A DNA stretch of 64,000 nucleotides from Leptospirales bacterium (lineage in GTDB: Bacteria; Spirochaetota; Leptospiria; Turneriellales; JAOUFE01): positions 1 to 64,000 of the forward strand of contig JBEQLE010000014.1 of assembly GCA_040326155.1 (NCBI GenBank). Reading direction: 5' to 3'. Below are positions 1-64,000 of the stretch, in pieces. Positions within the stretch are counted from its first letter, which is position 1, and every line of letters starts with the position of its first letter. The translations under genes were made by a program, and so were the position numbers. The notes beneath the pieces are model-generated. The model was not told the origin of the DNA. It did not search any database and saw nothing but the letters and a program-made list of their open reading frames with translations.

Positions 1-117
1 ATCTTAAAAAAAACAATATAAAATGTCAAGTTTGAATTAGCCTTGCACGTTCGTTTATTTGACCAATTCAATGAAACGCCAATATCGAACAAACCAAGAC
101 TAAGTGCAAAAGGAGTT

Positions 118-1401
118 TTAAATCGCCATTATATAGGTATCGACGTTTTCGGTTCCTTTGAGCGGGACATTCTTTCGTTGTGAAAAATTAAATTTCTGTT
201 TTATAAGTTCATTTATAAGCATGTAGGTCTCTTTACTTAATTGAATAGACCCAGGAATACCCTGATTTTCAAGGCGGCTGGCCATATTTACAGTATGACC
301 CCATAAGTCATACACGAACTTTTTCTTGCCTATAACCCCGGCAACCATGGAACCGGTATGAATTCCAACTCGAATTTTAAGGACCCAATTGTTACTCAAT
401 GCCCATGCATTAAAAATTTCAATCATTTCTTTCGCCATCAGCAGCGCATTCGTAGCGTGTTCTTCGGGTTCACTTTTAATGGGAACACCGGCAACGGCCA
501 TGTAAGAATCGCCAATTGTTTTTATTTTTTCGACGTTATACTTTTCAGCGCAATCGTCAAATTCAGAAAACAGCCGGTTTAAACGGGTTACCAATTGTTC
601 TGCGTCTACACCGGAGGTGAGTTTGGTAAACCCTTCAATATCAGCAAAAATAACAGAAGCCGATTCAATTTTATCAGCAATAATTTTGTCACCGCTTTGC
701 AAACGATCGGCAATTTCACGGGGAAGTATATTCAATAACAGAGTTTCTGCATGTCTTTTTTCAACCGCATAAGCGTCTTCGGCTTGAATGGTCTCTTTAA
801 AAAAGAAGTATATCATTGCCCCGGATAATAAAAATGTAAAAAGCGTATTCATTAATTCATATGTAGGCATGTCTTCTAATTTTATGCCTTCCATTTGATA
901 TTGGGGCAATAATTCTATGTTGATCTGAATTAAAGCATATAAACTGACGGACACTAACATACAGAAAAAAATTAAACCTTTATCTCGGGCTGTGAACAGC
1001 AATAAAGGGCTGAAATAAAATAGAAAATAGAAGGAGTCAGAGCCGTTTAAACCGCCATATAATGCAAAATTGTAGAGCAGATAAATGTTACCGCCCAGAA
1101 TAAAAAGCAATTTAGCTATGCGGTGAAAACCAAGGTGATTTATAATAAGAGTGATGGCGAACAAAGGAAACATCGGCCCAACTAATGTTATCGCCTGCAT
1201 AAATTCTGTATTTTGAAGGTCCATATTGCTTTTGAAAAACATGACAATAAACCCGGTGGCAATATAGAAACTGGCTAGAACTAAAATTCGATTTGTTAGA
1301 TAATAAGTTTTTTTTTCTCTTGGCTCTTCTTTTGCGTCAATATTTCCTTTCGTTAGGTAATTCCAGGGGATGACTATTTTCTTCCAAATCGATTTAAACA
1401 T
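118..1401 (-). CDS. Membrane-bound class III adenylate/guanylate cyclase
   Basis: About 6 N-terminal TM helices, then LLLNILP..IADRL, VIFADIEGFT, KIKTIGDSYMA, RVGIHTG, YDLWGHTVNMASRLE. Confidence 0.93.
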   Translation of the reverse strand: MFKSIWKKIVIPWNYLTKGNIDAKEEPREKKTYYLTNRILVLASFYIATGFIVMFFKSNMDLQNTEFMQAITLVGPMFPLFAITLIINHLGFHRIAKLLFILGGNIYLLYNFALYGGLNGSDSFYFLFYFSPLLLFTARDKGLIFFCMLVSVSLYALIQINIELLPQYQMEGIKLEDMPTYELMNTLFTFLLSGAMIYFFFKETIQAEDAYAVEKRHAETLLLNILPREIADRLQSGDKIIADKIESASVIFADIEGFTKLTSGVDAEQLVTRLNRLFSEFDDCAEKYNVEKIKTIGDSYMAVAGVPIKSEPEEHATNALLMAKEMIEIFNAWALSNNWVLKIRVGIHTGSMVAGVIGKKKFVYDLWGHTVNMASRLENQGIPGSIQLSKETYMLINELIKQKFNFSQRKNVPLKGTENVDTYIMAI

Positions 1402-1609
1402 GTAATTGAACCTTCTTTCAGACTATAGATGCAAAATGTCTTCTTATTGTCAATCCATAAAAATTTTATGAATATAATTAAACGATGGATTGTTCGACCT
1501 ACGGTTTTTATGTAAACAGCGAGATTGACCGGAAAGTTTTGTATGCGAATGTTGAAATAGAAATTAGTATGCGAGCAAAAATATAAGTAAAAATGAAATT
1601 ATATAATGT

Positions 1610-1643
1610 ACTAAACAGAGGAAGATAAATTCCCCTGTTTAGT
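1610..1643 (-). terminator. Hairpin downstream of histone gene
   Basis: actaaacagaggaa-N6-ttcccctgtttagt; the single mismatch is a G-U pair only on the minus strand; U-tract is weak. Confidence 0.6.
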
Positions 1644-1691
1644 TTTCAAAAAAGGTAAACTTTAAAAGAATTTTAAAGTAAAATGGTCGTT

Positions 1692-1880
1692 TTAATCAAA
1701 ATCGGAATCCATCAGAGTTTTGCGTTTATTGGCTTTCGTGTTTTCAAGCGCATTATCGCATAATTCTCTAACCTTTTTTGAAAGCGCTTCTGCAACGCTT
1801 CCGGCAGTATTAAAGCCTTGAGCTTTGATGTATTTTTTAAGCTTCGATGTCACAATTAGAATTTCTTGTTCTTCACTCAT
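1692..1880 (-). CDS. Bacterial histone-fold protein (Bd0055/Leptospira histone-like)
   Basis: 62 aa, ILIVTSKLKKYIK..NTAGSVAEALSKKVRELC..A...KRKTLMDSD with the RKT....D histone signature; SD GGAG upstream. Confidence 0.88.
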   Translation of the reverse strand: MSEEQEILIVTSKLKKYIKAQGFNTAGSVAEALSKKVRELCDNALENTKANKRKTLMDSDFD

Positions 1881-2141
1881 TATTTACTCCAGTACATTAA
1901 GTTAAGATCCATATTTTATGTTGCAAATACAGTGGCTAGAACACAAATGTTTTATAGATGTACTTTTTATCTTTTGGTATCCATATATAAAGTAATTACA
2001 GGTTTTTGATCAATTCTTCCATACGAGTTTGTTTTTCCGCTACCGTATGTTCATTTTTCATTTGAAAAAGTTGGGTTGCCAACCGGAATTGGCAGTATAT
2101 ATGGGTATTCCATTAAATTAACGGAGAATAATAGTATTTAT

Positions 2142-3182
2142 ATGAAAAATAGAGTGGTTTCAACCTTAATCGTATTATCAGCAGTATTTCTATCTTCGGG
2201 GTGTGACTTTGATCACCCTTTGACTAAAACACACAACATGGCTTGCCCGCAGGAGCTTAACGGTTCCTGGAAGTTTAACCAGGCAGGGCAGGGCGACATG
2301 CTTCTGGAATATTTTGATATTGCCGTTTCAAGTGATTGCAAAAGCGCTAAAGCTACCTCGTATAGACTTCACTCGGAAACCGGTGAGAAGAAAAAAAAAG
2401 TGGAAGCAGATTTAATATTTACCAAACTAAAATCGGGCACTTATATAAGCATAATGATACACGGTAATCTGAATAAGAATAATCGATATCAATTGTTTCG
2501 ATATGAAATTACAGGGCCCGGAAAATTAAATTTGTATATTCTGGAATCAAGTTCGCTTTCCGAGCCGATCAAGTCGGGAGCCCTGAAAGGCGATGCCGGA
2601 TTTGATGGTTACGTCACAAACAAAGGACCTGAATTAATAAAGTTTATAAATGAACAAGGTTATAAATTGTTCGAAGGCCCATTTGTATACTTAAAACAAA
2701 ACGAAACCGGTGATACTAAGTCCGAAGATACTCTCAGCCCAGTGCCAAAACGTCACGCCGCCCTGATTCATACGTTCTGGAAATCTTTAGCTGTGCAAAA
2801 TTATAAAACTTTAAAAACAATTGTTGGTTTTCCTTTTGTATGGGATGCTCCTTGTCGTATTTTGAAAAATGGAAAAGGTTTTAAAAGTAGAAGTGAAAAC
2901 GATAAAATGCCGTCTCTAAAATCCATAAAGGTGAAATCCGTAGAGGACGCGCCAGAATTTTTAAAATCTCAATTTAAAAAGTTCAAGGCTGCTACAGGCA
3001 AGTGCAAGGACGAAGATAAAACTAAAGATAAAGGTAAAAGAAAAAACACGAAAGCAATAAACAAAAAGATATATTATGTAGCAGAACTTGTGTTTGAAGG
3101 AAATGAAAGAGAAATAGTTTATATGTATACTCAACTAACTAAATTTGAAGGCGAATGGAAAGTAACCGGTTTTTTTAATTAA
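2142..3182 (+). CDS. Hypothetical lipoprotein
   Basis: MKNRVV start after GGAG; lipobox-like FLSSGC. Confidence 0.7.
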   Translation: MKNRVVSTLIVLSAVFLSSGCDFDHPLTKTHNMACPQELNGSWKFNQAGQGDMLLEYFDIAVSSDCKSAKATSYRLHSETGEKKKKVEADLIFTKLKSGTYISIMIHGNLNKNNRYQLFRYEITGPGKLNLYILESSSLSEPIKSGALKGDAGFDGYVTNKGPELIKFINEQGYKLFEGPFVYLKQNETGDTKSEDTLSPVPKRHAALIHTFWKSLAVQNYKTLKTIVGFPFVWDAPCRILKNGKGFKSRSENDKMPSLKSIKVKSVEDAPEFLKSQFKKFKAATGKCKDEDKTKDKGKRKNTKAINKKIYYVAELVFEGNEREIVYMYTQLTKFEGEWKVTGFFN

Positions 3183-3221
3183 GGTTTGGTACCTGTCAAT
3201 CTGGAATTTCGGAGGTTCTAT

Positions 3222-3644
3222 ATGACTACACGGTTTAATATAAATAAAGTAATTCTTAAAAAGGTTTTATTGACGCTGTTTATTGTCGGGCTAACAGGTT
3301 TTTCTTACAATACGATTATTCTTGGAAAGACAAGCCAGACAACATGGGTTAAAGTTCAATTATATTTTGGCCTGTCAAAACCCGGCGGGGCCGTATCGAT
3401 ACAAGAGTGGCAGGCATTTCAAAAAGAAGTTATTGACGCCGAATTTGAAGGTTATAACCTTCTTGACTCTTTGGGATATTGGAAAGGGAAGCCGGAACGT
3501 TCCAAAGTTCTGACAATTATTTTGCAGGAAAAGAGTGTCTCGAAAGCTAAAACGGTTGCCAAAAAATACTCCATCCGTTTTGACCAACAATCCGTTATGT
3601 TGGTCAAAACGCGAATAAATGAAGTTGCCTTTATTGGTAAATAG
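3222..3644 (+). CDS. DUF3574-like exported protein
   Basis: QLYFGLSKPGGAVS..W..F...I, G.W.G..E.SKVL, F.QQSVM pattern; SD GGAGG. Confidence 0.75.
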   Translation: MTTRFNINKVILKKVLLTLFIVGLTGFSYNTIILGKTSQTTWVKVQLYFGLSKPGGAVSIQEWQAFQKEVIDAEFEGYNLLDSLGYWKGKPERSKVLTIILQEKSVSKAKTVAKKYSIRFDQQSVMLVKTRINEVAFIGK

Positions 3645-4077
3645 TAAGCGGTTCGCACTAAGCAATATTGTGATCGTGTCTCAGCTCAAAAAATTGAAAA
3701 CTATTCTTACTGTTTTATTGATTTTGTTTACTGCAAATTGTAAAAACATAACGATCGAAGAAGTTCGAGAAAACCTGCGAGAGAATTTGCAGGAAGGCGA
3801 TCATGAAGAAAAAGTATTGCAGTATATGAAAGATCATCGTTTTGTAATTTATGGTCCTGTTGATTATGAACAATACATGTTTGACAATGTTCGTGACTCA
3901 ACAAATGAACTGTTTGAAAATATAGATAATTATGATATCTCGTATTATTATACCGGAGTAATAAGAGATGCAGATATCGGTATTTTTGTTGGCTGCGATA
4001 TCTATATGCGGTTTTATTTTAGTGAACAAAAAATATTACAAGGTTATGTCAGTGAGAAAATTTGCACGGGACCATAA
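3619..4077 (+). CDS. Hypothetical lipoprotein (true start probably later)
   Basis: Hydrophobic stretch ending FTANC; acidic mature domain. Confidence 0.55.
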   Translation: MKLPLLVNSKRFALSNIVIVSQLKKLKTILTVLLILFTANCKNITIEEVRENLRENLQEGDHEEKVLQYMKDHRFVIYGPVDYEQYMFDNVRDSTNELFENIDNYDISYYYTGVIRDADIGIFVGCDIYMRFYFSEQKILQGYVSEKICTGP

Positions 4078-4082
4078 ACGAA

Positions 4083-4487
4083 TTATTCAGCGAAATATTC
4101 ATTCATGGGGGTAAAATAATTGTCTTGCCAACCTTGTTGATATTGCATTCCATTAGCAGGCAGGTTCGAATGGTACAAAGTTAGTTTAGTTCCCTGTGCA
4201 TCTTCAACGAGAATAATCTCCAGAAGAGAGTCTTCTTCCGTTTGCTTAAATTCGGAAGTTCTCCATTTTTGTAGAATTCTTTTGTTATCTTCAAGTTCAA
4301 TATTTATACCTGAAATATAACCGTCCCAGGCTGAAAATAGCCCGTTAATTTTTTTATTTGCTTTGGATTCAGCTCCCGTCATCCGACTGTGTCCTGTCGT
4401 GCTGAGCCAGGAATTATACACTTGTTCGGGGGTTGCTGAAAGAATGGTTGTGACTGTGAATTTTATTTTTTTTACCTGATTTCCCAT
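4083..4487 (-). CDS. SRPBCC/AHSA1 (Aha1-like) domain protein
   Basis: ATPEQVYNSW, FSAWDGYISG, RILQKWRT, GTKLTLYH, GWQDNYF. Confidence 0.88.
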   Translation of the reverse strand: MGNQVKKIKFTVTTILSATPEQVYNSWLSTTGHSRMTGAESKANKKINGLFSAWDGYISGINIELEDNKRILQKWRTSEFKQTEEDSLLEIILVEDAQGTKLTLYHSNLPANGMQYQQGWQDNYFTPMNEYFAE

Positions 4488-4606
4488 AAGCTATTAATTT
4501 CAAAGATCGATACAGGTGCAAGAAGAATATTTAATTTTATGGAATAAAAGAGATAATTTAGAATTATATTAATATTAATTAATATTTTAAGAGAAACAGT
4601 ATTGTG

Positions 4607-6106
4607 TCAGGAATCATCCGCCCATTTCATGCTTCGTGTAACAGCTTTTTGCCATTTCGCGTATAATTTGTTTCTTTTTTGTTCGGTAATAGTCGGTAAA
4701 AAAGTTTTTTCGATCGGTCTATCGCCAGATAACATGGTTTCGTCCCAGAAGCCGACGCCAATGCCAGCAAAAAGCGCCGCTCCTAATGCTGTCGATTCAA
4801 TGACCGGTGGACGTTCGACTTTTTTACCGAGTATATCGGCTTGAAACTGCATTAGAAAATTATTGGCACAGGCCCCGCCATCAACGCGTAAATTTTTTAA
4901 TTCGATGGCACAATCTTTTTGCATTGCATCTATAAGATCTTTTGTCTGGTAGGCTAAAGAACAGAGCGTGGCGCGAACAATTTCGTTTTGCCCGGTGTCT
5001 CTAGTCAGTCCAAAAATAGCGCCGCGTGCGTACATATCCCAGTAGGGGGCTCCGAGCCCGGCAAAAGCTGGCACGACATAGACATCGGAATCGTCATTGG
5101 CTGCAATCGCTAATTGTTCAGAAATGGGCGCAGAATCGATAATTTTTAAGCCGTCTCGTAACCATTGAATTGCCGCGCCTGCAATAAAAACGCTGCCCTC
5201 CAATGCGTAAGTTATTTTACCTTTTAAACCCCAGGCAATGGTAGTCAAAAGTCCCGAGGCACTTTGAATCTGTTCTTCGCCTGTGTTCATCAGCATAAAA
5301 CATCCGGTGCCATATGTGTTTTTTACGGAACCTTTTTCGAGACAGCCCTGCCCAAACAGAGCAGCCTGTTGGTCGCCCGCGACGCCGCAAACAGGAATAC
5401 TTTGTTTGGCACCGCCATTATCTGTGAACACGTAGGAGCCGTAATCGTCAGATGAATTTTTTACCTCAGGCAAAATAGACTCGGGAATTTCCAGGGCCGA
5501 AAGAAGTTTTTTATCCCAGCACAGAGTATGTATATTGTATAGCATGGTGCGCGAAGCATTGGAATAATCGGTGGCGTGAACTTTGCCTTCTGTTAAATTC
5601 CAGATGAGCCAGGTATCAATAGTACCAAAGAGCAGTTCCCCGTTTTGGGCTTTTTTACGAGTGCCGGGAATATTATCGAGCAGCCATTTTATTTTAGTTC
5701 CCGAAAAATAAGCGTCAATTATTAACCCGGTATTTTCACGAATATAATCGCCCAGGCCGTCTTCTTTTAGTTTTTCACAAATGAATGCCGTTCTTCTATC
5801 TTGCCAGACAATGGCATTGGAAATGGGTTTACCGCTTTCTTTTTCCCAGATTACAGTCGTCTCTCTCTGGTTGGTAATCCCCAGGGCGGCAATATCGCCC
5901 GCAGCCAAAGTATTATTCTGCATAAGCTCATGTAGTACATCGCGCTGGCTGTTCCAGATTTCCAGGGGGTCATGTTCCACCCAGCCGCTTTTTGGAAAAA
6001 TCTGTCTAAACTCTTTCTGGACGATATTTAGAATTTCCGCATTTTTATTAAACAATACCGCACGCGAACTTGTAGTCCCCTGATCAAGGGCAATAATATG
6101 ACTCAT
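4607..6106 (-). CDS. glpK: Glycerol kinase
   Basis: [61 protein letters not shown]. Confidence 0.97.
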
Positions 6107-6138
6107 AGCTTATAGCTTATAACATATAACTTATAGCG
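6104..6138 (+). repeat. Imperfect 7-bp tandem repeat, 5 copies
   Basis: catagct tatagct tataaca tataact tatagcg, abutting the glpK start codon. Confidence 0.6.
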
Positions 6139-6150
6139 ATTGAATAAATA

Positions 6151-6738
6151 CTACTCTTTTAATACCATATCAATGCACATTACGGCAGCCAGAATTAGTT
6201 TTCGCGCCGGGTGCTCTGCATCGACGGAGTCTGATATATTGATTGCATAATTGTCCGCGCTGGTAAAGAGTTCTTTACCGACCCCGGCCCATTTTTTTGT
6301 GACATGTGCTAGTTCCTGCTCTTGGTAAAGGAAACTAAAATTCCATCCCGTCCATTTTCCTTTTAAATTACACACAAGCTCATCTTGGGCGTTAAACACA
6401 TCGAATTTTCCGCCAATCGAAAAAAACTTCTGTTTAAAACCACCAATTTTTGTATTATTTTCATCCAATACTTCGACATTTGATAAGAAAATAGATATAC
6501 CTCTTTTCACCCGAACAATCTGTTTTCCTTCCAGGTTTTTAATGACAATATTGAACGGTGTCATCCTTTTATAATCGGTAAAGCGTAAGATCTTCGAGAT
6601 AAACCCTAAACCTTCTTCTCTACACTCCAGAATTATCTTGTTCGTCTCCGGGTCATAAATATCATAATTATTTGCTGCTTTGAAAATACCTGTATGTTCT
6701 TTAACTAAAAATACATTACGTTTTAATTCTTCATCCAT
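6151..6738 (-). CDS. LURP-one/scramblase (tubby-like) family protein
   Basis: IGGFKQKFFSIGGKF, KGKWTGWNF, KKWAGVGKELFTSADNY, LAAVMCIDMV. Confidence 0.85.
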   Translation of the reverse strand: MDEELKRNVFLVKEHTGIFKAANNYDIYDPETNKIILECREEGLGFISKILRFTDYKRMTPFNIVIKNLEGKQIVRVKRGISIFLSNVEVLDENNTKIGGFKQKFFSIGGKFDVFNAQDELVCNLKGKWTGWNFSFLYQEQELAHVTKKWAGVGKELFTSADNYAINISDSVDAEHPARKLILAAVMCIDMVLKE

Positions 6739-6810
6739 GTGTTCTCCTTAAAAATTGATAATGCCAGTCTACCCGATTCGTTTTACATGTAAAGTTATTG
6801 TTGTTTTTCT

Positions 6811-7023
6811 GTGGGATATTCCCAAACTTCACAAAGGGGGGTTGGCAGCTGCGGTAATTCATACCAAGATCGTACTCGTCATCTTTTTGCAGTATCGTTA
6901 ACACTCGATATAGGAAAAGTTTTTGGCGTCATCCCAGAGTTCTCCTATATTCATATTGTTGAAACGGATGAAAATGCCATTACTTTTGGCGTCGGACTAC
7001 GATTTGGTGGCTATGTCCAGTAA
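6811..7023 (+). pseudogene. Probable 3' remnant of an outer-membrane beta-strand protein
   Basis: Ends in amphipathic strands (VIPEFSY...ITFGVGLRFG); no signal peptide and no convincing start. Confidence 0.35.
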
Positions 7024-7230
7024 AAATATTTGAAGAATCTTCATCTGGTCTCGCTTTGCAACTCAAAAAAGCCCTGGGGATTTCTGCCAATATCTAGAAT
7101 AACATGAATGCTACCTGTGAATTGTTTACTGCCAGAGAAAAAGAGAAAATCACACTGATCGGCAGTTGAATCGATTATCGTTTTTACCCCCGGGAAATAT
7201 TACGTCACATTTGATGATTTTACATTTGCT

Positions 7231-7298
7231 AAAGGGGGAGAAGTCTCTCCCCTCGCTTTGGCTATTTTGCACAAGGCAAAATGAGCCGCCGCTACCCC
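7231..7298 (-). repeat. Dispersed structured element, copy E1
   Basis: Minus strand: ggggtagc-ggc-ggct-c-attttgc..gcaaaat-agcc-aa-agcgagggg-agagacttct-ccccc-ttt. Confidence 0.6.
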
Positions 7299-7799
7299 AC
7301 ACGTATAAACGAGAGTGAGTCCGTATTATTCACAATCAAGGTAATGATTTATTTAAGACATTTCTAAGATTTGTAGATATGTCACTTGGAGTAGATACCA
7401 AACCGCTCACAAGTCGAACACTACCTAGCATGTTATGGAAGGCCGATAGAAGAAAAAAAATATTGCGATTTTTGCAAACAGCGTCCCACTTTATTTTAAT
7501 TTCAGGTCAAATAAGGCAGCCCAATTTCTAAAATATTATCAATGAGAATTGTTGGGGATTTCCACAACGACAAAACTACATTGACAACCGATCCTGTCAT
7601 TGGCCGTGGGAACGATGCGGGTATTGATGAAATAAATAATTCTAGTTAACTCCCTGATAATTATACCCGAAACAAAAGAATTTTAAGGGACATTCTTATA
7701 TCTGCTTTTAGCGATTTCATGGATTTGCTTGACTGGTTAAACTCTTTGTTGTATAGAGTTATTTTGGATGATGGATGAAATACGCAAACGGATGTACTT

Positions 7800-10700
7800 A
7801 TGAATAAAATGGAAGAGGTTTTTTACAAAACTAATATATGGAAACATTTTGAAAAGGTAGCAGGTACTACAGAAATAGAACTAGTAAAAAATTTAATTTC
7901 GCATTGTGTCCCCATTCTAGAAAGAATTATAGAAACATTTCCAACCTATACATTACATAATGGCCAACATCAACTTAATATATTAAATCTTTACGCCGAT
8001 TTGCTGGGTTCAAAGTTAAAGAAGTTAAGCTCTTTGGAGGCGGCAATACTTATACTAAGCGCTTTATTCCATGATATCGGGATGGTTTTTAATAAAGAGG
8101 AAAGGGAGAATCTAAAAGAAGAGGATCTATCCCCTCAGTTTTTAGTAGATAATCCATCTGCAAGGCTTTTGCAAAATGAAAATGGTGACATGAATGATGA
8201 ACTTGCCGAATGGTATTGTAGATGGTCGCATGCCAAACGAGTTTGGGTTTATTTAGACCAAATAGATGAATTGCTTAAATGGGATGGGACTAACTTTCGA
8301 CAAGAACTCGCTCAAGTTTGTTTTAGCCACAACGAAAAAGCTAATTACATAGAGACCGATGCTATTTCTTCCAATTTTTGGAACAGTGCAGATCTGAAGT
8401 TTTGCGCCATAATTTTGAGACTGGCAGACATATTAGATTTTGATAAGTCCAGATCGCCAGAGAGTGTCTATAAATATCTGGGTCTTGACAAACCGAAATC
8501 ACGTTTAGCTAAAAATAGTCATAAAGAGTGGAGTAAGCATCTTGCCTCTGGCGGATTTGATTTCAAAGGATGGTCGAATACATCAACGTATACTTTATAC
8601 TATAAAGCAAGCCCAGATCATCCCGCAGTAGAAAATGATATTAATGATTTTTTAGATATTATTGAAAACGAAATGCAGGAGTGCAGGGCCGCATTGCGAA
8701 GTTGTTCCGACAAATGGAAAGATTTTATATTGCCCGAAAAAATAGATAGAACAAATATATATAGCCAGGGGTATACAACCGGTTCTTTCAAGTTCAGCTT
8801 AGATCAAAAGCAAATACTTAACCTGTTAATGGGGGAAAATCTATACGAAAACCCTTTTGTTTTCATGAGGGAATTGATACAAAACGCGATGGATACTACG
8901 CGATATAGAAAGAAGCACGAAACGCATATTACAAAATCAGGGTACGCCATACAACCTATAAAGGTTAGCTCCTGGGATGATTCGGGGTTCAAATGGGTGC
9001 GTATCGATGATTTCGGTATGGGTATGACATTGCAACAAATAGAAAAATATTTCTTAAAGATTGGTAATTCATTATACAATTCAGATGAGTTCAAAGTAAG
9101 TAAATTAGATTATTCAAAAGTCGATAAAGATTTTACCCCCGTTAGCAGGTTTGGAATCGGTATTTTATCTTGCTTTCTAGTCGCAGATGTTATTGAAGTT
9201 TCTACGAAGTCGGTCTATTGTGATAAGGATGAAAATCATCCCATCAGGCTTACCTTGCAAGGCATTGCGAATTACTACTTTCTCTACACAGGAAAGGACA
9301 TTCCAAAAGAGATGCCACATGAACATAAAATTGAGAGTGGTTATAGAAGAGATACCGGTACGTCGATTGCATTAAGAATTAACCCGAATTATGACCGAAA
9401 AGAGTTTGATATCCCGAAATTATTGGAGAGTCTGGTTTATGCCTCCCAGGTGCCGGTCGAATATAATTCTATTTTATATGGTAAAGAACAGATTAAAAAC
9501 CTGCCAAATAAAAAAAGAATACATAAGCTTTCCGATGCTGAAATATCAAAGATAAAGGAATTTATTGAAGAGCCCTACCTTAAAATGAATCCAGAAATTC
9601 ATATTGTTCCTATTCCACTTGTTCACGAAAAAGTCAAAAATGCTAGAGGAATAATATATGTTTTCTTATTTAGAGCTAACATTACTTTCTCAGAAGATTC
9701 TAAGTTTGATAAAAATAATTTTTCATTTCGGAATTATAGGAAATTATCAGACTTTCAGATTACATTCAAATATCAAGCATCAACATATGACAACGAAAAA
9801 GAGTCGAATTTTTTTTTGAAGGTAAGCCGGAGAATCAGATATGGTCAACAAATAAAAGATTTCAAAATTCCATTAAATCATTTAATTAGCGACTTGGATG
9901 AATTCAATGGTAGTAAAAATTATAATAGTGTACGTACCAATATATTGCTTTCGCATAATGGGATAATTATACCGAACAATGCTAACTATATTGAAAATGT
10001 GACAAGTTTAGACATTAGAATTCGGGAAAAAAAATCAGGTGTAACATTTTGTCTGGGTATAGTTAATTTAAAAGATGATTTAAGACCAAACCTGAATATT
10101 GCTAGGGATAAAATAATCTCTTTTCCCTGGAATTGCTTTTCTCAAATATGTTTTCTCATTAGGAAATCTCTTGATGAGAACGAGTATAATTTTCGATCAA
10201 AAATTGACTACTTTAGAACAATGAGAGTACAAACTGATAATATAGATAATGATGATTTTATAAATAGTGATGACGGTTGGCCGGAAGTGATTACTATTGG
10301 TGAATCAGATTTCAATGTAAAATCGGTCCCTGAAAATAAAAAAGTCAACTTGGATGTGTTTGACAGAGATGATATTGATAATGCCGATTTATTAAAAAGA
10401 AAAGTAATTTTCAATAATTGTATTTATACCATCAGGCTTGTTAAGAAAAAGAGGGAAGACCCAAAAAAAAATGAATCCGATTTCGAGCTCATTCGAAAAG
10501 CGTATATTGTGGGAAAAAGAAAGTATAAATCAACTGTTTTCCCTTCAGATATTGCTTGCGAATATGAAAACTTCAGTGGCTTAATGCCTTTGGAGCTAGA
10601 TTACCAGTTGTACAATATTAATCATCATTTTACTAAGTGGCTGAAATTAGCATATTCAGAGTTAACAAATAATTACCCTTATTACCTTTGGTCGATTTTT

Positions 10701-10835
10701 GATTCCGAATCAATTGAAGAATTAAACTCTAATCTAGATAAAGTAAAAAAACTGTTACCGGAAGAGTTGCGACCAGATTTTAATATTACCAAGAGCGACT
10801 TCGAGGTGGACTTTAATAAACTTGAAGAGGAATAA
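7800..10835 (+). CDS. HD-CE phosphohydrolase fused to Hsp90-like (GHKL) ATPase; candidate conflict/defence protein
   Basis: YTLHNGQH, LFHDIGM, SHN, LRLADILD (HD); LYENPFVFMRELIQNAMD, DDFGMGM, SRFGIGILSCF, GTSI (GHKL). Confidence 0.85.
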   Translation: MNKMEEVFYKTNIWKHFEKVAGTTEIELVKNLISHCVPILERIIETFPTYTLHNGQHQLNILNLYADLLGSKLKKLSSLEAAILILSALFHDIGMVFNKEERENLKEEDLSPQFLVDNPSARLLQNENGDMNDELAEWYCRWSHAKRVWVYLDQIDELLKWDGTNFRQELAQVCFSHNEKANYIETDAISSNFWNSADLKFCAIILRLADILDFDKSRSPESVYKYLGLDKPKSRLAKNSHKEWSKHLASGGFDFKGWSNTSTYTLYYKASPDHPAVENDINDFLDIIENEMQECRAALRSCSDKWKDFILPEKIDRTNIYSQGYTTGSFKFSLDQKQILNLLMGENLYENPFVFMRELIQNAMDTTRYRKKHETHITKSGYAIQPIKVSSWDDSGFKWVRIDDFGMGMTLQQIEKYFLKIGNSLYNSDEFKVSKLDYSKVDKDFTPVSRFGIGILSCFLVADVIEVSTKSVYCDKDENHPIRLTLQGIANYYFLYTGKDIPKEMPHEHKIESGYRRDTGTSIALRINPNYDRKEFDIPKLLESLVYASQVPVEYNSILYGKEQIKNLPNKKRIHKLSDAEISKIKEFIEEPYLKMNPEIHIVPIPLVHEKVKNARGIIYVFLFRANITFSEDSKFDKNNFSFRNYRKLSDFQITFKYQASTYDNEKESNFFLKVSRRIRYGQQIKDFKIPLNHLISDLDEFNGSKNYNSVRTNILLSHNGIIIPNNANYIENVTSLDIRIREKKSGVTFCLGIVNLKDDLRPNLNIARDKIISFPWNCFSQICFLIRKSLDENEYNFRSKIDYFRTMRVQTDNIDNDDFINSDDGWPEVITIGESDFNVKSVPENKKVNLDVFDRDDIDNADLLKRKVIFNNCIYTIRLVKKKREDPKKNESDFELIRKAYIVGKRKYKSTVFPSDIACEYENFSGLMPLELDYQLYNINHHFTKWLKLAYSELTNNYPYYLWSIFDSESIEELNSNLDKVKKLLPEELRPDFNITKSDFEVDFNKLEEE

Positions 10836-11052
10836 ATCTCCAGCTTTCGGCAAGCGACGAAGCGTTAAACCAGTATGCGTCAGGCGAAATAACAAGTCTA
10901 TTGCTATTTAAATAAATTAGAATGGGAACCACTTACAACTTTTATTTTTGTTCACAGAAAAAGAAAAGTAAGATATACTAGACAAAGTTAAAAAATATAC
11001 TTGATGTCTCGTTTATTCTTACTATATTGAATCATAGGGAGCTGTTCACCTA

Positions 11053-11265
11053 ATGAGTAAAGAAACACAAAAAATAATAAATGCTGCCAAACAAGCTGGT
11101 AAAAAAGCAAGAAAAAGTGCAAAACAACAAGGGTATGAATTTGTACAATTTGAAAACGGTATTTTGTCCAAAATAGAAAACGGGCATAAAAAACAGTTAA
11201 AAGAGATATCAGACTACGCAAAAGTCAAAGAAGAAATTCTGCAAGATAATAGAATTGCCTTATAA
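11053..11265 (+). CDS. Small basic protein, putative partner/antitoxin of zeta-like ATPase
   Basis: 70 aa, overlaps the next ORF; AGKKARKSAKQQGYEFVQFENG resembles partners of this family. Confidence 0.6.
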   Translation: MSKETQKIINAAKQAGKKARKSAKQQGYEFVQFENGILSKIENGHKKQLKEISDYAKVKEEILQDNRIAL

Positions 11266-12028
11266 ACTTCAAAAGCGACTGCGAATATTTGCGGGGCCTA
11301 ATGGGTCTGGTAAATCAACCCTATATCAAAATTTCCCACCAGAAATCAAACGAGGAATATATGTCAATGCTGACGACATTGAAAAAGAGTTGAGGGAAAA
11401 TGGTTCTCTAGATTTCATTCAGTTTCAAATGTTGCCTATCAAAAGAAAACTACAAAACTTTATTGCATCACATAGATTTAATAACAAGGTAAAAAATCAA
11501 TCTGCAATTGATATATCTAAAAATATACTCAAATTACCATCGCAGTATGTTACTTCATATTGGGCAGCCATGATTGCTGACTATATTCGTAAAACACTGA
11601 TAAAAGAGGGCAAATCATTATCCTTTGAAACGGTAATGTCAGGCGTTGATAAAATTGAATTGATGCAAATGGCCATAAAACAAGGATATAAAATTTACTT
11701 ATACTTTATGTGTACAGAAGACCCCATTATTAATATCGATAGAATACAGTATAGAGTTTCAAATGGCACTGGGCATTCAGTTCCAGATAAAAAAGTGAAA
11801 GACAGGTACTATAAAAGCCTTGAATTGCTTGCCAATGCAGTTTTGATCAGCTATCGAAGTTACATGTTCGACACTACGGGTGAAAATGACCGGCGACTTT
11901 GTGCAGAAAAAACGCCCAGACTATTGAGAGTATGCAAACCCAAGGAAATGCCTCACTGGTTGTATAAGTATTTATTGGTGAAAAATTTTGATAGATCAGA
12001 ACCGCTACCACTAAGAAAGTTGAAGTGA
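11255..12028 (+). CDS. Zeta-toxin-like P-loop kinase/ATPase
   Basis: RLRIFAGPNGSGKST, VNADDIE, SFETVMS, RIQYRV..G.GHSVP. Confidence 0.85.
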   Translation: MPYKLQKRLRIFAGPNGSGKSTLYQNFPPEIKRGIYVNADDIEKELRENGSLDFIQFQMLPIKRKLQNFIASHRFNNKVKNQSAIDISKNILKLPSQYVTSYWAAMIADYIRKTLIKEGKSLSFETVMSGVDKIELMQMAIKQGYKIYLYFMCTEDPIINIDRIQYRVSNGTGHSVPDKKVKDRYYKSLELLANAVLISYRSYMFDTTGENDRRLCAEKTPRLLRVCKPKEMPHWLYKYLLVKNFDRSEPLPLRKLK

Positions 12029-12158
12029 AGATGTATTTCGAATAGGTATAGCCAGTAATTACAGAGTACCAAAAAGTTTTATGTAAAGCTTATCAGCAAA
12101 AAGAAAATAAGATAGTTTTCTTATTGTCCGAATGAGACTTTCATCTTGCTTGGTTTAT

Positions 12159-12512
12159 ATGGATTTGCAAACATTTTTACACCAAATAAACAATTCATCC
12201 GAAACTGTGACCTTTGATGAAACAATGGAAGTGATTGATACAATGTATGATTTTGTACCGGTTGCCTTTAGCAATGGTACGCTAAACAATGATGCCGGTC
12301 AGAATAATGGTTCCTGCAAGCTTTTTTCATTTTCTGCACTGCAAGGGTTTTCCAGTGCGCAGACACTTGCATGCTTTGGAGATTATTACAGAAAGGATGT
12401 ACTTGGTAATCCGGAGGGAACCGACCACCAGAATATTCGAAACTTCATGAAAACTGGATGGGACGGAATAAAGTTTACTGCAGATGCTTTGGCTGCCAAG
12501 AGCACACCATAA
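12159..12512 (+). CDS. HopJ-family protein
   Basis: NDAGQNNGSCKLFSF, FGDYYR.DVL.NPEGTDHQNIRNFM..GWDGI. Confidence 0.9.
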   Translation: MDLQTFLHQINNSSETVTFDETMEVIDTMYDFVPVAFSNGTLNNDAGQNNGSCKLFSFSALQGFSSAQTLACFGDYYRKDVLGNPEGTDHQNIRNFMKTGWDGIKFTADALAAKSTP

Positions 12513-12923
12513 GAACTTATCATCCTTTTGATCTCTAGAAAACTCTGTTGATTCTGTGATGTCAATTAGAGTTGTATTCTTTACTAAATAATTTCGCCGG
12601 TGTCAATTTTGACTTTTCTTTTTTCTGACATTCTTAGTAACTTTGGCACCTTCTGCTTTATCAATTCCCAGTTTTTTTGCCAATGCTCTACTAGTGCTGT
12701 GACTGGATAGATGTTACATTAGCTTGTTTCAATATAATCTATCTAGTCACTGCTTAAGTCATAGACTCTGAGTGCAAAAGGCACTTCGAGTGGCGTTTCC
12801 ACTTGAATTTGTGAAGCGGTAGCCGTCGGCTAGCGGAAAAAATTAAAAAGACACGGCACTCGTATGAATGAATTCTTTGAATTCTTCGATTTTTACCCAA
12901 CATCGACCCCACTGTTTATAAAA

Positions 12924-13035
12924 GGGGAAGCGTAGGCTCTTTGTGTAAGGTCATAGCATGCTATGGCCTTACTTAAAAGCCGGAGCGGGGGGAAAATATA
13001 TAATCGGGGTCTGGAATGTACCAGTTTTCCCCGCT
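12924..13035 (+). repeat. Dispersed structured element, copy E2
   Basis: ggggaagc-gta-ggct-c-ttt..taaggtcatagc/gctatggcctta..aaa-agcc-gg-agcgggggg-aaaa..ttttccccgct. Confidence 0.6.
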
Positions 13036-13080
13036 AAAACTTAATAGATAAACCTTGCTAATGTATTTAAACATCTTATA

Positions 13081-14295
13081 ATGGCGACAATGCGAATAAA
13101 AATACCCTTATTCTTCATATTACTGCAGGCGATGTTATTTTTGAGCTGTGCGAACAGCGATGACCTCTACCAGGCACTTCAACAACGCATCGATGAACTA
13201 ACATCACGAGTATATAGCACAACGGCTTCGCGAGTTTATGGACAGTCTGGAAGTTATACTACAAACAATGTGAATAACGGCGCTGCCCCTGACCCGGCTT
13301 CCGGTGATAGTTTATATTCTCCTTATGATGTTGCCGTAGATTCGAGCGATGGAATATATGTGGCCGACAATTCAAATTGTCGTGTATTATATTATGCATC
13401 CGGAAGCACAAGTGCGTCACGTGTGTATGGACAGGACGGAAGTTTGTGGGCAAACATCTGTAATTCTGGTGGTATAACTCCGGATAGTTTGAATTCTCCT
13501 ACTGGCGTAGCATTAGACTCGAGTGGAAACTTATATGTGGCTGATGCTTTTAATAATCGTGTATTGTATTACAACTCAAGTAGCGTAAGCGCATCGGATG
13601 TTTACGGACAATTTGGTGATTTTACTTCCGGTACAGCCAATAACCTGGGTCTCTCTGAGGAGAGTTTGAACGTTCCCTATGGTGTAGCCATAGATTCCGG
13701 AGGCGGATTGCTTGTGTCTGATTTCAACAATTACCGTGTATTGTATTACAACTCAAGCAGCGTGATCGCGTCTCAGGTTTATGGCCAGTTTGGAGACTTT
13801 ACTACAAATACTTCCAATAATGGCGGTGTTTCGCCAGAGAGTTTAAGTACACCCTATGGTGTAGCATTCGATTCCGACGATGGGATCTATGTGGCCGATG
13901 GTGGTAACAATCGTGTATTATATTATGCATCTGGCGGCCCCACGAGTGGGACCGCTTCGCGAGTTTACGGACAGGCCGGAGATTTTACGACAAGTACAGC
14001 CAATAATGGCGGTATCTCTGCAGATACTTTGAGTACGCCCATCGGTGTTGTCGTAGATTCCTTTGGTGGGTTGTATGTGGCTGATGCGGGGAATAACCGT
14101 GTGTTGTATTATCCTTCAGGCAGCACGACGGCTACGCGGGTTTATGGGCAGTTTGGAGATTTTACCACAAATACGGCCAATAATGGCGGCGTATCTGGCG
14201 ATAGTTTGTATTATCCCTCCGGTGTCGAAGTCGATTCCAACGATGGATTGTACGTGGCAGATTCGACGAATAATCGTGTTTTGTATTTTTATTGA
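13081..14295 (+). CDS. NHL-repeat (6-blade propeller) lipoprotein
   Basis: Lipobox FLSC; six repeats of P.GVA.DS..GLYVAD..NNRVLYY...ASRVYGQ. Confidence 0.9.
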   Translation: MATMRIKIPLFFILLQAMLFLSCANSDDLYQALQQRIDELTSRVYSTTASRVYGQSGSYTTNNVNNGAAPDPASGDSLYSPYDVAVDSSDGIYVADNSNCRVLYYASGSTSASRVYGQDGSLWANICNSGGITPDSLNSPTGVALDSSGNLYVADAFNNRVLYYNSSSVSASDVYGQFGDFTSGTANNLGLSEESLNVPYGVAIDSGGGLLVSDFNNYRVLYYNSSSVIASQVYGQFGDFTTNTSNNGGVSPESLSTPYGVAFDSDDGIYVADGGNNRVLYYASGGPTSGTASRVYGQAGDFTTSTANNGGISADTLSTPIGVVVDSFGGLYVADAGNNRVLYYPSGSTTATRVYGQFGDFTTNTANNGGVSGDSLYYPSGVEVDSNDGLYVADSTNNRVLYFY

Positions 14296-14339
14296 ACCAA
14301 ATTATACCACGCATCTTTTCGAAATATATATTCTGCCTT

Positions 14340-16106
14340 TTATTTCATGAACATATCTTCCACATTGTAAATTTCTTGCGGCTGCTCCAGACTTTCCTCT
14401 TCTTGTATCTGTTCATAAAGTTTGTTTTTTTGAGATTTCCTGGCGGGTTTAGACTTTTGAATTTTCATGAATTTATTCCACACGGCTATGGGTACCGATA
14501 TTGTATAACTAAAGTTAAACTTTTTCTTTGAACCGGCTGAAAGATTAACGGTCCATTTTAAAATTCCGTTTGCATCTTTCTCGACATTTTTGTCATTCGA
14601 ACCAATAAACTTTGTAGTTATATTAGGGTCGGCAGCTATCGGGAATTGGTCATACACTATGACTTGTCGTTTCTTGTTGGAATAATTAGCCACCTCAACT
14701 TGCCATTGATTTAGCAATTGCACTTTTTTACCAATTAACCCGGAGTTGACAATTTCACCCTTAATCAATTTTCGTTTAATTTGAAAGCGTTGGTCAGGCC
14801 CCAGAAAAACGTCGAATTCTTCACCCACCGCCGTATACGAAGATAACCTGGTATTGCCCACAAAGTTTCCATCTGGAAAAAGGCTCATGTCACCGGGAAC
14901 CAGAGGTATCTTTAAAGTATTTTTAATTCTGGCTTTTATAAAAACGTATTTCGATATCGAGGGAATGGCAATGTATGACATTTTAGCTGAAAGCTTTCCA
15001 TCATGCAATTTCACACGGTGTTCCGAGTAATCGCTTTTTATGCTTTCGCGGGTAGGTATTTTCATGGTAACTTCTGCGCCTTCGGCGGCGTTGCTGAACT
15101 CAGGCTCGGATTCCAATGCCCTGGTTTCATCATCAGCAAAGGAGTTCATATCGTCATCCTTGTCTCGTCTGTCCCTGATTTTCCCTTTTCCCGTCTGTCC
15201 CATATTGCCAGGGCGAATTCTCCAGGGTTGCAGAAAACCCGGCGATGTTCCTTCTACGGGTCTGGCTGTTGACAGAGTCAGTTTAACGGAATCCCAGTTC
15301 TCACCGGTGTTTTGCCGAATTTTTGCTGAGCTCAGAAGACGAAATTCACCTTTTTCAAGGTCGCCTCGCAGCTCATAAGCGCCGACCCAGGAAACTCCTT
15401 TCGTAATATACTCCAGAATTATTTCCCCACTTTTGTCAGCGCCTTGCGCGTAAGATACGTCTACTTCCAGCGGGTAATATTTTTTTCCAGAGGTCTCTTC
15501 TCTGAATTTTTGATAAGTCTTATTGTACTCTTTGTTAAGGTTTTTAATTTTGTTTTCGGTTAGTCGAATTTTCTTTTGATATTGAGTGCGACTCGATTCT
15601 ATAAAACGCATGGCTTTGGCCCAGTCTTCTACATCGATTGATTTTCTACTTATGTCTCGGTCAGTCTGCATGGTAGTGAGCTTTGCAAATGATTTTAAAA
15701 GCTGAAGCTGGGTTTGATAATTTGAAATTAGATCATTTTCGCTGCGAATTTTTTTAGTAATTACTTCCATCTTTAATCTGAGTGGATGATTTTCATAGTT
15801 TTCATTTCTGTTGGTTGGAATTTTTCGAACAAGGATTCCCGAGATCGATATTCCCTTTCCGGATACCCGAATTGACCCAGGGTCTAATTTTTCCGGTAGC
15901 TGTGTAAAAGTGACTCTCCCCTGACTCTTGGATAGGTCGACAGCTTGGACTCGACGAACCAGAGCTCGGTCAGAATACAAAATAACCGAGTCGACCTTTC
16001 CGGTAACTTTTTTTGCGGGTATATCTTCAGCCAGTATGGATTGGAAAAATGTAAACAATACAAAGAATAGGGTATATCGAATTAATTTCATAAGATGAAT
16101 ATTCAT
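14340..16106 (-). CDS. Mucoidy inhibitor MuiA family (DUF4140/DUF4139) protein
   Basis: Signal peptide, VILYSDRALVRR, LDPGSIRV, coiled coil, QNTGENWDSVKLTLSTARP, VYDQFP. Confidence 0.88.
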   Translation of the reverse strand: MNIHLMKLIRYTLFFVLFTFFQSILAEDIPAKKVTGKVDSVILYSDRALVRRVQAVDLSKSQGRVTFTQLPEKLDPGSIRVSGKGISISGILVRKIPTNRNENYENHPLRLKMEVITKKIRSENDLISNYQTQLQLLKSFAKLTTMQTDRDISRKSIDVEDWAKAMRFIESSRTQYQKKIRLTENKIKNLNKEYNKTYQKFREETSGKKYYPLEVDVSYAQGADKSGEIILEYITKGVSWVGAYELRGDLEKGEFRLLSSAKIRQNTGENWDSVKLTLSTARPVEGTSPGFLQPWRIRPGNMGQTGKGKIRDRRDKDDDMNSFADDETRALESEPEFSNAAEGAEVTMKIPTRESIKSDYSEHRVKLHDGKLSAKMSYIAIPSISKYVFIKARIKNTLKIPLVPGDMSLFPDGNFVGNTRLSSYTAVGEEFDVFLGPDQRFQIKRKLIKGEIVNSGLIGKKVQLLNQWQVEVANYSNKKRQVIVYDQFPIAADPNITTKFIGSNDKNVEKDANGILKWTVNLSAGSKKKFNFSYTISVPIAVWNKFMKIQKSKPARKSQKNKLYEQIQEEESLEQPQEIYNVEDMFMK

Positions 16107-16187
16107 TTGGGATATAAATTGTCAAGAACCTTCGTGGTCTAAATCGGTAACGCACCGCGAACCGCGTTTTTTTGTGGAGTTGCACTC

Positions 16188-16796
16188 TCAGGCTTTGAGA
16201 CCATGTTTTAGAAAAAGAATAAATTCCTTTAAATATTCCATTGCTTTAGTCAATTCGAATTCTTCATCTTTAAACAAGATATCATCAAATGAAGAGAATA
16301 ACGATCTAATTAGTTTGTCAATAAATTCTGGAGAATACTCACTCTTAAAAGCTCCGGCCTGGTATGATTCTTCGATCATCTGACTTAGCCCCGATTCGTC
16401 ATCTGCCTTTAGGTCCTCTAGCACTTGTTCATATATAGCGGTTCCCTTTTCTTTGGAAAACCTCTTGCCAAGTTTATAGTATACCGGGTGTGCATTCGCA
16501 AAACGAACTCCAATCTCTGCTTGAACCCAAAATAAATCAAAGATATCTTTAGCTTCTTTCGGGTTCGTATCCGTCTTCGTTTCGGTTTGAATATACTGCC
16601 ACTTTCTCTGGTTGCACTCTTTCAATAGGTAGATGTACAGTTCAAATTTATTGGAAAAACGGTAATAAAATGAACCTTTAGTGACCTTGGCTTTTGAGAG
16701 AATCTTATTGATGGAAGCCTCTTCATAACTGTGCTGTGAAAATTCCTCGAGAGCCTCATGAAACAACGCCTGTTCGTCAATGGATCGTTTTCCCAT
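16188..16796 (-). CDS. TetR/AcrR family regulator
   Basis: ALEEFSQHSYEEASINKILSKAKVTKGSFYYRFSNK HTH. Confidence 0.93.
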   Translation of the reverse strand: MGKRSIDEQALFHEALEEFSQHSYEEASINKILSKAKVTKGSFYYRFSNKFELYIYLLKECNQRKWQYIQTETKTDTNPKEAKDIFDLFWVQAEIGVRFANAHPVYYKLGKRFSKEKGTAIYEQVLEDLKADDESGLSQMIEESYQAGAFKSEYSPEFIDKLIRSLFSSFDDILFKDEEFELTKAMEYLKEFILFLKHGLKA

Positions 16797-16800
16797 TATA

Positions 16801-17682
16801 TTACAGAGCTTTTTTTATTTCCGGGACATAGTCGCTTGTGAGCTCCATTAGAGAATAGATTTTGTCTTTATCTTTGCTGTATGTGTTCGAGTCAACTTCC
16901 TGGTTGTGTTCATCAAAATATTTTCCTGAAATGTTTGCGACACTATTAGAGACGGCAAAATGGGTGTAGGTTCGGGCCATGGTTTCGGGAGTTATGGATT
17001 TTTTCGCTTTCACAGAATAAACCCATTTCATAAAGGACGAGAGTTCTGGATGTCGCGCTAAATCAATTTTGACTGCCGTGACGCGAATGCTGTTTACTGT
17101 AATCTTTGTATTTTTAAGGCGCTCGGCCAGCCAATAAGTATACATGAGTTGGGCGATTTTAGATTGGTAATATGCATTGACGATACTAAACTTTTTTTCT
17201 TTAAACTCTGGGTCATGAAGATCCACTTTTAAAAAGGGTTTGGCAAGTAAGCCCTTTGAGGTGATTGTAAGAATACGACCATTCTCACTTTGCTCAAGCA
17301 TATCCAAAAGTAATTCCGTCATGTACACAGGCCCTAAATGATTCGCCGCCCAGACTGTTTCAATTCCTTCGATGTTTTCTTCCCGTTGTTTCTGGGTAAC
17401 GTTGAAAATTGCCGCATTGTGAATGAGTACATCCAAACGCTTATTTTTACTTTTGAATGACTTGACAAACTTCAGAATCGAATCGCGTAGACCCAGGTCA
17501 ACAATCTGCAACTCTACAGAACTGTTTGAATCTAGTTCTTTAATTTCATCCAAAGTCTGCTGACCTCTTTCTCTATTGCGACATGCTAAAATTACATGAT
17601 ACCCTTCACCTGCAACTTGAATTGCTGCCTGTCTTCCTATCCCGGCGTTGGCCCCTGTTATTATGCAAGTTTTTTTATCCAT
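16801..17682 (-). CDS. SDR oxidoreductase (retinol dehydrogenase-like)
   Basis: ITGANAGIG, LDVLIHNAA, NHLG, YYQSK. Confidence 0.93.
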   Translation of the reverse strand: MDKKTCIITGANAGIGRQAAIQVAGEGYHVILACRNRERGQQTLDEIKELDSNSSVELQIVDLGLRDSILKFVKSFKSKNKRLDVLIHNAAIFNVTQKQREENIEGIETVWAANHLGPVYMTELLLDMLEQSENGRILTITSKGLLAKPFLKVDLHDPEFKEKKFSIVNAYYQSKIAQLMYTYWLAERLKNTKITVNSIRVTAVKIDLARHPELSSFMKWVYSVKAKKSITPETMARTYTHFAVSNSVANISGKYFDEHNQEVDSNTYSKDKDKIYSLMELTSDYVPEIKKAL

Positions 17683-17706
17683 TTTTCATTCTCCTGAACT
17701 TTTGCT

Positions 17707-17740
17707 TATAGACCATATAGTCTAGACCGCATGGTCTATA
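17707..17740. promoter_or_regulatory. Double palindromic operator, probably for the TetR regulator
   Basis: tatagaccat..atggtctata (10-bp arms) made of two overlapping TAGACC-N4-RGTCTA sites, 25 bp upstream of the SDR-tetR operon. Confidence 0.75.
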
Positions 17741-17983
17741 CGAGAATGTATAAATTAAAGACACATTTGGCAAATTTATTTCAAGATAATGTTAATAATT
17801 TCTGTATTTTTTAAATGTATTCATCTTTCAATAGCCGGCAATTCTAACAACTATTGATTATTCTTTTATAAAAAACAAAAAACTTTTTGAAGTAAATGCC
17901 TGATTGTATTTCATAATTCACCCACTCCATCGCCTGGCGTAAATCGTCCACCTTTTCGCGGGAAGATTACACTGGCTTTCTTA

Positions 17984-18012
17984 TTGACAAATGATATGAT
18001 ATTTTTTATGCT
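17984..18012 (+). promoter_or_regulatory. Sigma70-like promoter of response regulator
   Basis: TTGACA-17 bp-TATGCT. Confidence 0.6.
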
Positions 18013-18026
18013 AAGCAAAACAGTCA

Positions 18027-18674
18027 ATGGATAATCGGACATTAAATATTGTTATTGTAGAGGACGACCTGGAAATAGGTCAACATATATCATGTGCTCT
18101 TAATGGTAGTAAAGATTTTAAATTACTTAAATGGTTCAAAGATGGCATAGACGTTATTTCGAAAATTCCGGAAACAACTGATGTAGTAATATTAGACTTA
18201 GGTCTTCCCGACGGTTCCGGTCTTGATTTAATTAAGCCTGTAAAAGAAAAAATAAGTAATATTAAAATAGTTGTTTTTACGATATTCGAAGACGATGACA
18301 AGCTTATTTCAGCTATTGCTCAAGGAGCGAATGGATACCTGCTTAAAGATATTCCCGATGAACTTTTGTTGCGAGAATTAAAATCTGTCTGTTTAGGAAG
18401 TGTTCCGATTTCGCCTAAATTGGCCCTGAATATTATCACACATTTTACGGGAGAGGATGTGACCGGTTCGCCTATTTCAAAAAGAGAGAATGAAGTTTTG
18501 GGACTCATCTCCCTTGGATATACATACAAGGATATCGCTGATGAGTTGAATATTAGCCCAAATACGGTTCGCAGGCATACGGACAATATCTATAGAAAAC
18601 TCGAAGTCAATAGTAAATCTGAAGCTCTTATAAAAGCTAAAAGGGGCGGATTTCTCAAGCCTCCTCTTTTATAA
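18027..18674 (+). CDS. NarL/LuxR-family response regulator
   Basis: IVEDD, VILDLGLPDGSG, GANGYLLK, SKRENEVL..ISLGYTYKDIA.EL.IS.NTV..H. Confidence 0.95.
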   Translation: MDNRTLNIVIVEDDLEIGQHISCALNGSKDFKLLKWFKDGIDVISKIPETTDVVILDLGLPDGSGLDLIKPVKEKISNIKIVVFTIFEDDDKLISAIAQGANGYLLKDIPDELLLRELKSVCLGSVPISPKLALNIITHFTGEDVTGSPISKRENEVLGLISLGYTYKDIADELNISPNTVRRHTDNIYRKLEVNSKSEALIKAKRGGFLKPPLL

Positions 18675-20508
18675 CAGGAGAATTCATAATAAAGATATTT
18701 TTCCCATCATGAGTTGTAAATGATCTTGCCCGCGCTCGAATCAATCCACACCTTGCAATAATATTTCGTAAACCGGAACCTACATTTTCTCGCCTGGAAT
18801 TAGAACTCCAGCTGAATGAGCTTCCATTCGTTGTAACAAGGAGACGCATATAATTACTGGAATTTTTTCTTATATGGGCAATATGAATATCGATATCCGT
18901 TGCATTACCATGCCTGATTGAATTTGTAAACCACTCCTGCAAAATTCTAAAACTATGCATGCGAATGGGGACACTGACTCCAGTTGGAATATTATCAAGC
19001 TTCAACGTTATATTAAACTTATCTAACTTATCAAACGAGCTAAAGTAATTTCTGATGTCCTGAGAAAAAGTCTGTTCGGGATGATTAGACATGTTTAATA
19101 TTGTTGTAAAATCACGAGTATCTTCTAAGACATGTTCCAGTTGTTTTTTCAATGCGAGAAGTTCCGGCTTGTCCGCAACTGAATATATCGCCTTAGTCAA
19201 TTCAGTTCCTACTGTATCGTGCACTTCACGAGTTAATATTTCTCTCTCTTTATACATTTTTAATTCAGTCTCGTAATATTTCTTCCTTAACAGATTATAC
19301 CGATCAGCCAAACCTAATGAAAGTAAAATGACTTCCATGACTGAACCGATCTGGAATCCATATTGTATAAAAAATGAGCTTGGTATAATTTTCAATAAGG
19401 AAAGCCAAATAAGAATACCGCCGCTGAGAAAAGTTGTCCATGCCAATAAGAAGTAGCGTGCTGGTCGATATCCTTTTTTATGAGATAACACACCAGCTAA
19501 GATAACGACGGCAACAGTGATTATCGAAAAAGTTGAAGTGATTTTAATTCCAAGAACAAAACCTACAAGGGGGGTTAACATGATCTGAAGAATCCAAACC
19601 CCGGTGAGCCCTAAAATAACTTTTTCCAGTTTAGGAGCGTTTATTTTTGCCTTTAAATAATTACTGGAGAATTGTAGCATAAATATATGAAAAAGCGCCA
19701 GGGAGAAAATAATTGAATTATTTCGAAACCATGTTCCAGTCTCTGGCCACAGGTGTTGACCAGCAAGGCCATTCCAAACTAACTGAAACATTAAAAAGCT
19801 GATAATATACAATACATAGTATAAATAACTTATATCTCGAATGGAAAAGAAAAGAAAGCCATTATAAATGATCATAATGAGCATCATTCCATAATAAAGA
19901 CCAAGTATTAGCTGTTTATTACTTATTTGTTTTGTGTATTTTTCTGACGACCAGATTTTTAAAGGAAACGGTACCGAACCCATATCAGCATATCGTATAT
20001 AAATAATTTTTTCTTCGCCAGATTTAAAATTTATATTTATAACAGGGTTTATATCTTTTATCTTTCTATTGTAAATCGGGGTGTCTTCATCGATTGTTAT
20101 TTTCGTGTAACTGCTGCCAGCTTCCTTTATAAAAAAATCAACTTTGTCAATTAACGGGTAGGCTACTTCTAATAACAGATTTACATTGGTCTGCTGATTA
20201 TTTATAAAATGAACTCTAACCCAGAAGTTAGACTGGCTAAAACCAAAAGAAGGAACAGCATTTTCACTTTTTTTAAATGATGAAAGTTTTTCTGTTAGAA
20301 TATTCTCGAATTTTAATTTTGCAGATTTATCTTCATATATTTGCAGATATAAACCCAGGTCTTTACCGTAGTTATTCTCATTAATCTTTACCAGGTTAGA
20401 TTCTGTGTTTGAATATATGGATGAGCCTGAACAAAACAATAAGAAAGTGAAAAGAGATAAAAACAAACGAATTATTGTGATTTTAAACAACACAGAAGAC
20501 ATATACAT
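18655..20508 (-). CDS. 7TMR-DISMED2/7TM-DISM sensor histidine kinase (HisKA_3 type)
   Basis: PSFGFSQSNFWVR, GLYYGMMLIMIIYN, ARYFLLAW, LSLGLADR, REVHDTVG, FRILQEWFTNSIRHG. Confidence 0.88.
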   Translation of the reverse strand: MYMSSVLFKITIIRLFLSLFTFLLFCSGSSIYSNTESNLVKINENNYGKDLGLYLQIYEDKSAKLKFENILTEKLSSFKKSENAVPSFGFSQSNFWVRVHFINNQQTNVNLLLEVAYPLIDKVDFFIKEAGSSYTKITIDEDTPIYNRKIKDINPVININFKSGEEKIIYIRYADMGSVPFPLKIWSSEKYTKQISNKQLILGLYYGMMLIMIIYNGFLFFSIRDISYLYYVLYIISFLMFQLVWNGLAGQHLWPETGTWFRNNSIIFSLALFHIFMLQFSSNYLKAKINAPKLEKVILGLTGVWILQIMLTPLVGFVLGIKITSTFSIITVAVVILAGVLSHKKGYRPARYFLLAWTTFLSGGILIWLSLLKIIPSSFFIQYGFQIGSVMEVILLSLGLADRYNLLRKKYYETELKMYKEREILTREVHDTVGTELTKAIYSVADKPELLALKKQLEHVLEDTRDFTTILNMSNHPEQTFSQDIRNYFSSFDKLDKFNITLKLDNIPTGVSVPIRMHSFRILQEWFTNSIRHGNATDIDIHIAHIRKNSSNYMRLLVTTNGSSFSWSSNSRRENVGSGLRNIIARCGLIRARARSFTTHDGKNIFIMNSPVIKEEA

Positions 20509-20683
20509 TTATTACCCCTGATGTAAATCAGATTATTTAAATTCATACATGTAGCAACATAATCCTTTGTACAGAACTAATCGATTTCAGCCATTCTGTC
20601 TATAGTGCATCTTGCACTATAGACAGTACGTTATAATTGTGATATACAGGAAACAACGAATTATCTATAAAATGGAGGACATA

Positions 20684-21331
20684 ATGAACATAAAAAATAT
20701 ACAAAAACGTAATCTGTTACATATTTTGGTGATCGGATTTTTTGCACTATTTGCGATATCATGCGCCAATAATGGCGGCTCTGGTTCTGACTCAAATTCC
20801 AGCAGTGAGTACATACCAACTGCGATATTATTATTTTCAACTGCTGCGGTAGATGGAAATTTTGGAGGCAGATCGGGCGCCGATACCTTATGCGCCAATG
20901 CCCAGCCGGTAGCTTACACATGCAATCAGATACGAGCCTTTATTTCAACTGATGGATTTAACGGCGCTGATGAAATTATTGATATGCCGACAAATTACAG
21001 TGTGCCAACAGACTTACCTTTGAAAGGGCCAACAGACGTAACTGTCGCTAATGACTGGGCTGATGCCATTGATGGTACGTGGATAACTTGCCTGGGAACT
21101 TCATGCGAAAACCTAACTACTCCGTCTGATGTTATTACCAGTGCATTTTACTGGACAGGATCTTATGATGACACGACGGGTAATCCGACATACTGTTCCG
21201 GGTGGACATCAAATGCTAATGCTGACACTGGACGATCGGGTTTCTGGACGAAAAGCACCAGTGGAGGGCACATAGGTGGATCGTCAAAGACTTGTGACTT
21301 GACTCAACCACTTATTTGTCTATGCTATTGA
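20684..21331 (+). CDS. DUF1554 (Len/endostatin-like) lipoprotein
   Basis: SD GGAGG; FAISC; DGNFGGRSGADTLC, YWTG, C.GWTS, C.....LICL. Confidence 0.82.
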   Translation: MNIKNIQKRNLLHILVIGFFALFAISCANNGGSGSDSNSSSEYIPTAILLFSTAAVDGNFGGRSGADTLCANAQPVAYTCNQIRAFISTDGFNGADEIIDMPTNYSVPTDLPLKGPTDVTVANDWADAIDGTWITCLGTSCENLTTPSDVITSAFYWTGSYDDTTGNPTYCSGWTSNANADTGRSGFWTKSTSGGHIGGSSKTCDLTQPLICLCY

Positions 21332-21337
21332 ACATTA

Positions 21338-21379
21338 CGCCGCCGTACGGACTCGATTCATCGCGTCCGTACGGCGGCG
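21338..21379. terminator. Strong hairpin between convergent genes
   Basis: cgccgccgtacggac-N12-gtccgtacggcggcg, perfect 15-bp stem. Confidence 0.75.
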
Positions 21380-21392
21380 GGCGGCGGCTTTC

Positions 21393-21776
21393 TTATTGTT
21401 TATAAAATTTCAGATATTTTACGTCGCACTCTTTAATATGATGAAAGGGATTCATGCTGTTTCCGTAATTTTGCAGGGTAAGTAAACCTTTCGAAGGATC
21501 TGTGATCTCTGTTTCAAAATCTCCGTAATTCAGGTAGTTTTCATATATCTTTAACATACCCGTTTTGTGAATTTTTTTGCCTTTGATTTTATACCGTATG
21601 CCATTTGTCGTTTTTGTCAAGGTAATGGTTACATGGCAACCGCTTTCTTGCGTGGTTACATATGTGCCAGGCAAGTATTTATACGCCGACTCTTCTGTTT
21701 CTGGTTTACACATGAATGTAAAAAATATACAAAATATCATCGTAATAAGTAGAGTTTTCATGTTTGTATTTTTCAT
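21393..21776 (-). CDS. Hypothetical lipoprotein
   Basis: Signal ending FTFMC; C-terminal QNYGNSMNPF..I.ECDVKYL. Confidence 0.7.
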   Translation of the reverse strand: MKNTNMKTLLITMIFCIFFTFMCKPETEESAYKYLPGTYVTTQESGCHVTITLTKTTNGIRYKIKGKKIHKTGMLKIYENYLNYGDFETEITDPSKGLLTLQNYGNSMNPFHHIKECDVKYLKFYKQ

Positions 21777-21827
21777 CTGCCTTTATTCTTGCCCGACTCA
21801 TCGGCACCAGAAAATTTTATGACAAGA

Positions 21828-23567
21828 TTATCGATCTGAAATCTGGGGCTTCGGTGGGTACCTGTTGTCACTTTCCGGGTTGTGGTAATCTGGGTTAAGT
21901 TTACTGTAAATTCGCAGAACATCATTTGCTATGGTTTCTCCTGCGACGGCGTATGGTAAAATGACTTCATTGGCGCCGGCATCGATCATTTTTGCTATCT
22001 GGTTTACATATTCGGCGTTGGCATAAATAAAAGCGTTTGGCGCAAGTACCCGACAAAGGCGTATTAATTTTTCGTTATCGACTCCCTTTAAAAGAAAATC
22101 AGGAATCGTAGATATAATAATATCGGACTTATTTACATGAGCATGCTCTAGAGCTTCTGAAGAGGCGATGTCACCAACTATAAATTTGACTCCCAGACTT
22201 TCCAACTCTTTGTGATATTCTGAATTAAAGTCAATGATTTGAACTTTTGCCAGCAGATCAGGGCTTACCTGGACGAGCCAGTGTATAAAAGCGTGGGCAC
22301 CCCGATGGTAGCCGAGAACGGTGATGCTTCTAACATCGTCCACAATTTCTTCTGCGGGTGTCTCTACCTTCCCGAGAATTGTTGTGGTGAGTTTGTCGTA
22401 AATATTGAAAAGCTGTCGGTTATATTTAATGATGTAGGAACCTAATATGGATGTGATCGACATGGCGTAGAGCAGGGTGGACATGACATGCCCTGAGATA
22501 TGGTTGAGTTTTAAACCTATGGCTGCAATGACCAGAGCAAACTCGGAAATTTGAGCCAGGTTTAAAGAGGCCACAAAGGCTGTTCTTTTTCCGGAACCTC
22601 CGAGACGAAGGACCGGGTAGAATATAAATGGACGAGCCAGTAATGCAATGACGACAACCAGAACGGCGTCTTGAATCAGGCTAAATTGCGGGAAGGGGAT
22701 TTCCATACCCAGCGAGATAAAAAAGAGCGTCAGGAAAAAATCACGTAACGGCGCTACTTTTGAAGTGATGTGGACACTGTAGGGGAAACTTGCCAACGTT
22801 ACTCCGGCTACCAGCGCTCCCATTTCCATGGAAAGACCTATCACTTTACCATAGCCAGCCATTAAGGCGCACCAGCCCATTCCAACGGAAACCAGCATTT
22901 CGGGAGCCAGTGATAATCTTTGAAAAAGCGGTTTTAATATAAACCGGCTTACAATTAAACCGGAGATTAGAAGTAAAGCTACCCGACCGAGTGCCGAGAG
23001 GATATTTACAATTTCCGGGTTGTCCAGGTTTGGTTGCAGGGCCAGAAATAGAATGGCCCATAAGTCCTGGAAAATTAACATACCAATGGAAGCTTTTCCA
23101 GATAATGTATTGAGTTCAAAATTATCGTTTAATATTTTTACTACAATTGCTGTACTCGAAAAAGAGACTCCAACGGCCAGGTAAAGAAGGTCAAAATTAT
23201 TGCTTTGGTAACCATATCCTATAAGTGCGAATGTACCCATAGAAAGAACAAGTACAAGGGGAAATTGCATAATTCCCGGAAGTAATAAAGTTTTAAACTC
23301 TTTTTTCAGATGCGACGGGTTCATCTCTAGACCAATAATAAAGAGTAGTAAAATGAGGCCAATTTCGGCAATCACCTTAATATTTTCAATATCATGAATA
23401 AAAGAAGAGCCAATTGCGGGTCCAACTATTATACCCGCGATGAGATAGGCGAGAATGATGGGTTGCTTCAACCTGTGGGCAATTACGCCCATGAGTGTGG
23501 CTACAATAATGGCAATTCCAATGTCTTGTATAAATGTATGCATCGCGTGCAGAAGATTCAGTTTCAA
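21828..23567 (-). CDS. CPA2 cation:proton antiporter with C-terminal RCK/TrkA-N domain (Kef-like)
   Basis: LKQPIILAYLIAG, AEIGLILLLFIIGLE, SSTAIVVK, LIFQDL, LAQISEFALV, IVGDI. Confidence 0.92.
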   Translation of the reverse strand: MKLNLLHAMHTFIQDIGIAIIVATLMGVIAHRLKQPIILAYLIAGIIVGPAIGSSFIHDIENIKVIAEIGLILLLFIIGLEMNPSHLKKEFKTLLLPGIMQFPLVLVLSMGTFALIGYGYQSNNFDLLYLAVGVSFSSTAIVVKILNDNFELNTLSGKASIGMLIFQDLWAILFLALQPNLDNPEIVNILSALGRVALLLISGLIVSRFILKPLFQRLSLAPEMLVSVGMGWCALMAGYGKVIGLSMEMGALVAGVTLASFPYSVHITSKVAPLRDFFLTLFFISLGMEIPFPQFSLIQDAVLVVVIALLARPFIFYPVLRLGGSGKRTAFVASLNLAQISEFALVIAAIGLKLNHISGHVMSTLLYAMSITSILGSYIIKYNRQLFNIYDKLTTTILGKVETPAEEIVDDVRSITVLGYHRGAHAFIHWLVQVSPDLLAKVQIIDFNSEYHKELESLGVKFIVGDIASSEALEHAHVNKSDIIISTIPDFLLKGVDNEKLIRLCRVLAPNAFIYANAEYVNQIAKMIDAGANEVILPYAVAGETIANDVLRIYSKLNPDYHNPESDNRYPPKPQISDR

Positions 23568-23864
23568 GCTCTCTGGTAAACCGAAAAACCTGCAAGAAAT
23601 GGAATTAGGCCGAAAAAGGTATCAAATATATTATATATGTAGATAAAACAGGTAAAAAATGGCTTATATACAATAATTTTTGAATCTAGCCCCGATTTTT
23701 TGCAATTTAGCGAAATATTGTTGACTTTGCATATTCGATTCAATAAAAATCCACAGATTAAGATGTTATGTGTTTAAGTAAGAAAATTTCAATACTAAAT
23801 CGAAACTTTAATTTCGATGGTAGAAAGGTTATTATAATTCACCATTAATCTAAGGAAGGAAACA

Positions 23865-24071
23865 ATGAGTAAAGGTACAGTTAAATGGTTTAATTCAGAC
23901 AAAGGTTTTGGCTTTATTACGCCGGAAGATGGCGGAAAAGATCTTTTCGTTCATCATTCAGAAATTCAAAGTGGTGGCGGACATGCAACGCTAAACGAAG
24001 GGCAATCAGTAGAATATGAAGTGGGTCAAGGTCAGAAAGGCCCATGTGCAAATAAAGTCGTCCCCGCTTAG
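23865..24071 (+). CDS. cspA: Cold-shock protein
   Basis: [39 protein letters not shown]. Confidence 0.95.
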
Positions 24072-24076
24072 ATCAT

Positions 24077-24241
24077 TTTAGTCGCGTTATTGAGAAATTT
24101 AATTTGTCAACATCTTGTCTTGTTATATAATCCATTCAAATAGAGTTTTTAAGATATTTCCTTTTGGTTAGGTCTTACCTTTTTTATGGATTATGTAACG
24201 GCAATTTCTTGTACATAAAATAGATCAGTTGCGCGACTAAA
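24077..24241 (+). other. Long interrupted stem-loop in the csp 3' region
   Basis: tttagtcgcg/cgcgactaaa, tgagaaatt/aatttcttg, ttgttatataatccat/atggattatgtaacgg; mismatches are G-U on the + strand. Confidence 0.6.
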
Positions 24242-24462
24242 CCTCTTGTCTCATTCAACTAAATCGAACAAAACCCAACACTAGTGCTCATTTTTGGCGT
24301 TACAAATACTCCTTAATAGTCCGAAATTATATTCCTATTTTAAATCTATTAACTTACTGTTTACCTGATTTTTGTCTAAGATAATTTATGGATAAAAATT
24401 GCCTTTATTCGATGCGTAACCGATGGACCATAGTTTCGGTTTCTAAAAGTGTATAATACGTC

Positions 24463-24553
24463 GGGGTAGCAGAGAATCTTTTTTGACTCCGGCGAAACGC
24501 CTATGGCCTCTGGGTTCACAAAAAAATTCGGAGTGAGGGGCAGACTTGCCCCT
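24463..24553 (+). repeat. Dispersed structured element, copy E3 (possible sRNA)
   Basis: ggggtagc-aga-gaat-c-tttttt..ggcGAAAcgcc..aaaaaa-attc-gg-agtgagggg-cagacttg-cccct; TATAAT at 24452-24457. Confidence 0.6.
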
Positions 24554-24705
24554 TAAAAATGCGAAAAAAAGTGCTCAACTTGTATTTGCATTGTCGCATG
24601 AACCGGACACTGTTAGAAAAAACCTGATGATAGTATATAAGTTGACAATAGGTATTTATTGAAGATAGTGCATGATGACCACATGAGATAATAGGAGAAA
24701 TTACC

Positions 24706-25149
24706 ATGGCAGTTAAGAAAGAGAATAAAGAAAAGAAAAAACCAGTTGCGAAAAAAAAGGCAACTGTAAAAGTAAAACCAGCCGCCGTTGCAAAGAAAAA
24801 GCCGGTAGCGAAAAAGAAAGTTACAGCTAAAGCAAAACCAGCCGCTAAAAAAACTGCTACCGTTGCAAAGAAAAAACCAGTTGCGAAAAAAAAGGTCGCA
24901 GCTAAAGTAAAACCAGCCGCCGTTTCGAAGAAAAAACCGGTTGCGAAAAAAACTGCAACAGCTAAAGCAAAACCGTCTGCGAAGAAAGCAGCAGCTCCAA
25001 AAACAGCGCCTGTCGTAAAAGAAGAGGCAGTTACTGAAACAGTTCGTGAGACAACGACTTCATCACAAGATACTAACTTTTTTGATAAAGCATCGGGAGT
25101 ATTTAAAACTACGTTAGCTAAAATTCGTAAAAAGATTTCTGGCGAATAG
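24706..25149 (+). CDS. Histone H1-like Lys/Ala/Pro-rich basic protein
   Basis: Repeated KKKPVAKKK.A.AK.KPAA; SD AGGAG. Confidence 0.8.
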   Translation: MAVKKENKEKKKPVAKKKATVKVKPAAVAKKKPVAKKKVTAKAKPAAKKTATVAKKKPVAKKKVAAKVKPAAVSKKKPVAKKTATAKAKPSAKKAAAPKTAPVVKEEAVTETVRETTTSSQDTNFFDKASGVFKTTLAKIRKKISGE

Positions 25150-25258
25150 AAAAAAAGGTGAGCAAGACAATAGTTTTGATTTATTTAAAAGCTGCTGTGT
25201 CTTTTTCCTTTTCGTAGCGATAGTGAAAAACACATGAAGTGGGCGTACGACATCCAGG

Positions 25259-26305
25259 ATGTATGGTAAAACCGATTCATTAAAAAATAGAATTATACAA
25301 TTCGATATTTTCCGTGGAATTATTTTAATTTACATGGCTTTTGTAAATGCGTATCATGGATTAGCCAGTGTGCAAAAACCATGGTTTGCCCATAATCAGG
25401 AAATTATGTACCCTGGCGACTTAATCGTTGTCTTCTTTTTTTTTATGGTCGGTTTTAACCTGGGTTTGGTACAGAAGTTTAAAAAATTGAGCAGAATTCA
25501 ACTGTTCCTGTATGGACTAAAAAGGGGAATTATCGTCTCTGCGCTGGGTCTGGTTTTAATTACCTATTCGATAGTTTTCTATCATAATGAAATTTCCGTT
25601 GTCTTTCAATCTTTTCTTGTCGTTCTGGGCATCGCCATAGCGTTGATGTCTGGCATTATATGTATAATACATAATTCAGGAGGTGTAATGTTCGCGGCTG
25701 CTGCAATCTTCTCGCTATTGTTGGCCTGCTTAAACTGGAACCCGGCAGGTAATTACGCGCACTTGTCGCCAATGTTTTTACTTACCGCCGTCTGGGGTTA
25801 TCTGCTTTCTAATTGGTATTTAGAAAGCAAAAAAAAATTTATAACTATGTCGGTTGTGTTTGGATTCGTGTTTTTATTTTCAGCAGCACTGCACATTCAA
25901 ATCTTTGGAAATTACCCCACCAGGCAGAGCGTAAATGCGCCCTATGTATTTATTTCATGGAGTTTTTTCCTGCTCAGTTTTGCGGCGTTGTTTCGGTATT
26001 ACCGTCCGCCAGTTTCCGGGAAAAGCAAATTGTCGTGGGTAGCGTTAAGCGGAGCGCATCCGCTGAGTTTCTGGATTCTGCACGGAATTGTAATCGGCTT
26101 GTTTCTTTTAGTTGCAACTCTAAATAAATACATAGATGAAGGAATGTTGTCATACTTTTGGACGATGCCGATTATGCCCCGAATAATAGAAAGCCAGTTT
26201 ACAGCTATATTCATGTCCGTGGGTGCCGCGTTTGTAAGTTTTTTTGTACATTTACTGTTTATACAAATCTATCGGACTCGAAAGCTAAAGAATAAACAAG
26301 TATAG
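25259..26305 (+). CDS. Polytopic membrane protein, HGSNAT/DUF1624 acyltransferase-like
   Basis: RIIQFDIFRGI...M.FVN, DL....FFFMVG, G.HPL.FWILH; about 10 TMs. Confidence 0.7.
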   Translation: MYGKTDSLKNRIIQFDIFRGIILIYMAFVNAYHGLASVQKPWFAHNQEIMYPGDLIVVFFFFMVGFNLGLVQKFKKLSRIQLFLYGLKRGIIVSALGLVLITYSIVFYHNEISVVFQSFLVVLGIAIALMSGIICIIHNSGGVMFAAAAIFSLLLACLNWNPAGNYAHLSPMFLLTAVWGYLLSNWYLESKKKFITMSVVFGFVFLFSAALHIQIFGNYPTRQSVNAPYVFISWSFFLLSFAALFRYYRPPVSGKSKLSWVALSGAHPLSFWILHGIVIGLFLLVATLNKYIDEGMLSYFWTMPIMPRIIESQFTAIFMSVGAAFVSFFVHLLFIQIYRTRKLKNKQV

Positions 26306-26575
26306 GCGGTTTTTTGCAGTTGGCGTACATTAAAATCGAGATGTCGATATTCATATTGGAATAAAACAATAATTCATGGACGGTCGAGGCGTCCGGTCAC
26401 CCAGAGACCAGTGTGCGGAAACCGATAGTGTTCTGCTAACGGCAATTATAAAAAGAAATTGTTATTCAATTTCGTAGCGTATAACAGTGAAACGTTTAAA
26501 ATATTTGACAAAATGATAGTGTGCTGTCTCTTGGTAAAGTTAAAAAAAATGATTTTTTTTGAGGGAGCTGCATTT

Positions 26576-29500
26576 ATGATTAACGGTAAACAACAATTTT
26601 CACGGAACCTGGCGGTATCTATAATTTTAGTTTTTCTATCGGCCATTACATTCGGATGTAGCGTATCAGGTAACTCTACAAACGGTGAACTAAAATATCC
26701 GGTTTTTGGAAAAGACAGCACTAAAGGAGTTGTAACTTTATTGCTTACCGATTTCCCCTTGAATAATGCAAACGTTACAAGTGCATATGTAAATTTCAGG
26801 TCTATTGAAGTTAACTCCAGTGAAGATGGATGGATTACCGTTGTCGACTATGGTGATGAAGGTAGAAAATTCGATTTATTAAAACTGCAAAACGGCAAGA
26901 CCGATGAACTGGGTTCTTTTAGTCTCGAACAGGGCCAATACAATCAAATCCGTTTGATACTAAACGATGATAATTATCTTGAAATCGATCAGAATGGGGC
27001 TACCACCCGGGAATCATTGAAAGTCCCCTCAGGTTTAAATACCGGAATAAAGTTGGTCCGAAATTTTGAAGTGACCGCTTTAGGGTACACTACTTTTACA
27101 ATCGATTTTGATGCGCAAAAGTCGATAACACACAACAAAGGACAGGGGTATATATTAAAACCTACTATAAAAATACTCAGCATAGAAACTACGGATGGTT
27201 TGAGCGTAACTATTGATTCTACCACCGGTGGCACTGCTTCTATTACGGGGGAAATTAACGTCGATATACCGCCAGATGCGCTCGATGCAAACACAATTAT
27301 TGAAATTCTGCCAATATCCGCGCCTCTGCCTGCCTCTTTTTCTAACGTCCATATACTATCCAATAAATACGAACTCATGCCCGACGGTACGCAATTTAAC
27401 ACCGATGTGACTATGACTATTAACTACGACCCAGCCGAAGTTGCTGCGAACAATCTGGATGAGAATTCTCTCGAAATATATTATTTTGACAAAGAGACTG
27501 ACGACTGGGTCTCGGTGGGCGGTCAGGTAAATACTTCCGCCAAATCGGTTACGGCGAAAGTGAACCATTTTACTCCCTTTGGCGTGGGAGGACCTCCGAC
27601 GGCTTTTCCCAAGATTAACCCTGCAAGTGTTATACCTACGACTGACCCAGTGTTTGCGGTACTCACTCAGGTTCCCGAAAGTATCAACGCTACGATCAGT
27701 GATGGCGATGGGGTTGCCTCTGTTTTTATTTATTACAATCGAGTAGGGGCGACGACATCAGGTTCTTGTTCCCCCCTTATCGCAGCGAATAATAAATACA
27801 TTTGCCTCATTCCCGCAGCTTATGTAAGCGACGATATTCTTCCGCAAACCTTCGAAGTTTATATTCTTGCGGAAGATATCATTGTTCCGCCAAACAAGTC
27901 GGCAGCTCCGACCGGTGCGCCTGGGGTGCCTAAAACGTTTATTTATGTTCCGGATTTCGACGCAGACTTAATGAATGATCGTTGGGAAGCTTTGAACGGA
28001 CTGGACCCCGGCAATATTGCCGATGGAACAGCTAACGCCGACGGAGACAGCCTGCTTAATGTTGACGAGTTTAATGCCAAAAGCGACCCTAATGTCTGGA
28101 ACGCCCTCATTAATGTAACTATCACCGGTCTTGCCGCCGGCGAAACGTTGACTATGGAAAACAACGTTGTGGACACCCAGGTCGTAAATGGCGTGGGTAC
28201 CGGAGCGACACCCATTGCGGTTGCTTTTGCGTCGTTGATTATCGACGCAGGAAATTACAATGTAACTTTGAGCGCTCAACCCCCAGGTAAAACCTGTACC
28301 ATAACCGGGGGCGCAGGCGTTGTGGCAACGGCCGATGTCAACGCAACCATTGACTGTGTATTAAATACGTATACTGTCGGCGGTACGTTAAACGGTTTAA
28401 CTGGCGGGACGGTAACTTTACAAAACAGTGCAGGCGACGACCTTATCTCAGGTGTAAACGGACCATTTGTATTTTCTATTCCACTGGCCGATTTAGCCGG
28501 TTATACGGTTACCGTGTCTTTACAACCTTCTGCTCCTGCCCAGAATTGTACAATCACGAATGGTGCAGGCGCAATCAGTGGCGTAAGCGTATCGAATGTA
28601 ATCGTTAACTGTACGGCCGTTTTTGCAGGAGTCGGAGGACTCGACTGGAGAGTAGTTTCCAAGTACGGCTATTATAGTGCAATCGAAGTTCAAGGGCCCG
28701 TTGATCTCATTTTTGACAGGTATGGCGATATTTTACAGTCTGTAGGTAATCAATGGTATGTAATGAATACCGATTTAGTCGAGCCGGTCAATGATATTGT
28801 CTGGGGAAATGCTGAGTACGTAACCGTAGGGCCAAAAGGAGTTATCTACACTTCACCGGACGCAGCGACATGGACGAAGCAAACTTCGGGTACCGTTGTA
28901 GATCTAGATTGCGTAATTTGGAACGGAACTCAATATCTAGCTTTAGGTAATTCAACAATATTGACATCTGTAGACGGGGTCAATTGGAATGACCATTCAT
29001 TTCCTCAATTTTATACTTTTAATGACGTTGTATGGGACGGTTCAAAATATGTCGCGGTCGGTGGGAACGGTCGTACGGCAACTTCCAACGATGGTATAAC
29101 ATGGACAGAAGTGACTGTTGGCGCATCAACGCCTTTTCTCAAGGTAATATGGAATGGCTCAATTTTCGTAACGGTAGGTAGAGAGGGAGTCATTGCAAAT
29201 TCTGCCGATGGTATCAACTGGAATATTGCTATGAACGATACAGTACGGCAAAATCGAGATGTGGCATGGGATGGTGCCAAGTTTGTAGTTCCTTCGTATA
29301 ATATGAGCATAAAACAAGTAGAAATATTAACCTCTATAGATGGTATTACATGGGTAGTGGCAAATACGATCAATACAACTGACAGTATCAAATTAATCAG
29401 CTGGACAGGAACAAAGTTTATAGCAATCACATATCTTGGGAACGTATATACATCTATAGATGGAATAAATTGGAATGTACAATTGCCTTTTTTAAAAGGT

Positions 29501-30460
29501 TCTTTTATTCAAGCCGCCTGGGATGGAAGCAATTACCTTGTCAGCGCCAGAGAAAATAAGTCCGTTTATACTCCTCCCAGTCAATTTGATTATTATCGAA
29601 CAGCTACAGTGCTATCTTCCAACGATACAATTAACTGGAACACCGTTGCTTATAAAGAAATATTGGAGACCTATCCGATGGGGTCTACCCATAGAACTCC
29701 ACTCTATTATATTACTTTTACCGGGACTCAGTATTTACTGTCTGACTTAACACTTATAGATAGTTTTTATTACCATTCCACCGGTGGAGTCATTGAAACT
29801 TCGAATGATTTGGTTACCTGGAACTCAACCGGTCTTGGAGTGACTTCGGAAATTACGTTTGTTAATGGAAAATATTTTTTCTTCCTGACACAATATGAAA
29901 CCTATAGTTGCGGTTGGGTCGGAACCTGCTCCGGAACTTTTACATATATTTACAGCTCTTCGGACAGTATAACCTGGAATCATGTGCGCATTTACGGCGG
30001 CTATGGTTCGGTCGCCAGTAATGGTACAGACTTTGTAATCGCCGGACCCTCAAATACGGTTTTGAAATCTACGGATGCAATCAATTGGATTGCTCAAAGC
30101 ACCGGAATGCCCTACAATGTATATCAGAATTATAGTGATATTATATGGGGGAACAATGAATACATTGCCGTTGGGAGTAACGGGACAATGATAACATCGC
30201 CGGATGGTTTAACATGGTCGTTGGTAAACACCGGTTTTACGACCCATTATAGCAGTATTGCCTGGAACGGAACCCGATATATTGCAGTCGGTGGTAATTA
30301 TCCCGTAACGAATCCCGAACCGACAATCGTCACTTCTACAGACGGCGTAAACTGGCAAAACGTTATTAATAGTAAATATTCGATATTACGAGATGTAATC
30401 TGGACCGGCACAGAGTTTGTGGCAGTTGGAGAAGCCGGTACTATCTTAGTATCGCCGTAA
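26576..30460 (+). CDS. Large modular surface lipoprotein (DUF4382, ZU5-like, Ca-binding, Ig-like, BNR-like propeller)
   Basis: ITFGC lipobox; LLLTDFP, GQYNQIRL, LKVPSG..TGIKL, IDFDAQKS, YILKPTI; PDGTQF..VNHFT; DGDSLLNVDEF; repeated W(N/D)G..(Y/F)VAVG..TS.DG..W. Confidence 0.8.
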   Translation: MINGKQQFSRNLAVSIILVFLSAITFGCSVSGNSTNGELKYPVFGKDSTKGVVTLLLTDFPLNNANVTSAYVNFRSIEVNSSEDGWITVVDYGDEGRKFDLLKLQNGKTDELGSFSLEQGQYNQIRLILNDDNYLEIDQNGATTRESLKVPSGLNTGIKLVRNFEVTALGYTTFTIDFDAQKSITHNKGQGYILKPTIKILSIETTDGLSVTIDSTTGGTASITGEINVDIPPDALDANTIIEILPISAPLPASFSNVHILSNKYELMPDGTQFNTDVTMTINYDPAEVAANNLDENSLEIYYFDKETDDWVSVGGQVNTSAKSVTAKVNHFTPFGVGGPPTAFPKINPASVIPTTDPVFAVLTQVPESINATISDGDGVASVFIYYNRVGATTSGSCSPLIAANNKYICLIPAAYVSDDILPQTFEVYILAEDIIVPPNKSAAPTGAPGVPKTFIYVPDFDADLMNDRWEALNGLDPGNIADGTANADGDSLLNVDEFNAKSDPNVWNALINVTITGLAAGETLTMENNVVDTQVVNGVGTGATPIAVAFASLIIDAGNYNVTLSAQPPGKTCTITGGAGVVATADVNATIDCVLNTYTVGGTLNGLTGGTVTLQNSAGDDLISGVNGPFVFSIPLADLAGYTVTVSLQPSAPAQNCTITNGAGAISGVSVSNVIVNCTAVFAGVGGLDWRVVSKYGYYSAIEVQGPVDLIFDRYGDILQSVGNQWYVMNTDLVEPVNDIVWGNAEYVTVGPKGVIYTSPDAATWTKQTSGTVVDLDCVIWNGTQYLALGNSTILTSVDGVNWNDHSFPQFYTFNDVVWDGSKYVAVGGNGRTATSNDGITWTEVTVGASTPFLKVIWNGSIFVTVGREGVIANSADGINWNIAMNDTVRQNRDVAWDGAKFVVPSYNMSIKQVEILTSIDGITWVVANTINTTDSIKLISWTGTKFIAITYLGNVYTSIDGINWNVQLPFLKGSFIQAAWDGSNYLVSARENKSVYTPPSQFDYYRTATVLSSNDTINWNTVAYKEILETYPMGSTHRTPLYYITFTGTQYLLSDLTLIDSFYYHSTGGVIETSNDLVTWNSTGLGVTSEITFVNGKYFFFLTQYETYSCGWVGTCSGTFTYIYSSSDSITWNHVRIYGGYGSVASNGTDFVIAGPSNTVLKSTDAINWIAQSTGMPYNVYQNYSDIIWGNNEYIAVGSNGTMITSPDGLTWSLVNTGFTTHYSSIAWNGTRYIAVGGNYPVTNPEPTIVTSTDGVNWQNVINSKYSILRDVIWTGTEFVAVGEAGTILVSP

Positions 30461-30474
30461 ATTCTTAGACTATT

Positions 30475-30497
30475 TGTCCCGATTTTTTATCGGGACA
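30475..30497. terminator. Hairpin between convergent genes
   Basis: tgtcccgat-ttttt-atcgggaca. Confidence 0.6.
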
Positions 30498-30522
30498 TGT
30501 TTTCAAGAACCGGTATAGGAAG

Positions 30523-30909
30523 TTATTTGGAATCGCTTCGCGGTCTTAGCACAAATAGACTTGAATCGGATGCAAAAACAGCCAAAGCGGAAAAACTAGA
30601 ATGCTGCCACAGTATCTTTTTATCATACACAATTATTAGAGTCAAACCAGCGTCTTTTATTCGGCTCCAGTATTTAATAACAGGGGATACAGTTGCGCTA
30701 TTCATATATTGCAGATTACAAAAATCAAGAATTATTTTTAAATTATTCTCCTGGGCATGTTTTAATACATCCTTAAAAACCGGATTCAAAAACTCTCCGG
30801 CTGATCTTGACTTGCTTTCCCCTGAGAATGTAATTACAATCCCTTCTTTGTTTTGTTCCACATCGGCTAGAAAACTAAGATCTGCTGAACGATACGATCC
30901 GGTAAACAT
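30523..30909 (-). CDS. SiaC/DUF1987-like STAS-fold phosphoprotein
   Basis: ITFSGES....EF..PV, ILDFCNLQYMNSAT. Confidence 0.65.
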   Translation of the reverse strand: MFTGSYRSADLSFLADVEQNKEGIVITFSGESKSRSAGEFLNPVFKDVLKHAQENNLKIILDFCNLQYMNSATVSPVIKYWSRIKDAGLTLIIVYDKKILWQHSSFSALAVFASDSSLFVLRPRSDSK

Positions 30910-31294
30910 AGAGGTATACTATATTGTTTATGATCAGGTGGCAATATTTATTTTTGTATTTATCATTTTGTCTTTTCTCTCGTTTTATTATACAACAAAC
31001 AAATAATAATTGACAATACTCTACATCTATGCAAAATGTGTCAGGCAAAAAATATGTTTTTCTTTAACAAATAGTCTTTCCAAAATAATCACATATCGGC
31101 TGAATTTGAGTCGATTCTATAGCGCTTTAAAAGCGTTTTTAAAACACATGCAAAGCGGTCGAACACAGTTACGTTTTGATTCTACGCTGGTTATTCTGAG
31201 AATTCGTTTCCATGCATTTTTGTAAACGATTTATAACAACAGAAACTGGTTTATACGAAACCTCGGACCGAGAAGATTTTTAGAGGAAAATAAC

Positions 31295-32683
31295 ATGAAA
31301 TTTAATTCAAAACCAATTCCAGAGCATAAAGAAGTTCCGTTAGCAGATGGTGGTCGCTGGGAAAACATTATAGAGCAGTGGACCGAAGCAGAGGCGCCGC
31401 ACCAAGAGCTGGAAAACACGAAAGGGAATTCTTGTTATGTACTTTCTGTGTACTCGGAGGCGGACCCCATAATTGCAAAAGCCCGTTTAGAGGAAATTTT
31501 AAATCTGGTTCAAGCACAGGCAGATATAATTGTCGGTAAAGAGGTATATTACCTGGCTAAACCAAACTCTCGAACACTTCTGGGTAAAGGCAAGGCAAGA
31601 GAAATTGCAGAAAGAGCGCGCTCTTGTAATGCCAACCTTCTTGTAATCGATGCACAATTGAGCCCTTCGCAAATGAGGAATTTAGAGGACATGACAAACA
31701 TGTCAATTTCTGACAGAGAGGGTATTATTCTAAATGTATTTTTACGCAATGCAAAAACGCGGCGCGCTAAAATACAAGTTGAGATTGCACAGCTAGAATA
31801 CCTGCGTCCGAGAATTCGCGGTATAGGAATGAACATGGACCAGCAGGCCGGCGGAATTTCAGGAGGGCGCGGAGCGGGGGAGACCGCCTCAGAACTTTTG
31901 GCCCGAAAAATAGATGGCAGGTTAGCTGAGTTCAAAAGAAAGTTAAAAAAAATGGAGACGGACAGCAAAGTACAGCGCAAGCAACGTTCGTCCTGCAAAA
32001 GAATCGTTCTGGTTGGCTATACAAATGCAGGAAAAACTTCTTTGATGAATGCACTTACGTCGGAAAAACTTTCTGCAAAGAATATGCCTTTTGAAACCTT
32101 AGACACAACCACTCGCAGCTTAAGTCGACATGGCGGCGATGTTTTGCTCAGCGATACGGTTGGTTTTATAAGGCAGCTGCCCCATCGCCTTCTTGCCAGT
32201 TTCGAATCTACTCTTGAAGAAATTCATGAAGCTTCTTTATTAATGATCGTCATCGATGTTTCTGATTATGAATGGAAAGAGCATCTAAAAATTACAGAAG
32301 AGATGCTGGAAAAACTGGGAGCGCAACAGATTCCCCGTTTTTACCTGTTTAATAAGTTAGATCGAATATCGTCGGAATCTGGCTCTATAAATTTTAAGGA
32401 ACATAGCAAAGAGTTTCCATTTCTGGCACTCAGCAGTAAAGATAAACCGGCAGTTAAAACTTTAAAACAAGAGTTGCTTAATAGAGTTCAGTCTGGTCAA
32501 GACACGCATAAAACAGTGAGTGTCTTTGCGCCATATGCGGCAACGCAGGTGGTCTCTCTCATCTACAGTAAATGTCGAGTTATAAAAAGGCAATTCGTGG
32601 AAGGCGGCCTAAAGCTGACAATACAGGGCGAGCGAAATATAATAGAAAATATTGAAAAACTTTCAGGGGTAAAACCCGAATGA
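31295..32683 (+). CDS. hflX: Ribosome-splitting GTPase HflX (divergent paralogue type)
   Basis: LSPSQMRNLE, QVEIAQLEYLRPR, GAGET, VGYTNAGKTS, FETLDTT, LSDTVGFI, NKLD. Confidence 0.92.
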   Translation: MKFNSKPIPEHKEVPLADGGRWENIIEQWTEAEAPHQELENTKGNSCYVLSVYSEADPIIAKARLEEILNLVQAQADIIVGKEVYYLAKPNSRTLLGKGKAREIAERARSCNANLLVIDAQLSPSQMRNLEDMTNMSISDREGIILNVFLRNAKTRRAKIQVEIAQLEYLRPRIRGIGMNMDQQAGGISGGRGAGETASELLARKIDGRLAEFKRKLKKMETDSKVQRKQRSSCKRIVLVGYTNAGKTSLMNALTSEKLSAKNMPFETLDTTTRSLSRHGGDVLLSDTVGFIRQLPHRLLASFESTLEEIHEASLLMIVIDVSDYEWKEHLKITEEMLEKLGAQQIPRFYLFNKLDRISSESGSINFKEHSKEFPFLALSSKDKPAVKTLKQELLNRVQSGQDTHKTVSVFAPYAATQVVSLIYSKCRVIKRQFVEGGLKLTIQGERNIIENIEKLSGVKPE

Positions 32684-32772
32684 AAGCGACACTTTTTGAA
32701 ATAGACCATCTCGATGTGATTACCCCGGAGGGCAGGGTTTATACTATGCGACGTCGCCGCCCAAATTATTAG
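32680..32772 (+). pseudogene. Truncated 5' end of a probable ABC ATPase gene
   Basis: ATGA overlap with the hflX stop; MKATLFEIDHLDVITPEGRV resembles the start of an ABC domain, then stops at codon 31. Confidence 0.45.
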
Positions 32773-32908
32773 TGTATTATTATGGATAGCGGAAAACTGC
32801 TCCCCGAGGTAGTTGGTCACTCAGGTTGAAGGTTATGAAATATATTACTATATTAATTAGAGTGTCTTTGGTGGCCATGTATATGTTTGATTATTTTAAG
32901 GAAGAAAA

Positions 32909-34945
32909 ATGTTTTCATTTAAAAAAGTTTTAATATTGGCTCTTGGTTTTTTTATACTGGTGGAATCGGCTGCGATACTGGCAAAAGCCGGTGCCGGTTT
33001 TCAGGAATCTTTGGATGTGTTGCAAGGGGCGAAAAGTGGTGACATCAAAAAAGTAAAGGCAGGTCTAAAGAAAGGGGTAAATGTAAATGTGCGATTTCAA
33101 GGTTATCCAAAAATTGAGAATAACCATACGCCATTGATGCTCGCCGCAAAATATGGTCACCTGGATATTGTAATACTATTGGTAGAAAAAGGGGCTATAA
33201 TTGATTATAAGAATCCGGACGATGACAAAGCCGCGCTCGATTATGCAAAAGAAAAGAAGTATAAAAAAATAGTTTCGTATTTAGAAGAGCAAAAAGACAA
33301 ATCAAATTCAACCACCACAACAAGTTCGACGAAAAAGAAGGATTATCTTACAGTATTAAAAGTCACCCCGAACGTAGATTCAAAATTAAAACCCGGTGAT
33401 GTTGTAGAATTTGTATTTAAATATAATATTCCGCGTTCTGATTCCCCCGGGCCATGCACATTAACCACGGCTTTTGACCATAAAATGGGGAAACGAAAGT
33501 TCGACACAAATACAATTTCACAAGAGAAAGGGGAGTTAAAATTATCGTATATAATAAGCGAATACGATCTGGCTACTCTTGCTTATGAACAAAAATTCGA
33601 AGCTGAGTTTGTATTAATTTGCCCGAACGCCGCTTATGGCGGTAAACTAAACACATACTTTCAAACGCTGCATCTTCAATTTACAAACGGTCAAACAAAG
33701 AAGACAAAAGTGCAGGTAGAGTATGACAAGGGTAATTCCATTTCGCCAAATCGCTTAGAAATATTATACGAAGATCGGGTTGTAAAATCGGGCGGTGTCA
33801 ATTTTGTTTTAGAAAAAGGGACAACGCTTATTTATCAACAAACTAAATACATTATAAATTCGGGAAAGTTAAAAGAGTCGGTAACGGCTGATGTCTATGG
33901 AAAGAAAATAGATCTGCAAGCAAAAACATACATTTATTTTGACAAAAAGGGTTTGGTGAAAGGTGGGACAGTGTCTAAAGCAACGCCTTTTAAATCGGGA
34001 ACGCATGAGTTTGTTTTACAAAAAGGCAGCTCTTTTGAATCTCTCGATAATGGAGTTTTATCGGTAGGTACCATTGATGCTGGTGCAAAAATAAGCCTCG
34101 CAGGCAAGAAATATAATATTGTCGCCCGAAGCAGGCTGGGCTTTTTTGCCGATGGCATAGTGAGAATTTTAGTGACAAAAGGTCCGTTGACTTTAACCGT
34201 TGGTAAACGGGATATTCCTTTGCCGGCCAATACCCAGGTGCTGGTGTACGAAAAAATCGATAAAATAAAAGAGATATACAACGTTCGAGAAACTTTTACA
34301 TTTACGGTAAAAAACAAGAAAGTTATTTTTGATCGAATGCTCGGAATTGTTTTTTATAAAAGCGGAGCTTTGCAATCGGGACTGCTTGAGTCGGCTGACA
34401 AATTTGATATGCACGGGCAGATAGTACCATGTTATAGAAGTGTAATGTCGTTTAACGAAGACGAGAGTTTCCAGAGTTGTAAAATTTCTGAAGCGATTAC
34501 CGTAAAACATTTGAATGATAACATAACGCTGAAAAAACTTTCACGGCCCTCTTTTTACCCAAACGGAATATTGCAATATGGAGTTATTGTTAAACCATTT
34601 GTCGCGAAATTCCAAGGCGGCTCGTTACATATTTCAGCAGGCAAAAACGTCTCTTTTTACAGGACGGGAATATTGCAGGGCGCTTTTTTAGAGCAAGATG
34701 AAAGTTTTACAATTGCTGGTAAAAAATTCCTTTTTGCGAAAGGCTCGCATATGAAATTCAACGATGACGGAAGTGCGCAGTACGGCTACACACTCAAGGC
34801 ACTACGCCTGAAGGATAAAAACAAAAAGTACAGCGTTCCCGCAAAATCGATGATCAAGTTTAATAAAAAAGGCAAAATTACCCATATTCGAACTTCCAAA
34901 GGTTTGGTAGAATTAACCGGCCCGGTAATTATACTGGAGAATTAA
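32909..34945 (+). CDS. Exported ankyrin-repeat protein with C-terminal MORN-like beta repeats
   Basis: Signal peptide; TPLMLAAKYGHLDIV.LLVEKGA; repeated F(Y)..G.LQ.G.L. Confidence 0.75.
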   Translation: MFSFKKVLILALGFFILVESAAILAKAGAGFQESLDVLQGAKSGDIKKVKAGLKKGVNVNVRFQGYPKIENNHTPLMLAAKYGHLDIVILLVEKGAIIDYKNPDDDKAALDYAKEKKYKKIVSYLEEQKDKSNSTTTTSSTKKKDYLTVLKVTPNVDSKLKPGDVVEFVFKYNIPRSDSPGPCTLTTAFDHKMGKRKFDTNTISQEKGELKLSYIISEYDLATLAYEQKFEAEFVLICPNAAYGGKLNTYFQTLHLQFTNGQTKKTKVQVEYDKGNSISPNRLEILYEDRVVKSGGVNFVLEKGTTLIYQQTKYIINSGKLKESVTADVYGKKIDLQAKTYIYFDKKGLVKGGTVSKATPFKSGTHEFVLQKGSSFESLDNGVLSVGTIDAGAKISLAGKKYNIVARSRLGFFADGIVRILVTKGPLTLTVGKRDIPLPANTQVLVYEKIDKIKEIYNVRETFTFTVKNKKVIFDRMLGIVFYKSGALQSGLLESADKFDMHGQIVPCYRSVMSFNEDESFQSCKISEAITVKHLNDNITLKKLSRPSFYPNGILQYGVIVKPFVAKFQGGSLHISAGKNVSFYRTGILQGAFLEQDESFTIAGKKFLFAKGSHMKFNDDGSAQYGYTLKALRLKDKNKKYSVPAKSMIKFNKKGKITHIRTSKGLVELTGPVIILEN

Positions 34946-35346
34946 GATTTTGACCAGTTTTCAACTTTAAGATCAGGTATTCGATTAAATTCTTTTTCAT
35001 TATTTGTAACTAAAGTCCGATCGCTTGTTAAAGTATGAGATGCGATTAACATATCCATATTGCCTATTGTTGTGCCTTTTCTTTCTAAATCAGCTCTAAT
35101 TTCACCATATTTCTCGCCGGCAATTTCATCGTATGGCAGTATAGTAAAGGGAGCCAGGAATTCCATTAAAGCTATTTTGTTTCTGGTTTGATGTTGACTT
35201 TTTGATACACCGTATTCCAACTCACTGTATGTTATGACTGAAATCGCTATATCCTGAATCGGCGTTTGGGTTAATCGTAGAATTACTGCGGCAGGTTGCT
35301 TTTTAATTATGTAAATACAGATATTCGTATCAAGTATATATTTCAT
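34942..35346 (-). CDS. vapC: PIN-domain toxin
   Basis: YILDTNICIY, ISVITYSELEYG, IGNMDMLIASH, LVTNNEKEFNRI. Confidence 0.95.
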   Translation of the reverse strand: MKYILDTNICIYIIKKQPAAVILRLTQTPIQDIAISVITYSELEYGVSKSQHQTRNKIALMEFLAPFTILPYDEIAGEKYGEIRADLERKGTTIGNMDMLIASHTLTSDRTLVTNNEKEFNRIPDLKVENWSKS

Positions 35347-35576
35347 TAAAAATTATTTTGTCTTTCTTGAGGCGGTGTATCGTCTCTTCGATTCATGAAA
35401 TCATCAGAAAATTTAGATAGACTTGTAAGCATGGAAGACCAGGGACTCTTTTTGGGAATCAATATAACGATATCGTCATACTTTTTTATATACACTTCTT
35501 CGCCATCAAACCTGCAATCTTTTGGTAATCGAACAGCCTGGCTTCGTCCATTTAAAAATAATTTAGCAATTTGCAT
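35346..35576 (-). CDS. vapB: AbrB-type antitoxin
   Basis: AKLFLNGRSQAVRLPKDCRF; 1-bp overlap with vapC. Confidence 0.95.
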   Translation of the reverse strand: MQIAKLFLNGRSQAVRLPKDCRFDGEEVYIKKYDDIVILIPKKSPWSSMLTSLSKFSDDFMNRRDDTPPQERQNNF

Positions 35577-36137
35577 TTTGAGTTCCTATGTTTACAGTAT
35601 ATACTATGATCTATACCACGTCAATAATTTAATTCAGTTTCGCCACTTCGTCTAATAAAAATGGAACTGCTGCGTCGGTTCTGAAGGCTTTGCTCGGCTT
35701 GCTTGGAATTGTTTTTCTAAATAGGAAGAGTACATTATTTTACCCAATAAAAGAATATCAGGTAAATAATTTCGATCGATTTATTAATAGAATGGAGTAC
35801 TGGTATGTCACCAATAAAGAAGAATTATTAAAGATCGGGCTTGTTTCAGTTTTTTCAGAAAAGATGGATACTCTTTTGAATAGATCGAATTTTTCACGAT
35901 TTTAAGGTGTATCCGATTATAGTGTATCCCAGAATAGGATATTATGCAAAATAAAAGGAAAACCAGCATGTATGTAGATGGATTGGAGGTTATCGGTTTC
36001 ATATTCCGATAATGTATTATATATATGAATTAATGTATAAATTCTGTTAGTAATATTCTTTTGGATTCGTCTATATAAATGATTAGAAATTTTGGATGAT
36101 CAGAAGATGGTTTATGAATATCAATAAGGGGAAAAAG

Positions 36138-39100
36138 ATGAAATTTACGAAAGAAGTTAAAGTTATTATACTTATACTAGGGATGGCATTTCTCGTTAAC
36201 TGCGGTGGCGGTGGCGGCACCAGTGGTAGTGGTGGCAGCGGAAGCGATACGACAGCCCCGGATGCTCCCTCAACCCCCGATTTAAACACCGCTGATGATC
36301 TTGGTGTCTCTTCTACAGACGACATTACCGCATTGCTCACAGGGGTTACTTTTGATGGAACAGCAGAGGCAGACTCAACTGTTGAAATCTACAAAGATGG
36401 AGTAGCAACCGGTGTAACAGGCACGGCCACCGGCGGAAACTACTCCATTGATCTTACGTTAACCGACGGGGTCTATGCCATTACTGCCATAGCGACCGAT
36501 TCATCTGGTAATGCCAGTTCAGAATCAACGGGTCTGAGTGTAACCATTGACAGCGCCGCACCCGGTTCTTATTCGGCGGGTACAAGTGGAGCAGTAAACC
36601 CGGTACTCTCGGTCGCCAGTGATACCGGCGTCAGCAGCGTTGACGGCGTAACAAATCTCACAACCGGCCTGGTATTTAACGGTTCTCTTGGAACAACCAA
36701 TCCAAATGCTGTAATAAACCTATATTCAGGCGGAGTTTTGGTGGGAACAGCCACTACCGATGTAAATGGCGATTATAGCTTAACGACAGGAGCAGTTAAC
36801 TCTGGTGCTATCACTTTTGTCATCATGACGCCATCAGGAATTTTATCTTCTTCTTTTGCTACATCCGTGACCCTGGGTATTGACGTTACAACCCCGACAT
36901 ACACAGCCGGCGTAGATGGTGCGGTAAATCCAGCGCTCGATTCAACAACCGATAATGGAATCAGCCAGACAGACACCATTACAAATATTTCAACCGGTCT
37001 TAAATTTCAGGGCTCCCTTGGTCTTGCCAATGCAAACGAATACGTAGAGGTCTTTGTTGGCGGAACTTCCGTAGGAACAACTCAGGTTGACGCAAGCGGA
37101 AATTATCTGCTTGGCCCGACAGTCATAGACGCCGGAGCAGGCGGCGCGGTTACTTTTGTAATCTCCGATGAGGCAGGCAACACAACAGGCAGCCTGGCTT
37201 CGGGAACAATAACCATCGAAAAAACAATCCCAGCTATATCTTCTTTCTCCTCTTCAACTGGTGTGGGCATTTATGGCATCGGCAGCAGCATTAATATTAC
37301 AGTGAATTTCACGGAAGCGGTTACCTTGTCCGGCGGTGGAAGTCTGGATATAACCTTGAATTCCGGTGCTGTTGTCTCTATAACCAGTATTGTAAATACG
37401 ACTCCTGCCAGTGTGACCTATGTTGTCGCCGGTGGGGATGCGGATGTGAATCCTCTGGATGTTGACAGCATCGCTTTAACAGGAACTTTAATTGATGAGG
37501 CTGGAAATAACGCGAATACGGTGCTACCGGCAGCGCCGACAAATAAACTGGCGGCAGAGTTAATTGAAGTGCTTACAACTGCACCTTCGATTTCAACTAT
37601 TACATCAACGATTGCACCAAATCCATATGGTATAGGTTCGGTAATCGATGTTACCGTAACGTTCGACGCCCTTGTCTCTTTAAGCGCGGGTTCGCTCGAT
37701 CTTACTTTAGACAGCGGCGGCTCTATATCTATTCCGGCAGCATCTATAACAAATACACTTACGGCAACGGGTAATTATACTGTGGCCGCAACCGAAGACA
37801 GCACCGATTTAGATGTTACCAACATTGTTGTAAATACCGGCGCGTTAACCGGAGATGGCTCCGGGGCCAATGTCGGTGTAGGTTTACCGGCCAGCAACCT
37901 TGCCAATAACGAAGCCATAGTCATCGATACGACGGCTCCAACTCTAACACCGGTAAGCATCGTTTCCGATAATGCCATCAATTCACTGGCAAAAGACGGC
38001 GATCTAATTACCGTGACCTTTACTTCCGATGAAGTTTTAACCCCCGACCCTGTGGTAACAATTGCCGGGAATGCGGCGACAGTTACCGACCTTGGCGGCG
38101 GAACAAGCTGGAAAGCTGAGTATACATTGGCGGGAACAGAAACCGAAGGGGACGTTCCTTTTAATATCGCTTTTTCTGATGTAGCCCAGACAGCGGCAAA
38201 TGCGGGAACACCCGTAACCGTTGTAACCGACTCTTCGAGTGTAACTTACGACAAGACACTACCGACGATTAGTTCGTCCAGTCTGGACAGCAGTAACGGT
38301 TTTATCGACCTTACTTTTTCAGAAGGGGTTTACCATACCGGTTCAACGCCTTTGACGGCGACAGACCTTACCCTGGCTTTTATTAAAGATGGAACAGGCA
38401 CAGGTTCAGCGACTAACGTTACCATACTTTCCATAAAAAAACCAGATTCGACGGTGAACGCAACGGCGTCAGCCTTAACTGGAAGTGAAACGGTAGTTCG
38501 TGTGTTTTTAACGGTCACAGGAACCCCGAATGGGTTTGAAACTATTGAGGTTCTGACAAAAGATGGCGGCTCGGCTGAATCTGTATTTGATCATTCGAGT
38601 AATGCATCTTTGGTTACAACCACAACTACAGCCGTTAATTTGAATAAGGCTTCAACGGTTGATTTTAACGTAACCTCTTCCTCAGGCTCAGAAACAAACG
38701 CTGACCATGTGGTTAATTTTCAACTCGATTTAGACGTTAGCTCAGCAACTCCAATTACTGTTAATTATACAATTTCCGGAAGCGGAACATACCCTGCAAC
38801 CGGCGGTAGCGTTGATTATGTTAATTCTACTTCTGTTGTAATTCTAGCAGGGAATACCACGTACGATTTACCAATAACCATAAAGGGCGACACAACCGAT
38901 GAGTTTGACGAAACCTATACGATTACCCTGACTACGGGAACCGGGTATATGCTGGGCACCAACACAACCTATACCTATACAATAACCGATGATGACGCAG
39001 CGCCAACCGTACAATTTACTGCGGCCAGTCAAAGCAGCGCCGACGAAACCAACTCGTCGACCTTGACGGTTACCGCTCAGCTTTCAGCTTTGTCAGGTAA

Positions 39101-42100
39101 AAATGTAGATGTACCGTTTACGCTGACCGGAACAGGAGCATTGAATACGGATTATACAATAACCGCGAGCCCTGTAAACATTTCAGCCGGGACATTGACA
39201 AAAGATGTGACGATTACAATTGTTGGCGATGTTCTCGATGAAGATGATGAAACAGCCATTATAACTATGGGTACGGCTACAAATGCGACGGCTTCGGGTA
39301 CGACCGTCCATACGGCAACTATAGTCGATGACGATGCCATGCCGACAGTTTCCATTAACAGTGTTTCTTTAAGTGAAGGCGACGCCGGCACAACCAGCTT
39401 TGTTTTTAATGTTACATTGAGCGCTGTGAGCGGTCGGACCACATCGGTAAAATATGCTACGGCTGATAACACGGCAACGCTTGCAGATACGGACTATGTT
39501 CAAATAACGCCTGCAACGCTATTGAGCTTCACTGCCGGGCAAACTACAAAAACAGTAACTGTCCTTGTAAACGGTGATAGCAATTCAGCAGAAGTCGATG
39601 AAACGTTTAATGTAGATTTAACCGTTCTTACAAATATCAACCCTACGGGAAGTACGGTACAGGGAACCGGAACCATTCTGAATGATGATACGTCTAACTC
39701 TTCGGTCTCTTTTGCGTCGGCGAGTTCCAGCGGTTCTGAGTCCGTGGCGGCACCAACATACGCAGTGAATTTAAGCCCGGCAGCTCCGGTAGGTGGCTTG
39801 ACTGTGTACTACACAATCACTGGAACAGGAACTTACCCTGCGACAAATGGCGGTACCGACTTTACCGGAACGGGTACCCTCTCGGTGATCGTACCGGCAG
39901 GTTTGTCTTCCTATAATATTACAGTTCCCGTAAACAATGACGCCTTAGATGAATTTGACGAAGATTTTACAATTAGTCTTTCTACCGACCCGGATGGGTC
40001 AACCGGTGGTCAGTATAATCTGGGCGCTCAAACAACCCATGGGTATACGATTACGGATAATGACGCAGTTCCACAGGTCTCTTTTCAGGTAAGCTCTACG
40101 GCAACGACCAATGAATCTACGGCATTAAATGTTGTTGTGAACCTTTCGTCGGTTTCTGGCAAAGATGTAACAGTCGACGTAAGTGACACAACCATTGGCG
40201 GTGTTTTATACGCTGTAGCGCCTGGTGATTACTCGTTAACCCGCACAAGCGGTATTCAGTTAACAATCTCTGCGGGCAACCCTTCTGCGAATGTTGTTCT
40301 TACTCCAGTAAATGACTCAACTGACGAGACAAACGGTGGACTTCAGGCAGGAGAGATGGTTACAATGAGCCTTTCGAATCCGGGCAATTCAACTCTGGGT
40401 GCAATTACCTCCCATACTGCTATGATTACGGATGATGACGGACAGCCAAACTTTTCTGTAACGGACGTGAGTGCTTTAGAAGCAACTGGAAGCGTAGATG
40501 TAACGATCACTTGTGTTGCGTTTAGCTGTACAGGCTTCACTGTAGACTATGCAACCGCAAATGGTACGGCTGTTGCAGGAACAGACTATACGGCAACAAG
40601 CGGTACGGCAAGTACCTGGACAGGCAGCGCTCCGAACTGGAGCAAAACAGTTACTATTTCCGTTACAAATGAGAGCCTGGCCGAGTCCGATGAAACTGTC
40701 TTGTTTAACCTTTCTGGAAACTCTGGCAGTTCCATCATTTCAAATGCTACGGCATTTATAACCATCACGAATGATGATACACCCTTAACAATCGCGAATG
40801 CGGATACCCTGGATTGTAACGGTGGTCAAAATGGAAAAATTGATACTTATAGAGTGGAATTAACTGAAGCTGTAACAGACAGTACATTTAATGGATATGC
40901 TTTGGACGCTGAAGGTTCTATAACCGGTAACTGGTTTGTGCTGGGTTATAGCAATGTCAGAATGATTCATGGAGCGGCTTTAAATGGGGAATGTGGAACA
41001 GATACCGAAGATGATACGTTTATCTACCTTCGTTTTGATGAAGGGACGGCTACCGACACAGGCGTTGTTCCCGATTTAACGGCTTCAGCCAGTACAATTT
41101 CGGCTACTTCTGGTCATGGCAAACTTTATTACAATACAGGTAACGTCGCTTCGGGTGATGTTGCCGAAGCTGACTTTGCTGGTCCTTATATCTGGAAAAC
41201 AGAAGCTTTTGATACAGGCGTAAATAACAACTCGGGAAATGCCGGTGCGGCAGATACGCTTATTGTATACTTTACCGAATCAACCAATGCGGCTGCTCTA
41301 AGCGGTGTAGATCTCGATACGATTTTTACACTGGGTGCTGGAAACTTCGCAGCAGACACCGATATTACATCTGCGACATGGTCTACGACAACCAATACGA
41401 ATGATACTTTGACAGTTGTTTTTGCCAACGGTGCGACAACTGTTGCTCCGGCAGTAACAGTTACTCTTATTGGAACTACCGTCACAGACGCCGCAGGTAA
41501 CAATCCCGGTGCCAGCATGCTCTCTGTTCCCTCTATAATTGGGGCTTTTGATACCGGTGAAAAAGGACCAACCGTTGTTTCCGCACAGTACATTGATACG
41601 GATACGAACGGTCGTATCGATCATGTGAAAGTTGATTTTGACCTGAATATACTCGATAGCAGCATTGACGGTTACGTCGATACCAATACTGTGGGGGCGG
41701 CTTCAACCACATGGAACGTAGCCGGTTACACCAACGCTCGAATTGACCCGACTTACTCTGCCGATGTTGACAATGACACAGTTGTCTATTTTCAGTTTGA
41801 TGAAGGTCTCGATTACGACACCGGCGCAAAACCGGATTTAACGGCAACAACAGCGTCGCTTACGGATAATGACGGAATTCAATGTTTTATCAATGAAACA
41901 TTGACTGAGTGTAACGGTGTACGAGCAACAAGCGGTAGCGTAATTACTACTACGGTAAATGAACTTGATGCGGCAAAACCGGTATTTGTTTCTGTAACCG
42001 CGAGAGTTGGCGACAGATACATCTTTGTGAAGTTCAGTGAAAACGTCTGGGGCCAGACCGGAGTTCCGGCTTGCGGTTCCGGCGGGGAACTTTCCAACGA

Positions 42101-44435
42101 TGCGGGAAGTTCAACTTTCGACTTTGCCTATACCGATACCAGCGCTTCTGGAGTTTCGAGTGTGGAATCAGTGGACGGTACGGACAGTTGCGCTTCATCC
42201 GATGCCTTTGTCAGATTGTTTGCCAACGTGGTCTATCTTGATAGCGATATCAGTTCAGATCAACTGAAACCTTATGATGGAAATTCTATATTTGACGCAG
42301 CCGACAATGGTATATCGGCGACTCACGCTGTGACTATACAGCAAACCGTTGCACCATATGTTGTCGCGGCTTCCTCTTTCTACGATGATGGCAGCCAATA
42401 TGGCATAGCCGGTTACTGGTTGCGAATTGTCTATTCTGAGCCAATGTCTTACCAGGGGGCTGTTACAGCGGCCAATTACACACTGGCTGTAGATACGCCG
42501 GGCGCAGTTTGTACCACCATTAACGGAGTACCTCTTTCGATCAGGGCTATTTCGTCCTCGGTTTATGACCTGGAGACAAATACGCAATGTACGGACGCCA
42601 TATACAGTATTACCGCCGGTACGAATATTCTGGATGCTAACGAAATTGAGCCGGTTGGTTCGCCAAATTTTGCCACAGCCAGCGGAACTGACGCCGTCGA
42701 TGCTACCCTGCCTAAACTGCTTCAGGCTCTATCGATCGATTCAACCAGCGTTCAAATTACGTTTAGCGAACCTATGAGTGCCGGCACGGTAACAGATGGA
42801 ACAAACTACTCCATTACGCCTGATCTGGGATCTCCTTTGACGATTACAGCAACCTCCGATCCGTCGGTGTATATTATCTCTCACCCAGATACGCAAACCG
42901 GTACATTTTACACAATTTCGGTGACCGAAGCGACAACGCCGGTTACAGATATTGCAACAAACAGTATACAAGCAGTTCCGGGTAGCCAGGCAACGTTTAG
43001 AGGTCAGGGTTCACCCATTCAAACCATTGAAGATGGACCGTTATTTACAAATCCATTTGCTGATGGTAGTTCCTTCTCGTTTGCATTTGGTTTTAACAAT
43101 AAAATTTACCTTGGACCAAACGATACCGATAGCGGGGCCTTCCGTTTTGAACCGGATGGAGCAAATCCATTAGCTATTTCATTTTATGATACGGTATTTG
43201 CCTTTTCAGCATTTCAAGCGCCGCATACACAGGCCGATGGTATCAGCTTTTTTCAATCTGGCAGTTTAGTTGACCAGGGAGACGCCACTCTAAAAGACTT
43301 TCTCTTCCTTGTTCCGGTGAAAGCTCCGAAAGCAAATTACTTCTGGTTTACCACAGACATTGATAGTCAGTTAGATTTCTACTCTTGTCTTATTGGTACT
43401 TCAGCGAATATGGTGGGTGGCGAATCGATATCAACAACATCCAAGTATATGTATATGGGTATAACTTCAACTGCGAACGGTGGCAAAAGGCCGGTACTGC
43501 AAAGTTATAGTTTTGATATGACTGCCAATACCTGTACTACCGGTAGCTTTCCGCTTACAGATGCGTCAAATATTCCGGCCATTGGTGATAGTGGCGGGAA
43601 TTCGCTTTCTAACGGAAGTCCAATTGGAATTGATATTATCTACGTAGATGGCACAACAATGTACGTCGGTAACAACGGTGGTTTGGCGTGGGCCACAGTA
43701 AACGATGCTACCGCAGAACCAAATGCCGCAGCGGATTTTACAGCAGTCATAGATGATACAGGAGCATCATGTACCACAGGCAATGTTCCCACAGACTGGT
43801 GTGCAGGTTCGAACAGAACTCTGGCGTTAAATTTAACCAGCAAAATACCATCCGGGCGAAAAGGTCTGCCTTTTATGATCACATACAATGATGGGGCGAC
43901 AACAGCGCATTTACTTGCCAGAAACGTAACATCTTCTTTTGGCGGAACCACCAGAACAGGCGGTGAGTTATGGAAATGTACCACAACCTGTACTGACCTT
44001 ACAAACTGGAGCAGAGTATTTACATCTACTACCCAGGGTTCTGGAACCGGAATGGAAACCACGAATAATAAAGCCATATCGATGTTAACCGTGAATGGAG
44101 ATATTCTCTATGTCGGTTTTGACAATGAAGCCGATGGCGCACGGGTTTATTCGACTACAAGTGTTCCAACGGATAAAACCTCATTTACAGAGATTGGACG
44201 TGTCGATGGCGCAACGGCAAACTGCGCGGACCACACCGGCGACACAGGCGGTCTCGGCGGATTTTGTTACGGTTATCAAATGCTTTCGTTTGTGTCCGAA
44301 ACGAAACAAGGTTATAATTATCTCTATATGACAACCGGTTGTAAAGAGCAGAACACTGAGGGTTCCATTTGTGATACAACTGTAGGTGGGAGCTTCGTTG
44401 CTCCGCCAATCAGGGTATTAACCCAGAGAGATTAA
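36138..44435 (+). CDS. Giant Ig-like/Calx-beta surface lipoprotein with Lig-like C-terminus
   Basis: FLVNC lipobox plus Gly/Ser linker; DTTAP Big-type units; D..DE.DET / TITDDD Calx-beta units; C-terminal NPFADGSSFSF..NKIYLGPN, LYVGFDN..GARVY. Confidence 0.85.
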   Translation: MKFTKEVKVIILILGMAFLVNCGGGGGTSGSGGSGSDTTAPDAPSTPDLNTADDLGVSSTDDITALLTGVTFDGTAEADSTVEIYKDGVATGVTGTATGGNYSIDLTLTDGVYAITAIATDSSGNASSESTGLSVTIDSAAPGSYSAGTSGAVNPVLSVASDTGVSSVDGVTNLTTGLVFNGSLGTTNPNAVINLYSGGVLVGTATTDVNGDYSLTTGAVNSGAITFVIMTPSGILSSSFATSVTLGIDVTTPTYTAGVDGAVNPALDSTTDNGISQTDTITNISTGLKFQGSLGLANANEYVEVFVGGTSVGTTQVDASGNYLLGPTVIDAGAGGAVTFVISDEAGNTTGSLASGTITIEKTIPAISSFSSSTGVGIYGIGSSINITVNFTEAVTLSGGGSLDITLNSGAVVSITSIVNTTPASVTYVVAGGDADVNPLDVDSIALTGTLIDEAGNNANTVLPAAPTNKLAAELIEVLTTAPSISTITSTIAPNPYGIGSVIDVTVTFDALVSLSAGSLDLTLDSGGSISIPAASITNTLTATGNYTVAATEDSTDLDVTNIVVNTGALTGDGSGANVGVGLPASNLANNEAIVIDTTAPTLTPVSIVSDNAINSLAKDGDLITVTFTSDEVLTPDPVVTIAGNAATVTDLGGGTSWKAEYTLAGTETEGDVPFNIAFSDVAQTAANAGTPVTVVTDSSSVTYDKTLPTISSSSLDSSNGFIDLTFSEGVYHTGSTPLTATDLTLAFIKDGTGTGSATNVTILSIKKPDSTVNATASALTGSETVVRVFLTVTGTPNGFETIEVLTKDGGSAESVFDHSSNASLVTTTTTAVNLNKASTVDFNVTSSSGSETNADHVVNFQLDLDVSSATPITVNYTISGSGTYPATGGSVDYVNSTSVVILAGNTTYDLPITIKGDTTDEFDETYTITLTTGTGYMLGTNTTYTYTITDDDAAPTVQFTAASQSSADETNSSTLTVTAQLSALSGKNVDVPFTLTGTGALNTDYTITASPVNISAGTLTKDVTITIVGDVLDEDDETAIITMGTATNATASGTTVHTATIVDDDAMPTVSINSVSLSEGDAGTTSFVFNVTLSAVSGRTTSVKYATADNTATLADTDYVQITPATLLSFTAGQTTKTVTVLVNGDSNSAEVDETFNVDLTVLTNINPTGSTVQGTGTILNDDTSNSSVSFASASSSGSESVAAPTYAVNLSPAAPVGGLTVYYTITGTGTYPATNGGTDFTGTGTLSVIVPAGLSSYNITVPVNNDALDEFDEDFTISLSTDPDGSTGGQYNLGAQTTHGYTITDNDAVPQVSFQVSSTATTNESTALNVVVNLSSVSGKDVTVDVSDTTIGGVLYAVAPGDYSLTRTSGIQLTISAGNPSANVVLTPVNDSTDETNGGLQAGEMVTMSLSNPGNSTLGAITSHTAMITDDDGQPNFSVTDVSALEATGSVDVTITCVAFSCTGFTVDYATANGTAVAGTDYTATSGTASTWTGSAPNWSKTVTISVTNESLAESDETVLFNLSGNSGSSIISNATAFITITNDDTPLTIANADTLDCNGGQNGKIDTYRVELTEAVTDSTFNGYALDAEGSITGNWFVLGYSNVRMIHGAALNGECGTDTEDDTFIYLRFDEGTATDTGVVPDLTASASTISATSGHGKLYYNTGNVASGDVAEADFAGPYIWKTEAFDTGVNNNSGNAGAADTLIVYFTESTNAAALSGVDLDTIFTLGAGNFAADTDITSATWSTTTNTNDTLTVVFANGATTVAPAVTVTLIGTTVTDAAGNNPGASMLSVPSIIGAFDTGEKGPTVVSAQYIDTDTNGRIDHVKVDFDLNILDSSIDGYVDTNTVGAASTTWNVAGYTNARIDPTYSADVDNDTVVYFQFDEGLDYDTGAKPDLTATTASLTDNDGIQCFINETLTECNGVRATSGSVITTTVNELDAAKPVFVSVTARVGDRYIFVKFSENVWGQTGVPACGSGGELSNDAGSSTFDFAYTDTSASGVSSVESVDGTDSCASSDAFVRLFANVVYLDSDISSDQLKPYDGNSIFDAADNGISATHAVTIQQTVAPYVVAASSFYDDGSQYGIAGYWLRIVYSEPMSYQGAVTAANYTLAVDTPGAVCTTINGVPLSIRAISSSVYDLETNTQCTDAIYSITAGTNILDANEIEPVGSPNFATASGTDAVDATLPKLLQALSIDSTSVQITFSEPMSAGTVTDGTNYSITPDLGSPLTITATSDPSVYIISHPDTQTGTFYTISVTEATTPVTDIATNSIQAVPGSQATFRGQGSPIQTIEDGPLFTNPFADGSSFSFAFGFNNKIYLGPNDTDSGAFRFEPDGANPLAISFYDTVFAFSAFQAPHTQADGISFFQSGSLVDQGDATLKDFLFLVPVKAPKANYFWFTTDIDSQLDFYSCLIGTSANMVGGESISTTSKYMYMGITSTANGGKRPVLQSYSFDMTANTCTTGSFPLTDASNIPAIGDSGGNSLSNGSPIGIDIIYVDGTTMYVGNNGGLAWATVNDATAEPNAAADFTAVIDDTGASCTTGNVPTDWCAGSNRTLALNLTSKIPSGRKGLPFMITYNDGATTAHLLARNVTSSFGGTTRTGGELWKCTTTCTDLTNWSRVFTSTTQGSGTGMETTNNKAISMLTVNGDILYVGFDNEADGARVYSTTSVPTDKTSFTEIGRVDGATANCADHTGDTGGLGGFCYGYQMLSFVSETKQGYNYLYMTTGCKEQNTEGSICDTTVGGSFVAPPIRVLTQRD

Positions 44436-44455
44436 TCGAAAGCAATCGTTCGAGA

Positions 44456-44489
44456 AAATCGGACCGTACACATAAGTGCGGTCCGATTT
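44456..44489. terminator. Hairpin between convergent genes
   Basis: aaatcggaccgtac-N6-gtgcggtccgattt. Confidence 0.75.
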
Positions 44490-44508
44490 GTTCTATTTCG
44501 TGAAAGAA

Positions 44509-44997
44509 TTATTGAATTAAAATTTTCTTATACCACATATCATGTAGATTACATTTTTGAATAATGTAGTATTCACCTTTTGATTTGGTGGGCAGCGTAA
44601 ATGAGTTTTTTTTCGTTGTAGCGCCGCGCTTAAAACTGATTTTATCGATCTCTTGCAGTGCGTAATCGGTAAGCATTATAAGTTCTATATAGTGTTCCGG
44701 TTTGCTGACAAAGGGTGGTTGCACAACTATACTTATACTTTTTGTGCCTTTTGTTATATTTACCGTTGGGGTATGCCCGTCCGATAAATCTTTCCACTTA
44801 CCCTTATTATTCTCAGAAAAGTATTGAGACAGTTTTTCTTCATGCACAGGTATCTGCACATTGGCTTTTTGTTTGTTTTCGGTAGTGTCTCTATTGTCTG
44901 ACTTACAGGCGTTTACGGTTAAAGACAATATCGTTATGAAAATACAGAAACAAAAGGATGAAACAGGATATTTTCGCTCTTTATGAAACATAGTCAT
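44509..44997 (-). CDS. Desulfoferrodoxin/superoxide-reductase-like lipoprotein
   Basis: VNAC lipobox; GHTP, EHYIELI, CNLHDMW. Confidence 0.72.
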   Translation of the reverse strand: MTMFHKERKYPVSSFCFCIFITILSLTVNACKSDNRDTTENKQKANVQIPVHEEKLSQYFSENNKGKWKDLSDGHTPTVNITKGTKSISIVVQPPFVSKPEHYIELIMLTDYALQEIDKISFKRGATTKKNSFTLPTKSKGEYYIIQKCNLHDMWYKKILIQ

Positions 44998-45098
44998 TTT
45001 CCCCTTTTTGTATAACAAATTAATATTTACTTTGGGTCATTACTGTGTCAATAGAAATAAATATACATTTGTTTTTGCGAGCTTACCCTGCATATATC

Positions 45099-45115
45099 TG
45101 CACTTTGAATTTGGC
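45099..45115 (+). repeat. 17-bp inverted repeat, left copy
   Basis: tgcactttgaatttggc, exact reverse complement of 47232-47248. Confidence 0.7.
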
Positions 45116-45184
45116 TTTACAATTAAAAAGGAACGAAAAAGCTCTTGTCCGTCGATAAATAGTATCGAAATTGGTAAGAAGAAA

Positions 45185-46510
45185 ATGGGAAAATTTTATT
45201 ATTTTATAATCCGTCACTATATTCGTGGCGGCGGAGTTTCTTTGTTTAGTATTAATGCTAAACTATCGTTTTTTGGTGTGTTTATTGGCACCTCTTTATT
45301 GGTCGTTGTGTTATCTATTTTCAGTGGTTTTCCAAAACAACTGAAAGACAGTATATTTCGTTTTGACCCGCATCTGGTTATAATGAAAGAGGGGCAAAAA
45401 CCGATTAAGAAATGGCGAGAGCTGAAAGAGAGAGTTGCCAAATTAATAACCGTAGATGTCTCCAGAATCGAAGGAATGGTAGAAAGTCCCGCCATAATGC
45501 GCTTTCGCAGAGAGATCGACCATGTATTTTTAAGAGCCCGAGAGTTTGATGAAGATCCTGCCGATTCGAAAAAGTATTTAATTCCCGATGACTTTCCGTT
45601 AAATGAAGAAGGCGCCACCATTCGCTCCTTTCCAAAGGGTAATTACTGTTTTATCGGTAGTGAAATGGGTGATTTATATGGTCTGGATATTGGAGACAAA
45701 ATTGAAGTAATTGTGCCGAGGGGGCATTACGATTTAAAAGCAGGTGTGGAACCCAGCATGAAAACCTTGAAAATTGCGGGTTATTTTAAGACGGGTAATT
45801 ATGAATATGACACAAAAGCAGTTATATTTCCCCTGAAATCTGCCCAGTCTCTTTATAAAACCGGCGACAGGGTGCGCCAGGTTATGGTTCGTCTGAAAAA
45901 TATTGACGATCTGGAACGCGCCGAAGATGAACTTTTTTACGGACTTCCCGCCGATTATTCGGTAAGAACCATTGAACAGCAAAAACGAAATGTTTTTACA
46001 GCAGTAAAAATGGAAAAAACGATTATGGTAATTATCGTTTCCCTCTTTATACTTGCCGCAATGGTCGGTTTAATGGTCTCCATTTTTCAGGTTGTACGTT
46101 CACGTAAAAAAGATATTGGTATATTAAAAGCCCTGGGTCTGTCCGATTTTTCAGTATTGCTTATTTTTACTTTAATAGGTTTTTCGTTCGGGGTCATGGG
46201 AACTTTTCTTGGTATTACATTTGGCATTTTTCTTGCTGTTAATCTTGAATCTATAATTAATTCTATTGAAATTATCTATAATACAATAGGGCAGAGCGTT
46301 ACCGGATGGTTCGGAAGTTACTGGAGCAACGTTGAACTGGTGCCAAAAAATATCTACTATTTTGATTCTCTACCTGTTTCCATCGAACGTGATTTTTTAC
46401 TCGTATTAGGTATTCTGGCTATTTTAATTTCAGGACTCGCTTCTTTAATACCAGCCTGGTATGCAGGCAAAATGGAGCCTGTTGATATTATTCGTGGGGC
46501 TGAACAATGA
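45185..46510 (+). CDS. Lipoprotein-releasing ABC permease (LolC/E family)
   Basis: GVFIGTSLLVVVLSIFSGF, AVKMEK, KKDIGILKALG, YYFDSLP, LIPAWYAGKMEPVDIIR. Confidence 0.9.
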   Translation: MGKFYYFIIRHYIRGGGVSLFSINAKLSFFGVFIGTSLLVVVLSIFSGFPKQLKDSIFRFDPHLVIMKEGQKPIKKWRELKERVAKLITVDVSRIEGMVESPAIMRFRREIDHVFLRAREFDEDPADSKKYLIPDDFPLNEEGATIRSFPKGNYCFIGSEMGDLYGLDIGDKIEVIVPRGHYDLKAGVEPSMKTLKIAGYFKTGNYEYDTKAVIFPLKSAQSLYKTGDRVRQVMVRLKNIDDLERAEDELFYGLPADYSVRTIEQQKRNVFTAVKMEKTIMVIIVSLFILAAMVGLMVSIFQVVRSRKKDIGILKALGLSDFSVLLIFTLIGFSFGVMGTFLGITFGIFLAVNLESIINSIEIIYNTIGQSVTGWFGSYWSNVELVPKNIYYFDSLPVSIERDFLLVLGILAILISGLASLIPAWYAGKMEPVDIIRGAEQ

Positions 46511-47184
46511 GCGCAATATTAAAACTTGAATCGGTTGGTAAGTCTTACGAGGATGGCGAAAATAAAATTGATGTTTTAAAAAGCGTCTCACTTACGATGA
46601 AAAAAGGAGACTTTTTTTCCATACAGGGGCCTTCAGGTTCGGGCAAAAGCACTTTGCTAAACGTAATCGGGGCACTCACTCTACCCGATACGGGTGAGCT
46701 CTCACTCAATGGAAAGACGATCTCTTCGTATTACAAATCGGGTTTAATTCATGAATACCGTTTAAAACACATCGGGTTTGTTTTTCAAAATCATCACCTG
46801 ATGCCAGATTTTACGATTCTGGAGAATGTTATGATGCCGCTTCTCATTTCAAAAATTTCCCAGAAAGAAGCTAAAGAACGAGCCCTGGCTATTTTAGACA
46901 AAGTGGGTATGGTCGAACGAGCCGGACACCACCCCTCCCAGGTCTCCGGGGGCGAGAGCCAACGCGCAGGCGTAGCTCGCGCTGTAATAACCCGACCATC
47001 CATTATACTTGCCGATGAACCTACAGGCAATCTCGATCAAAAAAATTCAGAAAAATTTATAAAACTTTTGCTGGATTTACGGGAACACGAAGGTTTAACA
47101 GTTTTGGTTGTAACGCACGATCGAGCTCTGGCCGGGGCGGCGAGCAAGCGATTTACCCTGACAGATGGCTCTTTATCGAAGTAA
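46507..47184 (+). CDS. lolD: Lipoprotein-releasing ABC ATP-binding protein
   Basis: GPSGSGKSTLL, IGFVFQNHHL, SGGESQR, ADEPTGNLD, VTHD. Confidence 0.88.
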   Translation: MSAILKLESVGKSYEDGENKIDVLKSVSLTMKKGDFFSIQGPSGSGKSTLLNVIGALTLPDTGELSLNGKTISSYYKSGLIHEYRLKHIGFVFQNHHLMPDFTILENVMMPLLISKISQKEAKERALAILDKVGMVERAGHHPSQVSGGESQRAGVARAVITRPSIILADEPTGNLDQKNSEKFIKLLLDLREHEGLTVLVVTHDRALAGAASKRFTLTDGSLSK

Positions 47185-47231
47185 AGTAGAGTTTGCAAGA
47201 TTCTACGCTGTTTTTCAGGGAGGCCTTCTTC

Positions 47232-47248
47232 GCCAAATTCAAAGTGCA
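47232..47248 (-). repeat. 17-bp inverted repeat, right copy
   Basis: gccaaattcaaagtgca on the + strand. Confidence 0.7.
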
Positions 47249-47301
47249 AATGCAACAAATATATTTCCTTTACAGGTGGAAATCCAACAAAATATTAGCT
47301 T

Positions 47302-48438
47302 ATGAGCAATGAATCATCCCCAAAACCTGCCAAGCAGACTTCCTGGTTGCGAAGTATAACTCGTGTCGCCTTTTTCTATTTTATCGGTTTTACACTATTT
47401 TTTGTCGTTGGTTTTGCAATTGTCAGCCTGCGAGTCTCTAGCGGAGAAAAAGTCAGGGTTCCGGATATAACCGGAAAACTTTACCTGGAAGAGCATAACT
47501 CTTTACACGACTCCGGCTTTAAAGTCGAAATTGCAAAAAGAAATCTGGTCGAGTATCCCTATGGATATATTTTATCCCAGAGCGAACCGCCGGGAAGATT
47601 ACTCAAATCGGGAGCAAAACTTATACTTGTTGTAAATTACAGCAAGAATATTATTGCTGTCCCGGAGCTTATTGGTTTGCGGATTGATCTTGCTGAAGAA
47701 ATGTTAAATAATATTCCCATCGGTGATAAAACCTACAAGCTCGTACAAGGCTCGGTTACAGAGATTCCAAGTGATCGTCCTGAAGGTGAGGTTTTATCGC
47801 AATATCCCGAGGCGGGGGTTACAGTCTTCCCCGAATATCCTGTCTCCTTGTTAGTTTCTGCCGGTAAAAAAGGGCCACGAAAACTGTCTGCGTTAGAGGG
47901 AATGCAGATTGAACAATTAAAGAATATGGCGTATCGACTCAAGGTTCCCCTGCACATTGTAAAAGAAGATACAAATGATTTTGCACAAGACGGTGTAGTC
48001 GCTAATATTGATTTTGGAAAAAATGGAAATACGTTACTTGCCAAAAAACTGGAAGGGGCCGAATGGACAGCCACGGTATATAAGTTTAAAAACAATTGGC
48101 CTGAAAATTATCCGAATCGCTACTTCTGGTTATCCGTTCGTGACGATGTAGTTGCCAATAAACTGGTAACTATTGCAGAAAAAATAGTCAGCACCGACGG
48201 TGAAACCAGCTATAAGAATTTTGCATATATGTATTTATCTTCGGATGTTCCCATGTTTTTACGCCAGAAAAAAACACTTGTTTTCTGGGAAGGGTACCAT
48301 GAAGCGAGAACCAAACCATCAGTCGCACTTTCAGAAGAAGACTCCGACCAACCCGTATTCGCAGAAGAGGTAAAAAAAGAGATACCAAAAGAGATTGAAC
48401 CCATATTTGAAAAAAGAATACAGTCGGTGCGCATATGA
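47302..48438 (+). CDS. PASTA-domain membrane protein
   Basis: One TM, then VRVPDITG..ILSQSEPPG and VPELIG..GEVLSQYPEAG..LLVS. Confidence 0.85.
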   Translation: MSNESSPKPAKQTSWLRSITRVAFFYFIGFTLFFVVGFAIVSLRVSSGEKVRVPDITGKLYLEEHNSLHDSGFKVEIAKRNLVEYPYGYILSQSEPPGRLLKSGAKLILVVNYSKNIIAVPELIGLRIDLAEEMLNNIPIGDKTYKLVQGSVTEIPSDRPEGEVLSQYPEAGVTVFPEYPVSLLVSAGKKGPRKLSALEGMQIEQLKNMAYRLKVPLHIVKEDTNDFAQDGVVANIDFGKNGNTLLAKKLEGAEWTATVYKFKNNWPENYPNRYFWLSVRDDVVANKLVTIAEKIVSTDGETSYKNFAYMYLSSDVPMFLRQKKTLVFWEGYHEARTKPSVALSEEDSDQPVFAEEVKKEIPKEIEPIFEKRIQSVRI

Positions 48439-49094
48439 AAATAGCACCCTCCATACTGGCCGCTCCCATGACGTCTTTACAAGAGACGTTGAAAAAACTT
48501 GATCCTGAAGTTGTCGACTATCTTCATCTGGATGTAATGGACGGTCATTTTGTACCACAAATATCATTTGGAGAAGCAATCTGTAAAGAGATTGCCGGAA
48601 TATCTAAAATTCCCCTCGATGTACATTTAATGGTGAGCAACCCCGGAGTTGAAGTTCCAAAGTATTTTAAACTTGGCGACGTAAAACCTGAATTTATAAC
48701 TTTTCATTATGAGACCACAGATTTTCCCATTCGTCTGGCCCAGACAATTCGTGACGCTGGAATTAAACCCGGTCTGGCCATTAACCCGGTTACGCCGGTA
48801 GAAGAGCTTGAAAATCTATACCCTTATTTCGATATGTTTTTAATAATGAGTATTGAACCTGGTTTTTACGGTCAGAGTTTTTTACCAAATGCTTTAGAAA
48901 GATTGCAAAAATTCAACGAACTTCGAAAAGTATGTTCCAAAAAGTATAATCACTTTGCCGAACTACAGGTCGATGGGGGAGTGAGCGATAAAAATATCGA
49001 GGCATTAAAAGAAGTTGGTGTCGATATTTCAGTAGCCGGATCGTTTGTTTTTAAATCGGAAAATCCAAATGAAAGAGTACAATCGCTTAAATAA
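48435..49094 (+). CDS. rpe: Ribulose-phosphate 3-epimerase
   Basis: IAPSILAA, LHLDVMDGHFVP, LDVHLMV, MSIEPGFYGQ, VDGG. Confidence 0.96.
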   Translation: MKIAPSILAAPMTSLQETLKKLDPEVVDYLHLDVMDGHFVPQISFGEAICKEIAGISKIPLDVHLMVSNPGVEVPKYFKLGDVKPEFITFHYETTDFPIRLAQTIRDAGIKPGLAINPVTPVEELENLYPYFDMFLIMSIEPGFYGQSFLPNALERLQKFNELRKVCSKKYNHFAELQVDGGVSDKNIEALKEVGVDISVAGSFVFKSENPNERVQSLK

Positions 49095-49100
49095 GCGCTT

Positions 49101-49943
49101 ATGGATATAAGCCTGGCTATCAGTTCTTGTCCAAACGATACATTTTCATTTTATCACTTTATACATGATCCCCAACCCGGATTTAATATTAAACCGGTGC
49201 TGCTTGATATTGAAGAGCTGAACCAGGGAATGTTGCGCGGCGCCTGGGATATTGTAAAAGCATCTTTTCCGGTAGCTGTAAAGGTTCGTGACAAGTATAA
49301 TTTAATGCGCTCGGGCAGCGCGCTCGGTTTTGGCGTCGGTCCAATTTTAATTTATAAAAACCCTGATATTTTAAAAAAGAAAAAATGGCGAGTAGGGTTG
49401 CCGGGTGAAAATACAACGGCTCATTTTTTATGGAACTATTATACGGAACATTCAGGCGAGCTTCAGAATATCGAGTTTGACAAAATACAAATGCACTTTG
49501 CTCTTATTATGGAAAAACTCGAAAGCGGCGAAATTGACGCCGGGGTTGTTATTCACGAAGGGCGTTTTGAGTTTGAAGCCAAAGGTCTAAAACTTTTTAA
49601 AGATTTAGGTGAGTTCTGGGAGAAAACAGCGAAAGCCCCTGTACCGTTGGGCGGAATCTTTATTTCCGGGAAACTTCCCGAATCGGTTAAAAACCAACTG
49701 GAAGAGGCTCTCGAAAAAAGTATAAGCCAGGCGCTCGAAGAAAAAGCTAAAAAAGACCCTGTGTATGAAACCAAGATTTTGCCGTTTATGAAAAAATATT
49801 CGCAGACCTTAGAAAAAGTGTCCATAGAGCGTCATATTGACTATTATGTGAATCGGGAAACGGAATGCATGAGTGAGTGGGGGCATATGGCCGTCGATAA
49901 ATTGTGGGCGCAACTGGAACGTAATTCTAAGCAAGGCAAATGA
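49101..49943 (+). CDS. mqnD: 1,4-dihydroxy-6-naphthoate synthase (futalosine pathway)
   Basis: SCPNDTF, DIEELN, GSALGFGVGP, PGENTTA, GVVIHEGRF, DLGEFWE, PLGG, HIDYYVN. Confidence 0.92.
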   Translation: MDISLAISSCPNDTFSFYHFIHDPQPGFNIKPVLLDIEELNQGMLRGAWDIVKASFPVAVKVRDKYNLMRSGSALGFGVGPILIYKNPDILKKKKWRVGLPGENTTAHFLWNYYTEHSGELQNIEFDKIQMHFALIMEKLESGEIDAGVVIHEGRFEFEAKGLKLFKDLGEFWEKTAKAPVPLGGIFISGKLPESVKNQLEEALEKSISQALEEKAKKDPVYETKILPFMKKYSQTLEKVSIERHIDYYVNRETECMSEWGHMAVDKLWAQLERNSKQGK

Positions 49944-49950
49944 GGATATT

Positions 49951-50580
49951 ATGGAAGATAACGAAATCTTAAATGACAAAAAACAACAAGAAAATATTTC
50001 GAAGAAAATCGTCGAAATAAAACAAAACCTGGCGCCGATTATCAGCGAAAGATCATACAGAGAAAACCACCAGGAACTTTTTACTCTGGCTTCGGGCAAA
50101 AAGAGTCCCTATTATTTTGACTTGAAACAAACTTTAATGGATCCGGTATATCTTAAAATGGCTTCTCAAGGTCTGTATTTATTGATGTTGCAAAAACTCT
50201 CCTATCTGCCAAAAGCTGCAGGCGGTTTGACAATGGGGGCCGACCCTCTGGTCTATACAATTTCACTTCTCTCTGCCGACGCAGGTTCTGTAGTTTATCC
50301 TTTGGTAGTAAGAAAGCAGACAAAAGACCATGGAAGCAAAAAACGAATCGAGGGACGCCTGAGCCAGATTCATCCGAATGACAAAATCGTGTTGGTTGAC
50401 GACGTTATAACAACGGGCGGTTCAACGCTGCAGGCATACGAAGTGTTAAAAGAAGCCGGACATACTATTGATTCTGTTTTTTGCGTGCTTGATCGAAAAG
50501 AGGGCGGAGCCGAAAATTTTGCCTCACATGGAATTGACCTGTATCCGCTTTTTGAACTCGAAGATTTTGCTTCAAAGTAA
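49951..50580 (+). CDS. pyrE: Orotate phosphoribosyltransferase
   Basis: FTLASGKKSPYYFD, GGLTMGADP, VRKQTKDHG, VDDVITTGGS. Confidence 0.95.
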   Translation: MEDNEILNDKKQQENISKKIVEIKQNLAPIISERSYRENHQELFTLASGKKSPYYFDLKQTLMDPVYLKMASQGLYLLMLQKLSYLPKAAGGLTMGADPLVYTISLLSADAGSVVYPLVVRKQTKDHGSKKRIEGRLSQIHPNDKIVLVDDVITTGGSTLQAYEVLKEAGHTIDSVFCVLDRKEGGAENFASHGIDLYPLFELEDFASK

Positions 50581-50800
50581 AAAAACCTTTAAAGAAAAAC
50601 CACAACTGTTTTGAATCTGAAAAGAAAAAGTTCTTATAAAAGTGAGCGGTTTTTTTTATATCCGAGAAAAAAATCGAGGCTAGTCTTAAAACTGCGTTGA
50701 TGTTGTAGTTGTCGGATATCATATAAAGTTGAGAAGCAAAGGCGTTATGCGATAATAAAAAAGTTCTGTACAATTAGGCGTTGTTTGATATTGTATCAAA

Positions 50801-51406
50801 ATGAAAGTTTTGAAAAACACAATACGAATCATTTTGATATTTATATGTTTATGGACATTTACGAACTGCTCCAGTACACCGTTGGTGAAACCCTTGAAAA
50901 AAAAACAAGCTGCGGTAGGCTTTGACTTGGGGGCAAATCTTGACATCGGGATATCGCCAAATGCAAATATTTTAATTGCCCAAGGTGTCAGTGATCATGT
51001 TTCACTGTATGCACAGGTTAATATACCGAGTTTTGCTGCCCTTCTCTTTATGCCAGAAATAGGTGTTTTAATCGGTCTTCTTAAAGAAAATGGACCTGGT
51101 TTCGGTCTATCCATCACACCAAAAATTCATCTTGTTGTCAGTCCGTTTGGCGTTTTCGTGAACCCCGGTATGGATTTAAATTTGTATTGGACGCAGGAAA
51201 ATGGAAATTATTTCTATGCAGGCGTAAATTCATATCTAAAGTATTATAGCTATATTGGGTTAATACCACATATCGGGTATACTTTTACTCCAAAACAAAT
51301 GCGTATTGCTCTGGAAATGCAAGTAAACGTGGGAGTTGGACCCTATGGAGCAGTTGCAACTGGAGCAGCTTTGTATCTGTCTTTTACATGGCTAATTCAA
51401 AAATAA
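50801..51406 (+). CDS. Hypothetical lipoprotein / small beta-barrel-like protein
   Basis: FTNC lipobox; amphipathic beta strands. Confidence 0.65.
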   Translation: MKVLKNTIRIILIFICLWTFTNCSSTPLVKPLKKKQAAVGFDLGANLDIGISPNANILIAQGVSDHVSLYAQVNIPSFAALLFMPEIGVLIGLLKENGPGFGLSITPKIHLVVSPFGVFVNPGMDLNLYWTQENGNYFYAGVNSYLKYYSYIGLIPHIGYTFTPKQMRIALEMQVNVGVGPYGAVATGAALYLSFTWLIQK

Positions 51407-51417
51407 AAAAGATAGCT
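51362..51417 (+). repeat. 56-bp direct repeat, left copy (3' end of 50801-51406 gene)
   Basis: 51/56 identical to 57875-57930 by manual alignment. Confidence 0.85.
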
Positions 51418-51498
51418 GTTGATATTTTACAAACCTGAGTTACGCATAGTTGGAGATGAATGGCATATTAAAATATTAATTTTCCCCTGTAAAATTCT

Positions 51499-54400
51499 CT
51501 ATGGTTCATATATCCACTGTCCGCCGAAAATTCCACCAGAATCAAGGTCATACCACCCTGATTTTGCGGCGTGATTATGGTTGTGACATTTAAGCGAACA
51601 CGTTCCGTCGGTTCTGTTATAGTTTATTAAACCGTTGCTGGCGGTTGTCACATCGGCGGTTCCAAAGGTTATATTTTTCCACCGGTTTACATGTCGGTAG
51701 TTTGCATAATTAATTGTGTCGGAAACCAGATCATCGATGTTACTCGATGTAGTCGTATAATTATGACAATGCACGCATCCGTTTTCGTGTGTATTGCCAG
51801 TGTAATGGTCTTTTGAGCCGGTTGTATTATGCAAAGGCGCCCTGTTTACTCCCCCATTGTTGTGACAGGAAGTGCAGCTTAAAACAGATTTTGATGCGCC
51901 GCCCCATATCGGTGAGGATAAACCGCCGATGTCTGTTAAACTGCCTGTTAAATCCCAGCCATCGCTGTGGCAGTACATGTTGTTGCAACTGCCTTCCTGG
52001 TAGGCACCCGGAGTTCTGGTGGACGAAGCACCGGTGAATGTTGTATAAAAGTTAAAATCGCGAACACCATTTACATGTAGCGCAAAACTCGGAATTTTTA
52101 AACCCGACTCATAAGAACCACCAGTGCCGTTGCCTGTAGATAAAGTTGCATCGTAGGTTCCCTGGTGGCAAAAACCACAGGGATATCTATACCCGTTTCC
52201 AGCCGCGTTGCCGGCGTGTTTGTAATGACTTTCACCCGAGGCATGCCATTTTGTTGCATTGTTTGGTATACCCAGCCCCGCGTTGGCACCGGTGGTTTCT
52301 CCATGGCATGTTCCGCAGGCAGCGGTAGAACCCCAGACGGGAAGATTGGTTGTATTGCCTTCGGGCTGGGCCGTATTCCCGGACGAAGCAAAGTCTCCAT
52401 GGCAGTAAGTATTGGCGCAGGTGTGCGAGACGGTATTGTATGTTGCGACAGTTTGCGGACCCTGGTCCGCTATGGAATTGAAAATAATATCCCGTGAAAA
52501 ATTTACATGAGAGGCAATGTTTAATGTAATGGCCCCGCCTTCTGCGCCGGAAGCTATTCCGCTATGGCAGGTCTGGCAACTGTAATTGTAACCACCCGTA
52601 CCGTTTGTATTTGTATGTACGTCGTGACTTCCAAAATTTGAATTCGTCGGAGATAGATCGTGGCAATCGCCGCAGGCTCCCCCCGTGGTATTGTCCCAGT
52701 CAGAGACGTTCGCTAGGTTTCCCCCTGTAAAATTCCCATGGCAATAAGCGGATGAACAAGTGTGGTTACCATAATTATATACAGCGCTCGGGTTATTCGA
52801 ATCGGGAACAACCGTAAGCGAATTGTCGACATGGCCGGTATCGAGAGTTGCCGTGTCTCCGGAAAAGGTATCGGAATGGCATCGGCGGCAGGGAAAGTCG
52901 TATGTAGTCGTTCCGTTATTACCAATATGCCTCTGGTGAGCCCCCGTAGTTAAAGAAACGGATGTGGCGTCATGACAATCTCCACAGCTGACCGAACCAG
53001 GTCCCCCGCCCTGGGCCACCGTCCAGATGGGATCGTTATTGTTTGCTGAAGTGTTATGTGTAAAACTATTCCAATCACCGGCCCCCGAAGTATTTCCATG
53101 ACAATACAAATTAGAACACTGTTTTGTCCCGATATTAAAACTTCCGTTGGGATTGTTGGCGTTAAAACTTACCAGGTTGTCGGCTCCGCCAATATTTCCG
53201 TTCACATGGCCGGTTGTTGAACCATGGCAGGTTTCACAGGTATAAGAATATGGCGCACTTAAATGTTTTGGATGAGAATCGGTGGCAGGTGGCGCGTTTG
53301 TATGGCAATCGCCGCATTGGGCGGTTGTGTTATCCAGCCAGTCAGGAGATGAATTCAGCCCGGTTACCGAACCTTCAAAGTTACCGTGGCACCAGGAATT
53401 TGAGCATGAAGTGGAACCCGGCGTCCATGTCGTCATCTCTCCGGAAACTCTTGGAACCGAGTAACTGATATCACCGGTTACTGTGGCAAGTGAACCGGAC
53501 GTGTCGGGCGCTTTAAACGAGACGTCGGCGTTTACACCTGAATCGCTTATAGAAAGATTGGCATGATTAGACGTGTTGTATGAGCCTTGCGTGCTGGTAC
53601 TTCCAAACGTATGAACTGAGTCCGCTCCATAGTTATGGCAAGCGTCGCAACTTTCAATTCTGGTTGCATCGTTAAAATACGGACTTGAAGTTGCAGTGTG
53701 ATGCCCATGCGTGGGAGATGAATAATTATTCGCCGGGTTTCCGTGACAAGCGCCGCAGGGTGAGGTCGATGAACTTAACCATGTTGGATTATAACCGTTT
53801 CCCGTTATTGTATTTGGAGTTCCGTTTAATGTGACAGTCGGGAAATTTCCGTGGCAGTAGACATTAGAGCAGGTTTTCGTAAATGAATCGAAAGAAGGAA
53901 GACCGGCCGTATTTAACGGGTGGGTGTAACCAAAATTTACATCTTTAGCAAAATTTACATGGTTTACAGGGGCGCTGGATGTCGTATACCCCTGGTGACA
54001 ATTGCCACACTGTCCGGGGTATTTGCTTAAATGTTCTGAATGTTTAACACTGGTAACATTAACAGTGTGACAACTTCCGCACCAACCGCCATCGAGAGTC
54101 GATTCAGTAGAGCTTACTGTATCGGAATTTCCTTCTGCAAAATTTCCATGACAATATGTATTTGAACAATTTACCGCATTGTATTGACCCGTTCCCGAGT
54201 TAAACGCGCCGCCGGTGGCGCTTCCGGGAGAACCTCCCGTGTAATTAAAAGTTATATCGATTTTACCATCGGCATGGGTAGAAGTTCCCGTCCCGTGTCC
54301 GTCGTGGCATACTGTGCAGGATTCACTTTCTGTATAATTCAAGCCGGTAGAAGGGTTTACAACAGTTAAAAGCATGTCTACATGAGTGCCATGTTTCGTG

Positions 54401-55215
54401 TCGGGAGGCGTTGAGTCTGCCGGGTTTCCGGTACCGCCGGCGTCGCCATGACAAGACGAACTGGTGCAATTTACAACGCCACCCCAGGTTGCCGCTGCGC
54501 TGTTTCCACCCGAAAAATTACCATGGCAGGAGACATCACTGCATGTTCCCCCTGCATATGCAGCAGTCGGGTTATTCGCCGTTATAAAATTAATCATAGC
54601 GGGAGCAGATACGGGAGTATCGAGCCCTGCGTCAGCATGGTTAGGATCGGAGATATAACCGGAATGGCAGTCAAGACAACTTTTATCGGAATGTCCGGTG
54701 TGGCTTCCTGTTAAAAGGGGATCGGGGGCGTTAGGAAATACATTACCGGGTTTGTGACAAAAATTACACCCTGCCGAAGGGTTTGGATCGTACCAGTTGG
54801 CGTCGGAATGGCATGTGGAGTTACTGCACGAGGTGCTGGGCATATCCCAGGCTATTGTGGGATTATCGGTGTAATCGAAAAATACGACGTTATTACTGGT
54901 TTTACTGTTGTTTAAAAAACCGTTTTTGTGCAGTTCATTATCTTCATAACTATTATGGCAAAGGCCGCACTCTAATTTCATGTTTTTAACATGTTGAACA
55001 TGCTTTGGGTCGGACTCCGGATATTCACCATTGATGATCGTTGAGCTGTGGCAGGTTAAATTGCAACTGGAAGAGCTTGCACTCGGTGAGATTCGTAAAT
55101 TAGCGCAAGAGCGGGTAAACAGGGTTGCCATAAGAAAAATTATCGCAAACAGCGCCATTGAAGTATGGGAAAAATTCTCCTGAAGGTACTTGTATTTTTG
55201 CATTTTCCTGCTCAT
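51499..55215 (-). CDS. Giant multihaem c-type cytochrome (CxxxxCH/CxxCH repeat family), probably surface-exposed
   Basis: Manual count 18 CX2CH, 10 CX4CH, 2 CX3CH; N-terminal hydrophobic segment ending FTRSC. Confidence 0.92.
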   Translation of the reverse strand: MSRKMQKYKYLQENFSHTSMALFAIIFLMATLFTRSCANLRISPSASSSSCNLTCHSSTIINGEYPESDPKHVQHVKNMKLECGLCHNSYEDNELHKNGFLNNSKTSNNVVFFDYTDNPTIAWDMPSTSCSNSTCHSDANWYDPNPSAGCNFCHKPGNVFPNAPDPLLTGSHTGHSDKSCLDCHSGYISDPNHADAGLDTPVSAPAMINFITANNPTAAYAGGTCSDVSCHGNFSGGNSAAATWGGVVNCTSSSCHGDAGGTGNPADSTPPDTKHGTHVDMLLTVVNPSTGLNYTESESCTVCHDGHGTGTSTHADGKIDITFNYTGGSPGSATGGAFNSGTGQYNAVNCSNTYCHGNFAEGNSDTVSSTESTLDGGWCGSCHTVNVTSVKHSEHLSKYPGQCGNCHQGYTTSSAPVNHVNFAKDVNFGYTHPLNTAGLPSFDSFTKTCSNVYCHGNFPTVTLNGTPNTITGNGYNPTWLSSSTSPCGACHGNPANNYSSPTHGHHTATSSPYFNDATRIESCDACHNYGADSVHTFGSTSTQGSYNTSNHANLSISDSGVNADVSFKAPDTSGSLATVTGDISYSVPRVSGEMTTWTPGSTSCSNSWCHGNFEGSVTGLNSSPDWLDNTTAQCGDCHTNAPPATDSHPKHLSAPYSYTCETCHGSTTGHVNGNIGGADNLVSFNANNPNGSFNIGTKQCSNLYCHGNTSGAGDWNSFTHNTSANNNDPIWTVAQGGGPGSVSCGDCHDATSVSLTTGAHQRHIGNNGTTTYDFPCRRCHSDTFSGDTATLDTGHVDNSLTVVPDSNNPSAVYNYGNHTCSSAYCHGNFTGGNLANVSDWDNTTGGACGDCHDLSPTNSNFGSHDVHTNTNGTGGYNYSCQTCHSGIASGAEGGAITLNIASHVNFSRDIIFNSIADQGPQTVATYNTVSHTCANTYCHGDFASSGNTAQPEGNTTNLPVWGSTAACGTCHGETTGANAGLGIPNNATKWHASGESHYKHAGNAAGNGYRYPCGFCHQGTYDATLSTGNGTGGSYESGLKIPSFALHVNGVRDFNFYTTFTGASSTRTPGAYQEGSCNNMYCHSDGWDLTGSLTDIGGLSSPIWGGASKSVLSCTSCHNNGGVNRAPLHNTTGSKDHYTGNTHENGCVHCHNYTTTSSNIDDLVSDTINYANYRHVNRWKNITFGTADVTTASNGLINYNRTDGTCSLKCHNHNHAAKSGWYDLDSGGIFGGQWIYEP

Positions 55216-55250
55216 TTCTTTACCGATAAAATATACATATAATCATATAA

Positions 55251-56471
55251 TTACTTTTTTATGTGACAAAAATTACAATCGGTCTTTATATGACATGACC
55301 TGCATTGATTTACACCCATCCTCGCTCTTCTTGCATGAAAATTTTTCGATTGCTTATTAAGCCAACCGGTGGGGTGGGGCGATACAAGAATCGTGTTATT
55401 TCTTTGCGTTACCCCTTTTTCGATATGGCAGTTTGTACAATCGTTGTTGGAATGACAACTTTGACAATTTTTCATGGATACAATTGATTCAAATTTATGA
55501 GTCAATTCATAATTTGGATTATGGGTCGTTATCGGTTTTGACGTACCCTCATGGCAGCTCTGGCAAAAGTTTTCAGTGATATGGCAACTCATGCATTTTT
55601 TGCGATCTTTTGCCGCTTGCGTTTTATGTAATTTAGTCCAATTAAAATCATGGTTTGCCGGTCTCGGTACAGAATCGACATGACACAGGTCGCAACGGTC
55701 CGGGGCGGTAGAGCCATTATGACAGCCCGAACAAAATTGCATGGGCGGCACCATCTCTTTTGCTGTAAAACTATTATTGCTTTTAACGGCTGCATGACAG
55801 GTATCACAACTGAAGCCGAAATTTTTTATATGTTTGGAGTGATTAAATTCATACCTTTGCCGATATCTTTTCAGCTGAACAATTTTCGGGTATTGTTTTT
55901 GATGGCAATTCAGACATAATTTTTTCGATGGGATATCAGGGCCGAACGTTGTGGATTTACTTTCGCCAATTTTAGCGTGGCATAAGGAACATTCAAAATT
56001 CATCTTCTGGTGAGTTTTGTGAGGAAATTGCACTTTCGATTTATGGCATTTTGAACATGTAAAGGGTGCTACTTCATCGTTATGACACTGTTGACAGGTA
56101 TCCATTGCGGGGTATGCATTACCGGCATGATCATTCTTGTAAATATTCGAATGGCATTTTGAACACTCAAGGCCCATTCCGGTTGTATGCAGATTGTGAT
56201 TAAATTCAATATCCATTTTAATGGATGGTTTGGAAAATTTAATCGGCTTTAAAAAAGAAGGATCTTGGTGACACATTATACATGTTTTTGACTTATCGGG
56301 TAAATTGTTGTTTGCACTTTTAGTACTCTCCGGAATGGATGTATGGCACATTACACAATCAAGGCTGTCGTGTTTTTTATGAGAAAATTGAACTTTTGCC
56401 CGAGTATACAATAGTGCTGTAGCGACAAAAAGAAATATAAAAATAAATATGTATGTGGTTTTACGTTTCAA
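55251..56471 (-). CDS. Periplasmic 16-haem cytochrome c (c3/c7-like repeats)
   Basis: Signal peptide; 16 CX2CH by manual count; F.H..H distal-ligand motifs. Confidence 0.92.
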   Translation of the reverse strand: MKRKTTYIFIFIFLFVATALLYTRAKVQFSHKKHDSLDCVMCHTSIPESTKSANNNLPDKSKTCIMCHQDPSFLKPIKFSKPSIKMDIEFNHNLHTTGMGLECSKCHSNIYKNDHAGNAYPAMDTCQQCHNDEVAPFTCSKCHKSKVQFPHKTHQKMNFECSLCHAKIGESKSTTFGPDIPSKKLCLNCHQKQYPKIVQLKRYRQRYEFNHSKHIKNFGFSCDTCHAAVKSNNSFTAKEMVPPMQFCSGCHNGSTAPDRCDLCHVDSVPRPANHDFNWTKLHKTQAAKDRKKCMSCHITENFCQSCHEGTSKPITTHNPNYELTHKFESIVSMKNCQSCHSNNDCTNCHIEKGVTQRNNTILVSPHPTGWLNKQSKNFHARRARMGVNQCRSCHIKTDCNFCHIKK

Positions 56472-57775
56472 AATCGATACCGTCCTTTAATTAAACCTTT
56501 CACATTGTAAACATAACGGGGATTGCTATAATACTCAACTAAAAGAGTAGTATCGAATTTTTTTGAAAACCTTATTTCACCGCCCCCGCTCAGGAAATAA
56601 GCGGTTTTATAACCGGTGTGGTATTCATCAACATTATAATACTCCAGGCCTCCGCCAAGAATTAAAAATAGAAACTTTAAGTCTTTTGTTAACAATAACA
56701 TGTTTCGAAAACGGTTATCAAGCGGGCCGGTAATGTACTCCGTATCGAGACGGACTTTGAAACCGGCCAGCCGGTTATGAATGAGCGATAAAAAAACCGA
56801 ATGGCCGATCTCGCTTTTTTCCGGGGCGTAAAAAATTCCGCCATACCCGGCTTCGACTGAAAAATATTTTGAAAGAAGGTAGAGTAACTTTGCGCGCACC
56901 TCATTATTGGCAAGAGGGGGAAACATGGACCAGTAAGAATCCTGTAAAAACACGGGACGAAAATATTCGTGTTCTAGAAACAAGTGTAACGATTCGGTAA
57001 CAGATATTTGAAAACCCTCGAGAGTCTGGGCCGGCATTAAGTCGATTAAATCAAAAACTCCATAGGCATATGTTTTGAGAATTTTCAGATATGTAACAGT
57101 CTCCAGATCGGCAGAAAGGTAGTGCTCTGCCATTGCTGCGTTGTTTTGCCTGGCCTGCCATTCCAGGTTTAGAATAGCCACTTTTGGAAGTTTATAACTT
57201 ACATCTACGCCTTCAATGTAATCGCCTTCACGCTGAGGAAGAACCATATTTCGATAATCAAGACTGCTTAAAGAAGAAATCTCAGCTTCTTTAAGAATAT
57301 AATCATCGTTTAAAATGTAGCCCCCGTAAATATGGAAATCAAGATTTGCTTTTGGAATTTTAAATTCAAAGGATGCGCCGTCAAAGTAAGTTAATCCCAG
57401 GTTTTGAAAATCAATTAACCTGCCGATTCGCATACCAAAATTATCTGTAAATTGATATTCAAAGTAGCCATAAAACAATTGAACGTCGAGCGGATCCATA
57501 CCTTCAAATGAGTAGGTCTGGTAAGAAATCCTGGTATTTACATTAAAACTTCCTTTGTTTTTTTCCGGATCGTAGATTTTAGCATGGGCATTTTGATGAA
57601 ATATTCCGTTAAAATTCGATTTTGTAAAACCGGGATTTTCGGCGGAGGCTCCATAGAATGTTGTATCTAAACCACCACGCAAGACAGGTTTTGCCCACAG
57701 TATTCCCGTAGAGCCGATATATAAAACAGTTAAAACACCGACAAATAATATTTTATATATATTAAGCATGATCAT
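56468..57775 (-). CDS. Outer-membrane beta-barrel (cytochrome-associated porin candidate)
   Basis: Signal peptide, alternating aromatic strands, MRIGRL, FDGASF, C-terminal KGRYRF; 4-bp overlap with the cytochrome gene. Confidence 0.75.
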   Translation of the reverse strand: MIMLNIYKILFVGVLTVLYIGSTGILWAKPVLRGGLDTTFYGASAENPGFTKSNFNGIFHQNAHAKIYDPEKNKGSFNVNTRISYQTYSFEGMDPLDVQLFYGYFEYQFTDNFGMRIGRLIDFQNLGLTYFDGASFEFKIPKANLDFHIYGGYILNDDYILKEAEISSLSSLDYRNMVLPQREGDYIEGVDVSYKLPKVAILNLEWQARQNNAAMAEHYLSADLETVTYLKILKTYAYGVFDLIDLMPAQTLEGFQISVTESLHLFLEHEYFRPVFLQDSYWSMFPPLANNEVRAKLLYLLSKYFSVEAGYGGIFYAPEKSEIGHSVFLSLIHNRLAGFKVRLDTEYITGPLDNRFRNMLLLTKDLKFLFLILGGGLEYYNVDEYHTGYKTAYFLSGGGEIRFSKKFDTTLLVEYYSNPRYVYNVKGLIKGRYRF

Positions 57776-57874
57776 TATTTATTCAATATCCATGAATCTA
57801 TAACAAGCTGCCAGAGTACGAGTAAAACAGCAACACATTTTTTTAATTGGCTTGGCCGAGGCGCAGCTCTCTAC

Positions 57875-57930
57875 GGAGCAGATTTGTATCTGTCTGTTGG
57901 ATGGCTAATTCAAAAATAAAAAAGATAACT
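57875..57930 (+). repeat. 56-bp direct repeat, right copy
   Basis: ggagcagatttgtatctgtctgttggatggctaattcaaaaataaaaaagataact. Confidence 0.85.
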
Positions 57931-58060
57931 TATGTATTCTTGAAGGCGCGCTTTGGTGTTTAATTTAATAACTTCACCGTCTTTTCATTACCCTTATAAA
58001 ATAGAAGTATAGAATTGTTCTTGTCAAAGTAATACGATATGTCAATAAGCTATTGAAAGT

Positions 58061-59824
58061 ATGGATGGCAAAAATATTATTAAACTTGAAAAGCGTATTG
58101 AATCCATAGAAAAAGAACTTTTGCAAGTCAAATCTGACTTGCATAAAATAAAACCGGGTGTTGCCAAAGCCGATTTGCAGGGGACGGAATCTCGCTCCGA
58201 AGCAAAAGTAAGCCTGGCGGTTAAAGCTGGAAATCTATTTTCGACTACGGAAAATAGAAATAATTTGTTTCACAAAGTTGAAATATTTTTTGGAACGAAC
58301 CTGATTGGAAAACTTGGTTTTCTGGCAATTATACTCTCTTTTGCCTGGTTTATCAAATTGGCGATAGACAAACAATGGCTTAATGAGTCTGCGAGAGTTT
58401 ATATTGGCCTTATTAGTGGCTTTTCTGTTTTAATTACCGGTTTTTTATTTTCTAAAAAAATAAATTCAGCGTTGTCACAACTCAGCCTGGGAACCGGGTT
58501 TGCCATTTTATATCTAAGTATATTCGGGTCTTATTATTATTACAGCCTTCTTGGCTCGCAGGAAACTTTTTTATATCTCTTTTTCTTAATAGCTATTTCA
58601 TCTGCAATTTCCTTGATTGTATCGGGGGAGGTCTTGTATATAATAAGTCTAATTGGTGCTCTAGCTACTCCGGCATTATTGTCGACGGGTGAAAACTCTT
58701 ACCGGCTGTTATTTGCATATATTACTATTATAAATATTTTCTTCTTGTATATAAGCGTATATCGTCCCTGGCGTATTGCTCCGTTTTTTGTATTAGCAGG
58801 GAATTTCCTTGTTTTTTTTGCATGGGGATATACGAATATCGGGGAAAGTGCATTTGTTATTCCTTTTCTATTTGTAACCTCGGTTACCGGTATATTTTTA
58901 ATTCGACAGATTTTTTTACACCCGATGAAAGCAAGATCTTATAAAGTCGATAATGTTGTTTTAAGCGGCCTGAGCGTAGCGTTGTATTACTCGGCAAATA
59001 CATTTTTGTTTTATTATTTCCATACCGATGTTTTTTATCTCTTTTTAATGGGTTTTGCATTAAGTGTATCTTTATTTCAGTACGCACACCAGAAGAATGT
59101 TTTTAAAATTAATAACTTGCCCGATACGACTGTTGTTTACCGGACGTTGCTGATTATCGCATGGTTGAGTCTGGGGCTGGCGGCAATTTTTAATTTTTAT
59201 AATGGCCCCTGGATATTGGCGTTGTCCATATCGATTGTGGGAATAACACTTATTGGAACGGTGAAAATCGGTGTAAAGGGTTTTCCCCATGCAATTTTAC
59301 CTGTTTTAATAGTTATAATTTTACCCATCCTGATTTTTAATTATAATATATATCCGGATAGTCATATGGTTTTATGGAACAGCCGCGCCGCTTTAATGTG
59401 TTTAATGCTGCTTTATCTTTCCGTTGCATTTTACCTTGAACATAAAAAAGAGAAGCGCAAAAAATTTCTTTATATATCGTTAGCGACTGCCTGGACCATT
59501 GTTTTATTGTTTTCTTTTTTTACAGAGGTCAGTGATCTGTTTTCAGATCGCTTGTATCGCAATTTCGGATATTCGGTTGTAATGGTTGTTGCCAGCGCCG
59601 TTTTTTTCGGAATCGCTTTCATGAAAGAAAAGAGAGAGCTTCGAATAGCCGGTCTGGTTCTAGCCATTATTGTAATTGGAAAATTATATTTGTACGATGT
59701 CTGGATATTAAGTAAAGTCATCCGTATAGTATCGTTTTTCCTCTTGGGCGGAGCCATGATATTACTAAGTTTGTTTTACCATAAATATAAAGAAAGGTTA
59801 TCCGGTGAAAAGGAGACAACATAA
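58061..59824 (+). CDS. DUF2339 membrane protein
   Basis: N-terminal coiled coil, E.FFGTNLIGKLG, WFIKLAID..W, LRIAGL.L...IGKLYLYDVW, RIVSFFLLG. Confidence 0.88.
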   Translation: MDGKNIIKLEKRIESIEKELLQVKSDLHKIKPGVAKADLQGTESRSEAKVSLAVKAGNLFSTTENRNNLFHKVEIFFGTNLIGKLGFLAIILSFAWFIKLAIDKQWLNESARVYIGLISGFSVLITGFLFSKKINSALSQLSLGTGFAILYLSIFGSYYYYSLLGSQETFLYLFFLIAISSAISLIVSGEVLYIISLIGALATPALLSTGENSYRLLFAYITIINIFFLYISVYRPWRIAPFFVLAGNFLVFFAWGYTNIGESAFVIPFLFVTSVTGIFLIRQIFLHPMKARSYKVDNVVLSGLSVALYYSANTFLFYYFHTDVFYLFLMGFALSVSLFQYAHQKNVFKINNLPDTTVVYRTLLIIAWLSLGLAAIFNFYNGPWILALSISIVGITLIGTVKIGVKGFPHAILPVLIVIILPILIFNYNIYPDSHMVLWNSRAALMCLMLLYLSVAFYLEHKKEKRKKFLYISLATAWTIVLLFSFFTEVSDLFSDRLYRNFGYSVVMVVASAVFFGIAFMKEKRELRIAGLVLAIIVIGKLYLYDVWILSKVIRIVSFFLLGGAMILLSLFYHKYKERLSGEKETT

Positions 59825-59826
59825 TT

Positions 59827-61122
59827 ATGAAACATAATGGAAGAAAATTATTCTGCATTGTGGGTATTCTATTTTGGGCAACCATAAATTTACCCCTGGC
59901 GGCAAGTGAAGACGGTGTAAAAAATTTCGCGGCCAGTCACTATTTGTATTATAAAGATTTAACAGGTTTATTTAGAAAGCATATTGAATCGCCAAATGGA
60001 CCTGAATATGGAAAATTTTCGTTCGATCAAGAGTTAGTAAAATACAGCCTGGGCAATGATCTTCGAGTTGTTTTTAATGGAAAATCGTTGCCTTATTTTG
60101 TAAGGCTGAGCACCCGAAGTTACGAGAGTGACAAAAAAAAGTGGGTGAAAGTTATTTATTCTAAAAAAGAGAGATTTGGGTCCGTCTACGTTTTGGATTT
60201 AGGTAAACTTAAACCAGGCCAGTGTTATTATGAAATAAATTTGAAAGGTCCGGAATATTATGAAAGCGGAGTTTACTTACAAGCTTCTCATAATGCAAAA
60301 AACTGGACTTCACTCGGTAGCCGGAATATTTTTTCGTATAAAGGGGTAAAGACACAAAGCATCCGTTTAGGGTGTGTGCGCGAACAATATCTTCGAGTTT
60401 CTATTGATTCTGATTCTACATATAAGTTTATAAATGCATTTTATACCACTCCCGATTCTACCTTGAACTATCGTGCTGAAATCAATTTTGCCGACATCAA
60501 AACGGTAAACGATACGGACACTCAATCGATGGAGTATTATATCGAAAACGAGGGTAGAGCCCGCATAAACCAATTGAAGTTATTTTTCAGTGAAAGTAAT
60601 TATAAGAGGCAGTATACCATTCATAAAAAAGACGAATATACTAAGAAATATCGGGAGGTTATATTTGGCGATATTTCTGCCCGAAAAGGGGCCGCCGGCG
60701 AGCAGAAAATTGACCTGCCTAATTCTCTTTCGGGTGCGTTTAAAATTACTATATACTATGGTGATAACGATCCGTTGACAATGAGCAATCTGGAAGCGTA
60801 CGCTGCTCAAGAAGAGGTTGTTTTTGTTTTACCGCGCCCCGAGAATCTACCTGAAAACGGAATTGACACGTTTCGTTTGTACTATGGCAATGCATACGCC
60901 GCTAAACCGGAATACGATATTAACCAGAGTTTCGATGAAACCCTGAAAATTCTACCCATCAAGACTGCCTCACACATCGAAAATCCCGAATTTGGATATT
61001 CGATCGTCTACCCTCCGGTATCCACATGGATTATTAGAGGTATTTTTTATATAGGTACACTTCTTTTACTATTATTATCCATAAAAATCCTACGAAAATA
61101 TTTTGAACCAACGGATAAATAA
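59827..61122 (+). CDS. DUF3999-like exported protein with C-terminal TM anchor
   Basis: Signal peptide, DLRVV..G..LPY, I.YGDNDPL, LYYGN..A.KPEYD; typical DUF2339 partner. Confidence 0.7.
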   Translation: MKHNGRKLFCIVGILFWATINLPLAASEDGVKNFAASHYLYYKDLTGLFRKHIESPNGPEYGKFSFDQELVKYSLGNDLRVVFNGKSLPYFVRLSTRSYESDKKKWVKVIYSKKERFGSVYVLDLGKLKPGQCYYEINLKGPEYYESGVYLQASHNAKNWTSLGSRNIFSYKGVKTQSIRLGCVREQYLRVSIDSDSTYKFINAFYTTPDSTLNYRAEINFADIKTVNDTDTQSMEYYIENEGRARINQLKLFFSESNYKRQYTIHKKDEYTKKYREVIFGDISARKGAAGEQKIDLPNSLSGAFKITIYYGDNDPLTMSNLEAYAAQEEVVFVLPRPENLPENGIDTFRLYYGNAYAAKPEYDINQSFDETLKILPIKTASHIENPEFGYSIVYPPVSTWIIRGIFYIGTLLLLLLSIKILRKYFEPTDK

Positions 61123-61127
61123 TTATC

Positions 61128-61213
61128 AAAAGGGGGGAGGTCGGTTTTTCCCCACCAGGATCACCCACAAACCCCCCTGGCGCCGACCGGTTCCCGTTCT
61201 CTGCCACCCCCCC
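61128..61213 (-). repeat. Diverged structured element, copy E4
   Basis: Minus strand: ggggtggcagagaac...tggtgggg-aaaaaccgacct-cccccc-tttt; GC-rich island in AT-rich DNA. Confidence 0.4.
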
Positions 61214-61441
61214 GGTCAATCGGTGTGGAATATCCGTTCAGAATATCAGTTAAGTCATCACTTTGGGTATTGGTAAACCAGGTTTGCACTTGCTTCGCTT
61301 GTAGAATTTTACGTGTTCTACAGAGAACAAAATATGGTTGATGGGAAGGTCGGTTTTTGAATTAAACAAATTCGTTAATAACACTTTACAAACATGCTTT
61401 AAATTCTTATTCTGTATATCAAGAAAAGGATTTATACAATT

Positions 61442-62101
61442 ATGGAACCAGACTATCTACAACAATACAAAGATTACTATCGAGTTAGAGCCGAACGCTT
61501 TGCAAATAATACCAATTACAAGTTTTCATACGAAGCAGAATCTAACCTCTCAAATGCGATGCACTCATGTAACGAACTAATTGAGTTTAAAGACAAAATT
61601 GGTAACTTGAATGAAATATGTGCAAATGCTTTGATTAAAGACGAGCATATAATGGAAAAAGCGTTTTATGAAAAGCATAAAGAAGAAATTCGTGTTCTTG
61701 CTGCCGATCGTATTCTTGAAAATTTAGATGATTGCACCAATACCGAAGAGTTAACAACTTTGGTGATAGAAGAAATGAATAAAAATAGTTTAGAAATTTC
61801 TATGGATGAATACCAGCGCGAATTCCAAGGTGACTGGGGTCAATTAGATGAAATAGAAATTTATGAAAATGCAGTTGTTCCTGGTAATTATAAAGGCGAA
61901 ATGCAGTCAGTAGTTGAAGAAGTTCAAAAAAGTATTATTGAAGGTAATGAAAGTACAGAAAATGAAGCTCGCAAGTTTCAGCCAGATTATGTAATGAAAC
62001 CTGAGTTAAATAAAGAACATCGACATCGCAGGCTTATTCCTTATGCTGATGAGCATCTCGATGAACAATTAGAAAAATATAAATCACTGATAAAGAGATA
62101 A
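61442..62101 (+). CDS. Hypothetical acidic helical protein
   Basis: 219-aa ORF, AAGGA upstream, no signal peptide or recognised motif. Confidence 0.75.
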   Translation: MEPDYLQQYKDYYRVRAERFANNTNYKFSYEAESNLSNAMHSCNELIEFKDKIGNLNEICANALIKDEHIMEKAFYEKHKEEIRVLAADRILENLDDCTNTEELTTLVIEEMNKNSLEISMDEYQREFQGDWGQLDEIEIYENAVVPGNYKGEMQSVVEEVQKSIIEGNESTENEARKFQPDYVMKPELNKEHRHRRLIPYADEHLDEQLEKYKSLIKR

Positions 62102-62104
62102 AAT

Positions 62105-63496
62105 ATGCCAATAGATGAATTTATTTTAGGCCCAATGATTACTCCCTATGAGAACATGATAAAAGATGTTGATTCACGTAGTATTTCGAATGAACACACA
62201 GAAGAAATGAAAAACCTTTTTAAAAGGATGCAAGAATTAGGGCAAGAGCACTCCGACATAAGTGAATTTACCGGCATTTGCATGCAAGAAGACTTATTCG
62301 GAAAGTTTGGCATTCTATATGGCCAAGCAATTACTCCGCAACCTACAGAAGGCTCAGCAGACCCAGCTGATTATGATGATGCAGCATTGCTCAAACAAAC
62401 AGTTAGCGCTTTAAAACAAAGCATCGATCAAATTAGACAGAGTAAAGAAGCTGCACTTAAAGAAGCATCGAAAGATCCTAAAGAAAATTTGGCGAACGAA
62501 GCTGCTTTTGCACGCCGTTTCGCTGCTCAACATGGTATCGATTCACAAGGAATCGATATCGAAAAAGCACAAAGTGCTAATATAGACAAGCAAATAGCTA
62601 AAAATCCAAATGCTTATAATAATTCGGCAGAAATCGAAGTATTAGATAATTCAGAAGATCTTATTAAGCCTATTCAAGATTTAATTGATCTCGGAGAACA
62701 AGAAGGGATGACCTTTCCTGATTATTTGAGAATTCAAATTGAGAAAGGTTTAGATAAAGCAATGGAAGGTTCTGTTTCAACGCGTAAGGGTTTAGAATAT
62801 TCTTTGAATTGGGCGAAGGCCAGTATGACAAGCCCTTTTCATATCGAGAAATGTCAAAAACACTTAGATGTATTTGATAAATTGGCGAGCGAACAAAAAT
62901 TTGGTGTTCCCAATTGGAAGCAGCTCAAATGGGCAACGAATGACGTTGATTACGAGTTTGAACCAGGCATGGGAAAGTGGGCAGAAATAACTAGCAGGTG
63001 GGAGTCAATCTTAGATGATATACATGATTGGAGCCTTGCATATTGCAGTCATGCTGGTTATGTAGACCCATGGAAAGACATAGCAGTGTCTCGAAAACCA
63101 AAAGCGATTCAAAAATCAAAAGATATCTTGCCGGGTATCATCAAACAAAAAGAAAGATTATTACTGAAATATTTCGGAATTTCTTTTCAAGATATTTTTA
63201 CCCACGAAACATTCAATTGGGCCATAGAAACGAATAGTATTTATCATTCGAAAGAATTTATCGAGTTCCTCAAAGAAAAAGTTTATCAAACGTGCGTTCC
63301 ACTGCAACACATGCCAGACGAACTAATAGCAGAAAGAGAAAGATTGTCTAAAGAAGATAGAGAAGTAAATCCTAAATTAACTGAACCTGCTGAGCGTACA
63401 AAAAAGTTTTACGATAGCAAATTTGGCGAAGGAAGGTTCGTTTCTAAATTTGGTGAAATTACACCAGTAGAAAGTAACGCTGCACCTTGGAACTAA
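62105..63496 (+). CDS. Hypothetical helical protein
   Basis: 463-aa ORF starting 3 bp after the previous gene; no recognised motif. Confidence 0.8.
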   Translation: MPIDEFILGPMITPYENMIKDVDSRSISNEHTEEMKNLFKRMQELGQEHSDISEFTGICMQEDLFGKFGILYGQAITPQPTEGSADPADYDDAALLKQTVSALKQSIDQIRQSKEAALKEASKDPKENLANEAAFARRFAAQHGIDSQGIDIEKAQSANIDKQIAKNPNAYNNSAEIEVLDNSEDLIKPIQDLIDLGEQEGMTFPDYLRIQIEKGLDKAMEGSVSTRKGLEYSLNWAKASMTSPFHIEKCQKHLDVFDKLASEQKFGVPNWKQLKWATNDVDYEFEPGMGKWAEITSRWESILDDIHDWSLAYCSHAGYVDPWKDIAVSRKPKAIQKSKDILPGIIKQKERLLLKYFGISFQDIFTHETFNWAIETNSIYHSKEFIEFLKEKVYQTCVPLQHMPDELIAERERLSKEDREVNPKLTEPAERTKKFYDSKFGEGRFVSKFGEITPVESNAAPWN

Positions 63497-63585
63497 TTTA
63501 ACAAGGGTTCAGCTGACAAAAACGCAGGTGAGTTCTGTGAGGGATTGGATTTTCTCACAAATAAAATGTATAGGGAGAAAATAAC

Positions 63586-64000
63586 ATGTCTATTCGAAAA
63601 ACAAGAATCTTAATCACCTTACTCAGCCTGACTTTGCTGGGTCTGGGCACAGGATATTCAGCTAAAGGAAATAACAATAAGCAGAAAGATTATAAAACAA
63701 CCGGTTCTATCCAAATGAATGAAAAAGTCTTAACATTAAAGTCCAGCTTTAATTATTGGGACTCTGAAAAAAATGAACTTTATGTTAACTTATTTCCCTT
63801 TGAGCTTACAAAAGATGAAATGGAAAAATTAAAGAAACAACATGGTGGTTCATTTTTGATTATTATGAATAAGCCAAGCCCTGATAAGAAATTCTGGGAT
63901 TGGTGCCCTTATGTAGAATTGACATTTAAATTTGAACCCAACACAACCGAATTGAGTTCAGATCGTCTAGTATCATATTCACTAAACATATTCTGGATAG
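63586..64000 (+). CDS. Exported hypothetical protein (partial, runs off window)
   Basis: SD AGGGAG; MSIRKTRILITLLSLTLLGLGTGYSA signal; frame open to the window end. Confidence 0.7.
   Translation, partial: MSIRKTRILITLLSLTLLGLGTGYSAKGNNNKQKDYKTTGSIQMNEKVLTLKSSFNYWDSEKNELYVNLFPFELTKDEMEKLKKQHGGSFLIIMNKPSPDKKFWDWCPYVELTFKFEPNTTELSSDRLVSYSLNIFWI

Follow-up and report, generated by a model that had tools for sequence, protein, structure and literature searches.

The available text of one account (PMC10969869) describes the Rickettsia palindromic elements, or RPEs (Ogata et al. 2000, 2002), as in-frame, translated hairpin repeats without a known transposase, and notes that MITEs may contain sequence resembling promoters or terminators and are occasionally joined in frame to open reading frames. 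In Treponema denticola, the TD-1 and TD-2 motifs, with 28 and 36 representatives, covary, lack a consistent link to particular genes, and include some mutations that break pairs, as set out in the accessible part of Weinberg et al. (2007; PMC1950547). REP and BIME elements, which number in the tens to hundreds, are short, GC-rich, extragenic imperfect palindromes that often lie just past stop codons. Here we describe a structured repeat that resembles each of these in part. It was found as three patches, E1 to E3, in a 64,000-nt stretch of a Leptospirales genome (the whole stretch is called the window below), and we found no published description of it in the literature. We consider it fairly probable that a hairpin-module repeat of the REP/RPE type, selfish and non-autonomous, has been dispersed through the genome and that the patches are among its copies.

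The sequence bears out the positions and strands given for all three patches in the original prediction, and the patches follow one structured plan, as had been claimed: GGGG-W-AGC-GNR-[4-bp stem]-(bulged C)-[U/A-rich stem, variable tip]-[4-bp stem]-NRA-GCG-R-GGGG-[loop]-CCCC. Each is directed towards a gene on the same strand. E1 (7229–7306, minus strand, GGGG starting at 7298) belongs to the short-P3 subtype and matches our covariance model at 65.2 bits (E=1.2e-16). It runs from a 5' A-rich/CGT box through GGGG and an outer stem GC/GC with a GNR/NRA purine loop to the inner stem GGCU/AGCC, which is followed by a bulged C and a U/A stem, and its closing hairpin is GGGGAGAG-ACUU-CUCCCC. E3 (24456–24559, plus strand, GGGG starting at 24463) is of the same subtype (54.8 bits, E=9.4e-14). 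Its TGTATAAT-ACGUC box precedes GGGGUAGCA, the inner stem GAAU/AUUC, and finally GGGGCAGACUUGCCCC, and its P2 is branched or extended and includes a GGCG-AAA-CGCC hairpin. The closing loop AGACTT, said to be shared by E1 and E3, does occur in both. E2 (12916–13037, plus strand, GGGG starting at 12924) matches the strict regular expression and is one of 14 true subtype-A copies in the genome; model R1, derived from copies of the other (short) subtype, matches it only weakly (13 bits, E=0.048). A TTATAAAA box is followed in E2 by GGGGAAGCG and the inner stem GGCU/AGCC, which carries a long P2 hairpin; the closing hairpin (GCGGGGGGAAAA...UUUUCCCCGC) is also long, and the 3' end lies 46 nt upstream of the ATG of an NHL-repeat gene (13081–14295).

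The three predicted copies are real, but the count was too low. A fourth copy lies at 61126–61218 on the minus strand (15.3 bits, E=0.011, filters off), reads GGGGGGUGGCAGAGAACGG...CCGGUCGGCGCCAGGGG, and has a 37-nt insert in its closing hairpin and the covarying variant UGGC/GCCA as its outer stem. Across the family, the core can be written as GGGG-UAGCG-[purine loop + covarying stem]-AGCGA-GGGG-loop-CCCC, that is, a G-tract, a hairpin, and a second G-tract pairing with a C-tract, in a unit of 60–150 nt with two to three hairpins. The base of the central hairpin is a fixed U-A / A.G / G-C / C-G stem with a 3x3 purine-rich internal loop, and the inner stem and tip vary.

Rfam 15 gave no match at the gathering score anywhere in the window. 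At E<=10, E1, E2, and E3 had chance-level matches only, the best of which (Clostridiales-2, 20.1 bits; gathering score, 58.6) overlaps just the last hairpin of E3; at E<=1, 20 loci from other genomes returned just a neighbouring tRNA and two weak unrelated matches. The TD families did not appear in these permissive scans of E1 to E3 and the 20 loci. The TD-2 model (RF03162) had no match in this genome or its relative G001, and only sub-threshold matches in Treponema ruminis (3) and T. pectinovorum (4), those in T. ruminis lying at positions other than the 24 element copies; TD-2 was accordingly rejected. The prediction that the element falls outside the known Rfam and riboswitch families thus agrees with all of these searches. 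As multi-copy, spirochaete-restricted covarying motifs with modular or variable-length stems, TD-1 and TD-2 appear, from the available text of their description, to be the same kind of object, and they are probably also repeats.

A genome-wide search with a covariance model, proposed alongside the original prediction, brought many further copies. The union of regular-expression and covariance-model matches comes to at least 112 copies on 66 of the 171 contigs. The strict expression finds 46 copies and a looser one 54, 2 of them false, and half-motifs are also in excess (5', 208 against about 94 expected by composition; 3', 97 against about 39). The model, built from 13 short copies, gave at least 119 matches at E<=1, at least 95 of them with E<1e-3, among the 150 of 1563 first-look candidates that were scored. 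On these counts, the similarity of the patches is far beyond chance. As repeats that break assemblies should, 13 of the 95 strong matches sit no more than 400 nt from the end of a contig. The copies are mosaics in which shared P2 tips and closing loops are recombined; some have decayed by internal deletion (C171:3122) or truncation (C126:28434), and others are interrupted (C84:26716, C118:1893/2015).

Copies in this genome are intergenic, and the 11 that seemed to lie inside genes are in short ORFs that look spurious. Orientation relative to the neighbouring genes looks random: among the 100 best matches, the upstream and downstream genes are same/same in 28, same/opposite in 20, opposite/same in 21, and opposite/opposite in 17, the remaining 14 having no called gene on one side. 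The neighbouring genes are unrelated; of the 44 genes that lie downstream on the same strand at up to 350 nt, the only related ones form two pairs, which are mutually unrelated.

The covariation claimed for the 4-bp stem (GGCT/AGCC in E1 and E2, GAAT/ATTC in E3) stands. In 57 distinct rows from this genome, aligned by fitting to the model, each of the four inner-stem pairs varies on both sides, pairing holds in 93.7% of cells as against 45–54% when partners are slid by 1–3 columns, and the covariation score was reached by none of 500 shuffles. It also holds in 93 copies from other genomes, likewise fitted to the model. Copies chosen by regular expression have an outer stem fixed by that selection; outside this set, the outer stem covaries too (UAGC/GCGA against UGGC/GCCA, UGAC/GUCA, UAGU/ACGA, and UGCC/GGCA). 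Covariation among paralogous copies can partly come from subfamily ancestry rather than selection. The strand had been thought to be indicated by a G-U pair and a GAAA tetraloop, and this is not settled, with G-U exceeding A-C within helices by just 19 to 10 and the two strands folding about equally well. For the four window copies, fold z-scores are -1.8, -4.2 (E2), -2.6, and +0.25 in sense and -3.5, -4.5, -1.9, and -0.7 in antisense. Conserved A-G mismatches are the feature that best distinguishes the strands.

Counts in the four genomes of the family, G000 (this genome) to G003, are 88, 54, 45, and 51. Most other genomes of the order have no copies, the class-level family f8 has 0 to 10, and 18 of 151 genomes in a sample of the phylum have a match at E<=1e-5, which is a pattern of lineage-specific bursts. 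A cross-genome scan for the core gave at least 123 stretches, and the covariance model returned 93 matches at E<=0.01 in the 91 loci submitted to it. The core is present in Treponema, Spirochaetaceae, other Spirochaetota, Fibrobacterota, Chitinispirillales, Leptospirales, records of Nitrospirae, and a few other MAGs, with dispersed copies in T. ruminis (24) and T. pectinovorum (12). Treponema and Fibrobacter relatives carry an extra 5' hairpin that is absent in the G000–G003 family, and the A-rich 5' box is absent from the relatives. The conservation of the core across phyla, together with the conserved A.G mismatches and the purine loop, would also suit a functional RNA.

In T. ruminis, 6 of the 16 copies looked at (24 in total) lie within ORFs, five of them in Pfam-confirmed genes (FolE2, DUF763, GltB, HsdS, and CarA) and one in a 586-aa ORF with no Pfam match. 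All six are in frame and free of stops; five are antisense and one sense to the chosen orientation, and the antisense copies encode the recurrent peptide GESLPLA..A.A.SATPS.G. Among 10 Treponema species compared, the GltB site is empty in 3 (G064, G062, and G055). G041 has an element there, G070 has one of a different 5'-hairpin subtype, and G085 has a copy whose outer-stem 3' half is deleted and whose inner stem is broken. The site is a case of presence/absence polymorphism and of structural decay after insertion. Going by the available description of RPEs (PMC10969869), both are multi-copy hairpin repeats of roughly 100–150 nt with no known transposase, and both occur in frame within unrelated housekeeping genes, where they encode a recurrent peptide. 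Such in-frame insertion is found here in the Treponema relatives and not among this genome's copies, which include none inside a convincing gene. The element also differs from RPEs in its hosts, which are Spirochaetota, Fibrobacterota, and others rather than Rickettsia, and in its build, with G-tracts and three distinct local hairpins in place of a single long palindrome.

Sites in this genome were also compared with those of relatives. The genes flanking E1 and E2 have no orthologues in G001–G003, and neither a search for paralogous empty sites within this genome nor a metagenome scan found one. An element beside a conserved gene in G003 was not found beside the orthologue of that gene in G002. 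Since there was no sufficiently close filled/empty pair, the element ends are not fixed to the nucleotide, no target-site duplication was delimited, and mobility in this lineage is suggested by copy number and by the relatives.

The original prediction had offered a REP/MITE-like element as one reading, which is right in kind, as the element is high-copy, dispersed, indifferent to orientation, and polymorphic for presence among relatives. REP/BIME elements are alike in form, copy number, and position, and in mosaic clustering with other modules, and the commonest form here, GGG-GTAG-CG, contains GTAG. The present unit is longer, with two to three hairpins, and its relatives insert into coding sequence. 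The suggested linkage to TnpA-REP or IS200/605 genes was not seen: the Y1 transposase domain (Y1_Tnp, PF01797) had no match in G000 (94.7% complete), G001, G002, or any of the 7 f8 genomes, one match in G003, and matches in 19 other genomes of 41, most of them element-free. REP/BIME with RAYT (a REPtron) does not fit, as PF01797 was not found in the carrier genome, and neither does the invariant REP tetranucleotide GT(A/G)G, since the GTAG of GGGGTAGCG is a covarying stem (UGGC/GCCA, UGAC/GUCA, UGCC/GGCA) and subtype A has GAAG. Rpn nuclease (PF04754) likewise had no match in G000–G003. A single enzyme gene may be missed because the genomes are about 94% complete.

MITEs such as Correia/NEMIS, ERIC, BOX, and Nezha are, in the accessible account of them, similarly small, non-autonomous, dispersed repeats. 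In contrast to them, the printed copies have no terminal inverted repeats beyond GGGG...CCCC apparent by eye, and the analysis turned up no parent IS whose ends match; apart from that of a 4-copy rve_3 IS, whose ends lay outside this comparison, no transposase was seen in multiple copies. Inspection of 17 candidate split-end pairs yielded no convincing autonomous copy. Treponema is known to carry integrons, and integron attC sites are recombination sites that fold as single strands, vary in length, and conserve their structure, mismatches, and extrahelical bases more than their sequence. They were rejected: RYYYAAC/GTTRRRY core sites were not apparent by eye, and the copies, instead of forming same-strand arrays, are scattered over 66 contigs in random orientation.

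REP elements in E. coli have roles at transcript ends, and a mobile element co-opted here as transcript punctuation, acting as weak bidirectional terminators or mRNA 3'-end stabilisers, is an alternative that we regard as unlikely. The agents would be the closing GGGG-loop-CCCC hairpin with UUU(U)AAA and, just past convergent stops, its reverse complement. A downstream gene is called for 95 copies and is convergent for 43. In 26 of these 43, no more than 45 nt separate the match end from the stop of that gene, and in about 6 the stop overlaps the TTA of CCCC(T)TTAA; the fourth window copy ends 4 nt from the stop codon of the convergent gene 59827–61122. Such proximity is expected anyway in short convergent spacers, and the distances from element to stop vary. 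TTT(T)AAA mostly follows the short-P3 subtype, whereas subtype A has GCAUAAU in place of a U-run, and a terminator scan called no canonical terminator at the closing hairpins of E1 to E3, where the U-run is too short.

The copies might instead be about 100 independently transcribed small RNAs or cis-acting leaders or attenuators, each predicted to have its own -10-like box, to start at the G-tract, and to end at the closing hairpin, with the 5' GGGG competing with the internal GGGG for the CCCC strand. The TATA-like boxes first noted upstream are present as gtttata (E1, E2) and tgtataat (E3), but they are really part of a conserved short A-rich+CGT stretch at about -13 to -1 relative to the element, and a sigma-70 two-hexamer scan called no promoter there. 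With its conservation and constant spacing, the A-rich box might be a -10 element. Consistent with transcription are that fixed spacing from the G-tract, extended -10 sequences like TGTATAAT in E3 and in a composite subfamily of roughly 190 nt, covariation with variable-length stems, the G-U excess and conserved A.G mismatches, and the direction of E1 to E3 towards same-strand genes. Genome-wide, however, gene orientation is near random, with the convergent cases above, and the downstream genes are unrelated; relatives, which have no A-rich box, occur within ORFs in either orientation, where translation reads through them; the old orthologous copy in G085 has no central hairpin; and antisense strands fold as well as sense. 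The new sRNA or attenuator family of the original prediction thus gained no positive support, and we consider this reading quite improbable.

A role as duplex DNA binding sites, operator-like or nucleoid-organising, for an abundant protein such as a tandem ribbon-helix-helix ORFan family (19–28 copies in this genome; CopG/RHH-like at E=0.016) was considered because an element lies 100–165 nt downstream on the same strand of 5 of 19 family genes, against a rough, uncomputed chance estimate of about 0.5 in 19, and divergently upstream of 4 more. It is very improbable, weakened by a phyletic mismatch in which the protein family occurs in genomes of the order that have no element (17 of 20 in family f6) and was not found in G003 (51 elements) or any of the 7 f8 genomes, by the absence, by eye, of any of 26 listed G001 genes within 1 kb of 40 listed elements, and by stem covariation, which is not expected of a duplex site.

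On the reading that we prefer, a selfish hairpin-module repeat, a folded single-stranded form, more likely of DNA than of RNA, would be recognised by a trans-acting enzyme that copies or moves the element. That would account for the covarying pairing and for the indifference to flanks, host genes, and orientation. On this view, the element has lost the extra 5' hairpin in the G000–G003 family and gained the A-rich+CGT 5' box, and it has multiplied there, always between genes, until each genome has from about 45 to over 100 copies. Any effects that it has on neighbouring genes today, such as those of hairpins at transcript ends, would be a by-product.

All three patches singled out by the original prediction, E1, E2 and E3, were found in the window sequence as described, and they are copies of a dispersed hairpin element. 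The 5′ part is a short A-rich box that ends with CGU in E1 and E3 and with AAAA in E2, and conserved sequence 5′ of the ensuing G-run reaches only about 13 nt. This G-run, of at least four G, leads to a central hairpin (P2) whose base is U-A, A.G, G-C and C-G, above which lie a 3 × 3 internal loop (5′ GNR / 5′ NRA) and a 4-bp inner stem, often with a bulged C next and then a variable extension. In the 3′ part another G-run precedes a loop, and a C-run then closes the last hairpin (P3). ViennaRNA recovered this fold for most copies and left the first G-run unpaired.

The covariation first noticed in the 4-bp stem holds generally, as every inner-stem pair covaries, both among the copies of the window's own genome (G000) and, in a separate set, among 93 copies from other genomes. 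Inner-stem cells were paired in 93-94% of cases vs 44-59% with partners slid, and the covariation score was reached by 0 of 500 shuffles; these figures overstate independence, since the rows were aligned by fitting them to the model, and the paralogues have a common ancestry. The outer stem, which the regular expression fixes, covaries too in copies that only the model picked up. As for the strand, which had been read from a G-U pair and a tetraloop, the count of G-U vs A-C pairs (19 to 10) leaves it undecided, and a thermodynamic test of folding energies gave no preference between the two strands. The most strand-specific features are the conserved outer-stem A.G mismatch and the purine-rich loop.

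Across the 4.26-Mb G000 assembly (39.6% G+C), a strict regular expression found 46 copies and a looser one 54 matches, two of them false, and the half-motifs alone were over-represented two to two-and-a-half times. R1, a covariance model built from 13 short copies, returned 119 matches at E ≤ 1 and 95 below 1e-3, with 150 of 1563 candidates scored. Seventeen true regex copies were missed by R1, mostly of subtype A, the long-P3 subtype to which E2 belongs; with these included, the total comes to at least 112 copies, spread over 66 of the 171 contigs. A contig end lies less than 400 nt from 13 of the 95 strong matches. The window was thought to hold three copies, and these are present, but with filters off the covariance model also matched a fourth at 61126-61218 on the minus strand. 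Its outer stem is a covarying UGGC/GCCA, its closing hairpin carries a 37-nt insert, and 4 nt separate the end of this copy from the stop codon of a convergent gene (59827-61122).

Shuffling among copies is seen in the P2 tips and the closing loops, and some copies are truncated or interrupted. One inner palindrome, GGTGTCGCATATATGCGACACC, recurs at the P2 tip in copies at C98:39784, C131:13941, C152:8689, C132:17558, C94:103601 and C83:27175 (C numbers are G000 contigs), which differ in their outer stems, and CCGGGCGGGGCTTGCCCCGCTTGG is likewise recurrent in copies on C21, C83, C151, C22, C116 and C126. From their sequences, these recurring palindromes look like nested or exchanged modules. 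Some copies are part of a larger composite of about 190 nt that also has a TGTATAAT box and additional hairpins, at C86:1494-1690 and about 20 other places in G000. Ahead of the element, this composite has a CTTTTCTTTTG-CGG-CAAAAGAAAAG hairpin, a CCCCGGCGGTCAGCCGGG hairpin, a TATTGTATAAT box and a small covarying hairpin (UUCG-AAAA-CGAA or CUUCA-AAC-AUGAAG); a second composite group has the small hairpin only.

A family of small RNAs or attenuators had been proposed, and the absence of a match to known RNA families is confirmed, with Rfam 15 giving none at gathering score over the window. At permissive settings only chance-level matches appeared, there and at 20 loci of other genomes. The regulatory proposal itself finds no support in G000, where element orientation relative to neighbouring genes is close to random and the same-strand downstream genes are unrelated to one another. 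At E1-E3, where TATA-like boxes were said to precede each copy, a simple sigma-70 scan called no promoter; a simple terminator scan likewise called none there, and regional totals of both were at shuffle level. Element-to-stop distances vary, with no fixed register that would indicate stop-codon targeting. Those G000 copies that seem to lie within ORFs do so in short, spurious-looking ones, and the copies in this window are ordinary intergenic repeats. Between E1 and E2 are genes for a 1011-aa protein that has HD-CE (PF24391) as its N-terminal domain (7800-10835, plus strand) and, next to it, a protein of 257 aa that matches Zeta_toxin/AAA_33 weakly (11255-12028, plus strand), as well as a HopJ-family ORF (12132-12512); together they may form a neighbourhood of defence or conflict type.

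In G001-G003, the other three genomes of the G000 family, the element has 45-54 matches per genome; most of the order's genomes have none, and those of a class-level family (f8) have 0-10. In the phylum sample, 18 of 151 genomes gave a match at E ≤ 1e-5 with strict filters. When 185,579 species genomes were scanned for the exact pattern, at least 123 stretches matched; those listed are mostly from Treponema, other Spirochaetaceae, Fibrobacterota and Chitinispirillales, and also include a Leptospirales MAG, Nitrospirae and a few Firmicutes/Bacteroidota bins, with at least 5 of 81 listed matches being chance occurrences in high-G+C coding DNA. Copies in the pattern-scan genomes have no A-rich box and carry an extra 5′ hairpin, GGGG-YKUU-[NNGGGG loop CCCCNN]-RGAR, in 52 of 81 by a crude regex. 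As a check on taxonomy, GlpK was uninformative, with identities of 57% to Treponema, 51% to a named Leptospirales MAG and 33% to G001. Among predicted viral or proviral contigs, the model accepted 7 of 32 pattern matches, the other 25 being chance pairs of two 9-mers; these seven full copies (loci L271, L276, L277, L281, L292, L293 and L295) lie on six contigs.

In Treponema, dispersed copies number 24 in T. ruminis RU1 and 12 in T. pectinovorum. Gene context was analyzed for 16 T. ruminis copies, five of which are within Pfam-confirmed genes: FolE2, DUF763, GltB (in the central domain), HsdS (between the two target-recognition domains) and CarA (in an inter-domain linker). A sixth lies within a 586-aa ORF with no Pfam match, and three more lie at a gene start or a short way upstream of one, the genes concerned being coaE and those for an ABC ATPase and a substrate-binding protein. 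All six intragenic copies are read through with no stop, and five are antisense to the element orientation used here, an excess consistent with the antisense strand having more stop-free frames. The GltB site is a variable loop that has no insert in three of ten Treponema species compared. An insert is common to genomes G041 and G085, with the inner stem and the outer stem's 3′ half lost from the G085 copy, and at the same place G070 has a copy with the other common 5′-hairpin subtype. This loop is a tolerated insertion hot spot, and the GltB pattern has the look of a mobile, selfish insertion, not a conserved regulatory RNA. Other, unrelated insertions occupy the loop in further Treponema species (L231 in G052, L233 in G078 and L236 in G051); the peptide ...SHGFDFAN... 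is common to those of G052 and G078, and G078 gltB holds a further element copy downstream in the same gene.

The suggestion of a REP/MITE-like element is supported in kind, but its link to RAYT (TnpA-REP, the Y1 HUH transposase, PF01797) is not borne out: no Y1 (IS200/RAYT) transposase turned up in G000, G001, G002 or the f8 genomes, and such transposases are common in element-free relatives. One candidate mobiliser was a G000 ORFan family of 19 members by all-vs-all BLAST and 28 profile matches, with proteins of about 187 aa that have two ribbon-helix-helix-like segments and a conserved C-terminal tail (GRF...LGIK.Y...DYW). These proteins have no match in Pfam or NCBIfam and a weak one to CopG (E = 0.016), and their genes (e.g., L238:601-1164, minus strand; also L243, L257, L258 and L248-L253) ride on a repeat unit of about 750 nt. 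The element lies 100-165 nt downstream of 5 of the 19 genes and divergently upstream of four more. It occurs in multiple copies across the order (23 of 41 genomes) but was not found in G003 or f8; on this phyletic mismatch with the element it was rejected as mobiliser, and the adjacency is unexplained, not causal. An autonomous, cargo-bearing version was sought among 17 candidate split-end pairs in G000, none of which was convincing. Rpn (PF04754, Transposase_31) nucleases were not found in G000-G003, and viral-contig matches gave no sign of a phage vector. No transposase lies beside the element in single-copy genomes (G035, G007 and G008), where ordinary enzymes and transporters flank it. The only multi-copy transposase in the G000 all-against-all comparison is an IS-like gene with an rve_3 integrase core, in four copies (C103:231-1184, C124:5372-6328, C151:14382-15344 and C60:16-405).

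Paralogous empty sites were not found within G000, a metagenome scan with a 27-base E2 flank gave 0 matches, and proteins flanking E1 and E2 were not found in G001-G003 with the queries used. A G003/G002 comparison yielded nothing at one locus; at another the element is missing beside an orthologous gene, and synteny is broken, so no exact element ends could be drawn.

Among Rfam families, TD-2 (RF03162), a Treponema denticola motif, comes closest in kind; it matches nothing in G000 or G001, and its sub-threshold matches in T. ruminis lie away from element copies. Full-text literature searches yielded no description of the element; supplements to PMC12306157 (RepRanger REP lists for Leptospira and Spirochaeta) and PMC8632094 (unnamed motif lists) could conceivably include one. 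Tested for membership in REP/RAYT, TD-2 and attC, the element fell outside all three. It works like REP, in Treponema also like Rickettsia palindromic elements (RPEs; PMC10969869), and is similar in kind to the TD motifs (PMC1950547). Covariation with conserved mismatches suggests that a folded single strand may be recognized, and analogy to IS200/IS605, REP and attC would favour DNA rather than RNA as that strand.

A broader reading, which we consider rather unlikely, is that the element is the trace of an undescribed kind of DNA movement. A structured, G-tract-flanked module of three hairpins with a conserved purine-rich internal loop would be copied across Spirochaetota, Fibrobacterota and other phyla without a dedicated transposase of a known family, through either an RNA intermediate or a conserved enzyme of the host, and essential proteins would tolerate it as a linker that is translated; this lineage's copies would also have gained a promoter-like 5′ box, so that about a hundred small structured RNAs would be expressed.

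If the element is, as seems likely, a selfish repeat of the REP/RPE kind, small palindromic repeats of this sort living in protein-coding genes would not be a Rickettsia curiosity but would also occur in free-living and gut spirochaetes and Fibrobacter, with one recognizable core spanning several phyla and no known transposase attached. The covariance model and the cultured carriers (T. ruminis RU1 and T. pectinovorum ATCC 33768) offer a handle on the enzyme that moves REP/RPE-like elements. For annotation of these genomes, GC-rich covarying spacer hairpins are not necessarily regulatory RNAs, and Pro/Ala/Ser/Thr-rich insertions in conserved enzymes may derive from repeats.

Follow-up and report, generated by a model that had tools for sequence, protein, structure and literature searches.

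A candidate porin-cytochrome conduit with a new barrel family in a Spirochaetota genome

Spirochaetes abound in sediments, digesters and anode biofilms, and are treated as fermenters. The first 64,000 nucleotides of contig JBEQLE010000014.1 (here called the window), from an assembly deposited as Leptospirales bacterium (GCA_040326155.1), contain three adjoining genes for a putative outer-membrane barrel and two multihaem cytochromes. The question raised by this locus is whether it encodes a path for electrons across the outer membrane. The initial annotation of the DNA allowed that such an operon might already be described in a known electroactive lineage. The literature searched contains no description of this operon or of any spirochaete porin-cytochrome cluster, and within that literature trans-outer-membrane electron transport is a capability so far undescribed in the phylum. 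For an anode-enriched Leptonema genome, the available part of the report calls the genomic evidence for extracellular electron transfer "scarce" (PMC8258643). The neighbouring genes were also annotated as Leptospirales-like. FlaA matches, the organism names of homologues and a kinship table place the genome in Spirochaetota, in the same class as some of the reference genomes; they do not support a narrower assignment.

Three linked genes and their predicted products

The initial annotation described three co-oriented and tightly linked genes, encoding a beta-barrel ending in F, a cytochrome with 16 CxxCH motifs whose gene overlaps that of the barrel by 4 bp, and a 1238-aa protein with about 30 haem motifs. 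These are all present on the minus strand, at 57775..56468 (435 aa), 56471..55251 (406 aa) and 55215..51499 (1238 aa). The sequence TTGA is common to the TGA stop of the barrel gene and the TTG start of the 16-haem gene, which gives the 4-nt overlap in coordinates; the two genes are read as translationally coupled. The gap between the 16-haem and the 30-haem genes is 35 nt if translation of the latter begins at its first ATG, which is uncertain. Upstream of the barrel gene is a divergent intergenic region of 285 bp (57776..58060, presumed to be the promoter region). It contains one match to TTGACA-18-TATTTT (58027-57998, minus strand), and the number of promoter-like sites in it is not above that of shuffled sequences (26 versus 19.3 +/- 4.3). 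The neighbours of the operon are a gene for a DUF2339 membrane protein and a convergent ORF for a 201-aa lipoprotein-like protein. A futalosine-pathway menaquinone gene is located 1.5 kb from the operon, and no orfR-type regulator gene adjoins it.

The barrel protein (56468..57775, minus strand) has an N-terminal signal peptide, contains neither Cys nor a haem motif, and ends in GRYRF. The AlphaFold2 model predicts a barrel of 22 strands with no plug (mean pLDDT 83.2, pTM 0.71), and the failure to fold as a barrel that the initial annotation had considered is not seen. In the model and the alignment, all segments between strands are at most 9 residues long, with two exceptions. The longest one, residues 155-185 by DSSP of the model (57221..57313), would be extracellular loop 4 according to the usual topology convention. 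Its mean identity to the reference is 0.46, versus 0.38 for the whole protein (11 orthologues), and many of its columns are invariant in the pairwise alignment with P0002. The second long loop, residues 273-289 (56909..56959), is the best-conserved segment of the family, with a mean identity of 0.61 against the same overall value. P274, S280 and F285 are invariant in an alignment of 15 sequences including distant members, and F276 is nearly so.

The best structural matches of the model are 22-stranded barrels of TonB-dependent transporters (Z 17-19.6). The lumen of such a transporter barrel normally encloses a plug domain. MtrB (6r2q_B) is found at rank 27, below many unrelated barrels, with Z 14.7 and rmsd 6.8 over 342 aligned residues. 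The protein has no sequence match in Pfam, NCBIfam or PDB. Because no relation to characterised conduit porins is detectable from its sequence, the role of the barrel rests on its fold, size and context. HMMER finds 24 matches among 1.84 billion representatives, and all named members belong to Spirochaetota. The barrel is best read as a new family, set apart from the OmbB and Ext porins by its lack of matches to curated families and by its few relatives.

The second gene (55251..56471, minus strand) encodes a c-type cytochrome with a Sec-type signal peptide, which is probably located in the periplasm. Its 406 residues include 32 Cys and 16 CxxCH motifs, or 25 residues per haem. Tandem c7-type haem domains are recognised above the curated cut-offs of PF14522 (84.4 bits; cut-off 24.8) and TIGR04257 (53.5 bits; cut-off 40). 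The best solved relative by profile comparison is the dodecahaem cytochrome GSU1996 (3ov0, 1.5e-22), and the MtrA chain 6r2q_A is also matched (4e-7). Three modules can be distinguished: the first five-haem module (residues 26-143, 56043..56396), the second five-haem module (residues 144-270, 55662..56042) and the C-terminal six-haem module (residues 271-406, 55254..55661). The first two are products of an internal duplication, with 35% identity (E 2e-20). Among the ten orthologues, 11 haems are seen in three, 16 in four and 21 in three. The 11-haem orthologues lack the first module and align only from residue 144 onward, where the core common to all orthologues starts. The C-terminal module is found in every orthologue; its CxxCH columns at 293-403 are invariant (alignment A3), and orthologues align as far as residue 404. 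AlphaFold2 models the 16-haem protein poorly (pLDDT 55.8).

The third gene (51499..55215, minus strand) encodes a probable surface lipoprotein cytochrome. It contains 18 CxxCH, 2 CxxxCH and 10 CxxxxCH motifs, exactly 30 in total, which fall into roughly ten units of three haems (CxxCH, CxxCH, CxxxxCH). Of its residues, 45% are Ser, Thr, Gly or Asn. The protein matches TIGR01904 in nine stretches (195.9 bits; cut-off 27), PF09698 in seven (58.5 bits; cut-off 21.7) and PF14522 (59.8 bits; cut-off 24.8). As both cytochromes score far above curated Pfam and NCBIfam cut-offs, their haem density is not due to chance. The 1238-aa protein has no sequence relative in PDB. Its N-terminal part (residues about 20-190, 54646..55158) contains the signal peptide, Cys37 and the module common to all smaller orthologues, whose BLASTP matches are within residues 5-357. 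The G087 orthologue (1070 aa, 32 motifs) shows 45% identity across residues 66-676. Cys37 is at a lipobox-like position. A Cys follows the hydrophobic stretch in all 11 N-termini compared, and ten of them have a canonical-looking lipobox; that of the window, LFTRSC, is atypical.

Conservation of the module and pairing of its proteins

Eleven loci, the window and ten others, were compared. In all 11 the barrel gene is directly followed by the orthologue of the 16-haem gene, which is split into two ORFs in one locus. A lipoprotein cytochrome with the common N-terminal module adjoins them in nine loci and is present within 2.5 kb in one more. At the G098 locus, no outer cytochrome is detectable within the 19 kb examined. 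In a locus from a single-cell genome (L005), ccmABCEF adjoins the module.

Among 41 genomes, the barrel and the cytochrome are both present in the same three: the genome of the window (G000) and both members of family f7. None of the three other members of the family of G000 carries the barrel or the cytochrome. The absence from these three closest relatives indicates that the module is accessory. The trees of the barrel and the cytochrome agree. In both, the group (G000,(G009,G013)) is separated from all other members, at supports of 98/98 and 95/95. The synteny in three parts, the strict co-occurrence and the congruent trees support the architecture read by the initial annotation, that of a porin with periplasmic and outer multihaem cytochromes.

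Complex prediction for the barrel and the 16-haem protein, proposed in the initial annotation, gives scores of 0.37, 0.54 and 0.38 (median 0.38), and the best control gives 0.00. Between runs, at least 50% of contacts agree, and the pLDDT of the partner is at least 66. The median passes the mark, weakly. Of 157 solved complexes, 116 reach this mark, as do 2 of 215 mismatched pairs; these counts hold only roughly here, since the alignments were own-built. At scores of 0.60 or less, the mark is reached by just 18 of the 157 solved complexes and by both mismatched pairs that pass. The pass may reflect likeness to the solved MtrAB (6R2Q). The prediction thus gives weak support to the pairing.

Comparison with known porin-cytochrome systems

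The closest resemblance in layout is to the Pcc clusters of Geobacter (ombB-omaB-omcB and Ext), which combine a barrel, a periplasmic multihaem cytochrome and an outer lipoprotein multihaem cytochrome, as far as the available parts of the reports describe them (PMC4245776, PMC4589669). The gene order here is that of ombB-omaB-omcB. The predicted 22 strands of the barrel adjoining the cytochrome genes are inside the range of 18-22 predicted for Geobacter-type porins in the available text of Shi et al. 2014 (PMC4245776). The predicted outer cytochrome carries TIGR01904, the CxxxxCH/CxxCH domain defined on Geobacter, and the predicted periplasmic cytochrome consists of c7-type modules, as does the Geobacter dodecahaem GSU1996. 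In contrast to Geobacter Pcc, the barrel matches no curated family. The haem numbers also differ: the periplasmic protein has 16, with 11-21 among orthologues, compared with 5-14 reported for Pcc, and the outer cytochrome has 30, compared with 12. Both localisations are predicted here from signal sequences. In the same text by Shi et al., six phyla are listed with Pcc; the phylum of the window is not among them, and the string "spirochaet" occurs 0 times in that paper (PMC4245776).

A published precedent missing from the initial annotation is PCC3 of Sideroxydans, Leptothrix and other Proteobacteria (He et al. 2017, PMC5566968). The available text of that paper gives medians of 21 haems for its periplasmic and 34 for its extracellular cytochromes, describes the latter as repetitive with an abundance of Thr, Ser, Ala and Gly, and reports PCC3 from Fe(II) oxidisers. 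The resemblance is in the combination of a porin with very haem-rich cytochromes, of 16 haems here (21 in three orthologues) and 30, the latter protein with its high share of Ser, Thr, Gly and Asn. According to the same source, PCC3 includes a conserved membrane protein, which is about 300 aa long and five-helical and carries two WX3HX13H motifs as well as SGxxG (PMC5566968). By that description, such a protein is missing from the operon here and its flanks. Elsewhere in the genome, a different cluster on contig C167 encodes a protein that carries HX13H and SGxxG once each.

MtrCAB of Shewanella (PDB 6R2Q), MtoAB and PioAB follow a general principle that the proposed conduit would share: a barrel surrounds a cytochrome wire, and a lipoprotein cytochrome lies at the surface. 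MtrB and MtrA are among the structural and profile matches given above. MtrB has 26 strands in 6R2Q. The barrel modelled here has 22. For MtrB, 28 were predicted by Shi et al. (PMC4245776). Two related family assignments are rejected. The 16-haem protein does not belong to the decahaem MtrA/DmsE family (TIGR03508, 26.4 bits against a cut-off of 192.2), and its haem number is 16. The OmcA/MtrC family of decahaem surface cytochromes is likewise rejected (TIGR03507, 20.3-21.1 bits against 209.3). The Pfam model of MtrC/MtrF domain II/IV is matched with 56.6 bits (cut-off 30), as a generic haem-packing domain only.

Function of the module and alternative explanations

Taken together, the three genes probably encode a trans-outer-membrane porin-cytochrome conduit similar to Geobacter Pcc and built on a new barrel family; the probability of this reading is put at about 0.65. 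The plugless and almost loop-free barrel would sit in the outer membrane as an insulating sheath. The 16-haem cytochrome would be exported to the periplasm and its conserved C-terminal 11-haem core inserted into the barrel, with the C-terminal six-haem module inside it and the extra N-terminal five-haem module reaching into the periplasm. The 30-haem lipoprotein would be on the cell surface, and could dock by its conserved N-terminal CxxxxCH/CxxCH module on the two conserved long loops of the barrel or on the haem wire where it emerges. The ten three-haem units of this lipoprotein might serve as a large redox-active surface or a short wire. Electrons would pass between periplasmic carriers and extracellular partners unable to cross the membrane, such as Fe(III)/Mn(IV) minerals, humics, electrodes or partner cells.

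The operon itself has no quinol dehydrogenase gene. The initial annotation noted the lack of quinol dehydrogenase and cytochrome c maturation genes in the window, which holds for its annotated parts, and made its reading depend on maturation genes in the genome. CcmF, CcmE and CcmC (system I) are encoded elsewhere in the genome. The suggested search for CymA found no protein of the CymA/NapC family at the Pfam cut-off (best 20.4 bits; cut-off 24.1). Alternative complex III (ActA-D) and a Rieske/cytochrome b complex with an octahaem cytochrome are encoded elsewhere in the genome, and either could feed the periplasmic carriers from the menaquinone pool.

The same conduit could run inward. Inward flow has been proposed for MtoAB, PioAB and PCC3. 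Here, electrons would be drawn from outside the cell, be it from Fe(II) or Mn(II), from reduced minerals, from a cathode or from a partner cell, and would reach haem-copper oxidases through the periplasmic carriers, and alternative complex III or the bc complex would be reversed for reducing power. Together with the two quinol-oxidising complexes, the three haem-copper oxidase matches of the genome (445, 171 and 64 bits) would make up the kit of a micro-aerobic lithotroph. The published cluster nearest in haem numbers, as far as the available text of that paper goes, is PCC3 of Fe(II) oxidisers (PMC5566968), and some relatives of the module have exactly 21 haems in the periplasmic protein. However, cytochromes of the TIGR01904 type are defined on Geobacter, a reducer, and the PCC3-type membrane protein is missing from the operon. 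Flow direction is not revealed by sequence. Outward flow, that is, reduction, is considered somewhat more likely, and the inward version is an unlikely alternative.

Another explanation is that there is no trans-membrane wire. Instead, a soluble or colloidal substrate would pass through the barrel as a channel, for instance polysulfide, sulfur, selenite/tellurite or chelated metals, and the cytochromes would be a reductase or oxidase on the periplasmic side, or an electron store. Such a role has come under discussion for ExtI, a porin of Geobacter. The fold likeness of the barrel to transporters and porins is generic, lipoproteins are able to face the periplasm, and the genome encodes Dsr sulfur metabolism (DsrA 510 bits, DsrMKJOP and DsrC). 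ExtI is linked to selenite/tellurite reduction in the available part of its report (PMC5877670). Yet the strict pairing, co-phylogeny and 4-nt overlap of the barrel with one cytochrome are the pattern of physical partners, and a plugless barrel of 22 strands and hardly any loops would, unless filled, leave a large leak open. Moreover, no catalytic subunit is encoded within the cluster, and 30 haems on a repetitive protein rich in Ser, Thr, Gly and Asn are typical of surface cytochromes, by the available description (PMC5566968). A channel is quite improbable.

That the cluster stems from faulty binning or assembly, or was recently inserted from a foreign source and is unused by the organism, is very improbable: the G+C content of the 52-54 kb stretch (0.488, against 0.396 for the genome) and the patchy distribution of the module across relatives could point to it, but the raised G+C of the third gene is in keeping with a protein composition rich in Gly, Ala, Ser, Thr, Cys and His, the barrel gene region is typical (0.375), the operon is in the middle of a contig (69.7 kb) whose G+C of 0.397 is that of the genome, all three ORFs are intact, the nearest relatives in both trees are of the same taxonomic order, and contamination is estimated at 1.71%.

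For the conduit itself, a more specific scenario can be speculated. The spirochaetal periplasm is unusually wide and contains flagella. The barrel might have evolved independently, in a conduit specific to Spirochaetota, and the wire might have been lengthened in steps of five haems (11, 16, 21) to bridge this periplasm. In this Dsr-carrying bacterium of the Leptospira class, the conduit might couple sulfide/sulfur oxidation, or that of organic matter, to the extracellular reduction of Fe(III)/Mn(IV) minerals or to direct electron transfer to partner cells. As a whole this scenario is doubtful. Sulfide-oxidising iron respiration has recently been described (PMC12545173), and the Dsr genes here, along with oxidative Dsr newly reported from Leptospirae genomes (PMC12687941), suggest a testable link to it. 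If the scenario is true, free-living spirochaetes are unrecognised players in mineral and interspecies electron flow. The 11-, 16- and 21-haem steps are a natural experiment on the matching of wire length to envelope dimensions.

As the barrel has no sequence match in Pfam, NCBIfam or PDB, surveys with markers based on Shewanella and Geobacter porins (e.g., PMC7399161) would probably miss its family. An alignment of the barrel family would make carrier organisms findable. ESM Atlas contains look-alike clusters of the barrel in Thermodesulfobacteriota, Myxococcota and Zixibacteria (feature score 0.98, TM 0.83-0.88), which are taken as a lead only.

The three-gene operon and its products

The 6.3-kb operon is on the minus strand and consists of three ORFs of one orientation, at exactly the coordinates of the initial annotation: the barrel gene (57775..56468; 435 aa), the 16-haem cytochrome gene (56471..55251; 406 aa) and the 30-haem cytochrome gene (55215..51499; 1238 aa). 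The window is positions 1-64000 of the 69.7-kb contig C55, in a genome of 4.26 Mb and 171 contigs estimated to be 94.66% complete and 1.71% contaminated. A scripted motif count gives zero Cys for the barrel, 16 CxxCH for the 406-aa protein, and 18 CxxCH, 2 CxxxCH and 10 CxxxxCH (30 motifs) for the 1238-aa protein, which agrees with the 16 and about 30 haems counted before. The 4-bp overlap that had been reported is also seen: the barrel gene ends with CGA TTT TGA, and the TTG within is the start of the 16-haem gene. Overlaps of this kind are associated with translational coupling. The two cytochrome genes are spaced by 35 nt if the first ATG of the 30-haem gene is taken; two further in-frame ATGs lie downstream, so its start codon is uncertain. 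In the operon region, neither promoter-like sites (26 versus 19.3 +/- 4.3 in shuffles) nor terminator-like sites (9 versus 8.1 +/- 3.1) are in excess. A 285-bp divergent intergenic region lies 5' of the barrel gene. The divergent genes (58061-61122, plus strand) encode a membrane protein of 587 aa with DUF2339 and a protein of 431 aa that has a signal peptide and, as its sole family match, a sub-threshold DUF2341. This pair is not kept beside the module elsewhere, where a TPR protein or unrelated genes are seen instead.

The barrel protein has an N-terminal hydrophobic signal and the C-terminus GRYRF. Neither Pfam nor NCBIfam contains a model that matches it at E <= 0.1, and its profile has a single chance-level match among PDB sequences (E 0.51). 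The AlphaFold2 model, built on a 15-sequence alignment, contains 22 beta-strands and no other domain (mean pLDDT 83.2, pTM 0.71), which bears out the fold on which the initial annotation made its reading depend. In an all-against-representatives structural search, the top matches are 22-stranded TonB-dependent transporter barrels. The scores are Z 19.6 (rmsd 4.1, 362 residues aligned) for SusC-like 5t3r_D and Z 17.5 for BtuB, and MtrB of the Shewanella Mtr complex (6r2q_B) is found at rank 27 (Z 14.7, rmsd 6.8, 342 aligned). Foldseek against the PDB returns only generic barrels (ushers, AlgE, porins), at E 1e-10 and weaker. These matches indicate a large barrel as far as the model goes, and nothing on function.

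The model has no plug domain, and its strand number is that of barrels with a lumen wide enough for a folded plug. Only two inter-strand segments, 155-185 and 273-289, are longer than 9 residues; both would be extracellular loops if the N-terminus is taken as periplasmic by the usual convention. These two are the best-conserved parts of the family, with mean identities of 0.46 and 0.61 versus 0.38 overall among 11 orthologues. P274, S280 and F285 are invariant and F276 is nearly so, distant members included. If nothing filled it, such an open, almost loop-free barrel would leave the outer membrane with a large hole. In the ESM Atlas, unnamed barrel clusters of Thermodesulfobacteriota, Myxococcota and Zixibacteria resemble the barrel (feature score 0.98, TM 0.83-0.88). 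As a lead, this hints at a structural kinship with the porins of those phyla that belong to Pcc, a published porin-cytochrome system.

The 16-haem protein carries a Sec-type signal and scores above the curated cut-offs for c7-type and c3-type modules (PF14522, 84.4 bits; TIGR04257, 53.5 bits versus a cut-off of 40). Among solved structures, its family profile matches first the Geobacter dodecahaem cytochrome GSU1996 (3ov0; 1.5e-22); other matches are alternative complex III subunit A, MtrF, 16-haem HmcA proteins and MtrA (6r2q_A; 4e-7). The protein averages one haem per 25 residues. Two of its stretches, 26-143 and 144-270, bear five haems each and share 35% identity (E 2e-20), so the protein consists of two 5-haem modules and a 6-haem C-terminal module. 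Only three sizes of this periplasmic cytochrome are seen, with 11, 16 and 21 haems in 3, 4 and 3 of the 10 intact orthologues. The 11-haem forms align to residues 144-404, which defines the conserved core as the C-terminal 6-haem module and a single 5-haem module; the extra modules are added on the N-terminal side. An AlphaFold2 model of the 16-haem protein from 12 aligned sequences (pLDDT 55.8, pTM 0.37) was set aside as too poor to judge shape from or to use in a fold search. In genome G330 (L032, 9996-10872), the orthologue is broken up into a pair of overlapping ORFs that carry 5 and 6 haems, owing to either a frameshift or a sequencing error.

The 30-haem protein matches TIGR01904, the CxxxxCH/CxxCH domain defined on Geobacter proteins, in nine stretches (195.9 bits versus a cut-off of 27), and its motifs form about ten units of CxxCH, CxxCH and CxxxxCH. 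Ser, Thr, Gly and Asn make up 45% of its residues, there are 41 residues per haem, and no sequence relative is found among PDB structures. After a hydrophobic stretch, a Cys is located at the lipobox position, in the atypical context LFTRSC. The ten orthologous N-termini have LILSC, FTGC, LLGC, YSGC, MSAC, ITAC, INAC, LSGC and similar sequences, and because of this recurrent lipobox-like Cys the earlier designation as a probable lipoprotein is accepted. Versions of the outer component differ widely in size: the smallest has 139 aa and 3 motifs, the largest 1070 aa and 32 motifs. The largest, from genome G087, is 45% identical to the 30-haem protein over residues 66-676. Every version has the signal, a Cys at the lipobox and the first of the CxxxxCH/CxxCH modules.

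Distribution and conservation of the module

The barrel belongs to a very small family. When 5.8 billion proteins were searched from word seeds, 2 of 4974 candidates reached E <= 0.001, the barrel itself and one protein of 32% identity. HMMER, run in full over 1.84 billion representatives, finds 24 at E <= 0.001, of which 17 reach 1e-10 and 8 reach 1e-30. Every named relative is a "Spirochaetota bacterium" or "Spirochaetia bacterium", names being attached to 2 of 10 and 0 of 8 of those looked up, and the named homologues of the module as a whole are all spirochaetal. Among the 41 closest genomes, the one holding the window included, the barrel is present in three: the window genome itself and 2/2 of family f7, which is of the same order. 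It is seen in 0/3 of the other members of the window genome's own family. The 16-haem protein (E <= 1e-20) is present in exactly the same three. Of 401 genomes evenly sampled over the phylum, 14 have the barrel, 12 of them in family f38 and one in family f9.

The three-part module is real and conserved. Synteny was read in 11 loci, the window and ten others. In all of them a 16-haem orthologue directly follows the barrel gene on the same strand (as two ORFs in G330), and in 9 of the 11 the pair is adjoined by a cytochrome matching the N-terminal part of the 30-haem protein. In the window and both f7 loci the outer cytochrome lies downstream of the pair; in six f38 loci it lies upstream. It is 2.4 kb away in the single-cell genome locus L005, and was not found in the G098 locus, one of the 11 read. 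Additional genes accompany some loci. In f7 (L009, 3649-5129; L010, 2880-5268), the genes downstream of the outer cytochrome encode two or three small proteins that have signal peptides and match no family, and in G087 and G098 (L035, 11411-12112; L038, 11481-12218) an extra 8-haem cytochrome of 233-245 aa is encoded downstream of the periplasmic one.

Maximum-likelihood trees of 11 barrels and 10 intact cytochromes (the split one of G330 left out) both separate the window genome and its two f7 relatives, (G000,(G009,G013)), from f38 and the single-cell genome; the supports are 98/98 and 95/95. This agreement indicates that the two genes travelled together. Despite its patchiness, the module follows taxonomy within the window genome's order, which argues against a recent foreign insertion. 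The genome itself has three matches above cut-off to FlaA, the spirochaete flagellar sheath protein, compared with 0 in 14 control genomes, and a genome kinship table places it in the same class as the reference genomes of family f8. HflX was dropped as a taxonomic marker: its named matches are from unrelated phyla at 55-60% identity and are uninformative.

A putative conduit and known porin-cytochrome systems

The module is probably an outer-membrane electron conduit, with a probability of about 0.65. The barrel would be the outer-membrane sheath, and the conserved C-terminal 11-haem core of the 16-haem protein could sit in it, by analogy with MtrA in MtrB, with the variable N-terminal haem modules reaching into the periplasm. 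The lipoprotein cytochrome might dock outside via its first module, which is conserved, and perhaps bind there to the barrel's two conserved loops. Electrons would then move, outward or inward, between periplasmic carriers and extracellular acceptors or donors.

The pairing of barrel residues 29-435 with 16-haem residues 25-406 was modelled with a custom alignment for each, which makes the benchmark counts approximate. Scores of 0.37, 0.54 and 0.38 (median 0.38) were obtained, and the highest score among three controls was 0.00. At least 50% of contacts are shared between runs, and partner pLDDT is at least 66. The score mark is reached by 116/157 solved complexes and 2/215 mismatches; at scores of 0.60 or under, it is reached by only 18/157 solved complexes and by both passing mismatches. 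Likeness to the solved MtrAB complex may contribute to the score. The complex prediction proposed in the initial annotation thus gives weak support for binding of the cytochrome by the barrel; the threading of the lumen that was expected with it is proposed by analogy with MtrA.

Membership in MtrCAB fails on the family models, with scores far under the cut-offs (26.4 bits versus 192.2, and 21.1 versus 209.3). As judged from the published description of the Geobacter-type Pcc, in the text available of PMC4245776, the architecture and gene order of ombB-omaB-omcB are the same as in the window operon. The 22 strands of the barrel fall inside the 18-22 predicted for Pcc porins in that text, while the haem numbers given there, 5-14 and 12, are exceeded by the window proteins. 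PCC3, another published, putative porin-cytochrome system, is similar in haem numbers and in its small-residue-rich, repetitive outer cytochrome, according to excerpts of He et al. 2017 (PMC5566968), but the conserved membrane protein described there is absent from the window operon.

The initial annotation allowed that such an operon might already be described in an electroactive lineage. No description of a porin-cytochrome cluster in spirochaetes was found in the open-access full text of PMC and bioRxiv. Excerpts of related papers report multihaem cytochromes expressed by fatty-acid-degrading Spirochaetota of digesters (PMC7382037), a Leptonema genome enriched on an anode with "scarce" genomic evidence for extracellular electron transfer (PMC8258643), and Spirochaetota enriched in iron-oxide and electrode incubations (PMC13374861). 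The general kind of module is already known; new here are the phylum, the stepwise modular wire and, as judged from the Pfam, NCBIfam and PDB sequence searches, the barrel family.

Supporting redox genes and other loci

The genome encodes system I cytochrome c maturation, the lack of which would have spoken against the initial annotation: CcmF (704 aa, with a CcmF_C domain) and CcmE adjoin on contig C127, and CcmC is on C113. System II ResB (PF05140) has no match in this 94.66% complete genome. In the single-cell genome locus L005, ccmABCEF is directly beside the module. The best match to the NapC/NirT/CymA family in the genome is 20.4 bits, under the cut-off of 24.1. Two complexes are candidates for linking the quinone pool to the periplasm. 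One is an alternative complex III on C127 (L015, 1610-7744), with pentahaem ActA, ActB, NrfD-type ActC, ActD and a monohaem cytochrome c; the other is a Rieske/cytochrome b complex on C163 (L013, 569-4086), joined to octahaem and monohaem cytochromes. The periplasmic carriers of the putative conduit might be fed by the former or by the latter, bc-type, complex. A futalosine-pathway menaquinone gene (PF02621, 161.6 bits) is located in the window at 49101-49943 on the plus strand, 1.5 kb from the operon, and is adjoined by a ribulose-phosphate 3-epimerase gene. Three haem-copper oxidase matches are present in the genome, and a genome-wide scan finds 11 ORFs with at least three haem motifs.

A second porin-cytochrome-like cluster of this genome is on contig C167 (L011, 6055-10280). 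It encodes a 9-motif lipoprotein cytochrome (250 aa), a membrane-anchored 12-haem cytochrome, a 436-aa barrel-like protein (P0078) with no family match, and a membrane protein of 258 aa. The last has four predicted helices and single HX13H and SGxxG motifs, which makes it reminiscent of the membrane protein of PCC3/PCC4. As modelled in the ESM Atlas (pTM 0.66), P0078 resembles an unnamed 404-aa Thermodesulfobacteriota barrel cluster that the window barrel also resembles. Homology of P0078 to the barrel family is not established (hhalign probability 10.5%, E 0.003), and its relatives were not found in the 400 other Spirochaetota genomes searched.

Dissimilatory sulfite reductase genes are on contigs C164 (1550-3784) and C101 (L020, 288-6210). 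DsrA scores 510 bits versus a cut-off of 392.85, with one in-frame TGA inside the match, and is adjoined by a DsrB-like ORF; DsrMKJOP-like genes come after a DsrC-like ORF. A recent paper reports oxidative Dsr in genomes of Leptospirae (PMC12687941).

Two further plus-strand genes of the window encode large, otherwise unannotated proteins, one of 1011 aa with an HD-CE domain (7800-10835; 155.5 bits) and one of 1333 aa with DUF4382 (26459-30460). A 2779-aa ORF at 36096-44435, also on the plus strand, contains Calx-beta and bacterial Ig-like (Big_13) domains, is located in a stretch of raised G+C content (0.46-0.47 versus 0.40), and is probably a giant surface adhesin-like protein.
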